Shown: piece after piece, positions 1-64,000 of the stretch
How positions within the stretch are numbered: the stretch's first letter is position 1
Layout of the letters: each line of letters begins with the position of its first letter
Assembly (NCBI GenBank): GCA_002269645.1
Contig: NIVC01000260.1
Coordinates: forward strand, 496,001 to 560,000
DNA: 64,000 bases
Source of the DNA: Macrostomum lignano
Taxonomy: Eukaryota
Reading direction: 5' to 3'
Notes under the pieces: model-generated
Database searches by the model: none
What the model saw: the letters and a program-made list of their open reading frames with translations, nothing else
Told to the model about the DNA's origin: nothing
Translations under genes and position numbers: made by a program

Positions 1-1039
1 TTTGTTCAACTTTACCCCCACTAATAGTTTAATAGCAAAAGATTTTAAAACATCTATCTATAGACCTAGGCCTATACATCTATTATTGGCACCATCTGCA
101 GTGAAGCATAGTGACAAATATAAAATATGCTAATCGCTAGGCCTAGAGGGACAGTCAGTGGGACTCGTGACGCCAGTTCCCTTTTACACTCATGACTCAC
201 CCCTTTCAAAAGGGTAAACTCAGGCCTATAATAAAATAAATTAGTGCTACGTGCTACATGTAACTGTTTACATGGTTCAAATTGCTGTTGGTTCGGCCGT
301 TTTGGCGACAGATTTCAGATAACCTTTGGCAATAACTGATGTAAGTTTCGCCATTTGGGCAACATTGTTATATATGAGGTGGGGGCGGAGAAAAGTTATG
401 GGAAAACGGCGGCAGGCAGCGGTATAGTCTCTCTGTGCTGTACTGTACCTACCTAGGTTTACACCGAGCGAGAGCAAAGAGCTCGAGTAGTAGTAGTAGT
501 AAGTTGGCTCAGGCAAGAAGCCTGTTTGGCCAATTATATTTCTGTGTATTTTAAGATTACTTCAGGTCCAGGAACAGAAGGTAATATTTTAGGATAAGTT
601 ATTTACTACGATTACAAGTACGAGTTTTGCAATATGGTATTTGAAAGGATGCGTAAATTTTGTTGACGAAACTATGGACGACTAGCGAGGTGAAAGAAAG
701 AGCAAGGAGTTAAAAAAGTATTGCGTGAAATTAAGTTCTATAATAAGTAGTAGTAGTAGTAAAGTAGTAGTAGTAGTAAATAAAAAAATTTAGTAATAAA
801 ATGCGATTCAGAAAAGGTAGTTAAATATTATTTTGTCAATATAACAAATATCTAGTATAATTAAGGATTGTTCTCAATAATAGGCGATTTTTGTAAAAAG
901 ATATAGTATTTTTGAAAGCGCGTGATATTTCAAAGCGTGAAAAACGAGCATAAACACACTTCGAACGAACTTAACGACTAACGATTAACGACGAATAAAT
1001 AGGAAATTAAAAGACAGTAAATGAATAAGCAACTGAAAA

Positions 1040-1336
1040 GCGGATTTATTACACTGCTGATGTATCTGTTTCAGTTTGCATAACTGTTTTAGCTATTCAT
1101 GACTTCATATATTTTAGCTACACCAGTGAGCTCTTTTCTGACTCTTTTTTCATTTGTAGCATATCCTATCTTGTGTACTTGCTTGTCATTTAAGAGGTAT
1201 TGACAGAAGTATTTTTTCTGATCTTTTCAGTTTGTGGACATTCGGTCAAGTAGTGTAGGATATCGGAACCATTTCTCGCTCCACACAGTTTACATGCTTC
1301 TTGAGAGAAAATGTTGGGTGTTGTGACGTTGTCAGT
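1040..1336 (-). mobile_element. 3' end of a non-LTR (LINE) ORF2, C-terminal CCHC zinc finger, degenerate
   Basis: Minus-strand translation QEACKLCGARNGSDILHYLTECPQTEKIRKKY (C-x2-C...H...C) near 1200-1300, followed by AATAAA near 1045. It is colinear with the RT fragment at 2119-3243 once 1341-2118 is removed. Confidence 0.65.
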
Positions 1337-1340
1337 TTAA

Positions 1341-2118
1341 GGTGGTCCCGAAAAGGGCCGTTGGACTGCTGTTCTCCATAGTCATTCAACCCTTCAGTTT
1401 CACCGTTTCAACTAAACTTTTCCATTCGTTTATTGCGACGTTTACTTGTAGTAGTGCCCAACGATTTTGTGGCAATTTCTAATTCACTGTATATTTTGCT
1501 ATCCTCTCTCGCGACCGTATAAAATTGGCACGATCGATAATTTTAAGTTCTCTCGCCAGCCAATGAAATCACTCGTGCTCGCGCTACCCCCCCTCTGCGC
1601 TCTTTTATTAAACCCCCCGCCTGGCGGCGGGCACCCCTCACCCCTTTTTCGTCTCTCCCCGCTTGTCCCTTGTTTCCTTCCCTGCGGCCTCTTAGCTGTC
1701 TTATCTGTTTGTCTGGCTGCCTCGAGCCTCCTTTTTCTCCCCACGGTCCTTCTGTCTGGGCCAGCCTGCTCACACACTTACTTGACTGTTTCACGCCACG
1801 ACCGACGCCAACTCACCACTACGTTTCACTGCCTTCACTGTGCTCATAGCCACTGCTCACGTCACGTCGCCATTGTGTCATTCGCCTGCCACTTGACTTC
1901 ATATCCAAATTATTTTCAACCCATTGCTGCAGCCGCCAGTGCCCAGGAAGCTATAGTCTGTTTATTGCCAGTAACAACCAAACTTAATACTGATATTAAC
2001 AATAAAGACAACTACGGCAGTTCCTGCCTTTATCGCCAAGTGCTCCGCTACAAAATCCGCTTTACAAGAATTGACTTCAACTTATTTTGGGACTAAAACG
2101 GCCCTTTTAAGGGTCACC
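1341..2118. mobile_element. Non-autonomous TIR DNA transposon (Kolobok-like?) nested in the LINE
   Basis: 22-bp imperfect TIRs GGTGGTCCCGAAAAGGGCCGTT (1341-1362) and AACGGCCCTTTTAAGGGTCACC (2097-2118), 18/22 match. TTAA lies immediately left, but there is no TTAA on the right. It splits a LINE ORF2. Confidence 0.45.
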
Positions 2119-3243
2119 GCATAGCTGGCCGCTACGCCAATAACGTGACAGTGTAATCTCGCATTTCAGTTTTAGGAGGGTTGTTAGGAATTTTTTGTTT
2201 CTAAATGTGCATGGAAAGTAATCTGAAAGGTCGGGCCTGCATATTTTTTTGTAGAGATAGGCGTTTTTGTAGAGTTTAATATGTTGCTGATTCTCTAGCT
2301 TTTGGCTAAGTTCTCTTTCTCTGTGTATCTTAAGGTGCTTTTTCACTAGGTATTTCTCGTTATTAAAGCTTTGGGAAAGTTTATCTTCAGTTAGTGCTTT
2401 TAAGTCTATACTTTCCAGTTTCTTCAGTACATTCGTTTTCCATGGATTTTTTTGGCTGGTGTTTGAGTAGAAAATTTCTAGTGTCGTTTGGCAAAGTTTT
2501 TGGTGTCTAATCTTCAGCCAGTAGGTAAGGTAAGTTTTAGCGATTCGTTGGGAGATTGGAGTAAGCTCAAGTTCTGATGATATCACACTGTTGCTAGCAA
2601 ATTTTGGTAGATTGAGGAGATATTTGTAGAATTTCAGCTGAATGTTATCAATAGCTTTTGTTTCAGAAATGGTAGCCAGAGGGCCCCAGAGCTCACAGCC
2701 GTACGTGATAACGGGGGTAACAAGCGCGTCGAATAGTCTGCGAATGAGTGTGATGTCCAGGGACGTATTTTTTTACCTTGTGGAGTAGGGAAAACATAGC
2801 TGTATATCCCTGCTTAGTTTGATGTTCAATACATTTTTTAAAGCTGTTTTTTGGTTCAAAAATAATTCCCAGGTATTTAAATTCATTCACTTCCTCTATT
2901 TCTTGGTTGTCGTAGAATATTTTTGTAGCAAAGCTTTCTGTGTCGTTTTTTGTCTGGTACTGCCCAGCATAAACTTTGTTTTGCTTGCATTTACTTTCAA
3001 GTAATTTTGCTTGCAGTAATTTTCCATAGTCGTAAATGTGTCTTGAAGTTCGTCTTTGTTTTTAGCTAGAATGGCTTGATCGTCCGCAAAGAGCAGGATG
3101 AGTGGGAAAGCAGATCTCGTAAGAGAGCGTCTAGCGCTAGAGAGTTCAAGATATTCAACAATGTCGTCAATATATAACTCAAAAAGGATGGTAGAGAGAG
3201 GATTGCCTTGAAGAACACCTTTAGATATTGGGATTGGCTGGGT
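2119..3243 (-). mobile_element. 5'-truncated, frameshifted non-LTR retrotransposon RT fragment
   Basis: Minus strand reads KGVLQGNPLSTILFELYIDD...LLFADDQ...LKVNASKTKFM, then a frameshift near 2930, then EVNEFKYLG...KLFDALVTPVITYGCELWG. These are LINE RT motifs. A (CAT)n microsatellite sits at the truncation point (3246-3263). Confidence 0.9.
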
Positions 3244-4519
3244 TTCATCATCATCATCATCATCTTTTTTTAGAATGAAGCATTCGAGGTGATGCGATTT
3301 AGTATTTTGAACTGCCGCCTGCGTTGAGTTCGCATTTCAAAGCCGGGAATTAGGAATTATGAATTAGGAAGTGTCCTGGACAAATTTAACATTCTTCTTC
3401 ATGTGAAGAGAATCTATGCAGAATAACAAATTTCATGATTCATATTAAATAAAATAAAGCAAAAAAGCTTAAAATAAAGCAGTTTACTGATAGTTTGTAA
3501 GGAATAAACAAATTTAATGCTTGTTCCTACGATTCGTACGACAGAAACTAAAGTGTCTGTAGAAGTGTCTGAATAAGTGTCGGCGAATGTTTCATACGTA
3601 ATGTTATAGATACATTTTCTGTCAGTGTAGATCGATAAATGTATCGTGTGTGTTGAATACCTACGAGTTCTTGTGTGAAATTACCTTGTTGGGTATACTG
3701 GAGAGTGGAGTACTAATTCAGTCACTCTAATTTATCAAAGCAAGAGTTAATTGCTACTATAGCTATACGCTCGTATATAAGGTAGTTTAAAAACGAACCT
3801 AAAGTTGTTTAAATTTTTTTAAATACATTATGTACGTACAATTGACTAAATCCACTGCAAAAACAACATTATAGGCTGTAGAACGCAGATGAAATGAAAT
3901 GAGCGAAAAATAGATGCGCGGATTACCCCAAATTTATAAATGCTTAATCCACCCTTTATGCAAAATGCTTAATTTATGCATTGCGCACTGGCTTTGTGCG
4001 TATAAGATCTACGTACATCGCTCGCCTAGTTATTGGGTCTGAGCCAGTTTGAACCTTTGAGTGTTCCTGACCAGTCTAAACTGATCGGACTGACTTTTGT
4101 CAATAACTACCAATTAATCATTCAGCCCCCCCCCGTGGAGAAGGCAACATTGGGCGAATAAAAACTTTTAAATAAGCTACATGTAGCTTAATTATCCGAC
4201 CTCTCAGCCTCCATGACATCTCTGCAATTCCCCTCCCTCATCAGCTAGATCGGAAGATAGATCGGGATGGTAATGGCCCAGCCGAGATTCTATGGCTGTT
4301 ATTTACTGGCCGGGTCAAGAAAGTTATTTCAGAGACCATGCAGGCCATTAAACGCCCTACAATGGCCTACACGTATGGCAAATTTCAACGTTTACGAGCA
4401 ACTGAACAACATCGATAGAGATAGATGATATGCAGAACAACATGCACTCAACAGTTCTCAGACACATTCATTTTCCATGCCAATTAATTAAATTAGCTGA
4501 ACAGCCGAGTAGTAGCTAA

Positions 4520-5281
4520 CCTTTTCTTTCGTTGTAGACACGGTCAAAAAACTTTATAACCCAAAAATCCTCACAGTCATACAGACAACTTTCGTGAGGG
4601 TTTCTGGACTGTGCCATGCTCAGGATGAAATGTACGATAAATACCGGCCGGTACCCCCAATAGCACTCACTGTCTATGGCCAAGAAATCGGCCAAGAAGC
4701 GAGTCCTGAACCGACTTCATGGCCAAAAAAGTTTTTTTTGGGGGGGGGGCATGCAACATATATCTTGGCTAGCTACATGTACATGACTGTTTATTAAACC
4801 CACACCACGTGCTTGACAGTTGGCCTAGGGCTACATCTCTGTTATCTGTGCTGTATAAAGTTGGCGGTCCCAAGTTGCGGTTCTGCGACTACTAATCGAG
4901 ACACGACGTCAGGAAGCACTTTCGGATTCGTTTGAAAGCTTGTCATCAAAGCAAGCGCTTAGAGCCGCTTCTGGACCTGAAAAAAGCCATTTTTTTCAGT
5001 AAACACCTGAAAAATATAAAAGGGGGACCCAGCGAATTTTCGCCGAAATACAAAGGCACGCCTCCTCAGCTAGCAATTATCGATTTTAGAATCCGCCTCC
5101 TGAACAATTTTCCGGCTGCGCCACGACAGGGACTTCAAAGACACCAAAAGCTACCGCGCGTCAAACAATTTGAATCACGCCTAGATGTGTCTTTAACCAT
5201 TTGAAATCTTCGTGCGCACATGATTCAGGATAATTTTCTCTGGAATAATCTCTTCGAATTTTAGATGCAGGAATAACGAAT
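4520..5281 (+). repeat. Locally duplicated unit X, copy 1 (continues at 9812-9917 and 10236-10745 after LTR and SINE insertions)
   Basis: TCTGTG..TATAAA(G/A)TTGGCGGTCC...GAGACACG and TTTAGATGCAGGAATAA blocks recur at 19190-20480 and 21640-23000. TATAAA is at 4854. Confidence 0.8.
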
Positions 5282-5503
5282 TGTTATGTCTTCTTCTCCG
5301 ACGTGGAGCTGCTACATTTAAGTAAGAAGACAATGGTTCGCTTAAGCGGTTCGAGCTATCGTTTTGCTCCGGTTGATACAAACTCCTCTTGGGATTCATC
5401 TTGTAACTATTCGATACTTTATTATAAAATAATAGGTTGTGCCCTAGACAACAAAACATTGGGCTGGGGGCATACTTTGTGTCTTCTCTGCTAATATACA
5501 ACA
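5282..5503 (-). repeat. 3' LTR (222 bp)
   Basis: TGTTATG...TACAACA, same sequence as 9590-9811. Confidence 0.97.
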
Positions 5504-5514
5504 TTCCCCCTTTT
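5504..5514 (-). promoter_or_regulatory. Polypurine tract (AAAAGGGGGAA)
   Basis: Purine run on the minus strand abutting the 3' LTR. Confidence 0.9.
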
Positions 5515-5548
5515 GTCAATAAAAAGTTGCATTGTCAGTTATCCGGAA

Positions 5549-8500
5549 TTATTCACTGTAATGCAACCGATCCGGTTTTCTCAATTTGCTTCGATCCCTC
5601 AGTATCCTTGTGCCCACGCCTTCTGCTCCAGGGTCAGCGTTATCCTGGTCTGTGTCCGCTGCCTGAGCTTCTCCTCGGCTTGGCACGTCTTGGACCGGTT
5701 GAGTTGATTCACTCTCTCGCCGCTCTTTCTCGGTGGTAGTTTTGTCGCTCTGAACTCTCCTAGGATCCTTCAGAATAGGCGGTAGGTGATGAGCCTCCGG
5801 CTTGTTCTGTCCAGGTAATTCTGCACTGACAATTTGGTCGACGTGTCGCTTCCAGACTTGTCCGTTGACCAACAGTCTATAGGACAGCGGTCCTGTGCGG
5901 GCGATCACCTTGGCAGAAATCCACCTGTTCTCTCGCTCCCTTCTGAAGTCCAACGTCAGAACTGAGTCTCCTTCTTGAAATTCTCGAATAGTTGATCCTC
6001 TCTCTATTTGTCGTTCAGTGACATCCGTCTGCTTGTTTAACACTCTTGAGTAAGCATCTGGCTTGAGAAAATCCAACCGTGTCCTGCGACTGTAGCATAA
6101 CATCATCTCTGCTGGTGTTCTACCGGTTGTTGAATGAGGTGTACTGCGGTAGCGGAACAGAAAGTTCTGCATGCTCAAGATTGGATCACCGTGAGTCTTA
6201 ATTCCTGCTTTGATGGCAGACTTTGCTGTTTGCACCATTCTTTCACTAAGTCCGTTGGTACGCGGATGTCCAACAGCTGTCAAAATCTGTCGGATGTTAT
6301 TCCGCTCTAGGAAAGTACGGAACTCAGCTGAGCAGAATTGGCTACCATTGTCACTCAACACTTGCTGTGGGATGCCAAATCGTGCGAACGTTTCTCGTAG
6401 ACATTCTATCGTCCTGTTGGTAGTTGCGTGCTTCATGGGAAAGATCTCAACCCATTTACTTGTTGCATCGACTATAACAAGCCAGTAGTATCCATGGAAT
6501 GGTCCCATGTAGTCCAGTTGAATTCGAGTCCAAGGCCTTTCTGGCCAGACAAGAGGCTGAACTGGTGCTTGTGCAGGCAAATTCCTTTGCAGCTGACAGC
6601 CTTCACAACTACGGACTAGGGCTTCTATAGCCTTGTCGATTCCTGGGAACCATACATGCAGTCTAGCTATGGATTTCATTGCAACAATTCCTGGATGTCC
6701 ATCATGAAGCAGTTCTAACACAACCTGTTGTAAGCTTCTTGGAATAATGACTCTTACTCCCCAAAACAGCACACCTTGCTCAATGCACAACTCGTTCCGC
6801 TTCCTGAAGTACTGCTCCAGCTCTTGCTCACAGGTTTCTGGCCAACCATTTTGACAGTATTGAAGAACTCTCTGAAGCTGTGAATCTTTCTGTGTCTCGG
6901 TTCGTATTGTTTCTGCGTTGACTGGTAGCATTTCTAGCCTGACCTCCAAGACACGATCAACCTTGCTGATATTACCAGGCACTGGGAGACGTGAAAGTGC
7001 GTCAGCATTCGAATGATCCTTTGTTCTTCTGAATTTGATGGTATGCTGATGGGCAGAAAGCAACACGGCCCAGCGCTGTAGTCTGCTTGCTGCTATGCTC
7101 GGAATGTCCTTCTTATCTCCAAAAATGGTCAGTAGGGGTTTATGGTCAGTCACTAGTATAAAATGATGTCCAAAAAGATATTGGTGAAATCTTTTAACTC
7201 CGAAGACGATGGCCAGCGCTTCTTTCTCAAGTTGAGAGTAGTTGATCTCAGATTTTGTTAGAGTTCTCGAAGCAAACGCTACAGGCCTTTCCTCGCCATT
7301 CGGCATCAAATGTGAGATGACACACCCGATTCCATATTTAGAGGCATCCGTTTGCAACACAAGCTGCTTCTTAGGATCAAAATGAGCCAGAACACGCTCA
7401 GAAGTTAGAGTTGCCTTCACTTCTCGAATGCTGCCGAACACGCTTCACTCCAATGAAACATTGCGTCTTTATGCAACAGTCTGTTGAGAGGTACCAGTAT
7501 TGATGATAGGTTTGGAATAAACTTTCCATAATAGCTGATCATCTTTATCAAGGAACGAACCTCTGACACGTTGGTTGGTGTTGGAGCTTCATGAATTGCC
7601 TGAACTTTCTCTTTCGAGGGATGGATTCCCGATTCATCGATAACATAGCCCAAGAATTCAATTCTGTTTAGGCGGAATTCACACTTTTTCCTATTCAAAT
7701 GCACACCGTGAGCTAAAAGACGTTCTAATACAGCTTCCAACCTTTTGTCGTGGTCTTCCAAACAACTGCCGGATACAAGAATGTCGTCTATATAGACAAC
7801 TACTTCCAAGCCTTGTAAAATTTTCTCCATCGCTTCTTGAAATTGCGCAGGGGCTGATGCCAGACCCATGTTAGTCGCTCGTATTGGAACAAACCCAGAT
7901 GTGTGTTAATTGTAGCGAACTTTTTGCACGAATCCTCCAGTTGACTTTCGAGAAGACTCTTCCACCATTCAGAGTTGCGAAAATTTCTTCCGGTTTCGGC
8001 AGAGGGTACTTGTCAACCTCCAATTGAGGATTAACGGTTCTCTTGAAATCAGCGCAAATCCTTACGGATTTTCCATCGCGCTTCAAAACTGGGACAATCG
8101 GAGATGCAAAGTCTGATGCGCTCACTTTTTTTATTATGCCTTGAGCTTGCAAATTCGCCAGCTCCTCTTCAATGAGGCTTTTGATCGCAAATGGCACCGG
8201 TCGACTCTTGCAAAACTTTGGAATGAAGTTTTCTTTCAACAGTATTCTGGCCTTTAACCCTTTGATAGTGCCAAGGCTTTCAGCAAACACTTGATCATAC
8301 TTCTTCATTAACCGCTCGATAGGTGGAACCAACGTTGTTGTTTTCACATGGGGAAACTTGCTCCAGTCAATTTTCAACGAAGAGAGCCAGTCCCGACCTA
8401 GAAGATTCACTCTGTCTCCCTTCACAACAAGCTCAGTTAGTTGATACTGTCTTTCCTGATAGTTAGTTACGGTAACAGTAGCTTCGCCCAGAACTGGTAT

Positions 8501-9589
8501 GAGATGATCTGTGTAACTTGACAGTCTAACATTAGATTTAGACCACCTTAAGCCAAGTTTCTTGCCAGTATTTTCGTTAATAAGGGTCTTGTCTGCGCCA
8601 GTATCCAGTTGGAAATTTACAAAATGCCCATTTATATTTAACTCGCACATATACGGTGCTGATCCACTAAAGCCAGCAATTCCTGTAGCAAACACAGTCC
8701 TGATCTCGGAATGCTTGTCTCGACCACTGCAGTCCGAACCCTCACTTTCTGACTCACTGTCAAAATTCCGTGCGTAATGCACCTTACCGGACTTCCCACG
8801 TTTTGAAGAGTTGAATCGCTTTGACCTGCCACTTCCAGACTCTTTTGCTTTGTCCTTTGTACGGCATGCATCTCTAAGATGTCCTACTCGGCCGCATTTG
8901 CTGCACGTTTTATTCCTATTTGGACAGCTCCTTGCCCAATGATCCTTCGCGTTACAGCGGAAACATCCATCTTGGGCGCGGCTCCTTTTCCCATGTTGCG
9001 CTGCAGTTGATTGCTTGTTAGTTTCCTTCGAGAAATTGACACTATGACCGACTCCTGTGGCGGAGGTGATAGTCACGACTCCTCGCTCTGCTGCTTCCAT
9101 CGCAGTCGCTAGCGTTAGTGCACCCGACAGGGTCAGTGTCTCTTCTTGTAGCAATCGCTGCTGGACGAGCCTGTTCCTGAGGCCAATGACGAACCTGTCT
9201 CTCAGTGCCTCCTCCAGGAACTTGTCAAAACCACACGTGGCTGCCAACCTCCGCAGACTTGCAACAAAGTCACTCACTGTTTCTCCTTCGTGTTGGACTC
9301 TGCTGTGGAAGTTGTACCGCCCGACGACAAGCTTCGGCTTTGGGTTGAAGTGTTCCCTCAACGTCTTCACTTGTTCGTCGTACGCCACATCCTTTGGCTT
9401 CTTAGGCGATAGCAGGTTGCGTAGCAATCGATATCAGTCATTACCAATCACTGTAATCAGATTTGCTCGCTTATGTGCCTCCTCGGTCACTTTGTTTACG
9501 ACGAGAAACTGCTCGAGTCGTTCTTCATAAGCTTCCCATTGCTCCGGTTTAGCCACGTCGAACTCTCCGATTTTTACACTCGTCGCCAT
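5549..9589 (-). pseudogene. Disrupted gag-pol polyprotein
   Basis: Starts MATSVKIGEF at 9589. In-frame TGA at 9434-9436. Zinc knuckles CFRCNAKDHWARSC and CSKCGRVGHLRDAC, protease LDTGA, RT YIDD, RNaseH TDAS...EKEALA...DH...NADALSR, integrase H-H-C-C plus LDY/SDNG/SER. Lesions: about 30-bp deletion near 7938 and 1-nt frameshifts near 7870 and 7421. Confidence 0.93.
9579..9588 (-). promoter_or_regulatory. Primer-binding site TGGCGACGAG (complementary to the 3' end of tRNA-Ser(GCU))
   Basis: Lies 1 nt inside the 5' LTR end. Metazoan tRNA-Ser(GCU) ends ...CTCGTCG-CCA. Confidence 0.8.
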
Positions 9590-9811
9590 TGTTATGTCTT
9601 CTTCTCCGACGTGGAGCTGCTACATTTAAGTAAGAAGACAATGGTTCGCTTAAGCGGTTCGAGCTATCGTTTTGCTCCGGTTGATACAAACTCCTCTTGG
9701 GATTCATCTTGTAACTATTCGATACTTTATTATAAAATAATAGGTTGTGCCCTAGACAACAAAACATTGGGCTGGGGGCATACTTTGTGTCTTCTCTGCT
9801 AATATACAACA
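9590..9811 (-). repeat. 5' LTR (222 bp)
   Basis: Matches 5282-5503 and is followed by TSD CGAAT. Confidence 0.97.
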
Positions 9812-9917
9812 CGAATGGAATAAGAAAAAAATTCTGCATGCTTGTGTCGATCATGTGTGATTTTTTAGAATCTTTTCCTGACACCACCCACAGCTACACC
9901 CAACACCCAAGATCCAA

Positions 9918-10235
9918 GGGGACTGTAGCCTAGTGGTTGGAGGTCGAACTCACGGATGAAATGTCGGGGTTGAATTCTCGATCCTCTCGGAACATTTGTG
10001 TCCTTGAGAAGAACACTTATCTCTGCATTGCTTCAGTTCACCCAGCTGTAAAATGGGTGCCAGCATTAGCTGGGTAAATTGAGGGTGCGTGTGGCGACCC
10101 CCCTTCCCTCAGTCCTTGGACTGAACAGCCGTACGCAGCCTTTCAGATGCGCCGCACAATAGCTGCGGCTGAGCTGTCGGTTGCACATCTGCCCATTAAG
10201 CAGGTGAAAGAAATTATTATTATTATAATTATTTA
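9918..10235 (+). mobile_element. tRNA-derived SINE, copy A
   Basis: A-box-like TAGCCTAGTGG, B-box-like GGTTGAATTC, central GTGTCCTTGAG..GAACACTTA...CACCCAGCTGTAAAATGGG, (TTA)n tail. TSD-like CAAGA(C)TCCAA flanks. Further copies at 18700-19000 (minus) and 38094-38310. Confidence 0.85.
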
Positions 10236-10451
10236 TTGCCAAGACTCCAAACGGATCACCGTATATTCAAGGACCACTATACTAGGAACACTTCGTTATA
10301 GTCTACATAGTAGTCCATTGATTTGTACAATCGGGCCCCCCACGGCTAACAGGCAATATTGACTTACCTACTCAAGCAAGCCCCACATCTTTAAAAAAGA
10401 CGGCCCGTAGCATCGCCCGCTTTTAAGAATTTCGCCAGAAAACAGAGGAGA

Positions 10452-10714
10452 GCGTCAGCCGGTGTGCGTCAGCCGGTGTGCGTCAGCCGGTGTGCGTCAG
10501 CCGGTGTGAGTCAGCCGGTGTGCGTCAGCCGGTGTGCGTCAGCCGGTGTGCGTCAGCCGGTGTGCGTCAGCCGGTGTGCGTCAGCCGGTGTGCGTCAGCC
10601 GGTGTGCGTCAGCCGGTGTGCGTCAGCCGGTGTGCGTCAGCCGGTGTGCGTCAGCCGGTGTGCGTCAGCCGGTGTGCGTCAGCCGGTGTGCGTCAGCCGG
10701 TGTGCGTCAGCCGG
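10452..10714. repeat. 14-bp minisatellite (GCGTCAGCCGGTGT) x about 19
   Basis: Near-perfect tandem array, one variant unit. Confidence 0.97.
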
Positions 10715-12013
10715 AAGCATCGTAGGCCGTGCTTGACCAGAGGGTATGCGCTCTCGCTTTTTCTCGACACTGATAGTGCCTTCGATAATGTGTTTGGAAT
10801 CCTATAGCTGGCTCTGGAATCCCGGGCCCGCACGAGCACCACGCACGATCCAAGGACCACTAGTAGATAGAGGACGTTACACTCGGATTTCGTGGAAATT
10901 TTTTTGAAGTCCGATTTTCACCGCAAAATACATTGGCGAGATAGCAAATTTTCACGTTTTTAATATTCAGAAGCCTGTTGTAATTGATTTAAGCCTGCTT
11001 CAAAAAAACCCATCTAACATTTTACTTTTAAGACCCTGTTCTATTGGTTTCTATTATGTTTTAGTCGCGAAAACGTTCTATAGATATAGTTTTATCACAT
11101 TTTGACGTAGTCATGAAATTACATAGACTAGGGGGGCCTATATATGCACTTTGGCTAGCTAAACTATAGCCAGCCTGGCCTAGCATATCAGGCCTTCTAT
11201 ATTGAATCTCTCTAATAAAAAAATTAAATTTGTATTGCCATAGCATATCTCATGTCATACAAACATGATAACAAGATGCTAAGTTTGAGAATGGACACTC
11301 ATTCATAATATAGGCCCATACTCAATTATATTTATATATCCATACTCCAACCAAGTTCCCTAATAAGTGGTTTCATCCACTGAAATTCATTGATACAGCT
11401 GTTGTAGGCATTCAAAATACATGTCTACTGTGTACCACCTATGCTATTAAACCTAAGGTCTAAGCCCTGTATAGAGATAGAATAAACACATGAAATTTTC
11501 TAAATGTAAATGTCTTTTATGATTTGTAAATCATAATCCACTATTTAACTTTAAATTTGTAAGTAAACTAGCTATGTATGCCATTTTAGGAAATAATTCA
11601 TGTTAATCTGAGTGACTCTGTCAGATAAAAATGAGATTCAAACTTTTAAATAAAATTAAATGGGGCCTATATAGGCCTAGTAAGGTGGGTAGGCCTATCT
11701 AGTAGTATAAGCTAGCCTACTTTTGTTTTTGCAATTAAAAGGGTAGTTTTAGTCAATTGCAGAAGTGTTGTCATTTGGATTCCATAACTTCAAAGAACTA
11801 TGTATTTATAGATATTGTATATATTGATTTCAATTGCTTACATTTCTTCCCTGGACAAAGATTTCCCTTAACCAAATTATCCTAGGGCCTACTCCACCCT
11901 AGTCTCTAGGCCTAATCAATGTTATATTTTGCATCTTCAATTGAGAAATCTAACTCACTGCTTATGCCTATCTTTATCAGCTTATCACCTATTATTACAG
12001 CTATCCATTGTTA

Positions 12014-12145
12014 ATGCCATTTAAGTGCGGCATTCCCAACTGCAAAGGCAACTATTTGACTGGTCCAAAGGTTGCTGTTTATAGCTTTCCAAAGGACAAA
12101 GCAGATTGTGATGCCTGGATGATGGCTTTGCCCACTTCAGTTAAG
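12014..12145 (+). pseudogene. N-terminal half of a THAP (C2CH) zinc finger, probably from a P-element-like transposon
   Basis: MPFKCGIPNCKGNYLTGPKVAVYSFPKDKADCDAWMMALPTSVK has the M-P-x2-C-x4-C...FP...W...P THAP pattern and ends at AAG|GTACAT. No downstream C-x2-H exon was found. Confidence 0.75.
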
Positions 12146-13239
12146 GTACATGTGTTGTTATAATATATATATTATCTTATGCACTATTATTAAGTTTGTC
12201 TTTGTGTTGTTTTTTTGTTACTGTGTAGAGAATGAATGTATGCCTAGTTCTGAGTAATTAGTCATCTTGAGTAACTTTTAAAGAGCAGTAGGATCATCTT
12301 CATAGTGTCCTAGCTTCGTAGCTTTTGGAATTTCTAGGGGTACATGTACTCTACTGTACTTTTATTCCGCAAAAATGCTTTTAAAGCTACAAACTAATAT
12401 TTTATATAAAACTGGAATAAATTCTGGACAACCTGGTGAAAGAATCAGCTCTTTATCTGCAAAGAAAAAAAAATGGCAGCAGTTTGAAAAATCGGCCTTC
12501 AAAAAAATTTGCACCATTTTAGAGTGTTACGTCCTTCTACTTAAGTAGTCCGTGGCACGATCATGTAAATGATCTCTTATCGGACTCCGTAGGGCGTCAG
12601 TCCTCAAGCCTGATTCTCTGGAACTTAGTCATGAATCATGGACCCGGTTCAAAAGATCGGCAATGTGTACGATTTCATCAACACTGTTGCTGAGCCATCA
12701 CCCGTGGTTCTACCTCGCTAAGGTTAGAGGGTAAATCCTGTTCCTCAGAGCCGTGGCCAAAGGTACCTGATGCATACAGGTTCACTTCCTCGCAGAACCC
12801 GTACCCAATACGGCCAAGACAGAAGCCAAGACCGCCACACTGCACGGTGGGCTGGTCACGGCTGTGTAGGTTGCGATCCTACTCACCTGCAACCCCAACC
12901 CACCTGAAAGGTAAAGTAAGAGGAGGAAAGTAAGGAGAACTTTCCCAAATCTGACTCACAAGCCGACCCTGGGGTTCATGTCCCGCATGCGTTCAAGGCA
13001 GCTCGAGAGCTGCTGCACTGACTGGGCTCCTGGCGGCGGAAACCCTGTCAGTCACTAAGGAATCTATATATATCAATTAAAAATATTAAACTATATTCTA
13101 TTTATTTAGTTTAGGGTAAGGGTCAGGAGGTTCAACTATGAAAGAATCGCCCCGTCAACCAAAAAATACTAATGGGGGAATTAATAAAATTAGGTGGCTC
13201 TTCTTCTGTCTTCTTATTCTGTAGAAGAATTGCTGAAAC

Positions 13240-13445
13240 ATCAAGGCTCTCGGGAGGAGAGCTTGGAAGCTGTTCAACTGGATGCTGCAATCGCGGTTGC
13301 AGCTCGTGCTGGATTCGAACCAGCGACCTGAGCAGATCGAGTTCCAGCCTCACCGCGGCACTTTGGCGCAGATCCTCGTGACACGGAAGCTGCTGGGTTA
13401 ACAGTGGGCGGCCAATCGGACTTCTCCAAGACATCCTCTAGCCGT
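13240..13445 (+). mobile_element. RTE/RTEX-like LINE RT fragment (paralog of 25745-25950)
   Basis: KLFNWMLQSRLQLVLDSNQRPEQIEFQPHRGTLAQILVTRKL resembles the LINE RT motif KL..R.L..RL......Q.GFR..R.T..QI. Confidence 0.75.
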
Positions 13446-13481
13446 CTCAATTTGTGAAATCAGACCAACTCTTGCCCATCT

Positions 13482-14057
13482 ATATCACCGTTTCTTCTTC
13501 TAGTGCTGCTACTGCTGCTTCCCTCGATGCTCTGCCTCGGCGTCGAGGATCAGCAGCAAGGCAGTGAGGATCAGCGCAAAGAGGCGTCAGGAGGCGACAT
13601 CGAGCTGAACGTCCTGGTCAGCGTGGACGGCAAGACGTCCTTCAACCTGACCAAGACTCTGAACAGCTACCTGTCTGAGAGCTTCGATCTCAATCCGGGT
13701 GAGTCGCTCCGACAAGCCGACGCCCGCACCAAACCAGGCTCCTTCGATTCACCCAACCGAGAAACCCGAGAAGCCGCTCGACAAGATCAAAGCCACGGAC
13801 GCCGAGTTCACGAAGAAGATGGAGCGCTGGATAAATGGCCCGGTGATTTGCTAGCCCCCGTGTTTTAACGGCAGGACCTGCACCAGGTTTCCAATGTTCG
13901 GTGAAAAAATGCGCAGGTGGCTAATTTTCATAACTTATTGGATTCTGATGCTGCCGCATGATTTCGAGGCTTATAAAAATGGTTATAAATTTCTTTCATT
14001 TTCCAGATTCCCAATCGAATACAAGGTCTGTGAAACGAAGTCCTTGACATCGTGTAA
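13482..14057 (+). pseudogene. Secreted EGF-ligand-like gene copy 1 (dead)
   Basis: Paralog of 26152-26823. ATG changed to ATA (13482), TATA promoter deleted, TAG at 13852, several EGF cysteines lost. Intron 13917-14006 conserved; AATAAA at 14126. Confidence 0.85.
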
Positions 14058-14659
14058 ACGTTAAACTTGACTTCTGAATAACTAAAAAAATATAAACTTA
14101 AAGTAGAAGAACAAACATCTCTATGAATAAAAAGTTCAGTTTCCCTCTCAAATTGTTAAACCACATTCAATCTAAAATAAACTACAAACAAAAATTAACC
14201 AAATCGATCAATTTTTTATTAGTTGAAACAACTGCATCTCCTCAAAAAACGAAACGAAAGGAGCTCTAAGCCACGCAATAAAGACAAAATCCCCTTTTTT
14301 GGACAGAGAATCTACATGTACGTACATACCGGAAGATATAAGGACAGGTGCCTCCCCCCCCCAAGGGCTGCCTTCTGCAATACAAAATCCTGAGTACATG
14401 TACGCCACTGCGGGTGCTGCACAGGTTCTGTCAACTCAACAGGTTCTGTTTGGTTCTGCTTTTTAGGTACGCAGGTTTTTAGGTACAAGTAACTCTTCTA
14501 CGAAACCATGCATTTACTTACTACTTCAAAGAGCAATGGCAGTACGGTGTGTTGTAGCATATGAAATTATTCTCGGGGCAGAACAGCAGTAGAGAACAAT
14601 TTACCTGGCCAGGCCAGGTAGTTTTTACCCGGCCATTAGTTTGCCATTCCAATCTTTGG

Positions 14660-15200
14660 AGTTATGAGCTCTGCCCTCCCTGCCCGGTCCATCCTGCTCT
14701 GTCCTTGGTCCATCTGCTGGCTCCTCTGGTTGTCTCCCTGCCTAAGTGTCTCTGGCTCTCATCCTGACAGTGGATTGGTGTCCTGGGGAATGAGTTCGTC
14801 CCGAATCGGGGATACCGGCTGAGTCCGGGTCCTTTTGCTCCTTGTGCCCCTTCCCGACCCCTTGGCCTGGCCTCCAATACTGAGCTGGATAGGCGATACC
14901 CTTGGGTTTGTAGCCGGTAGACGGTCTTCCTGCCTGGAGTCTCGCCCTCGGAAACAAGCCTTCCAGACTCGCTCCAATAGTTAAGCCATTTCCGTAGACT
15001 TCGGGGTTTCCCCGCTGTCGGACCGCTTTCAGTAGTAACCCAAGCTTTTTTTCGCTTTTTCCAATTTTTTCTGCGCACTCCAGAGGACTTGTCTGCTGGG
15101 TGGTGGCCTGGGTGGACTCGGTCCTAGAACCGTCCCTGATTCCACTTTTGGGTTGGCGGTGTCTTGTACCGTAGGTTTGGGCTAGTAGCACCAATACACC
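14660..15200 (-). mobile_element. Possible degenerate RTE-like LINE C-terminal remnant
   Basis: GC-rich segment absent from the paralogous block downstream of EGF copy 2. Weak motifs across frames (LLKAVRQR, VLEARPRGR, KDRAGW). Confidence 0.3.
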
Positions 15201-15419
15201 ATGTTCTCACCAGAGTCCTGAGCTCTGGTCCCAATCGTGGCCTCTCGGGCTACATGCCCCTAGCAGTATGGCCCAGTCAGATCCCTGCGGTAGAGCCCCC
15301 TTTCGGGCTGATCCGCGGCAAGCCCCTCCCTGGCTTTCCACCCCCGTTTAAGAAGAAGAAGAGAACATGCATAGATTTGGGGCTTGCTTTGGATGTTTTA
15401 ACCCCCGGATGTTTGAGAA

Positions 15420-15570
15420 GAAAAACTTTCAATTTTTTTACAGCGTTTTATAGCCAAGATGCCCCAATACTGTATTCAGCCCACCAGCAGATTGGACACA
15501 TGGCAGAAGCCACTCTGCTACGCTGTCTACCCAGTAAACTCCGCATCCCCTTATCGGGTTTCCAGAAACA
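15420..15570 (+). repeat. Duplicated block Y, copy 1 (paralog 29895-30045)
   Basis: CAATTTTT.TACAGCG and CTCTGCTACGCTGTCTACCCAG...TTATCGGGTTTCCAGA are shared between the two copies. Confidence 0.8.
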
Positions 15571-16164
15571 ACCCCCGCCGAGATTGTCTGAATTGCTGGC
15601 CTGCCTGGCTTGTTCGCGATTCAAATAGCCTAGGGGGAAGGTAAGCTCGGTAGCCTCCGTTCCTGCAAGACTCAGCGACACGGGAGCTGTCGGATCCATT
15701 ATCCAACGGTGCAGCGGAGACACCTTTCAAGAATTCGGGGCTAACAGACCGTCACGAGCACAGCATTGCATTGACTGACGAGTCCCGGTGCGAATTCTGC
15801 CAAAGGAGCTGCCGTTGCACTGGGAGGCGGAAGTGAAGAAGCTGATCCAAGAGCTATTAGACAATGACAGCCCGAATGTGGCGCCCCCCCCCCCAGTGTA
15901 CGTGCGGAAAAAGAATGGACCACGCTGTATAAGTTTCTAGTCGGTGGATAACTAAGAACTTACATATCATTAATAGTACATAACCCTCTCAGCCTTTGCT
16001 GATGCTGATCATCATCCTTGTTGTGTAGTGACAAAAAACTACAATTCAGTAGGTCAGTACATATGTAGATGTATTGAAAATATTATTGACTTGACGTATT
16101 TTTTACATTTCTACTGGCAGTAGAGTATGAAATAATTTTCAGTATAATTTATGCTAACGGAGAT

Positions 16165-17225
16165 GCCATCGCCTTGTGCGAGGACTTCCAGTTCTTCGGA
16201 TCGCTAGCAACGAGTCTGAACTCCAATCGTCTCCGACAGGAGGAACCAGAACTGGCGCGCGGCGCACCTGCTCAGGAACGTCTTCAACTCAGCTGCGAGG
16301 GACGGCCTGAAGGTGCGCCTCTTCCACGGTGACATGGAGCCGATCCTCCTGTACGGCATGGAAGCGGTGCCGACGAATGACACACGAGAGCGAGCCCTGG
16401 ACGCGCACTACCCCGAGAGGTTGCCGTCCAGAGACTCGCGATGGACCACGCCGGCATTCCAGACCCTGAGCGTCACTTTGGACCGGCGCCGCCGCCGGAT
16501 GCTGCCGGGCCCATGTAGTGAGCGAGAGACAAGCCAGTCAGTCAGGTTAAGTCCAGAAAACCAATTAACCCTCACACGAAGGGTGGAGTAACTTTAATAT
16601 TTAATCGAGAACGCATGTACATATACAATCTGAGTGCTTGTACATCGCATTCCCTTACCACCAATCACTAACTAGCAGAACGAACCAGTGAGTAAATTCA
16701 CTAACAACATTCACCCTCCTCCTTAACAGTCACTAATTGCCCTCACAGCTGACAATCAGTGCGTCACGACCTGGCCGTACCACAACGGCGGTGCCCGCAG
16801 TCGCGTACTGCGCCGCAGCTCCGCGTCGGCCTCAGCGGTCGCCGGCGGCGGGTCCGTCGGGCCTTCTGGCGCTGTCGGCTCTGCAGCCACTGGCGGCTGT
16901 GGCGGCATTGCCGTTGCCGAAGTCGTGCTTGCACCCTCGGGCTCCGCATGAGGCATACAGACGCTGGTGTGCCACCTCGAGCCGTCGTCTAACATGACGA
17001 TAGTCGGGCTAATGATGTCGCTCACCCGTAGAGGTGATGACACGTGGCTCTGCAGCTTGCCTCGCATCCGTGGAGATCGCACTCGCACCAGGTCAATCAG
17101 AGTGCGCATGTACATCGCATTCCCTTACCCCCAATCACTAACTAGCAGAACGAACCAGCTAGTAAACTCACTTCACAACAGGCCACTGCCTCGGGAGTCC
17201 CGTTGGCACTAATCTTCTTGCATCA
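16165..17225 (+). mobile_element. RTEX-like LINE C-terminal fragment split by an LTR derivative
   Basis: LCEDFQFFGS, LKVRLFHGDMEPILLYGMEAV...ERALDAHY, RRRML|GHCL; the last motif is joined across the 16514-17180 insertion. Confidence 0.65.
16514..17180 (-). mobile_element. Internally deleted Gypsy LTR element (667 bp)
   Basis: TG...CA LTR at 16514-16709, PPT at 16710-16727, integrase tail VRVRSP...PLRV...LDDGSRWH...LRRSTR, and a partial second LTR at 17099-17180 matching 16630-16709. Degenerate TSD GCCCA/GGCCA. Confidence 0.8.
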
Positions 17226-18129
17226 GCCGACGGAGCGGAAGAACTGTGACTCCAACTGACTGTTTTGTGGCTGACTTGCAGGCGCTAGGTCTCAGCACCC
17301 AGACCGCAGCTGCCGGCCCCTCCGCCTGTTTCGCGAACGCGTAAGCGCAAGAGCTCAGTAGTTTTTGTGTGTGTCTATCTATCAATCTATGCTGCAGCTA
17401 CGAGCGTACGCAGTGGCCAGCAGATCTCACTGGCTATGATTGTGAAGAGTTTAAGAGTGGTTATCAGTCACTCAAAAACTCCCACTTCTAGACACTGGGG
17501 AAAAAGTGCCTAGGTACATGTATAAGCAAAATCAAATAACTCTTACTCGAGCGGCTCCTTTAGTAGCTTGCAAACGTCTTGTCTTGAAGAGTGTAGCGGG
17601 CTTTGCTGTACTGTAGTGAAAACTGGCTTCTGTGGATCCTTCACTTTATCTGTGGGTCGACCAAAACGAGAGCGAATCAGAATTTCTTGACGATCCTCGA
17701 GCTCGGAATTAACAATAAAACGTGCGCTCCAATGAACAATTGAATTCTCTAGGTTTCTGTAATAGGTCCTCCTGAAGAGCGTCTTCTTCGTTACGTCCGA
17801 AACGTAACGGATAACTCAAATCAATCAATAAATCCTCTAGGAATGTATCCTAGGAAACAAGGAGGCCTTTTTTAAATGTGTCGACAGTAAACTGCTCTCG
17901 TAAACTTAATTAATCAATTTATTAATGCTAGCAACAAAGAACTAAGGCTGGTAAACGCTTACCAATTGGACAAGTGTAGTCCCTCAGAGATTGGTCTCCT
18001 TTTCTTCTTCTTTGTTTCTCGCGGAGTCTACAAGATGGTGTCTACATCTCGCTCTCTATGTAGATTGACGTCAACAAATATATCGATCACTGCTCCGTGA
18101 GGCCTTCGCGTTTTGATTTCTTTTGATCA

Positions 18130-18330
18130 CCCAAGCATCTCCTGTTACACAGGACCATCACAGCTGCTAAAGCACGTTGTACGGGTGCGAAGGATGTTCT
18201 GGATGACTCGCATGGAAACCGAATCGAAAGCCTTCTGGATGTCCATGAAGACGCAGATGACAGGCGACAGACGCAGAGGCGGTCCTCTTCTAAGATGCTG
18301 TGTGCAGCGCGATGTCTGTAGTCAAAACCA
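18130..18330 (-). mobile_element. LINE RT fragment
   Basis: Minus-strand ILEED...PVICVFMDIQKAFDSVSMRVIQNIL carries the D..KAFDSV motif. Confidence 0.75.
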
Positions 18331-18699
18331 TATGGTCTATGGCAAAGTGAGACTCTTTTTAACCAAAGTGTCCCTAAGCAAAATCCTCATGGCAACTCAC
18401 TTGCGTCCAACCAAGCAACCAGAATTATTGTCACGAGTGCCGTAGTGAAAAACAGATGGAGCCCTGCATGGTTCAAACGGTGGATGAAGGCACCGCAATA
18501 GCTTTGGCTGCCAGAAACTTAAGAATGAATAAAAAGGCAGGGTACAGAACAAGTATAGTGAGACTGGCCACATGCATACACTGCCTCAGGCTGGCTCGTG
18601 CAAGGTGGACGCTGAGACGTAACAGCCAATCGGCCATATTGTGGAGCAAAATCAGTACGTCATTCTCAAGGATGCGCAAGGAAGCCTGACAGAGCTGCA

Positions 18700-19000
18700 T
18701 CATAATTATTAAATAATAAAAATTGATTACACCTGCTCTAATGGGCAGATGTGCAACCGACAGCTCAGCCGCAGCTATTGTGCGGCGCATCTGAAGGCTG
18801 CGTACGGCTGTTCACTGGGGGTCGCCGCACACACCCTCAATTACCTCAGCTAATGTTGGCACCCATTTTACAGCTGGTTGAACTGACGCAATACAAAGTT
18901 AAGTGTCTTGCTTAAGGACACAAGTTGTTCTAAGTGGGTCGGGAATCGAACCCCGACCTTTCAGTCGCGAGTCCGACGATCTATAGTAGGCTACAACCCC
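18700..19000 (-). mobile_element. tRNA-derived SINE, copy B
   Basis: Reverse complement of copy A, with canonical B box GGTTCGATTCC. Confidence 0.85.
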
Positions 19001-19189
19001 CCCCCCTCAAAGCCGGTCATCTCTGAGCACGGACGTTGAGCTCCATGCGAAATACGCTTAGAACTACGAGCTATAATTACATTTTGGATCAGGCTGCTAA
19101 ACCTTACAGAGTTTTGCATGTGACACTTTGCTTGCTTATGTCTAGGGTGATTTCAGTTGGATTCTTCTCAATCGACCTCGTGACCAAAG

Positions 19190-20480
19190 AAGTGGTATTA
19201 CATGTACATGTAGCATCCATCTTGGTTGAGTGTTTATAGAACTCACACACGTTTTTTGGCAGTTTGGCTAAATCTCTGTTTATCTGTGTGCTTTATAAAA
19301 TTGGCGGTCCCAGGTGCAATTCTGCAACTGCTATTGGAGACACGATGTCAGTTCATTTTCCATTTTGCAAGCTTTTGTACTCAACAGCACCTGTCTATCT
19401 TCTGGCTTTGTTTGAAAGCAAACACTCGCAGGCACTTGTGCAGGGGCGCAACCAGGTGCGAGGGAAGCGGCTGCATCTGAAAAAATGATAGGGAAGATCA
19501 AGCGCATTTTCGCCAACATACAGGCCGCCTCCTCCGCCCCCATCCCTTTGGGCTTTAGGTCTTCAACCCCCTGCTGCACTAAGAACTTAAAAGACGTCAA
19601 AAGTCACGTCGTCACAGTAGAACTACCAATGAGGGGGGGGGTGGTAATTTCCCCCTGGCATTTGCTCTGTTGCGTCGGAACGAGGCAACGCAGGCACACG
19701 AAATTCAAGAACACAGGCAGATTTTTTGTTGCGCACCTTCTCAAACAAGAATCAAGTCGCCAGCCCTCCGGACCATCGAGATATTCAACGATTCTGCCAG
19801 AAGGTCGGATTTTCCCATAAGCGCCTGTGTATTCAGTACACCCCTGTGCGCCAATCAGCACTGCGCCTCAGCACTGCCTTGCCAAGCCTCCAAATTTCGT
19901 CAGCACGTCGACCACATGTGTCTGCGTCAGCTCTGACTTTGTTGGTCATTGACTTTCACCCAGGCGAAGCTTCTGGACCCTCAACAGGTGGCACCAGGTG
20001 ACTATGGACGGGCAGAAGAATGGCGTAGTATTCTTACTGTTATTTTTAAACTTCACGAACGCCTTGATTAAATATGTTTTTTTCTCTAGCATGTCTGTTT
20101 TTTTTTCTGGGAAACTCGAAGTTTCGAATTTTAGATGCGAATTTCGTTTATCATGTGTGATTTGTAAACTTATTTCCCCATAAGGATCTGATTCCGAATG
20201 GATCACCGTACTGTGAGAGCTACTCGTACATGAAGTCATGGATTTTTAAATCCTAACTATGTGTAAGATACTGACCTACTTTCTCACTCAACATCTCCAA
20301 GAAAAATCCCGTAGCATCGCTCGCTTCCAGGGATTCCAAATTCCGAAAGCGCAAGAGCAGAGGAGAGCGGAAGCCGCATCATCTGCCGCCTCTGAGGACC
20401 CGACATCCGACAAAGAAGCGGACTCCACGCGTCAGCCGGATGCGTCGGTGCCGCAAAAGCTTCTGGCGCGGCTGGCTCTT
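19190..20480 (+). repeat. Duplicated unit X, copy 2
   Basis: TATAAA at 19294. Colinear with 4780-5281 + 9812-10745 after removing the insertions. Confidence 0.75.
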
Positions 20481-21218
20481 TCCGGGGCGAGACCTCTGCT
20501 CGTGAGAAAACACGCACGGCTGCGGAGAGATCCAAAGCGGGGGGCGCTGGCCAAACACTAAGCCGATGCCTGAAGACGAGCGTCGAGGACCAGGCCTTCC
20601 ACATCCAGCCCGACGACAGCCGGTCTGGGCAGCAGCTCCTCAAGATGGGTCAAGCGATCACGGACACACTGAAACCGTGCATGGATTCCGGTTCGCTGCG
20701 GAGACGGGCGGAGACGGTTTCACGGCTATCCTCGGTCTGTTGGATAGCTGGATGCTCCGCTTTCCGGACATGTCCCTTGTCTTCGAATCTTCATTTTCGA
20801 ATTCGACATCACCTGTCCACCGCCCCGGAGAATTGTAAGCACAAACAGGAAAAAGAGGCTCCTGTGCTTCATGACCCGTCACGTGGACCCCGTCTAGGGG
20901 AAAGCCGCGAAAGCTGCAGCAACAGGCGGACGTTGGAAGGGCCCGGAACACTACCCGATACTAGCCGGCAGGGAATCGCTGGACATCATGCTCACCAGCT
21001 CTTTCCCACGTGCAGCACCGCAGCTAGGCCCACCAGATCACTCTCCGGGGGGACAGATCCTGGCTTCGACCATCATCACCAGAGAGAAGACCATCATCGC
21101 CGCGAGATCCTTCTCTCCTTTTAACCCTAATCCTAGCGATTTACAATCGAATGAACCAAGTTGCAGAAAAAAATTGACCAATGCATTACAAACAAATAGA
21201 CAGACTAGCAATATTAGA

Positions 21219-21430
21219 CTAGCAATCCTCCCCGTTTGGGGAGCCCAAAAATGAAAATGAAACTATGACTGAAAATATTATAGAATGTACCCACGCTTCC
21301 AGTAAGCCTAGACATCCCAGCAATTCCCCCCGTAAGCCTTGACGTCTCAGAAATTCCCCCAGTAAGCCTTGACATCCTACTTTTAAGGGACTACCGGTGT
21401 TTAATGATGAGATCCCCAGAGTTGCTATGG
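21219..21430 (-). mobile_element. 3' end of a non-autonomous Helitron-like element
   Basis: Hairpin CTCCCC-GTTT-GGGGAG (21228-21243), then CTAG|T on the minus strand, and GATGTCAAGGCTTAC subrepeats. Same family as 53655-54724. Confidence 0.6.
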
Positions 21431-21639
21431 CTACATATGTACAACTGGGATTTTCTGTCATTAAACAGCGACAGCCAGATGTACCTTATTGTTTAATTGT
21501 TAGAGAAAATAGGTCAACGGATCCAAGTGGGCTAGTCTTTACCAAAATAGTACGACTTCTTTCACCCTCTTTCGTATGAAGTTGGACTATGCTCGACAGG
21601 AAGAGCCATGCTTTACTGCTAAAGCTGTTAGTCTATGGT

Positions 21640-23000
21640 CTATGGTTAACCTGGCTAAAAATCCTCACGGCCATAGACAACTTTGTGGGTTTACAGCTGT
21701 GCCATGTCTAAGAATAAGTGTAAGTCAAAGAATACTGAGCTAATATTAGCTCAGTATTCTTTGGTGTAAGTAAGATATGCTATAGTTTTGAGGTCAGTAT
21801 GAGTTTCAATCCGGAAAGCCGAAGGGCTAATTGGAATACCGATCTCAAAACTATGACATAGCCATTTTAAAACGACTTTCATTTCCGGGAATAACTCCCG
21901 GAATCCATTTTAACTTTCTTTTACTGGACGTGAAAAGACGGGGGTGTGAGGAGGAGCCTCACATTTAGCCATAGACAATTAAGTATTTAATTGACAAGAT
22001 GGAAACGACAAGAGACCATAGATATAGTATAGATTCATATTGTTCAGTCTCTCTCTTCCTCTCCTTCAGTTCAACTCGGCTTTAACCCGTGACTGATCTT
22101 CAAGCAAATTCTAAGCTATTTGGCAAAGAAAAATGAAAGATATTCGCATTTTAAACCCACTAATTGACTTCATTGGGGACTTTGCTGGGGACTTATGATC
22201 CTAATTGACTTTCAGCAGATGTGGAAGAAAGAAGGACTAGATCAGCGTGACCCGAATGTTGAGCAAAAACTTCGAGAAATCCGCTGAAACTTGAATTTCA
22301 AAGACTGCAGTGTAACGATCAATAACTAACAATATCGACAACAAGCAAAGGAGTACACATGCTGACTATATTTTCCCGTAAATGTTTTTAATTTCTGTTT
22401 GGTTGTACTACTGTTGTTGCCTATGGTCGGTTCTGTTCAGTATGCCTAAGAACTCTTGCAAAATGTTTCCATATATTTGTTTCACTTTATACATGTAGCT
22501 TCATACGTCTTGGTTCTTGGCTATAGCTGAGCTTTTTTAAAACCCATACACGTCTTTTGATAGTTAGCCGTGGTTAAATCTCTGTGCTGTATAAAATTGG
22601 CGGTCCCATGTGCGTCTCTGCAGCTGCTAATTGAGACACGGTACCCGTTAATTTTCATTTTTCAGGATTTGTATACGCAACGGCAGCTAGATCTATCTAT
22701 CTTACAATTGCAGGCACCAGGGGCTTCAAAGACATCAAGTCACTCGCTAGAACCAGGCCTACATGTAGATGTCTCTAATCATTTTAAATCTTTATGCGCA
22801 CCTGATTCAGGACAATTTTCTCTGGCAAAATTACATCGAACTTTAGATGCAGGAATAAGGAATAGATTAAGAAAGAAATTCTACATGCCTGTGCTTATCA
22901 TTTGTGATTTTTAAAGAATCTTTCAACTGCCAGGATTCCGGACGGGTCACCATACTGTGAGAGCTTACATTGAGTCGACCACGGGATTCGTACATCCCGA
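21640..23000 (+). repeat. Duplicated unit X, copy 3
   Basis: AAAATCCTCAC..GTGCCATG block at 21657, TATAAA at 22590, TTTAGATGCAGGAATAA at 22842. Confidence 0.75.
21726..21763. mobile_element. 38-bp perfect palindrome with 8-bp target-site duplication (minimal P/hAT-type element)
   Basis: CAAAGAATACTGAGCTAAT|ATTAGCTCAGTATTCTTTG, flanked by GTGTAAGT at 21718-21725 and 21764-21771. Confidence 0.8.
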
Positions 23001-23134
23001 CCACCATGGCTAACAGCCCAATGCGTCAATGTCGATATACTTTTGTAGCTTTTGTTCGCATGCACGGTGTTCTTAAGTAGCCCTTGGGCTTAATACTGTT
23101 ATTCCCAACTTTATTTTTTCCTTAACCTAGAAAC

Positions 23135-23390
23135 GCACACTTTCGCACTCCTGACACACTTTTGCACCCCTGACACACTTTTGCACCCCTGACACACACT
23201 TTTGCACTACTGACACAGTTTAAGACCCCTGACACACACTTTTGCACTACTGACAAACAGTTTGTCACTCCTGACTCATTTAGGCATCAATGACACACAA
23301 TTTTGCACCCCTGACACACAGCCTGGCATTCCTGACACACAGTTTCGCACTCCTGACACACATTTTCATATTCCTTTGATACCACTGACG
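23135..23390. repeat. Degenerate 20-22-bp tandem repeat (TTTTGCAC.CCTGACACAC)
   Basis: About 11 diverged units with a CCTGACAC core. Confidence 0.85.
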
Positions 23391-25309
23391 CACACGTTCA
23401 ATCTGACTACCTTTCAGGTTTCCTAATTTCTGTATTTCTGCACTGAGCCACAGCTTTACCCCCAGAGCCGCTTTTGGGTCGGAACAGTGAACTGCCGCAA
23501 TCTCAAGTAAGGGGGGGGGGAGAGTGCGAAGCTAGACCTCGACCTAAGCTGTAAAGTCACCCTGCTGCAGAAGATGTGTACAGTCAGTGTATCAAGGCTT
23601 GAACTTCTCGTGAGGACCTGTGCGCCCTCTCTAAGGCACCTCAGCCGACCAACGAGGCCGTGGGTTGGAGCGCTGTTTGGACCGAGGCTGCAGCAGAGCT
23701 GTCGCTGCATCTCTCTGTCCCCCTGGATACTTCAAGTCGACGTCCCGCTTACGCTAACGTTCCCCCTGTCACCGCCCTGATGAGGCTCAAGTTTTCTTTG
23801 AACATCTCTCGGTGCAGGTGGAGGCACCGGTGCAGCGTGACGCTGTGATCGGCCTCAGAGACCTTGACGCGCTTCTGCGGATTGACATTAAATAGGCGCG
23901 CATTCTCAGCACCAATACGAGCATCGTAGGTCATGATAATAAAAAGGCATAAAATTCATAGATTTCATGGATTTCAGACTCATGGAGCAATTGCTGGGAT
24001 CATGAGAGTCATGGTTCACGGGGGCCGGTTGATGAAACGCTGTGGCTCATGGGGGGAGTTGATGAGATGTCACGGCTCACGGGGGAATCGTTGAAATGCT
24101 GTGTCTCTGCCCGAACCACTTTCGAGTTGCAAAAGGAGTCAATATTCCATTTGACAAAACCTCGTATTGAGACTTGCGGTTATTTTCGGCCACCCAGATA
24201 TGCTGTGGCATTTGCGGCCGAGTGTCACATGGCATTTAAGCATAAAATTTAAAACGGTGCCTCTCGAATCTGTCTACCAAGTGCTGACTATTGACTTTGT
24301 GGAGCTTTACTGCTTTGGCTTGCGCTGTTCGTTCTCATGACACGGAAAACATTTGAAAGATTGTGAGATGGACCTGAATCTGGCTCAAACGCGGAAGTCG
24401 TTGGGTGCTGCATGGTTCCACTACGCTCGTACTTCAAGGTTAACAAATTTTGAATTTTTGAGGCGACGCAAAAGCTGGACTTGCATCAGGTGAATGCGTT
24501 TCGTGTTTCTGATGTTAGTGAGCTATGCGCCCTCAAACCTGGTCCAGCCGCTCGATCTGGCTCCAAACAGGGCGCCGCCGTCTCTTACTTTCCATCTGAT
24601 GCAGCCTGCTTCAGTTCCTACAGACGTGCAAACAGTCACCCAAGCAAGCAGCAGCTCAGCCAGTGTTTTGGACTTCAGTGCGCCGACTCCGGTGACTGCC
24701 GTCAAGGGAGTGCAGACTGGCTGTGCTGGGCCTGCACTTCACTTCCGATAACCAGAAGCTTCTATGACGTACGAGGGTAGCATGGCCACCTCTAGGGAAA
24801 AATCCGCAGCTAGGAATGCCCATTTGGCCTCTCCGTTGTTCAGAATGCGGAGCACTGCATCTGTGATTTCCCGCCTTTACTCAGGACAGGCTCGCCTACT
24901 TCGGCCCAAACCCGGACCTTACCGACGTTATCAGGCCTGAGAATATCTGCCAGCTCCTGCCAGCTTAACCGAATTGTCTCTGATTCTTACGACACGACAA
25001 ACACGTTTTAACATTTGACAACAAAAAATAACAATAATAAATACATGCATGTGAGCTTGTCTTTGCTGTGGCACTTATGTCTACATGTAGAGAATATGGC
25101 TGTTCGTAAGATTGGCAACTCTGAAACGCTGGATTACTTTCCTGAGAAGGCAAGACATGGGCGTCGGCCAACACTCGCTTCTGTAAGCCACCGAGCTGAC
25201 TCGCAACCTGTGAGGACTGCAAGCGGAGGCGGCAAAACGCGCGCGGCCAGAACGAAACGCTGAATTAGACAGCTCGATCAGTTAGTTTTCGTCAACTACC
25301 GCACCATCA

Positions 25310-25950
25310 CTAGTATCGCACCAATACAAGGAAGCTCTGGTGGCTGTCTGTCTGCAGCGCCAGAAGGCTGCTGTTGACGACGCCATTCAAGTCTCGCTGC
25401 CGATGGGCCTCGTGCTAGAGGGCGCAGGGCCTGGTCTGCCATCAATGCTCTGACGGGGCAGAAGCCGCGCATCCCGTTGAACTTGGCAGACGATTCTGTG
25501 GACGAGCGCAGGAATGAGCTGCGTGAGTTTTTTGCCGCCATCGTGAACTCGCCGTCACTCTTAACGCTGCAGGCGGAGGAGGAGAGTCTCGCCTAACAGT
25601 CGTCGTGGAAGAGGTGTCCATTGTGAAATTCGTATCCACTGTGTGGCCAGTGGGGTCGCCAGACTGATGAACGTCGCACCCAACAAATGGACCACGACCC
25701 GTATCGTCCCTTTTTTAAGAAGCCGGGCACCACAAGGCTTGAAGAGCATCAAGGCATGTGCCTTCAGTTCTGCGCTAGGAAGCTGTTCGACTGGATGCTG
25801 CAATCGCGGTTGCAGCCCGTGCTGGATTCGAACCAGCGACCTGAGCAGATCGAGTTCCAGTCCCATTGCGGCACACTGGCGACACGGAAGCTGCTGTGTC
25901 AACACTGGGCGGCCAATCCGACTTCTTCAAGACATCCTCAAGCCGTCTCT
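25310..25950 (+). mobile_element. RTEX-like LINE fragment (pre-RT and early RT)
   Basis: RAWSAINALTGQKPRIPLNL...ERRNELREFFAAIVN and KLFDWMLQSRLQPVLDSNQRPEQIEFQ. Confidence 0.75.
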
Positions 25951-26029
25951 CCTCATTCGTTCGATGTTTTCGATTAGTCTCCCATCGTCCCTCAAGAGAC
26001 GCCACCCAATTAACGCATAGCGCCATGTC

Positions 26030-26035
26030 TATAAA
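26030..26035 (+). promoter_or_regulatory. TATA box of EGF-ligand-like copy 2
   Basis: GCGCCATGTCTATAAATTCG is conserved upstream of copy 3 (TATAAA at 30804). Confidence 0.6.
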
Positions 26036-26151
26036 TTCGTACCAGATTGAGCAGCAGGATTATTCAGTGATTGCTTGGCAAAATCGTTGTTACATTCGGA
26101 ACCATACAATATTGGCTCAATTCGTGAAAGCAGACCAACTCTTGCCCATCT

Positions 26152-26823
26152 ATGTCACCGTTTTTTCTTCTAGTTCTGCTGCTGCTGCTTCCCTCGATGC
26201 TCTGCCTCGGCGTCGAGGACAAGAAGCATCAGGAGCAGCACGGCAGTGAGGATCAGCGCAAAGAGGCGTCAGGAGGCGACGGGGAGCTGAGCGTCCTGAT
26301 CAGCTTTAGCGGCAATTCGTTCTTTAACCTGATCAAGACTCTGAGCAGCTACCTGTCTGGGACCTTCAGGGTCGTCGGCGCCTCCATCTCTATCCGGGTG
26401 AGTCACTTGGGCAAGTCGATAGCGACGGCCCCGACCGGCTCCGACAAGACGACGCCCGCACCGAACCCGACTCCATCGCTTCACCCAACCGAGAAACCCG
26501 AAAAGCCGCTCGACAAGATCAAAGCGGAAGACGTGAAGGCAGCCAAAGCCAGGGACGCCGAGTTCAAGAAGACGATGGAGCGCTGGATAAATGGCCCGGT
26601 GATTTGCAAGCCACCGTGTTTTAACGGCGGCAACTGAACCAGGTTTCTCGTGTTCGGTGAAAATACGTGCAGGTAGCAAATTTTTCATAGTTTCTTGGAT
26701 TCTGATTCTGCTGGATGATTTTAAAGCTTAAAAAGTAGTTATTAAACTCTTTGACTTTTCAGATGCCCAAACGGATACAAGGGCCTGCGATGCGAAGTCC
26801 TTGACATTAAGCGACATCCCTGA
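26152..26823 (+). pseudogene. Secreted EGFR-ligand-like protein, copy 2 (intact except TGA at EGF Cys3)
   Basis: Signal peptide MSPFFLLVLLLLLPSMLCLG. Exon 1 is 26152-26672, intron 26673-26762, exon 2 26763-26823. EGF reads ICKPPCFNGGN*TRFLVFGENTCR|CPNGYKGLRCE, with * = TGA at 26635. No TM segment; AATAAA at 26984. Confidence 0.88.
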
Positions 26824-27369
26824 CGTTGAAGTGAAACGACGTCCTTGGCGCTGACGTTAAACGTCGATGCGAAGTCCTTGGCATCATATAAACGTTAAAC
26901 TAAGCTGACCATCAAGCTTCAATCAATTCTCAATAATTTAACAAAAATGTAACCTTTAAAGTAGACGAACGAACATCTCTATGAATAAACAGTTTGTTTT
27001 TTCCTCTCAAAGTGTAAAACAACATTCAATCTAAGATAAACTAAGAACAAAAATTAACCCAATCTATCAATCTATCAACGCAGCATTCCAAAAGCATAAA
27101 TACGTGTTTTTCTACGGTGTTATTCATTTTTCAAGATAATTTTGACCAGTTGAAAAACTGCGTCCTCAAAGAAACGAAAAGAAAGGAGCTCTAAGCAGCA
27201 CATTAAATGTTCAACATCTCCGTTTTAGACAGTCATCTGCATGTACCTACCGACAGATAAGGACAGGAGCGTCCCCCTAGACATCAAATTATTGGCCCCC
27301 TAAGGGCTTCCTCCTGCAATAAAAAATTCTAAGTAAATGTACGCCACTGCGGGTGCTGTACAGGTTCTT

Positions 27370-28200
27370 GTAGTACATGTAGTACATCAAGCCCTCTTTG
27401 ACTACGCGGTTCAGGCGCCCCACACCAGAGTTGCCTTGAGGGTGGTAGAACGAAGTCTGACGATTATTGATGCCGTACGCCTTTAGTCTCCAAGCAAGTC
27501 GATCTGCAACTCTGTCCACGGTTCCTTCGGTCATTTGGTCGGAGTCAGCACTGTCCGATGCGTCTTAAAGCTCTTGTCACTGATGATGCACGCAGAGCAG
27601 CCGCTGAAGCGAACCTCTCGATGTCGCTGTCTATTTTGGACCACCACACGGTGTCTCCGCAGTGGTGCTTGGTCCTGCTAACTCCCTTAATTGTGACCTT
27701 GATGCGCTAAGGTCGAGCTTTCGCTGACGCAGCTCTGGTATATGACGGCGGCGAGTTCCGATGGCCAAGCACCTGCCGTTTCTCGAGACAGTCAGCTCGT
27801 TTCTGACACTCCAGTTGGGCATCCGGCGCTCATCGAGTTTTTCCTTGTCCGGCCAACCGGCAACTTTGAACTCTGTGACTTTTGCCAGGAGCTGGTCCTT
27901 TGAGGTTGCCTCAGGCAGTTCCTCCTCGGTAACCACAATCAGATCAGCGCCTCGATCAGGAGCACTCTCTGGACCTCCAGATCGTCCCTTGCATCCCCTT
28001 CCGTGACGATCTGCAGTCCCAGCTGTTCCATGAGGTCACATCCCAGAATGTCAGATCCGGTCTTGACCACGCTGATGTTGACGTAAGGCACTACCTTGGC
28101 CTTGAGCTGCACCGAGGTCAGGATGTCACCAAGCACGAAGATCTTGCTACCATTGATGATCAGCTTCCGTAACGATGTCTGCAGAGGCACGTTAGACAGA
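27370..28200 (-). mobile_element. Heavily deleted Gypsy remnant (protease tail, pre-integrase, integrase core)
   Basis: VLGDILTSV...VVKTGSDILGCDL; EELPEATSKDQLLAKV...GWP...VRNELTV; GINNRQTSFYHPQGNSGVGRLNRVVKE. Confidence 0.8.
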
Positions 28201-28460
28201 ATTTCATACGTCTTTGTATGATGGAGACTCGCGAACCGGAGACAACGAGCAGCAGACTTTGCAGTGCTTGCTTTCTTTTGTTGTTCACATTTTTTTATGA
28301 GGACAAACTTTCAGCGCTGGTTTTTTACGTAGCTAGAAGTAACTCTCCTTCAAATTCTGCCATATTTACTACTAAAAGCATTAGTAGTATACTGGATAGC
28401 ATATGACATTATTTTTGGGAGGCAGAGCAGCGTACCGGAAAACCACCCGCTGGGTTTTTT

Positions 28461-29770
28461 CCCACTGGATGTTCACCCACCGGATGTTTACCTGCCGGAT
28501 GCTTCTACGCCGGATGCTTCCCTGCCTGATGCTTCCCCACCTGATGCTTCCCCACCTGATGTTCACCTGCCGGATGCTTCTACGCCGGATGCTTCCCTGC
28601 CTGATGCTTCCCCACCTGATGCTTCCCCACCTGATGCTTCCCCACCTGATGCTTCCCCGCCTGATGCTTCCCCGCCTGATGCTTCCCCACCTGATGCTTC
28701 CCCGCCTGATGCTTCCCCGCCTGATGCTTCCCCACCTGATGCTTCCCCACCTGATGCTTCCCCACCTGATGCTTCCCTGTCTGATGCTTCCCCACCTGAT
28801 GCTTCCCCACCTGATGCTTCCCCACCTGATGCTTCCCTGTCTGATGCTTCCCCACCTGATGCTTCACCACCTGATGATTCCCCGCCTGATGCTTCCCCAC
28901 CTGATGCTTCCCCACCTGATGCTTCCCCACCTGATGCTTCCCCACCTGATGCTTCCCCACCTGATGCTTCCCCACCTGATGCTTCCCTGTCTGATGCTTC
29001 CCCACCTGATGCTTCCCCACCTGATGCTTCCCCACCTGATGCTTCCCCACCTGATGCTTCCCCACCTGATGCTTCCCCACCTGATGCTTCCCCACCTGAT
29101 GCTTCCCCACCTGATGCTTCCCCACCTGATGCTTCCCTGTCTGATGCTTCCCCACCTGATGCTTCCCCACCTGATGCTTCCCCACCTGATGCTTCCCCAC
29201 CTGATGCTTCCCCGCCGGATGCTCCCCACCTGATGCTTCCCCACCTGATGCTTCCCCGCCTGATGCTTCCCCACCTGATGCTTCCCTGCCTGATGCTTCC
29301 CCACCTGATGCTTCCCCACCTGATGCTTCCCCACCTGATGCTTCCCCACCTGATGCTTCCCCACCTGATGCTTCCCCACCTGATGCTTCCCCACCTGATG
29401 CTTCCCTGTCTGATGCTTCCCCACCTGATGCTTCCCCACCTGATGCTTCCCCACCTGATGCTTCCCTGTCTGATGCTTCCCCACCTGATGCTTCCCCGCC
29501 GGATGCTCCCCACCTGATGCTTCCCCACCTGATGATTCCCCGCCTGATGCTTCCCCACCTGATGCTTCCCCACCTGATGCTTCCCCACCTGATGCTTCCC
29601 CACCTGATGCTTCCCCACCTGATGCTTCCCTGCCTGATGCTTCCCCGCCTGATGCTTCCCTGCCTGATGCTTCCCTGCCTGATGCTTCCCCACCTGATGC
29701 TTCCCCACCTGATGCTTCCCTGCCTGATGCTTCCCTGCCGGATGCTTACCCGCCTGATGCTTCCCCGCCG
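28461..29770. repeat. 15-bp minisatellite (CCTGATGCTTCCCCA) x about 87
   Basis: Long tandem array with recurring variants (CCCTGT, CCCCGC) and diverged edge units. Confidence 0.97.
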
Positions 29771-29894
29771 CAGACACTCAGGATGTGTGCCCACCGGTAG
29801 TTTACCCGTCGAATGCTTGCCCGTAGCAAAACAGAAATGTATTTTATCTTAGGTTAGTCTTCCTGCTGGCAACCGCGGACTTAGGAAGAGGCAA

Positions 29895-30045
29895 ACCTTC
29901 AATTTTTCTACAGCGTCTTATGGTTAAGATTTCCCAATGCATAATTCAACCCGGACATGGTAAAAGGCAGACATGGTAAAAAGCGCTCTGCTACGCTGTC
30001 TACCCAGAAAATTCCGCATCGCCTTATCGGGTTTCCAGACTCTGT
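29895..30045 (+). repeat. Duplicated block Y, copy 2
   Basis: Homologous to 15420-15570. Confidence 0.8.
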
Positions 30046-30434
30046 CTTCGCTATTCAAAATGCCTGTGAAAAGGTCAAATCGATCCCATCCCAGCCAGTA
30101 GCCAATTCTGCAAAACCACATTGACTACTTAAGCACAGCTAGCAACTTTTAGGGCTCACAGTGATCTGAGCAGAAAATTAATCAATCTGTGCAATATTCC
30201 TCTTCGCGGAAAAGAGAAACATACAATTTCACTAAAATTCGCGTTGATCCAACATATTTTACAAGAATCGATATTACTTTTGCAAGAATAAATACTCTAA
30301 TAAAACTAATAATTTTATTAATTAAAAGCAATTAATTTCTTGATTTCAGATTCATTCATTGATTCAAAATGCCATCGCCAATAATCAACCGTCTCTGTCT
30401 AATTTACAGTACCCTGTCACGTTTGCCCGAGTCG

Positions 30435-30520
30435 GCCGACCTCCCAGATCCTGATTTGTTGGGCCAGCCTCCCAGATCCTCATTTGTTGGGCCAGCCTCC
30501 CAGATCCTCAGTTGCTGGGC
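30435..30520 (-). repeat. About 3 units of the 28-bp repeat, inverted relative to 34240-34886
   Basis: CTCCCAGATCCTCAGTTGCTGGGCC is the reverse complement of the 34-kb array unit. Confidence 0.85.
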
Positions 30521-30878
30521 CTCAAAGTGCCTGGACTTGAATTTTAAGTCTTCTTTGATATTTCAGTTGAGACTTATATTTTCTTAGGCAATCATGAATT
30601 AAAATCAGTGCGTCCCGACTCCTTGGTTCCAGCTACGGAAGAGAACCTGTCTTCAGCAAATGTAGGTAGGAATACTCGGCAGAGTCGAAGAGGGTGCTGG
30701 TGATAGCGACAACCGCACTACATTGGTCCTTCGTCATTCGTTTGAACCGAATTACATATCGTCTCGGGAGAGGCGCCAGTAAATGCGCGCAGAGCGCCAT
30801 GTCTATAAATTCGCGTCAGTTCGAGAAGCAAGATTGATCAGGTATTGTTTCTGAGAGCAGACCAACTCTTGTCCATCT

Positions 30879-31370
30879 ATGTCACCATCGCTTCACCGCT
30901 AGTGCTGCTTCTTCCCTCGATGCTCTGCCTTCAGGCGTCGGGAAGCTTCGTGGAGCTGAGCGTCCTGATCAGCGTGCCGAGTCTCAATCTGAACAAGACT
31001 CTGCTGCGCATCCTGCCTGCTGCCCGGCTTGAGAACTTCAGGAAGTTCGACTTCGTCACCATCTCCACCCGGTCGAGTTCCTTGGATAAATCAAACTCAG
31101 CTGCACCGATTCCTTCTAGCCATGCTGAGCAGATGGCGACCATTTCTCTGACGCCCGATAACAGTTGCAACACGGATGTTGTGAGGTGTCTGAACGGTGG
31201 TACCTGTTGCATATCTCTTATCAGGCATCGTCCACTGTGCAGGTAACACTTGCTAATTACTAATTCGTCTCTGATTGAGCTGATGTCCAAGTTCTGGAAA
31301 TTCGTTATCAATTTCTTTCATTTTTCAGATACCCAGAGCCATACGTGGGCTTTTTTGCGAGTTAGACTCT
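30879..31370 (+). pseudogene. Secreted EGF-ligand-like gene copy 3 (more diverged, frameshifted)
   Basis: TATA at 30804. ATG at 30879 goes out of frame within the signal peptide. EGF reads SCNTDVVRCLNGGTCCISLIRHRPLCR| intron 31243-31328 |YPEPYVGF, with Cys5 changed to Tyr and a frameshift before Cys6. Confidence 0.8.
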
Positions 31371-31974
31371 CTTTTTATAGAGAAGTTATCAAGAGGAAAG
31401 GTAGAAGCATAGTTTCTCAACAACCAACAAAGTTTGAGCCCCAAAATAAAGAAAGATCTGCCAACTGTATGCGTGAGAACTTGCGATTTTTTCAGAATAA
31501 AAACATTGAGTTTAAATACCAATCAACCGCAAATATATCGTCTCAGCTTTGCAGAGTCCTACAACGTGTTTTCATTTTGTTATTAATTTTTCTCTAAGAT
31601 CATTTTATCAGATAAAACATTCCTTTTAGCGCCGCAGACACTCATTTTAGCGCACTGAAACATAATCATTGATTTACACAACGGGTCAGAAGGTGGAGTG
31701 GGGGGACAAAGCAGCTTTGGCCATAGCTGTTATAACTGGGGGGACATGTCCCCGGTGTGTTGAGCGTGTGTATGAGTAATGCGTGGCTGCTTACAATATT
31801 GGCGCGCTTGCATGTGCTCAGGAGCCGAATTGCCTCAGCGCTGCTGGGTGTGGGACAACAGCTTCGTGGAAGCTGCGTTGCGCCAGGTGCCCGCAGCCCT
31901 GATCCGACGAATTATCCTGACGAATTATCCTGATCCGCGGTATGTTCTCTTCAAGGTTCTTCATGTAGCTCGTA

Positions 31975-32157
31975 TGTTCTTTCTCATAATGTATGTTCCC
32001 TCTCATAATGTATGTTCCCTCTCATAATGTATGTAATTCCCTTTCATAATGTATGTTCCCTCTCATAATGTATGTAATTCCCTTTCATAATGTATGTTCC
32101 CTCTCATAATGTATGTAATTCCCTTTCATAATGTATGTTTCCTTTCATAATGTATGT
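31975..32157. repeat. 19/23-bp tandem repeat (TGTTCCCTCTCATAATGTA)
   Basis: About 9 units of two alternating variants. Confidence 0.9.
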
Positions 32158-33004
32158 TCACTCGATCAATATGTTGACAGCTTAATCCTTAAGCTAAATC
32201 GTATTTGTAAAGTACACGTAGTTATACTCGTAAGGCGGGTCCCTTTGATATAACATCCGCCAGTAATATACATATGTACATTTACATGTACATGTATTCA
32301 GTGTTTTACCAGAACCCACTTTAGTGCATCATACGCACGTATACACTGTTCCTACGTGTTGTTTTGAACTCACACGGCGGAATGGAGTCAATTAGAGAGC
32401 TTTCAAACGACAGATAACATTTTACTATTTCACACATCTACAAAAATTGCAATTTCGCAATTCACGATTTAGCATTTAGATGACGACTACACAGTTACAT
32501 TCATGCACATCAGTATATTCCTAAATAAATAAAAAATGGTGCCAATCGAAGGCAAATCAATATTGACACTGGACAACTTGTACATGTTCACATGTACAAA
32601 CAGGTATATATATTTATTGCAAACTAGAAGCAGGCTCCTGCAAGAAATCTTGCAAGACACCTCACAGTGACAGAAATTTGCAACAGGTTGATATAACATC
32701 AGAAGGTGATCGCACACGTGCTTGTAAATGTAATACATTGATAAGTTATTTAAAGGACAGGTTTCAGTGACAAAAGATTATTACATGTACGACACTAACA
32801 AACTATGAGTCTAAAGCTTAATATATAAAAAACTGTGAAATGATGGCCGAATGCATATTTATTATTATTGCGTTAAAAAAAGGACAGCGGCTCAAACACT
32901 GATATGGGGTAATCAGGAAAACAAAACAAGATCGTAATGCCATCTTATTATTGACTCTGAATACAAGTATTGTAGAAATCAGGAGTCGGGCCCACTAAAA
33001 GTTT

Positions 33005-33560
33005 GCCTCTTCTCTCTCCTTTTATCTCTCTACTCTCCCCTCTTCTTTACTCTCCCCTCTTCTCTACTCTCCCCTCCCCTCTCCCCTCCTCTCTTCTCTT
33101 TCCCCTCTTCTCTCCTCATTCTTCTATTCTCTCTCCCCTCTTCTCTACTCTCCCCTCTCGCCTCATCTCTTCTCTTTCACCTTTTCTCTCCTCATTCTTC
33201 TATTCTCTCTCCCCTCTTCTCACTTCTCTCTACTCTCCCCTCTTCTTTTCTCTTCCCTCTTTTCTACTCTCCCCTCCTCTCTCCCCTCTCCCCTCCTCTC
33301 TTCTCTTTCCCCTCTTCTATCCTCTTCTTCTATTCTCTCTCCCCTCTTTTCTCTTCTCTCTACTCTCCCTTCTTCTCTCTTCTCTCTACTCTCCCTTCTT
33401 CTCTCTTCTCTCTACTCTCCCTTCTTCCCTCTTCTCTCTACACTCCCCTTCTCTTTACTCTCCCCTCTTCTCTCTACACTCCCCTCTTCTCTCTACTCTC
33501 CCCTCTTCTCTCTACTCTCGCCTCTTCTCACCTCTTCTCTCTCCTCAATTCTCTCATCTA
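33005..33560. repeat. Polypyrimidine/polypurine low-complexity tract
   Basis: About 550 bp of almost exclusively C/T on the plus strand. Confidence 0.95.
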
Positions 33561-34239
33561 TACAAAGAAGCAGAATTAAGATTTAGCTTGGTACTACATG
33601 CAGTTTTCTAAAGGCAAGTTAAAGCGTTAATTGCGGCTAATACAGGGTTTACAAAAAGTTACTGCAGGACAAGCTAAAGAAGTTCAACCAATTCAAATTA
33701 GTGTTATAGCGCTGAGCAGTGAAAAATATGGGAGGGGGCATTAAGGCCGAATTAGGTTGACCTTAAACAAACGATAAATGTCTGCAACAGACAGATACCA
33801 AAGTATAACAAGAAGTACAGCAAAGTATTATTATTAGGCAAAGAATGATATTGAAGAAATTATAAAAAATTCTTTTTCTCTACTAATCTTTACTTGAACA
33901 ACTATAAATAAAATTGGAGAGGATAAAATTAGGCTTTTATTTTGAAAAATTACTATTATGAATATTATGAATATTATAAGAAACATTACTGCATACTAAA
34001 GGGGGTGTACAAATATTATTACATTATATAGACAAATTTTACATGTAAGAGGGCAACAAAAAAGGTAAATTGTCCAATTAACGATTAATCTCTCCCGTCT
34101 GTCTTTGCTGTCATCTTCTACTCCTGATTAGATGCCTCATCTGAAACAGACAGAACAGAGTTCCGGCTTTAATGCAACATGTCATTGTGATGTTTGATCT
34201 TCCAAGGCTACATTAGCAATAAAATGGGGATCTGAGGCT

Positions 34240-34886
34240 GCAGGCTGGCCCATCAACTGAGGATCTGGGAAGCTGGCCCAGCAACTGAGAATCTGGGAAG
34301 CTGGCCCAGCAACTGAGAATCTGGGAGGCTGGCCCAGCAACTGAGGATGTGGGAAGCTGGCCCAGCAACTGAGGATCTGGGAGGCTGGCCCAGCAACTGA
34401 GGATCTGGGAAGCTGGCCCAGCAACTGAGGATCTGGAAGGCTGGCCCAGCAACTGAGGATCTGGGAGGCTGGCCCAGCAACTGAGGATCTGGGAAGCTGG
34501 CCCAGCAGCTGAGGATCTGGGAGGCTGGCCCAGCAGCTGAGGATCTGGGAGGCTGGCCCAGCAGCTGAGGATCTGGGAGGCTGGCCCAGCAGCTGAGGAT
34601 CTGGGAGGCTGGCCCAGCAACTGGGATCTAAGGGCTGGCCCAGCAACTGAGCTGGGAGGCTGGCCCAGCAGCTGAGGATCTGGGAGGCTGACCCAGCAAC
34701 TGAGAATCTGGGAAGCTGGCCCAGCAGCTGAGGATCTGGGAGGCTGGCCCAGCAGCTGAGGATCTGGGAGGCTGGCCCAGCAGCTGAGGATCTGGGAGGC
34801 TGGCCCAGCAACTGGGGATCTAAGAGGCTGGCCCAGCAACTGAGAATCTGGGAAGCTGGCCCAGCAGCTGAGGATCTGGGAGGCTG
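34240..34886. repeat. 28-bp minisatellite (GGCTGGCCCAGCAACTGAGGATCTGGGA) x about 23
   Basis: Tandem array with a few truncated units. Confidence 0.95.
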
Positions 34887-35186
34887 GCGGTTGATGGAAA
34901 CGCTTAAAAATTAGACTTGCGAATAAAACAGTAGGACACCTGAAAAACCACATTGCCAAGCTAATAAACAGAGCCTGTGACAAGAAAGCTGTGCGATAAT
35001 TTAAAAAATTCTCTACCAACTACAGGTGAAATCATCTAGGCTAAGTGTAGGAATGACTCCGTTTACAATATTGACAACCGATGTTGAAATTGGAGTGAGC
35101 ATTTTCAATCGATCGTTTAATCAATCAAAGGTGTCACAATTCACAAGACCAAACAGCAAACTAGAATCGGGCAGTTCCGCACTGGC

Positions 35187-35281
35187 TCAGTACAGACCGG
35201 TAGTCTGGGCCGTCAGTGCGGCCTCAGCGGTGTTGCGCTGCTGCTTGCGCAACTCAGCAGCCTCCTTGCGCGCCTGCATGC
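35187..35281 (-). CDS. Last coding exon (second half of IQ2)
   Basis: TAG|GC ATG CAG GCG CGC AAG...TAC TGA; completes IQAGFRGMQARKE. Confidence 0.85.
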
Positions 35282-38200
35282 CTATTGGCGACGAGAATTG
35301 GTCGGGTACAGCGTAGGAGGTACATTAGTAATGTTGTATTAATTTCAGGGGGAATAGAAAAGGACGCCTAACAAAGCGTGCGCACAATCAAAGGAGCGCA
35401 TTTGTATAAGCGCGCACCGGTTTAACCGGGCATTTTGTAGGTGCGCGCTGTCATAAGCGAAGCGCACACATTTTCTAAGAAGTGGCACAAGAGCGCACAA
35501 TTTCTAAGAATTGGCACAGGAGCGCACATTTTCTAAGAAGTGGCACAGGAGCGCACAATTTCTAAGAATTGGCACAGGAGCGCACAATTTCTAAGAAGTG
35601 ACACGTGAGACCACTGGGGTGTCAGAGAACGCGTGAACTAAGTGAACTTTGTTTGGACTACCTACTGGAATACTAAATTATTTTTTAACTTTTAAAAAAG
35701 TCATTTTCGTTAGTCCCTTACGCTCAAACTCAAGACTGTGTCCTCAACAAAATCAAAGCGGTAAATTTTCAGCTACTTAGTTAGAAGTATACAGAGCTTA
35801 GCTAATCCACCGTTAGTTCCTGACATGCATAAATACATAAACACAGCAATTCAGACTAACTTCCAAGATGCTTTACCTCGAAATCCGGCCTGAATTTTGA
35901 CAGCTGCCTCCGCGTTCAATTTGTCCTCATCTGCCGCATCAGCTTGGCCATTCTAAAGAAATTTGAAGAAAAAATATGAAGATTAGCACACTACTATATT
36001 TAACTTTTAGTACATCTATTATGAAAATAATTGCAGGCAATTATTTGCAGCGATCAAATGCTGGGATACAAAAAAACAACACTTTAGACTAAACAGCTGC
36101 TAAATTCAAAAACTTTTGCCGCAAGCATTTCAGTTTAGTGATCTGAGCATCAAACTTCATTATAGTTAGTGAAGTAAAAAAACTGATGCAACCAAACAAG
36201 CAACAAGCACATTAATACGCTCGTAAGGTCTAGGTGAAGGCAAAGATGCTAGACTAACCAGATAGGTCACTCGCAATTAAAGTTGTGAAAAAAACAGAGC
36301 CTGTACTCGTCTTTCAGTAGTTTGTCTGCGCAGTGTCACTTAAATTTACTGTGGCAGCTAAAATCTCTTTTCCTTACTCGGAATTTGCGGCCTCAGAAGC
36401 ATATGGGGTTAAGAATGAACAACAAGAATTTAAGAGTCACTTTGAAGATGTATAAAAGTGAACGCAAGAGGGAGACGAAACTGTGTCTAGGGGGGTGGGG
36501 GGCAGGCCCAATCTAGCCCAGCCAATGAGAGAGCAGTAAGGAGAGAGAAAGTAAGACGGACGAAACTCAGCCTAGGGGGAACGTACAAGGTCCAATCTAG
36601 CTCAGCCAATGAGAGAGCAGTAAAGAAAGAGGTCAAAGTCAGATACAGACCTGGCCGGGGCTAGGCTAGGGCGCCACCCCTTTTCTCTTGCCCGCTATGC
36701 ACATTGGTTTGTTTGTTTGCAATTGACGCACTTTAAGCGACATTGTCACACAACCGGCGAGAGGCATTACTGCTCAGTCCGCCGACTCCTTTGAGCAGGT
36801 GCACACAAGCGCGCGGATACGTACGCAGTCATACGCACAGGCACACACTCACACAGCAGTGTACAGCGGCCCTAACTTTATTTATCGTTGGGCATGTACA
36901 CTTTACTGTGCCTTGGGGGGTTCGCCCTCAAGGGCGTTAATTGCGCAAGCAGAGCTAAGCCGAGATTTCAATAAAGCCCCAAATTAATGTGACTGCAATA
37001 AAGGAGCGCCGAGCTAGACCACTAGACTACGGCTTCCGTGAATAAAACAGAGGATGCTAATTTAATGGGCCTGCTTGTAGAAAGCCAGCAAAGATTAACT
37101 ATTTTGTAAAAATTCTTTGCGCGTGCATTATCAAATATCCTGTTATTTCTAGTTTCTGTAGATTAAGACTAAAATAAGGTTTGTTCAAAGATCAGGACCA
37201 GGGAATTTTGCTGATGAAAAGTGAGAACTCCCTAAGAGTCGGGTGTGAACCCAAGAGTCTCGATTCCACTGATTCCTGAGCACACACAATGGGTCTTCAT
37301 AATATCTATAGTAAACTATAGTAATTTTTTGAAGAGTCCGAATTTTTTCATCTTGATACTTGAGAGTTTATAATGTCTAGATTCTGTCAAGATTTCACCG
37401 ACCTTCATCACAAAACTTATTATACTAACTATACTAGCAAAATATTAAATTTAAAGTTCAAAACTGCGTGAACACGTTACCGATGCTGCACAGTTGGAGC
37501 CGCTCGAGTAATGAGAATAATAAGCTATCAAATGCTTCACTAGCCCAGACTTGCACTCATCCATTTTAGATACACATTCGGATTTGAATAAGGTCCAATG
37601 GTTGCGGGATCAGCTATCAGTAAGGAAAATACTCCCCTTTTATACTAATCAAGCTAGAAAGCTCAGGATAGGAAAATTTGTTTCCCGATTTTATCCAACC
37701 ATCAACAGCCCGGGAGCTCGGGATCTCACAGGCCCCTTATTTCTCTCGAACTGGCGCGGACATCCAATGCAAATTCAGAGCATAAGGAACAGGCATTGAA
37801 CGCGGCCGGTCAAGCGTTCACATTGGGCGGTGTCCCGTTAGGCTTTAGGGGCTGGGCAGTTTCTCCAGGCAAAAAGAAGCACAATTCTATACACTTTCGA
37901 TAGAGCAGAATGAAAACCCACTAACTATTGAGCAGTGCTGCGCTTTGAGAAAAAGCGTTGAGGAAAACATGTGGCAATTAACCTGGCGTCTTTGTGTATT
38001 AAAGCTGGTTTAATTTCTCAGGTATGAACTTTTCCATTTCGGCTGGACATCCAGTTGACACTTTTCGGATATTATATAAATAACCGAATATGTGCGACTG
38101 TAGCTTTGTGATTAGACCGTCGGACTCAAAACTTGGAAGGTCGGGGGTTCGATTCCCGATCCCATTGGAACCATTTTTGTCCTTGATCAAGACAACTAGC

Positions 38201-41200
38201 ATTAGCTGGGGTATTGAGGGTGTGTGTGGGTCTTCAAAGCTGCGGCTGAGCTGTTGGTTGCACATCTGACCCAATTTGCGCTGGTGCAACCAAGTATTGC
38301 TATTATTATTAAATATCCGAAAGAACATGTAAAAACATATTTGTTAGCCCACGAAAAGTGCATAAATTTAGACATATAACAGGAAATCCGACTGATAAAA
38401 AGGTAAACCAGAAAAAGGAAGGCAAGAGTCATAGGTTAGAGATATATATAACCCTGACAATTCACGACTACAGCCCTCCTACGGAGGCAGAAGCCACACC
38501 CAGAAAATGTACTCTTACATAAAAAGCTAAATTTTTACGTCATAGAGGAGAGCTAATGGATGATAAGGGCGAATATGCTAAAAGTATCCTGGAGTGCCAC
38601 CCAAGAAGGCGCAGGTGTTTAACTCAAGCGCAATGTTAAGATTGTGTCCAAAAACAAAAAATCATAACAACAAAGCAGAAACGAAAGGCAAGAAACTGAA
38701 GACAAGTTCGAATACTGAGTATAATGCCACGATATCATACGCCAATCTAAACTAAAAACGGCAAACGACAAAAGCGTTGAAATTGCATGCAGCATTCAAC
38801 ACAAGCATCCGGCTATTCTACAGACACTGAATCTGCACCTTGTCATCATTGTCCTCGGGCGCTGCTTCCACAGATTCTCTCTGCTGCGATTCGTCGATTT
38901 GTTCCGCTTTCTTCTTCTTTTTCTTGTTTTTCTTTTTCTTTTCTTGTCTTTTTGGGGCTCCTCGGCTGTGATTCCTTCTGCTACTGGATCACCCTCTACA
39001 TTCTCGGTGGTCTCAGGAACTGCTGCTCCACCTTGATGTTGCCCGTCAGTATGTTCCTCCTTCCACTCACCAACAGCCTCAGGAGATTGAACAGGGTCAT
39101 CTAGATTCTGAGCTACAACAGCAGCAGGTCCCTCCTCACGCTTCTCATCACCAACCGAAGGTGCAGGCTCCTCCTCACGCTTCTCATCAACAACCGAAGG
39201 CGCAGGCTCCTCCTCACGCTTCTCATCACCAACCGAAGGTGCAGGCTCCTCCTCACGCTTTTCATCAACAACCAAAGGCGCAGGCTCCCCTTCACGCTTC
39301 TCATCAGCAAAAGAAGGCGCAGGCTCCTCACGCTTCTCATCAACAACCGAAGGTGCAGGCTCTTCCTCACGCTTCTCATCAACAACAGCGGGTGCAGGTT
39401 CCTCCTCACGCTTCTCATCAACAACCAAAGGCGCAGGCTCCCCTTCACGCTTCTCATCAGCAAAAGAAGGCGCAGGCTCCTCACGCTTCTCATCAACAAC
39501 CGAAGGTGCAGGCTCTTCCTCACGCTTCTCATCAACAACAGCGGGTGCAGGTTCCTCCTCACGCTTCTCATCAACAACCGAAGGTGCAGGCTCCTCCTCA
39601 CGCTTCTCATCACCAACCGAAGGTGCAGGCTCCTCCTCACGCTTCTCATCAGCAACCAAAGGCGCAGGCTCCCCTTCACGCTTCTCATCAGCAAAAGAAG
39701 GCGCAGCCTCCTCACGCTTCTCATCAACAACCGAAGGTGCAGGCTCTTCCTCACGCTTCTCATCAACAACAGCGGGTGCAGGTTCCTCCTCACGCTTCTC
39801 ATCAACAACAGCGGGCGCAGGTTCCTCCTCACGCTTCTCATCAACAACAGCGGGTGCAGGCTCCTCCTCACGCTTCTCATCAACAACAGCGGGTGCAGGC
39901 TCCTCCTCACGCTTCTCATCACCAACCGAAGGTGCAGGCTCCTCCTCACGCTTCTCATCAGCAACCAAAGGCGCAGGCTCCTCACGCTTCTCATCACCAA
40001 CCGAAGGTGCAGGCTCCTCCTCACGCTTCTCATCAACAACCGAAGGTGCAGGCTCCTCCTCACGCTTCTCATCAAAAGCATCCTTAATTTTCGTATCTCT
40101 TTGATTTCTAATCTCCCCACCCAAATCGCATGCTTTTGCTGAGTTCAAACAATCAAACTGCTCAGTCTGTTGTGAGTGACCGTCTGCTGACTCGGCTGAA
40201 CTCGGATTGGCAGCAACAGGTGGCGGCTTCAAAGTGAACCAGGGCGGGGAAAGTTCAAACAATAGAGTATTATATGTAGTTGCAAATTGTAATGGTAAAG
40301 TACATAACAAGTGTACAAGAAAGCTAGGGACCTGATAGACTGACATTTTGAATGGGCTCGGAATACTAACAAGCAGTTAGCACTAAACATGAAAGTAAAT
40401 TATGAAAGAAGAGTATCTATTGAATTCTGACTAGACATCAAATGCACAGGCTTCAATCACGAAAACTAAACTTACCTTATTAGAAATTTGCTCAGTATTG
40501 TTTGCGTCTTGATCATCCTGAAGTGGCGCAGAAGCAGAATCAACAGGCTCTTCTTGGACAGAGTCGCCATTGACAGGTTCTGTTGTCTCTGACAATTCGG
40601 CAGTTTCAGCAGTGGTAGCAACAGCTTCGCCAGCAGTTTCATTGGCAGCTTCATTGCCGACAGCTTCAGTAGCGGTAGTTTCTGCAGCAACGGAATCGGC
40701 GGCGGCAGCTTCGGCAGCGGTAGTTTCAGCAGCAGAAGCTTCAGTAGCAGCGGCAGTTTCAGTGGCGGCAGCTTCAGCGGTGGCAGCTTCGTTGGCGGCA
40801 GCTTCGGCAGCAGCAGCTTCAGCGGCGGCAGCTTTGGCAGCAGCGGCTTCGTTGGCGGCAGCTTCAGCGGCGGCAGCTTCGGCAGCAGCGGCTTCGTTGG
40901 CGGCAGCTTCGGCAGCAGCAGCTTCAGCGGCGGCAGCTTCGGCAGCAGCGGCTTCGTTGGCGGCAGCTTCAGCGGCGGCAGCTTCGGCAGCAGCGGCTTC
41001 GTTGGCGGCAGCTTTGGCAGCAGCAGCTTCAGCGGCGGCAGCTTCGGCAGCAGCGGCTTCGTTGGCGGCAGCTTCGGCAGCAGCAGCTTCAGCGGCGGCA
41101 GCTTCGGCAGCAGCAGCTTCGTTGGCGGCAGCTTCGGCAGCAGCAGCTTCAGCGGCGGCAGCTTCGGCAGCGGCTTCGGCGGCGGCAGCTTCGGCAGCAG

Positions 41201-44200
41201 CAGCTTCAGCAGCGGCAGCTTCTTTTTTCTTGGCTTCTTCGATACGCTGAAGAAGTAAAAACACGATATAAACACGATTAAAATTCGTACTATGCTACTT
41301 CTAATATAAGTAGTGAAAGTAGAGCGCTAAAAAATTGAAATTCTTGCCTTCTGCTCCTCTCGCTTCTTCTTGAATTCAACCCGAGCACGGTGGCCTTTGA
41401 AGCCCGCTTGGATTTTAGCGGCCGCATCCTCTTTCTGCTGCTGCGTCGGCCCTTCAATGATTAGCTGCACAATGGGAGTTTGAGAGAGAGAGCGATGAAT
41501 AATCCGATTATTAATTTATCAATAATAATTCATTAAATATTGCGAAACTGCGTGGGAAAGAGAATTTTAAAGAAAAAAATGGTCTATTGTGAAAATAATT
41601 GCGCACATAACGCAACTTTACTAGCATTTTATAAGTAATAAAATGACTAAAGGCTGAAGCTCAATGCAAACTTTGACTTTTCCTTTTTTAATGACAAAAA
41701 ACACGATAAACGACTTGTACGCGCAAGACAGTTAAAAAAGTTCACGTGTCTGCCTGCAACTTGAATCAGAAGCCGGGTTGTCACTTGTCACAGAGGAAAT
41801 GCGCGTCTTGGAAGAAGTCCTACTTCGAGGACTTCAAAACAACGGAGGAACGAAGTGTTCTGTCTACCCATTGTAGAGAATTGGTGTAGCAGTGGCGCCC
41901 TACATTCATTGACATTAGTCATAGATAATTAATTGGGGGTAGCAGTGGCGCCCTACATTTATTAGTCACAGATAATTGGGGGTAGCAATGGCGCCCTACA
42001 TTTATTAGTCACAGATAATTGGGGTAGCAGTGGCGCCCTACATTTATTAGTCACAGATAATTGGGGTAGCAGTGGCGCCCTACATTTATTAGTCACAGAT
42101 AATTGGGGTAGCAGTGGCGCCCTACATTTATTAGTCACAGATAATTGGGGGTAGCAGTGGCGCCCTACATTTATTAGTCACAGATAATTGGGGGTAGCAG
42201 TAGCGCCCTACATTTATTAGTCACAGATAATTGGGGTAGCAGTGGCGCCCTACATTTATTAGTCACAGATAATTGGGGGTAGCAATGGCGCTCCACTTCA
42301 GTCATAGATAATTGGGGGTAGCAGTGGTGCCCTACATTCATTCACATTAGTCATAGATAATTAATTGGGGGTAGCAGTGGCGCCCTACATTTATTAGTCA
42401 CAGATAATTAAGGGTAGCAGTGGCGCCCTACATTTATTAGTCACAGATAATTGGGGGTAGCAGTGGCGCCCTACATTTATTAGTCACAGATAATTGGGGG
42501 TAGCAGTGGCGCCCTACATTTATTAGTCACAGATAATTGGGGTAGCAGTGGCGCCCTACATTTATTAGTCACAGATAATTGGGGGTAGCAATGGCGCTCC
42601 ACTTCAGTCATAGATAATTGGGGGTAGCAGTGGCGCTCCACTTCAGTCATAGATAATTGGGGGGTAGCAATGGCGCTCCACTTCAGTCATAGATAATTGG
42701 GGGTAGCAGTGGCGCTCCACTTCAGTCATAGATAATTGGGGGTAGCAGTGGCACTCCACTTCAGTCATAGACAATTGGGGGAAGCAGTGGCGCTCCACTT
42801 CAGTCATAGATAATTGGGGGAAGCAGTATCGCTCCACTTCAGTCATAGATAATTGGGGGTAGCAGTGGCACTCCACTTCAGTCATAGACAATTGGGGGTA
42901 GCAGTGGCGCTCCACTTCAGTCATAGATAATTGGGGGTAGCAGTGGCGCTCCACTTCAGTCATAGATAATTGGGGGAAGCAGTGGCACTCCACTTCAGTC
43001 ATAGATAATTGGGGGTAGCAGTGGCACTCCACTTCAGTCATAGATAATTGGGGGGTAGCAGTGGCACTCCACTTCAGTCATAGATAATTGGGGGAAGCAG
43101 TGGCACTCCACTTCAGTCATAGATAATTGGGGGTAGCAGTGATGCCCCACCTAGTCAGCCGCCCTGCTGCTAGCTAAATTGCTTGAATCCGAAGTACTTA
43201 ATCGTTACATAAAACATTTCCCACGCGAACCTGCATTCGCTCCTCCCGATCATGACAGTCTTTGTGCGCCTCCTCCTCTCGTATTTTGCGCTCGTGAAAC
43301 CAATTAGAAAATTTCACGGGCGACACAACGGTGGACGGCGGCGAGAACTGCCTGGGTAAGCTTCTGGCATTGGCCAAGAAGCCGGGACTAAGAGGCAGCT
43401 TGGCCGGCGGCAGGGCCTGAACGCGCAGCGGCAACGGGCGGGCCGGCTTCGGCGGAGCTGACAACGGCGGCGAAATCGGCGACGACGAATCGGTGGCGTC
43501 GCCGCGCTCCGAGTCCTGGACTTCGCCATTGGCAGCAGACGCCGGTCTCGGTGACAGATACTGCTGCTTCAGCGTGTTCCATCTGTCGTTGTAGCTGTCT
43601 CTGTCGTAGCGTTTGAGAAAGTCGTAGCGACCAAGTGTGGCCGCTTTGCGCACGCCAATAGAACCCGGCTGTTGTTGTTGCTGCTGTTGCTGTTGTTTCG
43701 CCACTGGCGCTTCCTGGTGCAAACTCTGCGCTCTTGCTACTGTTATTGTTTCAGTTACTGGAGCCGGCTCAGCGTTGGAATCTGCTTTTGGAGCAGCAAC
43801 GGCAACTTGTTGTTGCGGTTTGCTATTATTAGTCGAAGCTGCTGCAGATGCCGACTGCGGCTGAGGCTTTGCAGGTGTCTCCTGATCGTCGCCAGCTCCT
43901 TTTTGTGCCCGATCGATCGGCTGTTTGGAGTCGTGCTTTGTTTTCTTTTTTCGACGTCCAAAGCAGCCCAACATTTTAATTTTATTATTTCACCAGGCTT
44001 TTAATGTAAACTATTTGAACTGACGCTGCAAGCAGTTGTTGCAATAGATAGGGAAGCGCCTTTGACAATAAATCTTTCTAGTGGAAAATGCGGTGCCAGA
44101 ATGAATCGGTTATTCAGAGAAAGAGAGAGAGCTTGCCTTCTCTTCAGTTTTGTTAAGTGTACGCGCGCACAGACAGGAGTCACCCCGCTCCAACTATTAT

Positions 44201-44280
44201 TAGTGCTTTGTATATAGAGGGGGCTGATGTTAGTAATAAGGGGGGGTTGGAGCTTTTGGGGTTTGTGTTGGGACCCTCTC

Positions 44281-44317
<37 letters not shown>

Positions 44318-47300
44318 CTCTGCAACGAAACGGACCCCCACGGGAGACGAATGGTTTATTCAGGCCCGGTCTGCGTACATTGCTTAATAAACTTGTCTAA
44401 GAGTGGGGGTGGGTGCAATGGGGTGGGGGTCGGGTATGAACACTGGGGGCCTCTAGCGCCCTCCAGTCAGTCCCTCCAATTAAAATAAGCAGAATTCCTC
44501 TCCTTTACGGTCAGTTTAACTCACTTTAACCAACCAAACCACTTAATGTTAAACAGGCATAAAATTAACTAAGTTCAAACCGTAAATTAAAACTGTTTTA
44601 ATTTTTAAACTCCAATATTTTACATTTTAATAAAACTCATTAGTTCGTATTATTCCAGAGTGATTGATATCCTAATGCTTTCTGCTGTTTTTTAGTGTTT
44701 CCTGTTTCGCCCCTCAGACTTCATGTACATGTGGTTATTAAGTTCAGTTACTGCTACTATAATACTGAGATCTACAAAATTATTGAGTAAACATTCAACA
44801 GTTCACAAAAACAAGAGTCTTGGAGACAAGGTCTGAAGTCTCAACTAGAAAGAAATAAAGAAAAATATAGTGTCTAGTGGGCCTTGGGCTGCCCGCCCTA
44901 TAGATAATTTGTAAGTCCAAATCCAGTCGTAAACGCCGCCAGAAAACCTCTTCACACGCGAAACAGTTTAGCAGCATTGTGGTATCGGGGCTAATCTGAT
45001 TTATTAGATAAGAAATAAATAGCTAAGCAAAAACACCACCCACTCTCAAACCCTGATAAACACGACGCATCTGCTGTTCCAGAGACGCGAGAGTTAAGGG
45101 TGGGATAGAGGGGGTCTCAGCAGCGCTCGACAGGCCGCACAAAACAATCGCAAACGCAAGAATTCGAACAGAAATCTAAGACAGACAGACGCGTTTCCGT
45201 CGTGCACTTGGGCCGCAGGGTGTTCAGTGTTTCCTTAACTTGATTATTTCACCAAACCTCCAAGCCAGTCCCCAATGCACACTTGCCCTCAACCAGAAAC
45301 GTTACACGACTCTGCCTTCCTGTTTCTGCACACGACGCGCAGTTCGATAGCAAAGCAAATGGAAAACCAAGAAGAGATCGGGGCAGTAAGAGAGGGGGGG
45401 TGAAATCTAGAGTCAAAGGTTCGAGTGGCATTGGTGCAGTAAAGCCAACCGCCAACCGACCGCCAATGTTACCAAGAGTCAAAGTAGCATAAAGCATTAG
45501 GCTCCATTTAAGCTCCGAAAAATAGCCGAATGTGTGGATGACGCGTGTCACTTTATGAAAAGCATGAAAACGCAACATAGCCGGTTCAGACTTCTGATTA
45601 GTCAGATATATACTGCTTTCTGTACGAGCGCATGACACACAAAATATCTGCACACTTCCTTCACGGCACTACATGTAAACTTGCAAAAACAACGTGCGTA
45701 GTGTACGACAACTCAATATAAACATTTGACAACAGTATCTCGTAATCTCGTAATAAAAGCCAGAAATCCTATCCATTGAAATTACAGATTTAATCCTGAC
45801 TGATAGGCAGGAGCTTAGCCATGGATTTTCTATTTTCCATTTCCATGGGCGCCAGCACCAGGGGCGCCAGCACCAGGGGCGCCAGCACCAGGGGCGCCAG
45901 CACCAGGGGCGCCAGCACCAGGGGCGCCAGCACCAGGGGCGCCAGCACCAGGGGCGCCAGCACCAGGGGCGCCAGCACCAGGGGCGCCAGCACCAGGGGC
46001 GCCAGCACCAGGGGCGCCAGCACCAGGGGCGCCAGCACCAGGGGCGCCAGCACCAGGGGCGCCAGCACCAGGGGCGCCAGCACCAGGGGCGCCAGCACCA
46101 GGGGCGCCAGCACCAGGGGCGCCAGCACCAGGGGCGCCAGCACCAGGGGCGCCAGCACCAGAGGCACCAGAATTTCTGATTTGAGTGGGCGCTAGAGTCA
46201 GGAGCGTCAGTACTATGGGCGCTAGCGCCAAGGGCCCCAAAGCTGCTGCAAGTGGTGCCACACTCGTATACATTTGCAAAGTCATCCATATTCACTTAAA
46301 TCCCCAACTTGCCTACGCCCCTGCCGATAGTAATCCTGGTATTTATCTTGCCAAAATGCCGGATTTAGAGGCCAAATCATGCGGATCCCGGGAATGAATG
46401 AATGCCTGGTATGATACCATGACAGCATGTCTTGACCAAAATGATCCAAAGCTACGCTAAACCCCATAGTTCTGTGGAGTTTTGTTTTCCAAGACTGCTG
46501 CAGCTACATGTACTTGCGACTAAGTCCAAGGCTGAAGCCAGCACGTCACTCAGCATTAGCACCTCCATGGGTATAGGAAATTGCCAGTGCAATGAAAATG
46601 AAAATGGCAACAAAGACGAACTCTAAGGCACTATGAAGGCTACCCACCGAGAAGAGAGAAAGGCGAATGGAGACAAATCACATCGTATTGTACAGTTACG
46701 AATGTGCGTCGCTAATCATTACTGTAGTCTGATTCTCGCGCCACGACCCCTAAAATTGGCCAAGATTTGTCGCGCCTATAAAGAAATAAATGCTGATTGA
46801 ACATGCACAAAAAGTAGTATGATAGTAGAATGGTCAGGAACAACTTCGAGTTTCGGTTATTAAATTTGAACTGACTGAATTTACTTTGTTATTTTTTATA
46901 ACTGTTCTGTTTAACTAAAAGTACATTTGTTTTGGTTTTCTAGCATAAGACTTTACGTTAGGTCTCCATAATCAGAAAACCATGCTAACGAATGCTGGAA
47001 GCAGACAGCGGTTTATGCCTAATACACAACCACAAACACATAGAAATCAGCGAGTAAGCCAGGGTAATAAAAGTACATACTACAACGGCTGTACTACTAA
47101 AGCGTATGTAGCTACAGACTAAGCAAGCAAGCGCACTTCCTTATTATCGTTCGGTCTCCCCCAAACACCGTAAACGCGGAAATTTCACTTAGGCACTGCT
47201 GGACGCGTATCGGAGATTTTTGCAGCTAAAAAAAGTTTGCCTTAAAACACGCGAAAACATCGGGACGAGGATTGCGGAAAATTTCCCACAGTGATGATGC

Positions 47301-50300
47301 AGAGTGGATACTGATTAGGGAAACAACACTTACCGCTTCATCTGCTGCGAGACTGGAATCTGAGTTGGCCCCTTCTTTAACGCTAGAATCAGTGTCGACT
47401 GGGGCTGGGTCAGAAGCAGACAGCGGTAGTTCAGCGGTGCTCCCCGTCGACAGAGGAATGTTGTTGCCTTCCAACTCGTCAGTCGAAGCTGTCTCCGCCA
47501 CGAAATTGGCTCCATTAGACGGACTCGGTCCCTGGGCCTCTGGGAACACTTTCACTGCAGAATTATCAGACCCAGCACATGCGCTGTCTGCACTTCCCTC
47601 CAAGTCAATTTGTCCATAGGTTTCCTTGTGCGCGGCAATGTTCGATTTGTCTTTCTCTGCACAAAAGCTTTCGTCGCCAAGTGCAGACGAAACGTCAGCC
47701 AATCTGTCAGTTGGCTCGTGTCCTATTGCTGTATCGTCTGGTCCAGATGCTTCATCACTGCCTTGGCAACGGTTTAAGTCTGATTCAGATGACCGAGTTG
47801 TGTTGGAAACATCCGCCATCAAAAGTTCATTGCCTAGTTTTTCTTGGTCTTTTAATCCCGAATCTGGTGTATTCGAGTTAACTGTCGACGCATTATCCAA
47901 CTCAGTACTATTGGATACAAGCTGCTGTAACCCCAGGTTGTCAGAAATTTGATGCAGCTCTGATCTCTCCTCAGTAGCTCTTGGTTCGGTTTTTCTCGCA
48001 ATGGGGCTTCCCACAATGTTTTGCGCGCTGGCAGTCTCTGTTTGCTCAGCAGCGGTGCTGTCAGCTAGGGACTGCTGCTCTGCTTCGGTGCTATGCTGAC
48101 CTGCAACTGTGCTGTCAGCTACGGACTGCTGCTCTGCTTCGGTGCTATGCTGACCTGCAACTGTGCTGTCAGCTACGGACTGCTGCTCTGCTTCGGTGCT
48201 ATGCTGACCTGCAACTGTGCTGTCAGCTACGGACTGCTGCTCTGCTTCGGTGCTATGCTGACCTGCAACTGTGCTGTCAGCTACGGACTGCTGCTCTGCT
48301 TCGGTGCTATGCTGACCTGCAACTGTGCTGTCAGCTACGGACTGCTGCTCTGCTTCGGTGCTATGCTGACCTGCAACTGTGCTGTCAGCTACGGACTGCT
48401 GCTCTGCTTCGGTGCTATGCTGACCTGCAACTGTGCTGTCAGCTGATGGCTGATGACCTGTAGCTGTGCTGTCAGCTGATGGCTGCTGATCTGTAGCTGT
48501 GCTGTCAGCTGATGGCTGCTGATCTGTAGCTGTGCTGTCAGCTGATGGCTGCTGATCTGTAGCTGTGCTGTCAGCTGATGGCTGCTGATCTGTAGCTGTG
48601 CTGTCAGCTGATGGCTGCTGATCTGTAGCTGTGCTGTCAGCTGATGGCAAATGACCTGCAACTGTGCTGTCAGCTGATGGCTGATGACCTGTAGCTGTGC
48701 TGTCAGCTGATGGCTGCTGATCTGTAGCTGTGCTGTCAGCTGATGGCTGCTGATCTGTAGCTGTGCTGTCAGCTGATGGCTGCTGATCTGTAGCTGTGCT
48801 GTCAGCTGATGGCTGCTGATCTGCAACTGTGCTGTCAGCTGATGGCTGATGACCTGTAGCTGTGCTGTCAGCTGATGGCTGATGATCTGTAGCTGTGCTG
48901 TCAGCTGATGGCTGCTGATCTGTAGCTGTGCTGTCAGCTGATGGCTGCTGATCTGTAGCTGTGCTGTCAGCTGATGGCTGCTGATCTGTAGCTGTGCTGT
49001 CAGCTGATGGCTGTTGATCTGCAACTGTGCTGTCAGCTACTGGTTGCAGCTCTGCTTCAGTGCTGTCAGCTACTGGTTGCAGCTCTGCTTCAGTGCTGTC
49101 AGCTACTGGTTGCAGCTCTGCTTCAGTGCTGTCAGCTACTGGTTGCAGCTCTGCTTCAGTGCTGTCAGCTACTGGTTGCAGCTCTGCTTCAGTGCTGTCA
49201 GCTACTGGTTGCAGCTCTGCTTCAGTGCTGTCAGCTACTGGTTGCAGCTCTGCTTCAGTGCTGTCAGCTACTGGTTGCAGCTCTGCTTCAGTGCTGTCAG
49301 CTACTGGTTGCAGCTCTGCTTCAGTGCTGTCAGCTACTGGTTGCAGCTCTGCTTCAGTGCTGTCAGCTACTGGTTGCAGCTCTGCTTCAGTGCTGTCAGC
49401 TACTGGTTGCAGCTCTGCTTCAGTGCTGTCAGCTACTGGTTGCAGCTCTGCTTCAGTGCTGTCAGCTACTGGTTGCAGCTCTGCTTCAGTGCTGTCAGCT
49501 ACTGGTTGCAGCTCTGCTTCAGTGCTGTCAGCTACGGGTTGCTGCTCTTCGTCAGAGCTTTTACTTGCGACCACATCACTGTTCGAAATTGTCAGACTCT
49601 TATCTTTAGGGATTTCAACAACATCTGAAGTCAAAGCTCTTACATGTGGCATTAAACCAGCAGCCATATCTTGATCATGCACTTCAGTATCAGCCTCAGG
49701 CTCCAAATTGCCTTCGTCAGATTGCGGAAGCGCAGGAAAGTCGCTTATTTCAGCGTCCGATGCTTCTCCATCAGCAACAGTATCGACTTCAAGAGGACTG
49801 ACCATCTCAAATTCATCCTCAGATGAGATAGGAGATACAATTTCAGCGGTTTCGGGATCATGCTTTTTCGAAGTATCCTCGTTTTGGCTGGGCGGTTCAG
49901 AGGTTGTAGACTTTTCTTCTGTGGGGCAAGCAACGACTTTTGGGAAATCATCTTTTTCAGAGCAGGCTTTTCGCTGCAGGGCGTCTGCATCAACAGTATC
50001 CATGGTAGTATTGGGGTCAATTTTAGCTTTTTGACATTCAGAAGTTTTATCAGCATCTCCAGTTGGAGTTGGTAGTTCATCGCATTCTAACACGTTGTCA
50101 CGATTCGTGTCTGAACTTTGAGAAAGTTCTAGTTTTTTCGAGGAACTTCTAGATGATATTTCCACGGGTGGCCTTGGATGTTCCACTTGATTATTATCGG
50201 AGCTTTCAGTGGCTTCTGCCTGGGCTTCTGAAGTATTATCTGTTGTTGTTTCTGTCTCTATCGCAAATACAAGTAGAGCCTCATCCAAGGGTCTTCCGAA

Positions 50301-53300
50301 TTGTGACCTAGGCGTCTCAGCAATCGTATGAGCAGAGGTAGCTGGTATCACAGCCTGAATAGCACTCTTAGTGGTGCTATAATTAGATGGCGGAATGTCG
50401 GACTTACTGAAGGCGCCAGGCGTAGCTTTGACAGCTGCTTTGGAGGGAGAAGATGTAGCCGAAGTAGCGTCGCCCCACTGCAAGTCGATTGCATATTTGG
50501 ACTCGTCGTTAAGCAGCTCCCGCCGTAGCTTCTTCTTAAAACTTGGGTCTTTTGTGATGAGCCCTTTTGTATTTGTACGGCTCTCTGATGCGATAACCGA
50601 TGAACTGGTCGGATTTGTTCTTCCAAAATTTGAACTGCAGCTCACCTGCTGATGGTGAGCAACGTCGCCATAGTATCTCCTGTCGGGGAATCTGCTTGGC
50701 ACCTGGAGGCGGTTAGCGGGCCCAACAGCTGCCTTCTTTCTGGGCTTCCCAGGGGGCCGAAGATCCATGACAACGTCGTCGAAGATGCGGTCAAGCGAAC
50801 GGTATGACTGTTCCTCTCCGCCTGCCGGTGCAATAGCGCTGTCGATGTTGCGCAGGTCCAGCGAATCCGGCAGCTGGTCTAGACCGCCAACCTCGAGACA
50901 GTCGCGGTCGAGCTCCGAGCTGATGCTTGATTCTTCGACGAATCTCAGCGTGTCAAATTGATCGCTCCGACCGACTAATAAATCAGCGGCATCGATCAGA
51001 TTGCTCAACGAACCGTCCAGTGGCGAAGCTGACGAATCGGACTCTTCGCTACGTCCGCCAAGTGTGCCTTCGTCATCTGAGTCATCATCGACTTCGGCTT
51101 GCTCCGGAAGCTGGGCTGGCTGCTCTGCTGTTGATAAGCGCCGTGTGGCCGTCTCTGCTTGCTCCAACTCCTCTGCCGATGCGTCTAGCAGCTCGGGCGC
51201 GGAGGAACTGGACCGAATGCCGGAGCCGTCGCTGACACCGGGGTCATCGCCGCTGGCTCTTCGCTTCCTACGCAACTGAACTGGCGGATCCAAAGCTGAG
51301 CCGCCTGGCGCGTCTGACGCCCGCTGCAACTGTTGTCGGTCTGGCGGTCCTGACGGCTGGCTTTGAGAAAGACGGTGCTGACTCTGCTGCGAGGTTGATC
51401 GGCGAATGCCAAGCAGACTACCGATGCCTTTGAAGAAAGACTGCATGTCTGCCCTGCAGGCCGTGTAGGGACAGATTCTAGCGGGAAAGACTTTCGACTG
51501 GACGGTGTTAAACTGTTATGTTCCAACCAAAGTTAGGAGCCCGACTGACGTCAAGATCCAAATTTTAAACCTTGGGGTGCCACTCGGAATGCGTGTTTAT
51601 TGGATGGGAGTGGGCGAAAAGCGTGTGGAGTCTAATCAGGGTAAGAGATCAGAGCGGCTCGTCTAGCCGGAGCACTGCAGGGAGCGGACGGCAAGGCTTA
51701 CACCGCGCAGACAGCTTTCTTTAATTCCGCTCTTATTACTACAGTCGTATAGTACTATACTACTATTAAAGCAGCTGCGTCCTAAAGACAGAGGTTTAGT
51801 GCGGCTTCAGATCTAGCCAAGCAGCCTCTCGTTCTCCTGCTTTTGCCAGCCAGGTTTTGGGGTGCAATCAGAAAGGAGAGAGTGGAAGGTACGCGACAGG
51901 AGAAGGAAGCTGAATAGCAGAGGATGAAGGAAATGCGGGTGGATGCGGGGAGGAAGGAGGGGCCCTAGCCCTCTCAGCAGGGGATGTTGTGATTGGAAAG
52001 CGCATGAAGGATACTTGCAGCATCTCGCCCTCTCCATCTGGACCCGACCCTGGCCCAGTCTGTTGTCCAGTGAAACTCGCTCCCGGCCAGCTTTTTGGCT
52101 CCAGCAAAAGTCAGCTCTGCTGGGCGCGCAGCTCCGACATATGCTGCGCAGATCCTCCGGACCCGCCTCCATGCAGCGGTGGCAGCCCAGCAACTGCGGA
52201 GACCCTCCTGATCGGCAGCGCATAGCGACCACCATCTCCCTCCTTCATTTTGGGGCTGTCAAGGTCTTTGAAAAACACAGGATGAAAATTCGAAGTGTGA
52301 ATATGAGGTCTTAATTCTGTGCATAACTTTTCAGCCACCTCGTCAGGCAGAAATTCCATTTTTTAAGTCTAAGAATTCAAGTCCATTCGACTGACACGAG
52401 GGTTTGAATTCCTCCTGGCACTGCAAAAGGACTAGCTAGAATACTAAATCAATGCCCTAAAACTCGAGCATATTCAGATTGCCGCTGCAGTTTGACACCA
52501 AGCAGTGTATACAATGCCAGGCAAAGCGATAAAGATTATCAGGGCGAATTTGGCTTACCCTTTTGTTCGCTGCTTCTGGCGATGCTGCGGAATCCTCATC
52601 AGCAGCAGCAGCGGCTTTGGCCTCATCATTTACAGTCGGGCCATTTCTGAAGCGGTACGACGGGGAGAGAAATTGTTTTTCAGCCTGACAGTTCCAACTT
52701 CACTGCTGCCTCGCAATAAAATAATACTAAAAGCAGACGAATTCATCGAACTTCGCGCATAATATAACATTATTGCTTGCATTATAATGCATGCGGTCAT
52801 TTTTGGCCGTAGAAGCGTCTGCAAGTACGTGCACTTGCAGTGCTACCACGGCATTGATATTAATTCAATATTCCATCACGTAGTCTAATAATCTTAGCCT
52901 AGCAGCAGTGGAGCAGTATAGAGAATACAGCATTTCTGAAGTGGAATGCAGTCAGATGCTTTTGCTTCTGCTGCTGCGGAATTTTAAGCAGAAAAAAACA
53001 ACCGCAATTTTTTGGCGTTGAAAGACGGCGAAGACAGACGGGCAAGGCTTCCTTCTCCCATCCTTCCGACTCGAGCCAAGAATCCCCCTGCGCAGATGTT
53101 TCATCCCAAAATACTTGAATTTACTCTCCACCCCCTCTCACTCGCTCTCAGCCTCTGCTTGACCAACGCTTAAAGATTTTTATCCTCGCATTCGAACTCC
53201 TTATGAAGTTGGTCGATCAATAAACAGTGCTTCGTTCAAGACTGTCTGCTGGCTTATCGAATAATTTTATCTATGATAGTTGTTGCGTTGTCAGTGGGTG

Positions 53301-56300
53301 GCGCAGTTAGCTGCTGCTTTTAGGCGGGGTTGCTATACCACGACATACAGGTAAAAGCCGGAGCGCCAGAAAAATATGACGGCTTTTAAGAATAAACAGC
53401 CTGACGGCTTGTGACCATCCAATTAGCATTAAACCAGCATCGAAAGTAACCCCAGCTATATGAGCTACAATAAAAAGTAATGGTTGGTCGTAAATCTCTA
53501 GTGTAAAATGCTGTGCAAAACAAGAGTACTGCAATAAATTACCCGATGTATATGAATGATAATTTTCCAATATTGTACGCTAATTACAGACCATTTTTAT
53601 CCAATTGTTAATTAATTACTACAGGCTATCTCGTGCTATTGATGGAGACTGCATGGGGGGGCGCTGATAGAAGCAGAGTCATGTAAAAAAGAAAAGAAGC
53701 ACTATGTATACATAAAAAAGTCATGTCGAAGTTACTCGTAAAATATTCATTTGGGAATTGCTACGATGTCAAAGCTTGGAGGGAATCGTTATAGTGCTGT
53801 GATTCTTAAAGGAGGAATTACTAAAATGCCAAGGCTTAGGGGAGAAGAATTACTGAGATTTCAAGGCTTTAGGTTGGGTTAAAGTTAGGTTTAGGTCAGG
53901 CTTGGGTTGAGGGTTAGATTTTAGCGGGTTTCAAGGTTAACAGGGGATTTTTTAGATTTCAAGGTTTATGGGGGCATCGCTGACATGTCAAGGCTTACCT
54001 CGCAATAAAATAATACTAAAAGCAGACGAATTCATCGAACTTCGCGCATAATATAACATTATTGCTTGCATTATAATGCATGCGGTCATTTTTGGCCGTA
54101 GAAGCGTCTGCAAGTACGTGCACTTGCAGTGCTACCACGGCATTGATATTAATTCAATATTCCATCACGTAGTGTCAAGGCTCACGGGGTAGCTGAGATG
54201 TCAAGGCTCACGGGGGTATAAATGAGATGTCAAGGCTAAAGTCAGAAGCTACATGTAGTTTATGAAAAACTTTTTATTACATTATTTGTTGGCTCCTCAC
54301 GGGAGGGATCGCTTATAGAAAAAGCGTTATGTAAAAAATAAAAGAAGCTTCATGTCGAAGTTAAGAGATTCATTTGGGAATCCCTACGATGTCGAGGCTT
54401 GCAGGGAATCACTATAATACTGTAGTGCTATTATGACTCTTGGAGAGAATTACTGAAATTTCAATGCTTTAGGGTTAGGGTTAGGGTTAGGGTTAGGCTA
54501 GGGTTAGAAAGTAGACAGATTTTTTAAGATTTCAAGGCTTATGGGGGCATCGCTGAGATGTCAAGGGTGGAGTTGATGTGTTAAGGCTTGTGGTGGGAAT
54601 TGCTGACATGTCAAGGCTTACAAGGGACTGCTGGGGTAAAATGCGAAGAGACGCTACATGTAGTTTGTTAAAACAACTTGTACTGCATTTTTTAGGCTCC
54701 CCAACGGGGGGCGCTGATTGCTAGTCTCGTGCTATTGATGGAGACTGCATGGGTTTTACAGAAACTTACTTGTTTATTATCAATGAAATGAAAATGAATG
54801 ACAGTTTTAATAATGTATAACTTTTGCGCCTCTATATTTATAGTTAGCTCATTTAACTATTGGATGATTTATTAAGAAAGGTGCGATTCGTTAATATCAT
54901 TGTTTTTTATTCGAGTGTAACTAGATACGTGTAAATTATAGAAAGGACTTGTGTGTATGAGTTAGCGCATAAGCTTAACAAATCCTGCACACTCTGGGGA
55001 GATGTTGCCATAGACGTAACCAATCCTGTACACTCTGGGGAGATGTTGCCATAGACATATCCAATCATGCACACTCTGGGGAGATGTTGCCATAGACGTA
55101 ACCAATCCTGTACACTCTGGGGAGATGTTACCATAGACACAACCAATTCCATAATGAATTTTGACACTCAAAAGTTTCAAGTTAAAATTTTATTTTCAGG
55201 AGCTTCAGAGGAAATAAATATAGCAATAAAGTATTCACGCACTAAAAGCACTATTTCAGTAGGAGATATTGCCCTAAAGCCAGTTCTAAGTTACGACAGT
55301 TAAAAGTACACTTTTAAGACACCTCCTTTTTCAAGAAGAACCAACGTTCGTGTCTGAATTGGAAGCCGCGTCATCAGAAAAAAATGCAGGTGCCAAGGAT
55401 AGCCAATACTCTTCTCTCCCCATGGACCTCGCATTTTTCTTTTTCTAAAAGAAGCTGCGGAACACACTGACATACATAGGAAGAGATTTCCAGACTGTTG
55501 TGCAATCTTGGGACCACAATCCCATCTTAGGCTTGGGGCAAGGACCATGTCTTTGAACTAATTTTCTACCCTTGGAGCTTATAACACCCTACGGCGCGGG
55601 GATCAAGAGACAACAGATGGATTTTCGAATTCCATAGGCTCTTCAAGGCTGCAGTGTAACATTTCTAGAGCTTCGAAGCAGTAAAAAGCCAGACAGTATG
55701 ACCAGGGAATATCCTGAATGAAGGCAAGTACGTGTGGCATGTATTTAGAATGTGCAGGAGCTGCGCAATGTAAGGCAAATACGTTGTTTTTCGATTTCAA
55801 AGCGAAAACACTGTTCACCTAGATACCAATACAGTCTGCAAATGCATGCGTAAGTGCAGTAAAAAGAACAGTTAAACAAAATCTTTCGCCTACACCATAC
55901 TACTCGTTCAAATTAAGGTAAGTAGAAAGAAAATGCACAGCTAGATGCTTTGACAGACATCTAAAATGTCCGGAAATGTTCAAATCTGGGACTCTAGAGG
56001 CGATGGGAAAGCTGAGCACTCAGTGCCAGAGCTGAGAGGTAAGCATGCATTATTCATCAGGATGCAGTCCGCAGTTTCCCTCACCCAGGAGCCTGAGTAG
56101 CCCTGCGGTAAATGCGACCGACTCTCGCGTGACGCGTGACCCTGTACAACCCTAAGCTCAAAAGTCGGTGGAATGGGCAGAACTGCCTCAGCACTGGTTG
56201 TGGGATGATTTCGCCGAAGGCGTTGCGCCAGGGTGCCCGCAGTCATCCTGAATATATTTGCTTTTACTTTTACTTTTACTTTTATCCCTCACCCAGACTG

Positions 56301-56498
56301 GCGTCTTCGAAGCAGGTCTTCGAAGTGAGTCGCTCCGAACTTATAAATATCCGCTGGTCGCTGACGCACAACCTCCAGAGCGAAGCCTTCAAGCAACGCC
56401 TGGAAGCCATCTGGAGGCGGCGGTAGCTTTATTGGGCGCTTTGGATGTCGACGCTTGCGCGGTCGCTCGGTCGCCGTCTCGGTAGTGTTGAGGCTTGA
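35187..56498 (-). CDS. Multi-exon RIIa (D/D) domain + 2 IQ-motif protein (Sp17/neuromodulin-like) with giant repeat exons
   Basis: Exons 56498-56293 (RIIa), 52646-52559, 51453/51446-47334, 43974-43231, 41464-41348 (IQ1), 41246-40476, 40226-38839, 35952-35877 and 35281-35187 (IQ2, stop). Splice phases are mutually compatible. The first ATG exon for the RIIa form was not found. Confidence 0.8.
35450..35603. repeat. 29-bp tandem repeat (intronic)
   Basis: AGCGCACAATTTCTAAGAATTGGCACAGG x about 5. Confidence 0.9.
35877..35952 (-). CDS. IQ2 exon
   Basis: TAG|NGQADAADEDKLNAEAAVKIQAGFR G|GTAAAG. Confidence 0.85.
38094..38310 (+). mobile_element. tRNA-derived SINE, copy C (internally deleted)
   Basis: GGTTCGATTCCCGA B box and GCTGCGGCTGAGCTG.TGGTTGCACATCTG tail shared with copies A and B. 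Confidence 0.8.
38839..40226 (-). CDS. Acidic repeat exon (DEKREEEPAPSVV)n
   Basis: Open across about 25 repeats of 36-39 bp. One extra A near 38940 gives KKKKKKNKKKKKKAEQIDESQQRESVEAAPEDNDDK|GT and a phase-0/0 exon. Confidence 0.7.
40476..41246 (-). CDS. Ala/Glu-rich (EAAAA/EAAAN)n exon
   Basis: CAG|RIEEAKKK...ISNK|GTAAGT, 771 nt, phase 0/0. Confidence 0.85.
41348..41464 (-). CDS. IQ1 exon
   Basis: CAG|LIIEGPTQQQKEDAAAKIQAGFKGHRARVEFKKKREEQK|GCAAGA (GC donor), 117 nt. Confidence 0.85.
41886..43147. repeat. Compound intronic satellite (42-43-bp type grading into 39-bp type)
   Basis: GGGGTAGCAGTGGCGCCCTACATTTATTAGTCACAGATAATT, then GGGGGTAGCAGTGGCGCTCCACTTCAGTCATAGATAATT. Confidence 0.95.
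43231..43974 (-). CDS. Probable alternative first exon with Cys/basic N-terminus
   Basis: MLGCFGRRKKKTK..., 248 codons to CAG|GT (phase 0). TCAGTT initiator-like motif about 65 nt upstream, and a (CT)n/(GA)n tract at 44285-44315. Confidence 0.65.
45847..46161. repeat. Perfect 15-bp minisatellite (GCGCCAGCACCAGGG) x about 21
   Basis: Homogeneous array; it opens ORFs in several frames. Confidence 0.97.
47334..51446 (-). CDS. 4.1-kb low-complexity acidic exon (1371 codons)
   Basis: Uninterrupted ORF with 33-bp (EAELQPVADST, ATDQQPSADST) and 54-bp repeats. Ends GCG|GTAAGT in phase 0. CAG acceptor at 51454-51456. Confidence 0.8.
52559..52646 (-). CDS. Short linker exon
   Basis: Strong pyrimidine tract + CAG|A AAT GGC...AAA AGG|GTAAGC. 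Phase 2 start matches the RIIa exon donor. Confidence 0.65.
53998..54173 (+). repeat. 176-bp exact copy of 52709-52884
   Basis: Base-for-base identical by eye, inserted between two TGTCAAGGCT subrepeats. Confidence 0.95.
54469..54507 (+). repeat. Interstitial (TTAGGG)4 plus variants
   Basis: Four perfect units at 54469-54492 inside the Helitron-like unit. Confidence 0.9.
54980..55147. repeat. 41-bp tandem repeat x4
   Basis: CCTGTACACTCTGGGGAGATGTTGCCATAGACGTAACCAAT. Confidence 0.9.
56293..56498 (-). CDS. RIIa dimerization/docking domain exon
   Basis: PPPPDGFQALLEGFALEVVRQRPADIYKFGATHFEDLL matches the PKA-RII/Sp17 D/D pattern. CAG acceptor at 56499-56501 and GG|GTGAG donor. Confidence 0.85.
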
Positions 56499-56683
56499 CT
56501 GCAAGATTTATGAATGGAATTGGTAATTTAGGAAAATAGTTATAGAATGGGTCAAGGTTATGGGCAATGACGTTAGTAAATTAGTTAGGATTACTTAGCC
56601 TTCAGCGGGCTTTGAGCACTGTCACATATCATGATTTCTAGTTGCCCCTAAAAATGCGTCAAAATGAGTATCAAAGGCGACGC

Positions 56684-57360
56684 TTAGGGTGTCAGGAGAG
56701 GTGGTACTCAGGGTGTCAGGAGGGGCGCTACTCAGGGTGTCAGGAGGGGGGATACTCAGGGTGTCAGGAGGGGCGCTACTCAGGGTGTCAGGAGGGGCGA
56801 TACTCAGGGTGTCAGGAGGGGGGATACTCAGGGTGTCAGGAGGGGCGCTACTCAGGGTGTCAGGAGGGGCGCTACTCAGGGTGTCAGGAGGGGGGATACT
56901 CAGGGTGTCAGGAGGGGCGCTACTCAGGGTGTCAGGAGGGGCGATACTCAGGGTGTCAGGAGTGGAGATACTCAGGGTGTCAGGAGGGGCGCTACTCAGG
57001 GTGTCAGGAGTGGAGATACTCAGGGTGTCAGGAGTGGAGATAATCAGGGTGTCAGGAGGGGCGATACTCAGGGTGTCAGGAGTGGAGATAATCAGGGTGT
57101 CAGGAGGGGCGATACTCAGGGTGTCAGGAGTGGAGATACTCAGGGTGTCAGGAGGGGCGATACTCAGGGTGTCAGGAGTGGAGATAATCAGGGTGTCAGG
57201 AGGGGCGATACTCAGGGTGTCAGGAGTGGAGATACTCAGGGTGTCAGGAGGGTGGAGATACTCAGGGTGTCAGGAGTGGAGATACTCAGGGTGTCAGGAG
57301 TGGAGATACTCAGGGTGTCAGGAGTGGGGATGCTCAGGGTGTCAGGAGGGGTGATACTCA
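56684..57360. repeat. 24-bp minisatellite (CTCAGGGTGTCAGGAGGGGCGCTA) x about 28
   Basis: Tandem array with a gradient of variants. Confidence 0.95.
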
Positions 57361-59099
57361 GAAATATTGATTGTGCTTTATATTCCAGGTACACCAGAAA
57401 TTTTTTCGAATCTGTATTTTTTAGTAAAAGCAAAATTACTTCTATAAAAGTACAAGACCTTGACTAATGCTTTCCTAGAAACAGAAAACATAAATAAATA
57501 TCTTCTATATCTTATCTTAGGTAAACTAGGCAGCAGTAGGCTGAGAATTTTATTTCCTTTATTGATAATTTTTGGAATTTATGATTTTATTTTATACATA
57601 GCCACTGAAATTTAAGAGGCCTTTAGTGCATCTAGAATATTAAAATTTTAGGCGACCATATTTTAATAGAAAAATTAATTCATAGTTTTTGCTTCAAGAA
57701 ACCCTAAACATATAATTTTTGTTATAGCAGTATGTATAAAAAAATGAAAAAAGCGTAATGAAAATAATGAAAATAATGAAAACTAAGAAATGAATGATTT
57801 TACTTGACTTTTATATAATAAAAAGCTTCATAATTTACAACAGAAATTTAGGTAAGGCAGAAATAGCAAATATTGTAAAATTTTGCCTAGTTCAAAGTTT
57901 TCTAGTCTTATTAACTTGTTAAGTTAGTCAAGCATACACAGAGAAATAAGACTGTGGCCATGCATCAATAAAAAAATTATTTTAAATACCAAGGTAAAAA
58001 GCTTATATATAGCATACCTTTACTTGAGAAAAGAAATTAGTAAGTTAGGCCTAGAGTCTTCATTGCATTTTACTCTTGTAGTTTGCAATGGTCAATGAAA
58101 TCGAGCTCGACTACATTGCCTTAAGTTTTGGTGGTAGCTAAGCTAAATGCACAGATCAATATATATATTTCTAAGACTAATACGCTCGTATATGATAAAT
58201 AGTTTAAATAATATTTTGGGACCCACACAGGCCATAAGTTAAAGTTTAATACGTATTAAGCAGACATTGCTTCGATTGCAAAGCAATTCATCGTCACAAT
58301 GAATTCGTATTTTCGAAGATAGGACCACTGTCGCATTTTCATCCAAAAGAATAAACGCCAAAACTAATATCGCGTTGAGTATGAGTCCCTAAATGAGCTC
58401 ATTAGTAGTGGTTTTCTAGCATGATTTTCAGTAAATATACGTTGAATCATAACTTTCTGCTATCTAGCAACCATTATCTATACCTTTTCGTAGACTGTAT
58501 TTGACTCCTAGTCAACTTTGTTTATCTTTGACGAAAATTAAGCGTGGCTCCGTTTTAAAAAGCAAAATGCGTTTAAAGTTAATTTAATATATCTTCATAA
58601 ATGAACCAGTTTTTGTAAATGTTACCTGTAACCTCTTGCATATACGTGATGCGAGTTAGATAACGAATTGATTAAACACGCCGGAAGGAGCCAAACGAGA
58701 CTTGAGAAATTGAGAAATGGCGGCGGAGACAAGCCAGGCCGGCCGTGCAGAGGCTTTAAGCTGGCCGGCGCGGCCAACACCCCCACACCTCAACCCCCTG
58801 CCAAAGTACAGCGATGTGTACAGCGGCACCCCCCGGCGTGTCTAACACACCTTACTTAGAGAGTAACGATTGCATTCAATAGCTATTCGGTACAGTGCAA
58901 ATATGGGGTCGTGATCATGACATCGATCCATTTTCAAGGGGAACCTAGAAAATTCGTTATTGCAGTTGTGTCCACTTTTGGCTTCGAAGTTTTTGACAGC
59001 TGGACAGGCTCGTTGCCATAGAGGGCTGTCGTGATGTGCTGTGGACGGCATCGAGGCTGTCGAGGTGCTGAAAGACAGGCGATGGAACTTCCACAATGC

Positions 59100-59330
59100 C
59101 AGCAGTTCGTCTACGTCAGCGGCCTCTGGTCTGGTTCCCGACGTCCGAGAAGAGCTAAAGTGTCGCCGTGGAATTGCGTGGGCTGCTTTTCATTCTGTTA
59201 GGGCTGTCCTGATGTCCGAGGCCCAACCTGACCGTCAGAGGGCAGCGTTGTTCCAGGCGGTGGTCGAGGCAGTCCTGATGTACAACACAGAGACCTGGAC
59301 TCCTTCAAGATCGGTGACGTCGAGTGAGTC
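59100..59330 (+). mobile_element. RTE/RTEX LINE C-terminal fragment
   Basis: LVPDVREELKCRRGIAWAAFHSVRAVLMS...ALFQAVVEAVLMYNTETWT (LF...VE.VL.Y..ETWT motif). Confidence 0.8.
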
Positions 59331-60279
59331 ACTAATGCAGCACTCTATCGCCGCGACAACCTGACCTAATTTGCGCCATTGACGACCCCCATCTGGCAGG
59401 GGATACATCATCCGCGCCGAGTTGTGCTGCACACAGCTTGTGTGTAGCTACAATCCTTGGGCGATTATGCCTTTCAGTTCAATTAGACTCAGATCGAAAT
59501 GGAAACGTATGCACGCAGTTCGTACATATATGCATAGCATTATAAGTAGAATTTAAAAGGGAGTTTCAAGCGAAAGCTATATCGACTTAAGTGGACTTTA
59601 GCGGAATTAGTAGGCCTAGGGCCTTATAAAGGCTATCCAAATGACCGGATATATACTCGCCTCTCCCGAAGAGGCCTACCCCACTGATGAGAGGGTTTCT
59701 CTTGTCCTTGTCGATCGAATTTTCCCTCCTGGGTGCCGAATTTCGCCTGCACTTACAGTGCTAATTGAGCTCTTATTTCTAAGCCGTATTCGTGCCCTAT
59801 GTAGAATCAATCAACAGTACTATTAGCACGCCTATTTCTTCAAGGCTGCTCTAATTGTACGAGTATTACTATTTTCTAATTTTGATTACTTCCCAGCAAA
59901 AAGGTTGCCAAAATCAAACTCGGAGTAAAGCTCTGGGTCTTATGATCGTATGCGATTATGAGAGATTCTTATTAAGATAAGTTCATTAACATAAATAGCG
60001 GAGTGTCGTCAAGGTGTTAATAGAATGGTTCTCGCGCGAGCTTAAAGATATAACTTATAACATCAGTAATCAGTAAGTAACACGTAGAATCAGCAATGTT
60101 TTACCCGTAACTTGGCGTATATACTAATTATAATAAAAAATATCTGAGTCTGATCAAAGTCTTGAATTTGAATCGATCTCTCCGCCTTGGTCTACATGAA
60201 TGCTGCCTCCTTCCTTCAGTTACTCGTACACTCCCTTTTCTAAGCATTTGGAACCGCAGAAATCCAGCTCGGAGACGCG

Positions 60280-60815
60280 GTGCATGCGGCAACTGCGGGA
60301 GGGCCGGGTACGCCACCAACGCCTAAGAGTGTCCAGTGAATAAAAAGCCTGTCACTTCAAATCCTGCTACCGACAACGCCAGGTACGCACCGTCAAGAAG
60401 GACGACGAGGAGCCATTCAAAGTATCTTCAGTACAATTTTAAACGTCGCCCCTTTAGCTTCGTGGTTTGCAGCATCGCGCCAACATCGATATCCGCCTCC
60501 TATTGAACACGGGCTCAAAAGTCAACATCATCAACGAGAAGACCGTGAAGCGCCTGCCAATGAGACCGGTCATCGCGCCGACTCCGAAGCAGCTGTTGTC
60601 GTACACAGGCTCTGCAATTTACGATGCTCAGGACGGCAGAGCTGGACGTTGTGCTGCCCGCCGCTTCTTCATCACACGGCCCGGGTACCAACATCCTCGG
60701 TTGGACAGCATGAGACAAGCTGGAGTTCTCAATCCGAGTCAACGCGATTAGCGACATGGTTGATATCGCCGGAGAGTTCCCGAAGATCTTCAACCTCATC
60801 GGTCATCGGGCCAAG
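60280..60815 (+). mobile_element. Degenerate Gypsy gag knuckle and protease remnant
   Basis: CGNCGRAGYATNA*ECP; IRLLLNTGSKVNIINE...LLSYTGSAI (catalytic D changed to N); EFPKIF. Confidence 0.7.
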
Positions 60816-61434
60816 TTTCTGGGGGGGGGGGGTTGTTGTGCATTCGGCTTACACACCGCTTATAGTTCTCGCGATCTGATTGGCTGGGGGTGTCTGTCTG
60901 TTTAGACAGGCCTAGGCTGGGCGGAGGTTAGGGTGTTTGCTAAATTATGCTAGTTACGTTCGAAATTTAAACATAAGTGCGCACCGACCTTCCAATACTC
61001 ATATGAGCTCTCTACCCAGCAATCGCTTCTTGCGTATCCATGTTATTTGGCTCACGCTGCCTCAAATTACAACATTAAGGTTAAAATTTCCTTCAACATG
61101 TTTAAATTTTAGTCTGAGCAGGCCGTGTTATCTTTGACAAGCGAAGCAAAGCTACAGCCTAATTTACGTGATGAAAACGGAGTTTGTACATGGAAAGTCC
61201 TGTCTGCAACTTTTAACACGGGACCGTTCCTTTGTTAAACAGCATCTACGCGGAAAAGGCCCTTTTGCCGATGAAGCTTGCGATAAACTAGTAAAATTAT
61301 CTTTTTCGTCAAGAAATGTTTCAACTTGAACGATTGCAGACCTCGAGCCTCCGTCTATATATACAGTACATGCACTGAATCCGCTTCTGGGACAAATTTT
61401 AGTGGCAAAAATTACAACTTAAGTCAGGATCAAA

Positions 61435-63560
61435 ATGTCAAATACAACTCCTGTCGATTCGGGTAAGTAATTATTTCTAGGTTCCATTCAGCAATTCTGA
61501 ATATTCAATGTAAACTTTAAACTTTAACTTTAAACTTTTCAGATCAGTTGGAAAGAATATTAAAGGTGCTGAATGAGGCACAGAGTATTTTACGCTTGTA
61601 CGCGGCCCCGGTAATCAGTGTCCTGGCCTTCCTAGGAGCCGGGTTCGTCTTTTATTGCGCAATTCGTTCCTGGCGAAATATAAAAGGCAAAGATCTGATG
61701 CTGCTTGTCATAACAATGGCCGACTTTACGACGGTTTTTTGTTCGTAAGTTTTTTGCTCGATACACTTAACTATGATATTGATTAGGTGCAGATTTTTTC
61801 GGGATGTATTTTTTACCATAGTCATAAAACACAGAGATTGAACTTTTATGCTTCCGGGTTGTATTTTATGTATTCTCGCGACAACAAAACAACACAGTCT
61901 GTCTGTTCCGGGTCTACGACGTTTGCCTGCGGGACGTTTGCCAGCCGACGTTTGCCTGCGGGACGTTTGCCAGCCGACATTTGCCAGCCGACGTTTGCCA
62001 GCCGACGTTTGCCAGCGGGACGTTTGCCAGCCGAAGTTTGCCTGCCGGACGTTTGCCTGCGGGACGTTTGCCAGCCGACGTTTGCCAGCCGACGGTTGCC
62101 AGCCGACATTTGCCAGCCGACGTTTGCCAGCGGGACGTTTGCCAGTCGGACGTTTGCCTGCCGGACGTTTGCCAGCCGACGTTTGCCAGCCGACGTTTGC
62201 CTGCCGGAAGTTTGCCAGCCAAAATTTGCTAGCCAGTCAGTGAAAAATTTGATACTGAAACATTCGCAGTTTAGCGGTTTGACAAAAACCATTTTTACTC
62301 CAACTTTTTGACGGTTATTCGCATATATACAAGTTTGAAAGCAAAATCTATAAATTATGAAATTTATGCAAAATCTATATAAATTATGCAATTTATATAG
62401 ATTTACATCTAATATCCAGTTTAACGATTTTCTTTGAATGTGAAAATATTGTTTACTTTTGACAATTGCGTATCGTTTTTCCCAGTTTGAGATGTTTGAT
62501 TTTTGATGTGCGAAAGAAGACGCGCAGATTACAACGGGAATCTCCAGCGATTAAGTTATGAGGCAAACAAAAAGAGCTGCTGAGCGGTAATTCTGGCTCA
62601 TATATTTCTCAGTTCATGGGGAGATCCAAAAGTAAGCAAATTGATTCCAATGCTGTTGTATTACTACTCAAGTAAGCCAGGAAACCGCGATCTCAACGTA
62701 CATGTGTAGACGAGTCGAATGCGGTACGTTTTTATAGTAAGCTATATAGCTGAATAGCCAGACAAGCCGCCAGTAGCAAGCTAGTAGAATAGCAAGCGCT
62801 AGACACTACGTATGCAAAGCTTAGTCACGCCAAGGACTACTAAAGTAGAAGTACGCAGCACTCGAAATCTATGAAAAATGTTTTGAAGGCCATAGGGAGA
62901 TAGGAAGTTTTCATCTTTTCAGCACAACAATTGTTATTGCTTTCACATGAGGCAAACCCAATGTTCATCTTTTGATATGTTGTGCCAAAATCGTTGTTAA
63001 ACTAGATATTAGACGTTAGACTGATGAACTGCATAATTTATATATTTTGCTTTCAAACTTGTATACATGCGAATAACCGTCAAAAAGTTGGAGTAAAACG
63101 GTTTTTGTCAAACCGCTAAACTGCGAATATTTCAGTATCAAATTTTTCACTGACTGACTTTATATTGGCTAGCAAATTTTGGCTGGCAAACTTCCGGCAG
63201 GCAAACGTCGGCTGGCAAAAGTCGGCTGGCAAACGTCCCGCAGGCAAACGTCCGGCAGGCAAACTTCGGCTGGCAAACGTCCCGCTGGCAAACGTCGGCT
63301 GGCAAACGTCGGCTGGCGAATGTCGGCTGGCAAACGTCCCGCAGGCAAACGTCGGCTGGTAAACGTCCGGCAGGCAAACTTCGGCTGGCAAACGTCCCAC
63401 TGGCAAACGTCGGCTGGCAAACGTCGGCTGGCAAACGTCGGCTGGCAAACGTCCCGCAGGCAAACGTCGGCTGGCAAACGTCCCGCAGGCAAACGTCGCT
63501 ATCCCGTCTGTTCCATAATTTGCTGTTCTTCTACACCAGGTTGATAGAGATGGAGTTGCG
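61435..63560 (+). pseudogene. Rhodopsin-like GPCR gene (N-terminus, TM1-TM3), interrupted by a transposon
   Basis: Exon 1 61435-61462 (MSNTTPVDS, N-glycosylation site), exon 2 61543-61744 (YAAPVISVLAFLGAGFVFY; LMLLVITMADF) with canonical GTAAGT donors and matching phases. The probable exon 3 (ELLCFRVVFYV) is split by the 61910-63505 insertion. No DRY or later helices were seen. Confidence 0.55.
61910..63505. mobile_element. Non-autonomous Mutator/Foldback-type element, 1596 bp
   Basis: 9-bp TSD GTCTGTTCC (61901-61909, 63506-63514). GGG...CCC termini. About 450-bp TIRs made of a 14-15-bp GACGTTTGCC(A/T)GC array plus about 140 bp of unique sequence. Non-coding centre of about 670 bp. Confidence 0.93.
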
Positions 63561-64000
63561 CACGACGCTTAGATCCCAGAAGCTAAGGATCGAGAAGTAA
63601 TGAATCGAGCAGTGACCTCATTGATAAAACTTGTCTATGGTGAATAAGACCTCAATATTTCAATTAATTTTTTTTCATTTCTATCTTTTATCTTCTGCAG
63701 TACTAGGTACTAAAGTACTGCAGTACCTACTACACCCCGGAAATCTTCTATTTTTTACCTATAAATTTGCGGGTTGTATAGTTTTATCGCCACAAACGCA
63801 GGAGTTTAAGAGAGATGTAACAGATGTAAGACAGATGTAACACCCCAAAATTCTATGCTATATCAGTGAAATCAGGCCATCTAAGACAGCTATTCAATTT
63901 ACTACTTGTTTTGCAAATCTGACATACGGTGTTCATCTGACTCTGCCTCACGTGAGCAACACTTGGGTCTGCCGGCTCTATGCCTACTTCTGGATACTCA

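Follow-up and report, generated by a model that had tools for sequence, protein, structure and literature searches.

A tandem cluster of three disabled genes probably representing an orphan family of secreted EGF-like proteins

The stretch of 64,000 nucleotides analysed here (the window) contains three paralogous two-exon genes in tandem, which probably represent an orphan family of secreted EGF-like proteins in which every member of the cluster has been disabled. Disabling lesions, namely nonsense codons, frameshifts, start loss or loss of cysteines, are present in all three copies, and as none is able to make an intact six-cysteine EGF module the sequenced locus is a cluster of pseudogenes. 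Most likely it belongs to a lineage-restricted family of soluble EGF-like proteins that is dying out.

Gene plan and lesions of the three copies

All three paralogs lie on the plus strand, and self-BLAST, a MAFFT alignment, tblastn and a six-frame scan for the cysteine pattern detected no fourth copy in the 64-kb window. The 20-mer of the signal peptide region, CTTCCCTCGATGCTCTGCCT, occurs exactly three times against an expectation of 0.01. The copies share a plan in which a signal peptide is followed by a K/A/P/T-rich linker and a single C-terminal EGF module, the only domain of the encoded protein recognisable with Pfam. No transmembrane (TM) segment was found in the protein, the sole Kyte-Doolittle 19-residue window above 1.6 being the N-terminal signal peptide, and a tail of only 10 residues separates Cys6 from the stop codon. 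BLAST, alignment and hydropathy thus agree with the initial annotation, which had described three paralogs with a signal peptide, a linker, one C-terminal EGF and no TM segment.

The EGF module is split in each copy by a GT..AG intron of 86-90 nt, located at a homologous site between the second and third bases of the codon next after Cys4. The initial annotation had placed this intron at TGC AG|A in every copy; the site is indeed homologous in all three, but the literal motif is kept by just two of them, copies 2 and 3, and has changed to CGC AG|A in copy 1. The cluster is a tandem, three-copy, lineage-restricted family, and its features are as follows.

13261-14429, plus strand: copy 1, paralog unit
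13261-13445, plus strand: copy 1, upstream homology block of the duplicated unit, 91% identical to 25774-25949
13482-13916, plus strand: copy 1, exon 1 remnant (pseudogene), 89% nucleotide identity to copy 2 exon 1
13917-14006, plus strand: copy 1, intron of 90 nt, GT..AG, at the homologous Cys4/Cys5 site, 79% identity to the copy 2 intron
14007-14064, plus strand: copy 1, exon 2 remnant with Cys5>Phe and a 1-nt deletion; AATAAA downstream at 14126
25774-27368, plus strand: copy 2, paralog unit
26019-26039, plus strand: copy 2, core promoter with the TATA box TATAAAT at 26030
26152-26672, plus strand: copy 2, exon 1 coding sequence, with the signal peptide (MSPFFLLVLLLLLPSMLCLG), N-terminal region, linker and EGF Cys1-Cys4
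26635-26637, plus strand: copy 2, in-frame TGA at Cys3, where copy 1 has TGC and copy 3 TGT
26673-26762, plus strand: copy 2, intron of 90 nt, GTAGCA...TTTTCAG with A as the next base, after the second base of the post-Cys4 codon
26763-26823, plus strand: copy 2, exon 2 coding sequence, with Cys5, Cys6, GLRC, the 10-residue tail and the stop codon
26787-26885, plus strand: copy 2, tandem duplication of ~79 nt repeating the last codons
26984-26989, plus strand: copy 2, AATAAA polyadenylation signal, with a conserved counterpart in copy 1 (14126)
30758-31370, plus strand: copy 3, paralog unit
30793-30813, plus strand: copy 3, core promoter with TATA box
30879-31242, plus strand: copy 3, exon 1 remnant retaining Cys1-Cys4 (CNTDVVRCLNGGTCCISLIRHRPLC), with the old frame still open
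31243-31328, plus strand: copy 3, intron of 86 nt, GTAACA...TTTTCAG, at the homologous position
31329-31365, plus strand: copy 3, exon 2 remnant with Cys5>Tyr and a frameshift in a T-run that removes Cys6

The TATA cores of copies 2 and 3 are identical over 21/21 nt (two matches against 0.00 expected). It is very improbable that the units are chance open reading frames or a repeat borne by transposable elements (TEs) rather than genes. The richness of the surroundings in such elements and in minisatellites would fit this explanation, but an in-frame EGF module is rebuilt across a canonical intron in three copies, conservation extends to the promoter, the signal peptide and the poly(A) signal, and the unit occurs in the window only three times, in one orientation and without TE hallmarks.

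Copy 2 is nearest to intact. Its start codon is at 26152 and exon 1 ends at 26672 with TGCAG|GTAGCA; the spliced frame reads ...CKPPCFNGGN, a stop codon, TRFLVFGENTCR and then, across the exon junction, CPNGYKGLRCEVLDIKRHP followed by the terminal stop, which is a six-cysteine EGF with TGA as its third cysteine codon. The isolated domain scores 22.7 bits on the Pfam EGF model PF00008 (cut-off 21.5) once the TGA is repaired, so that the EGF call for this copy depends on the repair of one codon. This TGA is its only disabling lesion, as had been claimed for this copy, and leaves it one nonsense codon short of intact. On its own lineage this copy has, in addition, replaced the Thr that precedes Cys3 (ACC>AAC), and the duplication of ~79 nt has altered its C-terminus to EVLDIKRHP-stop in place of an inferred EVLDIV-stop. 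The sequence GGTGAGT within exon 1 (26398) was considered as an alternative donor and rejected, because its phase (0) does not fit that of the acceptor at 26763 (2).

The TGA falls exactly on a cysteine codon position, as would be expected if selenocysteine had replaced Cys3. However, the paralogs have cysteine there, and searches for a SECIS element, run over the whole window at gathering thresholds and over 26600-28300 at E<=10, were negative; this explanation is effectively refuted.

Copy 1 has lost its start codon (ATG>ATA at 13482) and has suffered in exon 1 a 17-nt frameshifting deletion, a TAG after Cys1 and the change Cys4>Arg. A segment of 166 nt with the TATA box, equivalent to 25950-26115 of copy 2, is absent, and because this promoter block is missing the upstream block directly abuts the 5'UTR. 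The earlier description of this copy as lacking start codon, promoter and cysteines (here Cys4 and Cys5) therefore holds. The upstream block (25774-25949 and 13261-13448) was also examined as a possible SINE; its only occurrences adjoin copies 1 and 2, no tRNA matches it, and as SINE status is not supported we treat it as part of the duplicated unit.

In copy 3 a 4-nt deletion has put the ATG in the wrong frame, where a TAG is met eight codons later. The frameshifts attributed to this copy are thus present, but its place as a further stage of graded decay needs revision: with only ~63% nucleotide and 29% amino acid identity to copy 2, it is a much older paralog and not simply a further-decayed copy. 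The lesions mapped in each copy otherwise fit the graded inactivation of tandem copies that had been proposed.

Orphan status and possible traces of past constraint

The reconstructed copy 2 protein has no relative among 5.8 billion proteins. The exon 1 open reading frame, compared with 1.84 billion representatives, gave two matches, both of them repeat artefacts in which one stretch of 21-27 residues is aligned repeatedly, and scans of metagenome contigs with a protein pattern and an exact DNA pattern gave no match. The family thus appears to be an orphan, taxon-restricted one, with no relative in the proteins or metagenome contigs searched.

Since their introns are retained, the copies are classed as unprocessed pseudogenes. 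The comparison of dN/dS among the copies that the initial annotation had suggested was run for copies 1 and 2 and gave 0.73, with a bootstrap interval (0.40-1.53) that includes 1; a value of ~0.7 therefore provides no clear sign of constraint, which is likely to be weak or absent. When copy 3 is used to polarise the changes between these two copies, they divide evenly between the two lineages (12 versus 14), and most of those assigned to copy 2 are non-synonymous. Nevertheless, mismatches between copies 1 and 2 amount to 11% in exon 1 and to 21% across intron, flank and 3'UTR (Fisher p = 5e-5), and of the four indels in exon 1 three have lengths divisible by 3; this mismatch deficit and these indel lengths suggest that some mark of past function persists. 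Identity is 89-94% over exon 1, the 5'UTR and the upstream block and ~79% over the rest, and 5' gene conversion, instead of past selection, could account for the higher identity at this end.

These patterns also bear on the possibility that copy 2 is live and the family still active, in which case the TGA would be a mistake in the assembly, a null allele that is segregating, or a codon that is read through. In this copy the TATA box, start codon, signal peptide, two splice sites, reading frame, terminal stop and AATAAA are all intact, and a single C>A change lies between its TGA and the TGC of copy 1. Against this, finished assemblies rarely carry substitution errors, the predominantly non-synonymous changes on the copy 2 lineage are as many as on the lineage of the dead copy 1, the Thr before Cys3 is lost and the C-terminus remodelled, and the protein collections searched hold no product of the locus. 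We accordingly regard a functional copy 2 as improbable.

Affinities of the EGF module

The splice site between Cys4 and Cys5 has been described as a marker of ErbB ligands (Stein & Staros 2006, PMC1618406; see also PMC11686035), and it is present in all three copies. The same study gives as a second criterion an EGF module adjoining a TM domain, and reports the splice site also in mucins, meprins and IMPG2, indicating that the marker is not exclusive to ligands. Here the module stands beside no TM domain, the stop codon following 10 codons after Cys6. The initial annotation had taken the intron position as a hallmark of ErbB ligands; it is a published marker, but not an exclusive one, and it is unaccompanied by the TM segment.

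In phmmer searches of the PDB the best single-module match was the growth-factor module of tPA (34.9 bits, ~49% identity over 35 residues), followed by factor IX (27.5 bits). Known ligands scored lower than these non-ligand modules, with 25.2 bits for an EGF/TGF-alpha chimera, 24.9 for EGF, 22.9 for epiregulin and 20.8 for TGF-alpha, and were level with single modules of Notch1 and EDIL3 (21-22 bits). Unrepaired copy 3 matched tPA only; a search with a hand-repaired copy 3, in which neuregulin and TGF-alpha ranked high, was set aside because the 'RCE' of the query was invented. A grouping with structural-type modules had been named in the initial annotation as the outcome that would speak against ligands, and with tPA and factor IX on top the phmmer results point in that direction.

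The cysteine spacing gives a mixed picture. The ligand consensus is CX7CX4-5CX10-13CXCX5GXRC, and copy 2 reads C-x3-C-x5-[TGA]-x10-C-x-C-x5-GLRC, agreeing in the GxRC and in all spacings other than the Cys1-Cys2 loop, which has 3 residues instead of 7, with a stop in the place of Cys3. In copy 3 this loop has 6 residues, and Cys5 and Cys6 are missing. An O-fucose-type sequon, C2-X4-(S/T)-C3, is present in copy 1 (CFNGRTC) and copy 3 (CLNGGTC) and has been lost in copy 2 (CFNGGN[TGA]).

It is possible, though doubtful, that the genes were true EGFR/ErbB ligands, a lineage-specific soluble expansion that kept the ancestral ligand intron. Like EGF, TGF-alpha, epiregulin, the neuregulins, Spitz, Vein and LIN-3, they combine a signal peptide and pro-region with one EGF module per protein and share the splice site position between Cys4 and Cys5, and copy 2 further resembles these ligands in its C2-x5-C3, C3-x10-C4, C4-x-C5 and x5-G-x-R-C6 spacings and in a hydrophobic residue five positions after Cys6. 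Precedents for such proteins without a TM segment are Lymnaea L-EGF and planarian Smed-egf-6/-7, soluble ligands or candidates found within lineage-specific expansions, which likewise have a signal peptide and a single EGF with no membrane anchor. However, no relationship to them is detectable by sequence in protein searches; receptor activity has been demonstrated for L-EGF, and in contrast to both L-EGF and the planarian genes all copies of the cluster are disabled. Unlike the ErbB ligands the cluster genes also lack a juxtamembrane, TM or cytoplasmic part, and further points against a ligand identity are the shortened Cys1-Cys2 loop, a similarity to ligands (18.6-25 bits) that lies ~10 bits under tPA and no higher than single Notch modules, the sequon in copies 1 and 3, and the wider occurrence of the splice marker. 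The EGFR-ligand reading thus has partial support only: it rests mainly on intron position, sequence similarity lending it no support. Of the lineage-specific ligand expansion initially proposed, the tandem, lineage-restricted expansion stands, but the absence of a TM segment, the x3/x6 loop and the tPA-like module speak against the ligand identity.

Conversely, the modules of tPA, uPA, factor IX and Notch (hEGF type, the O-fucosylated class) are the best sequence matches, with a common CxNGGTC motif and the sequon of copies 1 and 3. Vertebrate hEGF modules of this class are single exons with phase-1 intron bounds in mosaic proteins, whereas the module here is internally split and is the sole domain of a small secreted protein.

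A third set of comparisons is provided by the EGF-like venom peptides of ants (MIITX2-Mg1a) and sea anemones (gigantoxin type), which are directly secreted without a TM segment and have recently expanded, with conserved signal peptides. In this light the genes might have encoded a fast-evolving secreted effector on an EGF scaffold, used in venom, defence, immunity or reproduction and not in endogenous growth-factor signalling. The contrast between a signal peptide and 5' end identical at 20/20 nt in all three copies and a mature region with 29% amino acid identity is consistent with such a role, as are a dN/dS near 1, the tandem birth-and-death turnover and the directly secreted precursor without a TM segment. 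Venom precursors, however, consist of signal peptide and mature peptide, whereas here a long pro-region and linker of ~130 residues precede the EGF; the similarity to the ant toxin is weak at 19.9 bits, and gene conversion could equally explain the conserved 5' end. We consider an effector of this kind unlikely.

Predicted products and genomic setting

Under the preferred reading of a dying family of soluble EGF-like proteins, each intact gene would have encoded a directly secreted, anchor-less protein of ~190 aa with one C-terminal EGF. Such a product would have been routed through the secretory pathway and released with no need of sheddase or rhomboid cleavage, and may have acted extracellularly through its EGF module, as a soluble EGF-like ligand or some other rapidly evolving effector; an EGFR-type receptor is a conceivable binding partner. 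The locus provides a clean, small case of birth-and-death turnover in a secreted-peptide gene family, and it cautions that the identity of an EGFR ligand is not established by intron position alone.

A bolder proposal, to which we assign a low probability, is that the family comprises anchor-less secreted EGF ligands or EGF-mimicking effectors, which unite a tPA/Notch-like, O-fucosylatable EGF with the ancestral ErbB-ligand intron and have expressed, intact members at other genomic loci or a copy 2 that is alive in other haplotypes. If this were true, they would represent an independent route to soluble EGFR agonists and would bridge the 'ligand' and 'structural' classes of EGF modules. Were intact EGFR-signalling relatives to exist, they would form a lineage-specific, shedding-independent class of EGF ligands, and would indicate that the Cys4/Cys5 intron can accompany hEGF-like sequence, which bears on the reliability of the marker.

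The cluster sits in DNA rich in transposable elements and minisatellites. A Pfam scan of the surrounding open reading frames detected retroelement domains only, searches for tRNA and Rfam matches returned none, and a neighbouring open reading frame of 1406 aa had no relatives in our searches. A gypsy pol has relatives of only ~50% identity, scattered over ticks, fishes and a sponge.

The gene family and the structure of its copies

Three related units, and no more, are present in the window, all on the plus strand; self-BLAST, MAFFT and tblastn agree on this, confirming the trio of tandem paralogs described in the initial annotation:

13261-14429, plus strand, copy 1
25774-27368, plus strand, copy 2
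30758-31370, plus strand, copy 3

Copies 1 and 2 are alignable over ~1.6 kb; copy 3 is far more diverged (29% amino acid identity). A 20-nt stretch coding for part of the signal peptide is identical in all three copies (26188-26207 in copy 2, 13518-13537 in copy 1 and 30911-30930 in copy 3; three occurrences in the window versus 0.01 expected), and the TATA-box core promoter is identical at 21 of 21 nt between copy 2 (26019-26039) and copy 3 (30793-30813). Both identities persist although copy 3 is only ~63% identical overall at the nucleotide level.

The organization of the family is best seen in copy 2:

26030, plus strand, TATAAAT
26152, plus strand, ATG
26672, plus strand, end of exon 1, TGCAG/GTAGCA (slash, splice junction)
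26673-26762, plus strand, 90-nt intron with the 3' end TTTTCAG
26763-26823, plus strand, exon 2 coding sequence
26984, plus strand, AATAAA

The spliced product (193 codons) has the signal peptide MSPFFLLVLLLLLPSMLCLG, followed by a short ELSVLIS..NL.KTL region conserved across the copies, a K/A/P/T-rich linker and an EGF module reading ICKPPCFNGGN*TRFLVFGENTCR/CPNGYKGLRCEVLDIKRHP. Here the asterisk marks an in-frame TGA (26635-26637); the corresponding codon is TGC in copy 1 and TGT in copy 3. When the TGA is taken as Cys, the domain on its own scores 22.7 bits against the Pfam EGF model (cut-off 21.5). The signal peptide is the sole hydrophobic segment. The proposed layout of signal peptide, linker and C-terminal EGF module with no TM segment is borne out, as is an intron between Cys4 and Cys5 in each copy; the three introns are homologous in position, each interrupting the codon that comes next after Cys4, between its second and third bases.

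No relative of the reconstructed protein turned up in a search of 5.8 billion proteins, the exon 1 ORF has no genuine relative among 1.84 billion representatives, and two scans of metagenome contigs found nothing. Two matches of the exon 1 ORF among those representatives were rejected as internal-repeat artefacts. The protein is an orphan outside its EGF module. What is new here is the orphan family; the kind, secreted single-EGF proteins with unprocessed pseudogenes, is already known.

Decay and divergence of the copies

Every copy carries lesions, and a six-cysteine EGF module is therefore beyond all three. The family is in decay at this locus, and the graded character initially ascribed to that decay holds, with one nonsense codon in copy 2 and multiple lesions in copies 1 and 3. 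Copy 1 has its start codon changed from ATG to ATA, lacks a 166-nt promoter block, and shows a frameshifting 17-nt deletion, a TAG after Cys1, the replacements Cys4 to Arg and Cys5 to Phe, and a 1-nt deletion in exon 2. Copy 3 has lost 4 nt, which shifts its ATG out of the reading frame, a TAG following eight codons later; Tyr stands in place of Cys5, and a frameshift within a T-run eliminates Cys6. The original frame otherwise remains uninterrupted over 133 codons. Copy 2 is disabled only by the nonsense codon in the Cys3 position. It no longer has the Thr preceding Cys3 either, and its C-terminus was remodelled by a ~79-nt tandem duplication (26787-26885) that repeats the last codons and contains CGATGCGAAGTCCTTG[A/G]CAT twice, so that it now ends in EVLDIKRHP-stop, the inferred ancestral end being EVLDIV-stop.

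Identity between copies 1 and 2, by segment
Upstream block (25774-25949 in copy 2, 13261-13445 in copy 1): 91%
5'UTR: 94%
Exon 1: 89%
Intron: 79%
Exon 2: 78%
3'UTR: 79.5%
Downstream flank: 79%

Identity thus stands at 89-94% up to the end of exon 1 (26116-26672 versus 13446-13916 for the part after the upstream block), and falls to ~79% from the intron on (26673-27368 versus 13917-14429); past selection on the exon or a 5' gene-conversion tract would each account for this drop. Mismatches amount to 11% in exon 1 versus 21% in the non-coding parts (p = 5e-5), and the length of three of the four indels in exon 1 is divisible by three. This mismatch deficit and the indel lengths are compatible with either post-duplication purifying selection or a 5' gene-conversion tract. 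The dN/dS comparison among copies envisaged in the initial annotation was carried out for the coding sequences of copies 1 and 2, and gave 0.73 (bootstrap 0.40-1.53; dS 0.15, dN 0.11). Polarised with copy 3, 12 changes fall on the copy 2 lineage, most of them non-synonymous, and 14 on that of the clearly dead copy 1; hence there is no sign of recent constraint on copy 2.

Affinities and possible function of the EGF module

The cluster had been read as a lineage-specific expansion of EGFR ligands. The tandem family and its graded decay stand, but the ligand identity runs against two defining features and sequence similarity, and is only suggested. The premise that the Cys4/Cys5 intron marks ErbB ligands is supported in the literature: Stein and Staros characterize these ligands by this splice site plus an EGF module adjoining the TM domain, with a conserved Arg before Cys6 (PMC1618406), and the ligand intron is termed "near-invariant" in the C. 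elegans SISS-1 paper (PMC11686035). The same splice site also occurs in mucins, meprins and IMPG2 (PMC1618406), and is thus not exclusive to ligands. The present family resembles ErbB ligands in this splice site, the G-x-R-C motif, the fitting C2-C3, C3-C4 and C4-C5 spacings and the single terminal EGF module. It differs from them in the absence of a TM domain, a rule with soluble exceptions among candidates and ligands (Smed-egf-6/7 and L-EGF), and in a Cys1-Cys2 loop shorter than the 7 residues of ligands, at 3 residues, or 6 in copy 3.

In phmmer searches against PDB, the closest module is the tPA growth-factor module (34.9 bits), followed by factor IX (27.5 bits). EGF, TGF-alpha and epiregulin score 20.8-25.2 bits, on par with single Notch1 and EDIL3 modules, a pattern that speaks against a ligand identity. 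Unrepaired copy 3 matches tPA only; a hand-repaired copy 3 query is biased, and its result was excluded. Copies 1 and 3 contain a C2-X4-T-C3 sequon of the kind characteristic of hEGF modules with O-fucosylation.

The intact genes would have made a soluble precursor entering the secretory pathway via its signal peptide. The EGF module would lie at the extreme C-terminus, so that its release would be independent of ADAM or rhomboid cleavage, and would probably act extracellularly. Families of toxins and antimicrobial peptides typically combine a conserved signal with a divergent mature region. Here the signal peptide and promoter are strongly conserved while the mature region has diverged, which, together with the tandem turnover and a dN/dS close to 1, fits a fast-evolving secreted-peptide family. 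Its members could be soluble EGF-like ligands specific to the lineage, or effectors akin to those of ant and sea-anemone venoms.

Neighbouring elements

The window is eukaryotic and animal-like (GC ~37-55%), is dense in minisatellites (more than a dozen arrays), and yielded no tRNA genes or Rfam families. Its other elements include:

2899-3336, minus strand, non-LTR retrotransposon reverse transcriptase fragment (Pfam RVT_1, E = 5e-15)
5280-9811, minus strand, young Ty3/gypsy LTR retrotransposon
5280-5503 and 9588-9811, its LTRs, 224 bp each and 100% identical to each other
27289-28190, minus strand, short ORFs just 3' of copy 2
28476-29766, minisatellite between copies 2 and 3, 86 copies of a 15-bp unit
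30440-30521, 28-bp unit directly upstream of copy 3
34242-34888, the same 28-bp unit, inverted, in a 23-copy array 4 kb downstream
38796-40346, 40431-41264, 43198-43974 and 47226-51446 (1406 aa), minus strand, long ORFs

The gypsy ORFs (gag-protease, RT and RNaseH-integrase) are nearly intact, and the database relatives of its pol, from ticks, fishes and a sponge, are at best ~50% identical. The short ORFs next to copy 2 resemble retroelement integrase and aspartic-protease fragments by eye, with no significant match in Pfam. The long minus-strand ORFs have no Pfam domain, and a search of 5.8 billion proteins with the 1406-aa ORF, the sole one of the set used as a query, turned up no relative. 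These ORFs consist mostly of coding tandem repeats with units of 33, 39 and 54 nt, and possibly represent exons of a single large, repetitive gene.

Follow-up and report, generated by a model that had tools for sequence, protein, structure and literature searches.

The stretch of Macrostomum lignano DNA analysed here, a window of 64,000 nucleotides, carries on its minus strand a RIIa exon, two IQ motifs and three large exons built around in-frame minisatellites (771, 1388 and 4113 nt). All features of the locus lie between positions 35187 and 56498, with a candidate last exon further downstream at 34140-34118. Between the two halves of what appears to be the counterpart of Sp17 lie 21 kb, in which there are four large coding exons, most of them repetitive in the main. 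The features are as follows (a slash marks a splice site):

56498-56293, minus strand: RIIa (docking/dimerisation) exon of 206 nt; Pfam PF02197, E=1.3e-10
52646-52559, minus strand: exon 2, 88 nt (NGPTVNDEAKAAAAADEDSAASPEAANKR), to which residues 70-100 of the database model P0001 map
51601-51596, minus strand: AATAAA hexamer, a motif only; might serve as poly(A) signal for a RIIa-only cistron upstream
51453-47334, minus strand: giant acidic exon/ORF with its own ATG at 51446, donor GCG/GTAAGT and phase-0 end
49533-48055, minus strand: three minisatellite blocks within the giant exon (TRF)
43974-43198, minus strand: basic ORF of 258 aa (MLGCFGRRKKK...), located between the giant exon and IQ1 and starting at an ATG of its own
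41464-41348, minus strand: IQ1 exon, 117 nt, phase 0-0; Pfam PF00612, E=4.4e-5; start of model P0005
41246-40476, minus strand: Ala/Glu (AE) exon, 771 nt, phase 0-0; acceptor TCTTCAG/, donor AAG/GTAAGT
40226-38839, minus strand: EKREEEPAP (EKR) exon, 1388 nt; donor AAG/GTGCAG, weak acceptor (AAG)
35952-35877, minus strand: IQ2a exon (NGQADAADEDKLNAEAAVKIQAGFR + G); acceptor TTCTTTAG/, donor G/GTAAAG
35281-35190, minus strand: IQ2b exon (GMQARKEAAELRKQQ...TTGLY) with TGA at 35189-35187; ATTAAA downstream at 35121
34140-34118, minus strand: probable alternative last exon (..D EASNQE, stop), the C-terminus of model P0002, behind ctgtctgtttcag/

The presence of a RIIa exon and two IQ motifs, as claimed in the initial annotation, was borne out by a Pfam scan. 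The RIIa exon scored 41 bits against a cut-off of 22.4, with the same result within the joined protein. IQ2 is split over IQ2a and IQ2b and passed only once these were joined (PF00612, E=1.3e-5, 25 bits, cut-off 20.3). The probable alternative last exon is reached from a donor at 35197 (G/GTCTGT) and has an AATAAA downstream at 33941.

Joining the RIIa exon, exon 2, IQ2a and IQ2b, with exon 2 running in frame into IQ2a, yields a protein of 155 aa. In a PDB search, residues 29-138 of this short join were colinear with residues 13-141 of human Sp17 (8j07_K, 151 aa; E=1.5e-10), and the top three matches of the joined 154-aa query were Sp17 chains. The same query matched the RIIa-only Sp17 chain 7my4 (74 aa) with E=3.6e-6; PKA RII-alpha/beta scored about 1e-4 and RSP7 5e-4. 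By these scores, Sp17 is closer to this RIIa domain than PKA-RII or other D/D proteins are. The order of an N-terminal RIIa domain and a C-terminal IQ motif is that of Sp17 (PDB 8j07 chain K, 9fqr, 7my4), as is the size (155 vs 151 aa), and the likeness extends into acidic ..EDK.. residues before the IQ motif and ..AR.EA.. residues after it. The joined IQ2 (31 residues after FRG) aligns to the IQ motif of Sp17. Because the short join aligns with human Sp17 in order and size, Sp17 ancestry is well supported, and we regard the locus as the M. lignano counterpart or descendant of SPA17/Sp17. It differs from Sp17 in the 21 kb between its halves, a duplicated IQ exon, about 6.3 kb of largely repetitive phase-0 coding exons and a 28-residue basic N-terminal extension, with a start codon apparently taken from the spliced leader (SL). 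We know of no Sp17 with such lineage-specific repetitive phase-0 coding exons.

In other organisms, Sp17 forms a RIIa-mediated dimer that docks on an amphipathic AKAP-type helix, and it is found in motile cilia and sperm flagella; it has been modelled in solved axoneme structures, among them the PDB hits 8j07 and 9fqr. The RIIa exon also matches Chlamydomonas RSP7 (E=5e-4), a radial-spoke protein that docks on RSP3. In the literature, RSP7 is held to be what SPA17 corresponds to in algae, and vertebrate SPA17 binds AKAP-type helices and ROPN1L and is located in the axoneme (PMC8339350). Both IQ motifs find their best matches in Chlamydomonas RSP23/NDK, a protein with three IQ motifs (IQ1 E=7e-7, IQ2 E=6e-10); among the PDB matches of IQ1, RSP23 and Sp17 (E=6e-4) were best and the IQ motif of neurogranin ranked far below (E=0.16), and for IQ2, too, Sp17 and RSP23 came out on top. 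Judged by these matches, both IQ motifs are of the axonemal Sp17/RSP23 type. The IQ motifs of RSP23 are spaced by Ala/Glu/Pro-rich segments, which resembles the succession of IQ1, spacer and IQ2 here, but the locus is without EF-hand or NDK domains and its spacers are far longer and composed of tandem minisatellites. CABYR is a RIIa protein with a long proline/acidic low-complexity region, many splice isoforms and no IQ motif; our locus would share with it the passage from RIIa to a long low-complexity region and the diversity of isoforms, but CABYR was absent from the matches of the RIIa exon.

Read in the RIIa frame, the first exon contains no in-frame ATG, and an in-frame TAA lies three codons upstream of TTGCAG/TCA. 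The exon begins immediately after this TTGCAG acceptor, which matches the trans-splice motif of M. lignano, [T/C]TNCAG; the SL of this organism ends in ATG and many operons have been described in it (PMC8629364). The acceptor is in phase 0 with the terminal ATG of the SL, and three database models, P0001 (whose RIIa exon matches the window at 100% identity), P0003 and P0004, begin at this very base, 56498, with no methionine. Since the exon has no ATG of its own, the terminal AUG of the SL, a codon able to initiate translation in flatworms, probably supplies the start; the RIIa mRNA is thus probably SL trans-spliced at 56498, with an AUG donated in frame. The trans-splice motif occurs once per 301 nt on the minus strand and is therefore weak evidence alone.

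The RIIa exon ends in phase 2 (GG/GTGAGG) and exon 2 in phase 0 (AGG/GTAAGC). From this point on, phase 0 is found at the exon 2 donor, the giant donor, the IQ1 acceptor, the AE acceptor and donor, the EKR donor and the IQ2a acceptor. Exons that arose within a phase-0 intron would be expected to show such uniformity at their well-defined junctions; in unrelated genes it would be unlikely. The minus strand has only four GTAAGT between 35 and 57 kb, and two of these coincide exactly with the phase-0 ends of the two big exons that are best defined. Junction phases are coherent over 21 kb, and the non-repetitive flanks of each repeat array form continuous ORFs. That the large repeat exons are genuinely coding and bounded in phase 0 is supported.

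The earlier description of the exons is confirmed, with some corrections. A size of 771 nt is exact; the exon given as about 1389 nt measures 1388 nt in this assembly; and the 4113 nt run from ATG 51446 to the donor GCG/GTAAGT at exon end 47334, with the acceptors elsewhere. The claim that each large exon is made of a different in-frame tandem repeat holds for the periods, all of which are divisible by 3 (TRF: 30/105, 39, 33 and 54 nt), but repeats account for only about 73%, 69% and 36% of the 771-nt, 1388-nt and giant exons. Phase-0 ends, also claimed throughout, apply to the giant and AE exons, to IQ1 only with a GC donor and to EKR only after a 1-nt correction. Absent from that description are the strand, the SL trans-splicing and operons of the species, the 258-aa ORF, the frameshift of the 1388-nt exon and the likely alternative last exon beyond its coordinates.

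The repeats of the giant exon comprise 33.8 copies of a 33-nt period (48418-49533; units about 15x PVADSTEAELQ and about 19x PSADSTATDQQ) and 7.2 copies of a 54-nt period (48055-48444; 7x STEAEQQSVADSTVAGQH). They are 96-99% identical and thus very recent. The non-repetitive start of the ORF, 633 codons, is longer than any ORF in 100 block-shuffled windows, where the maximum was 336, and 633 + 246 non-repetitive open codons show coding-type G1/G2 periodicity. For the N-terminal 633 aa we found no homologues among 1.84 billion representative proteins, and AF2 predicted no fold (mean pLDDT 39). The ORF stops 35 codons past its consensus GTAAGT, with no poly(A) hexamer in the next 1.4 kb. It therefore has the look of an exon that is spliced onward, and the first convincing partner found for it downstream is IQ1. 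There are two candidate acceptors: CTGCAG/ at 51453, followed by G, in phase 2 and thus in frame with the RIIa donor, and ATGCAG/ at 51440 in phase 0, which fits the exon 2 donor.

The IQ1 exon has the acceptor GTGCAG/ and the non-canonical GC donor AAG/GCAAGA. In the AE exon, an (EAAAA)n sequence with a 30/105-nt repeat spans 40661-41222; a single-sequence AF2 prediction gives one helix over residues 2-218 (217 residues, mean pLDDT 84.5). Directly after IQ1, this helix of a predicted 32 nm or so would fit a spacer role. IQ1 followed by KKKREEQK-RIEEAKKKE-(EAAAA)n, in one predicted helix, recalls the IQ and SAH (ER/K) lever of myosins and rigid (EAAAK)n linkers, where a calmodulin site is prolonged by a stiff helix, by analogy only, as the locus has no motor domain and (EAAAA)n is without the Lys/Arg salt bridges of ER/K helices. 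The EKR exon contains 24.7 copies of a 39-nt DEKREEEPAPSVV repeat (39124-40075); its units measure only 36 or 39 nt, and most of their differences fall on third codon positions (6/12/28). Compared with P0002 and P0005, an A-rich run at 38952-38922 has a 1-nt difference that breaks the frame, so that translation as assembled ends 11 codons into IQ2a.

The 258-aa ORF between the giant exon and IQ1 has an in-frame stop 5 codons upstream of its ATG and a TTGCAG/ acceptor about 50 nt upstream; before its TAA there are only weak phase-0 donors (CAG/GTTCGC, CGC/GTGGGA). It shows coding-type G1/G2 periodicity, and searches returned no database homologues. With a Cys next to a basic cluster, just upstream of IQ1 and Ala/Glu-rich sequence, it recalls GAP-43, which like neurogranin and Drosophila igloo is a membrane-anchored IQ protein. 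A match to the GAP-43/neuromodulin family was not found: the ORF has no Pfam match at E<=1, Neuromodulin_N included. Its donors are weak. It may be a gene, nested or operonic, or else serve as an alternative first exon.

The reading we favour, at a probability of roughly 45%, is that of a single Sp17-derived gene to which lineage-specific phase-0 exons were added between exon 2 and IQ2a. The ancestral core would be the 155-aa combination of RIIa exon, exon 2, IQ2a and IQ2b, starting with the in-frame AUG of a leader trans-spliced at 56498. The phase-0 intron between exon 2 and IQ2a would then have gained a 4.1-kb orphan acidic disordered exon with three young minisatellite blocks, a second Sp17-type IQ exon (IQ1), the 771-nt (EAAAA)n exon with its predicted helix of about 32 nm, and the 1.39-kb DEKREEEPAPSVV-repeat exon. 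As all boundaries are phase 0, the gained exons could be included or skipped with the frame of IQ2 kept. The products would be a short canonical Sp17 and long forms with acidic, helical or disordered spacers between the docking domain and one or two calmodulin sites. We infer that RIIa and IQ exons share one mRNA, giant exon included, with alternative splicing and a spacer function; that all large exons are spliced into one long protein is plausible. The all-exon form, joined in silico, would have about 2,280 codons, against 155 aa for the inferred short join and about 150 aa for a small protein of the Sp17 kind.

Among the database models, P0002 joins the EKR exon to IQ2a and IQ2b, and P0005, which comes from another assembly and has segments that match the window at 100% identity, begins precisely at the IQ1 acceptor and joins IQ1 to EKR, IQ2a and IQ2b. 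P0001, P0003 and P0004 go no further than exon 2, and in none of P0001-P0005 are the RIIa exons joined to any IQ or further downstream exon. The earlier proposal of one gene with swappable exons is only partly supported: it agrees with the phase-0 junctions and the IQ-side models but finds no RIIa-to-IQ join in the models. Other points against a single gene are the giant ORF's own ATG behind an operon-like junction and its lack of a database homologue, the ORF at 43974-43198, with its own ATG and stop, within the proposed giant-to-IQ1 intron, the GC donor of IQ1, the weak AAG acceptor of EKR, and EKR being out of frame as assembled.

In a second reading, tentative but a real possibility, the ancestral Sp17 was broken into same-strand cistrons resolved by SL trans-splicing, so that RIIa and IQ were never in one polypeptide. 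The cistrons would be a small RIIa-only protein (RIIa exon and exon 2, and perhaps a short exon at the end) with its poly(A) site near 51580; a large acidic IQ protein from ATG 51446 (giant, IQ1, AE, EKR, IQ2), or an IQ protein from an SL AUG at 41464; and possibly the 258-aa ORF. The database models are divided in exactly this way (RIIa side P0001, P0003, P0004; IQ side P0002, P0005). Operons hold about 15% of M. lignano genes, about 39% of its genes undergo trans-splicing, and intercistronic regions are commonly padded with repeats. In an operon, the poly(A) signal of one cistron would lie about 100 nt ahead of the next trans-splice acceptor. The AATAAA at 51601 is followed, in operon-like fashion, by 147 nt, CTGCAG/ at 51453 and, 7 nt on, ATG 51446 with a purine at -3; but both motif types are common by chance, and an SL at 51453 would put its AUG out of frame, creating a 12-codon uORF that overlaps ATG 51446. 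A similar layout precedes the 258-aa ORF (AATAAA at 44360, a (GA)n tract, TTGCAG/, ATG), while AATAAA-bearing 39-mer repeats lie between its TAA and IQ1, and 228 nt separate an ATTAAA at 41692 from the IQ1 acceptor. An SL AUG would be read in frame at the acceptors of the RIIa, giant (51440) and IQ1 exons, since all three are in phase 0. Against a split, however, exon 2 has a good GTAAG donor, and none of the possible terminal exons ahead of 51601 is convincing: the strongest codes for 25 unremarkable residues, and reading on past the donor yields a tail rich in Cys, Trp and His. Further, the RIIa and IQ order and size of Sp17 are conserved from human to this locus, with exon 2 in frame with IQ2a, and uniform phase 0 is what insertion into one pre-existing gene predicts.

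It is unlikely, in our view, that only the short Sp17 (RIIa, exon 2, IQ2a, IQ2b) carries RIIa, with the giant and 258-aa ORFs as nested same-strand genes or non-functional young ORFs in its long intron and IQ1, AE and EKR confined to a separate, N-terminally truncated transcript sharing the IQ2 end. The 155-aa join does equal Sp17 in size and order, P0005 begins at IQ1, and the giant ORF is an orphan with very recent repeats (96-99% identical) and no predicted fold. Yet P0001, P0003 and P0004 are without IQ2a, though assembling so short a transcript should pose no difficulty; the giant ORF runs to a consensus donor in phase 0, not to a stop with a poly(A) signal; and its 633 + 246 open non-repetitive codons with coding-type periodicity argue for a maintained coding exon.

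That repeat-driven misassembly brought unrelated RIIa, ORF and IQ segments together and made the frameshift is very improbable: repeats make up over half of the genome (simple and tandem repeats 15%), the frame breaks by 1 nt in an A-rich run and P0005, from another assembly, also has frameshifted repeat units, but independent models from another assembly repeat the RIIa-exon 2 and IQ1/EKR/IQ2 pieces at 97-100% identity in the same order, and both the phases over 21 kb and the ORFs flanking the repeats are coherent.

The locus could also be a switchable fusion/fission gene, a variant we consider quite unlikely, in which two processes would compete: cis-splicing, yielding a long RIIa-spacer-IQ scaffold, and polyadenylation with SL trans-splicing, yielding separate RIIa-only and IQ-only proteins. 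As the modules at 56498, 51440 and 41464 start at phase-0 acceptors, the SL AUG would be in frame at each. If this reading is true, the SL AUG would make each module independently translatable, providing a mechanism of modular gene fission and fusion, and fast-evolving coding minisatellites would set the length of the spacer, so that the tether between the docking domain and the calmodulin sites would be tunable.

All features described in the initial annotation lie on the minus strand. The RIIa domain and the two IQ motifs that it placed in one gene were confirmed by Pfam: exon 56498-56293 matches RIIa (E=1.3e-10), exon 41464-41348 contains an IQ motif (IQ1, E=4.4e-5), and the second motif (IQ2) passes after exon joining (E=1.3e-5). 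IQ2 is interrupted by an intron: ...AVKIQAGFR and one G end at 35877, with GTAAAG next, and the second part, GMQARKEAAELRKQQ..., begins at 35281 after AG, with a TGA at 35189-35187.

Features discussed here, in order along the minus strand:
56498-56293 (-), RIIa exon
52646-52559 (-), exon 2, supported by the database models P0001 and P0004
51446-47334 (-), giant open reading frame (ORF), 4113 nt from its ATG to the exon end, with GTAAGT next
43974-43198 (-), MLGCFG ORF, 258 aa, basic, Pro/Gln/Ala-rich, starting MLGCFGRRKKK
41464-41348 (-), IQ1 exon
41246-40476 (-), AE (Ala/Glu) exon, 771 nt between TCTTCAG/ and AAG/GTAAGT
40226-38839 (-), EKR exon, 1388 nt between TTTGAAG/ and AAG/GTGCAG
35952-35877 (-), IQ2a, first exon of IQ2
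35281-35187 (-), IQ2b, second exon of IQ2
34140-34118 (-), probable alternative last exon (D-EASNQE, stop), with the C-terminus of model P0002 and the strong acceptor ctgtctgtttcag

A database query made by joining the RIIa exon and the last IQ exons matched only two protein clusters, both from Macrostomum lignano. P0001, annotated as an RIIa domain-containing protein, has 100% identity across the RIIa exon. P0002 has 91% identity at the IQ end, and a cluster member, P0005, shows 100% identity to several segments of the window. The RIIa exon, exon 2, IQ2a and IQ2b join in frame into a sequence of 155 aa, including the initiator Met, whose best matches among all PDB chains are to Sp17: 8j07_K, then 9fqr, then 7my4, the crystal structure of the Sp17 docking/dimerisation domain. 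The human chain 8j07_K (151 aa) aligns colinearly, over residues 13 to 141 (E=1.5e-10), and PKA RII and the radial spoke protein RSP7 rank below the Sp17 chains. Queried singly, both IQ motifs matched Sp17 and the three-IQ Chlamydomonas radial spoke protein RSP23 best, with neurogranin and myosin far below. According to PMC8339350, SPA17 corresponds in metazoans to RSP7, forms heterodimers with ROPN1L and is a binder of AKAP-type helices.

With an RIIa domain, Sp17 as best match and a C-terminal IQ all found, Sp17 ancestry of the locus is the best-supported conclusion from the sequence, and its core would function like that of Sp17/RSP7, by RIIa dimer docking plus an IQ. The Sp17 chains retrieved (147-151 aa) have no counterpart of the inserted exons. 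Any likeness to CABYR, which combines RIIa with a long low-complexity tail, or to lever arms of IQs plus a single helix, would be one of analogy only. A literature search for Macrostomum together with SPA17 yielded nothing, as did a search of the supplementary files of the eLife transcriptome paper. Exact-protein look-ups of P0001, P0002, the MLGCFG ORF and the giant ORF matched no contigs.

The three big exons are real. Of the sizes first reported, 771 nt is exact, about 1389 nt has to be corrected to 1388, and 4113 nt applies to the giant exon when counted from its ATG. This exon has two candidate acceptors, CTGCAG/ (start 51453, phase 2) and ATGCAG/ (51440, phase 0). The exons are indeed built of in-frame tandem repeats, with periods (30/105, 39, 33 and 54 nt) that are multiples of three. 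The units encode (EAAAA)n, 24.7 copies of DEKREEEPAPSVV, 7 of STEAEQQSVADSTVAGQH, about 15 of PVADSTEAELQ and about 19 of PSADSTATDQQ. In the 39-nt array, whose units are non-independent because of higher-order repeats, departures from the consensus number 6/12/28 at codon positions 1/2/3 and every unit is either 36 or 39 nt long, as predicted for a translated frame. The giant ORF opens with 633 non-repetitive codons, which alone exceed the longest ORF of 100 block-shuffled windows (mean 215, maximum 336). From 35 to 57 kb, the minus strand has only four GTAAGT hexamers. Two of these close the giant and the AE exon in phase 0; one at 50407 (-), within the giant ORF and in phase 1, is a possible cryptic or alternative donor.

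The initial annotation had all three exons and IQ1 ending in phase 0, which is true of the giant and AE exons. IQ1 has no GT donor and either uses a GC donor (AAG/GCAAGA, phase 0) or runs into a stop; we rejected the latter reading, as a terminal exon (..ARISIF, stop), since there is no poly(A) hexamer for >3 kb downstream. As assembled, the EKR exon is out of frame: compared with P0002 and P0005, which are in frame, it is one base short in an A-rich, Lys-coding run (38952-38922), and its frame meets a stop 11 codons into IQ2a. We infer that this loss is most likely a homopolymer error of the long-read assembly; alternatively, the frameshift could be genuine, an allele in which long isoforms lose IQ2.

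The RIIa exon follows directly after TTGCAG and lacks an in-frame ATG; in its frame, a TAA lies three codons upstream. In M. lignano, ∼30-39% of genes are trans-spliced to a 35-nt leader ending in ...TTGCATG (PMC8629364; PMC5730564), with [T/C]TNCAG as the enriched acceptor motif (PMC8629364), and the conserved 3'-terminal ATG of flatworm leaders is a potential start codon (PMC12582326, citing Cheng et al. 2006 for its use as initiator methionine). The RIIa exon is in phase 0 with the leader ATG, and three independent database models begin at its first base, without Met. These two observations suggest that the exon is trans-spliced and that the leader donates its AUG. The trans-splice motif alone is weak evidence, since it is found once per 301 nt. 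The 64-kb window contains no spliced-leader RNA gene.

P0002 ends in ...QTT/DEASNQE and a stop. As this end maps to 34140-34118, the gene may have two alternative C-termini and reach ∼1.1 kb beyond the start coordinate initially given. The alternative last exon would be joined from a donor, G/GTCTGT at 35197, just ahead of the TGA, and the intron from 35197 to 34140 would contain the 28-mer minisatellite 34242-34888. P0005 (UniRef A0A1I8IY56), a public 722-aa model under the name 'Translation initiation factor IF-2', starts at IQ1, passes frameshifted repeat units and IQ2, and reaches window positions 27430-30574. We judged its course past IQ2b (30.5 kb, 27-28 kb; identity 48-89%) to be chimeric rather than a continuation of the gene, because identity drops, with only a weak match at 27-28 kb (∼48%), and because the 30.5-kb match falls in a 28-mer minisatellite.

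Do these exons form one gene? Overall, they make up a plausible, unverified gene model in a genome rich in tandem repeats. A single same-strand transcription unit is quite probable, and we put the probability of a mature mRNA with both RIIa and an IQ at roughly 0.55; the full model, giant exon included, is more doubtful. All seven well-defined junctions downstream of exon 2 are in phase 0 (exon 2 donor, giant donor, IQ1 acceptor, both AE sites, EKR donor and IQ2a acceptor). This uniformity is expected if an ancestral Sp17 gained the exons within a phase-0 intron, which tolerates no exons other than 0-0 ones; by our estimate, taking a phase-0 frequency of ∼0.45, it would occur by chance in ∼0.4% of cases. 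The RIIa donor (phase 2) is in frame with 51453, the better of the giant acceptors. The giant ORF behaves like a spliced exon, as it closes 35 codons past its consensus donor and AATAAA/ATTAAA are absent from the next 1.4 kb; the first convincing phase-0 partner that we found for it is IQ1. P0002 starts within the EKR repeat and continues through IQ2a and IQ2b to a stop, as a transcript-derived model would if the repeat had broken it. P0005 joins IQ1, EKR and IQ2. Given its frameshifted repeat units and its IQ1-EKR junction, whose donor is GTTGA and whose acceptor is an internal AG, it looks like an ab initio prediction unable to use the GC donor.

The RIIa and IQ halves may instead be separate cistrons, by gene fission or in an operon. 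No database model links RIIa past exon 2, at whose donor all three RIIa models (P0001, P0003, P0004) end, and P0005 starts exactly at the IQ1 acceptor. Further, the trans-splice-type CTGCAG/ acceptor at 51453 is preceded, at a distance of 147 nt, by an AATAAA (51601) and followed after 7 nt by the ATG at 51446, which has a purine at -3, a layout with the geometry of an operon junction. Around 15% of M. lignano genes are operonic, with intercistronic regions padded by repeats (PMC8629364). The stretch from exon 2 to the AATAAA at 51601 offered only unconvincing candidates for the last exon of a gene with RIIa alone.

The 5.9-kb gap that separates the giant exon from IQ1 contains the MLGCFG ORF, which also speaks for separate cistrons. 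This ORF starts at an ATG of its own, with an in-frame stop 5 codons upstream and a TTGCAG/ acceptor ∼50 nt upstream; AATAAA is present at 44360, and the donors before the TAA of the ORF are all weak. Neither a Pfam family nor a database homologue matched it, and we rejected homology to GAP-43/igloo, which has no Pfam support. The ORF may be a gene of its own, nested or operonic, or it may serve the IQ part as an alternative, membrane-anchored first exon.

The minisatellites between the giant exon and IQ1 (41912-43146 and 45843-46170) have no convincing splice sites. The array of 39-43-nt units in this gap carries an AATAAA in each unit on the minus strand and has indel-broken frames; the 15-nt array is 99% identical, open in all frames, and encodes GAGAP in one. 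Across the window there are 54 TRF rows of minisatellites, plus retroelement ORFs. The latter (5552-9433 (-), with a separate reverse transcriptase fragment at 2899-3336 (-)) are of Ty3/gypsy LTR type, with zinc knuckle, aspartyl protease, reverse transcriptase, RNase H and integrase in broken frames. The intron between RIIa and exon 2 contains an interstitial telomere-like (TTAGGG)x6.7 tract (54469-54507) and a perfect 176-nt direct repeat (52709-52884 and 53998-54173, 1,289 bp apart), which is a recent segmental duplication or else marks the two ends of an inserted element. Inverted arrays of one 14-nt unit (GGCTGGCAAACGTC) lie at 61917-62220 and 63181-63498, ∼1 kb apart. No convincing plus-strand genes were found among the ORFs in the introns, where the Pfam scan covered minus-strand repeat frames only.

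With a pI of 4.05 and a net charge of about -180, the giant exon is acidic, and Ser, Ala, Asp and Thr are abundant in it. Its first 633 aa had no homologue in an exhaustive HMMER search of 1.84 billion representative proteins, and two large chimeric queries (giant ORF, MLGCFG ORF, IQ1, exon ends) had no significant match among 8000 word-sharing candidates. These 633 aa have a mean pLDDT of 39, with two short helices and no predicted fold, which is no proof of disorder because the prediction used a single sequence. The repeat blocks are 96-99% identical, indicating very recent expansions. The consensus pattern of AKAP-type amphipathic helices that might bind RIIa is not enriched in the exon (1 match, 1.6 expected).

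The AE exon directly follows IQ1, with the lead-in ...KKKREEQK/RIEEAKKKE(EAAAA)n, and exon and lead-in together are predicted to form one continuous helix (residues 2-218, mean pLDDT 84.5), which would be ∼32 nm long at 0.15 nm per residue. AlphaFold is biased toward helix for Ala-rich sequences, so we treat this helix as a hypothesis only. The EKR exon is acidic (pI 4.26), contains proline and is probably extended or disordered. Given these predicted properties, it is structurally reasonable that the inserted exons would act as a spacer or tether that connects a docking dimer with one or two calmodulin sites. In the EKR array, P0005 is ∼34 residues (∼2.6 units) shorter than the window, which hints at repeat-length variation or assembly collapse. 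Coding minisatellites are to be expected in the M. lignano genome, 15% of which is tandem repeats (PMC5730564).

In motile cilia and sperm, Sp17 serves as a small, conserved docking protein. For M. lignano, transcript data are already public according to the genome paper (PMC5730564); the data described in Wudarski et al. 2017 comprise RNA-seq reads with the spliced leader, T-fill poly(A) reads and RAMPAGE. If the locus is one gene, it would be a natural experiment in which the dock and the calmodulin site are parted by kilobases of young, phase-compatible repeat exons; it would show the birth of disordered or helical spacers from minisatellites within an intron, and could show whether the distance from an AKAP-type dock to a calmodulin site matters. 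If the halves are separate cistrons, it would record the fission of an ancient two-domain gene, enabled by spliced-leader trans-splicing and a start codon donated by the leader.
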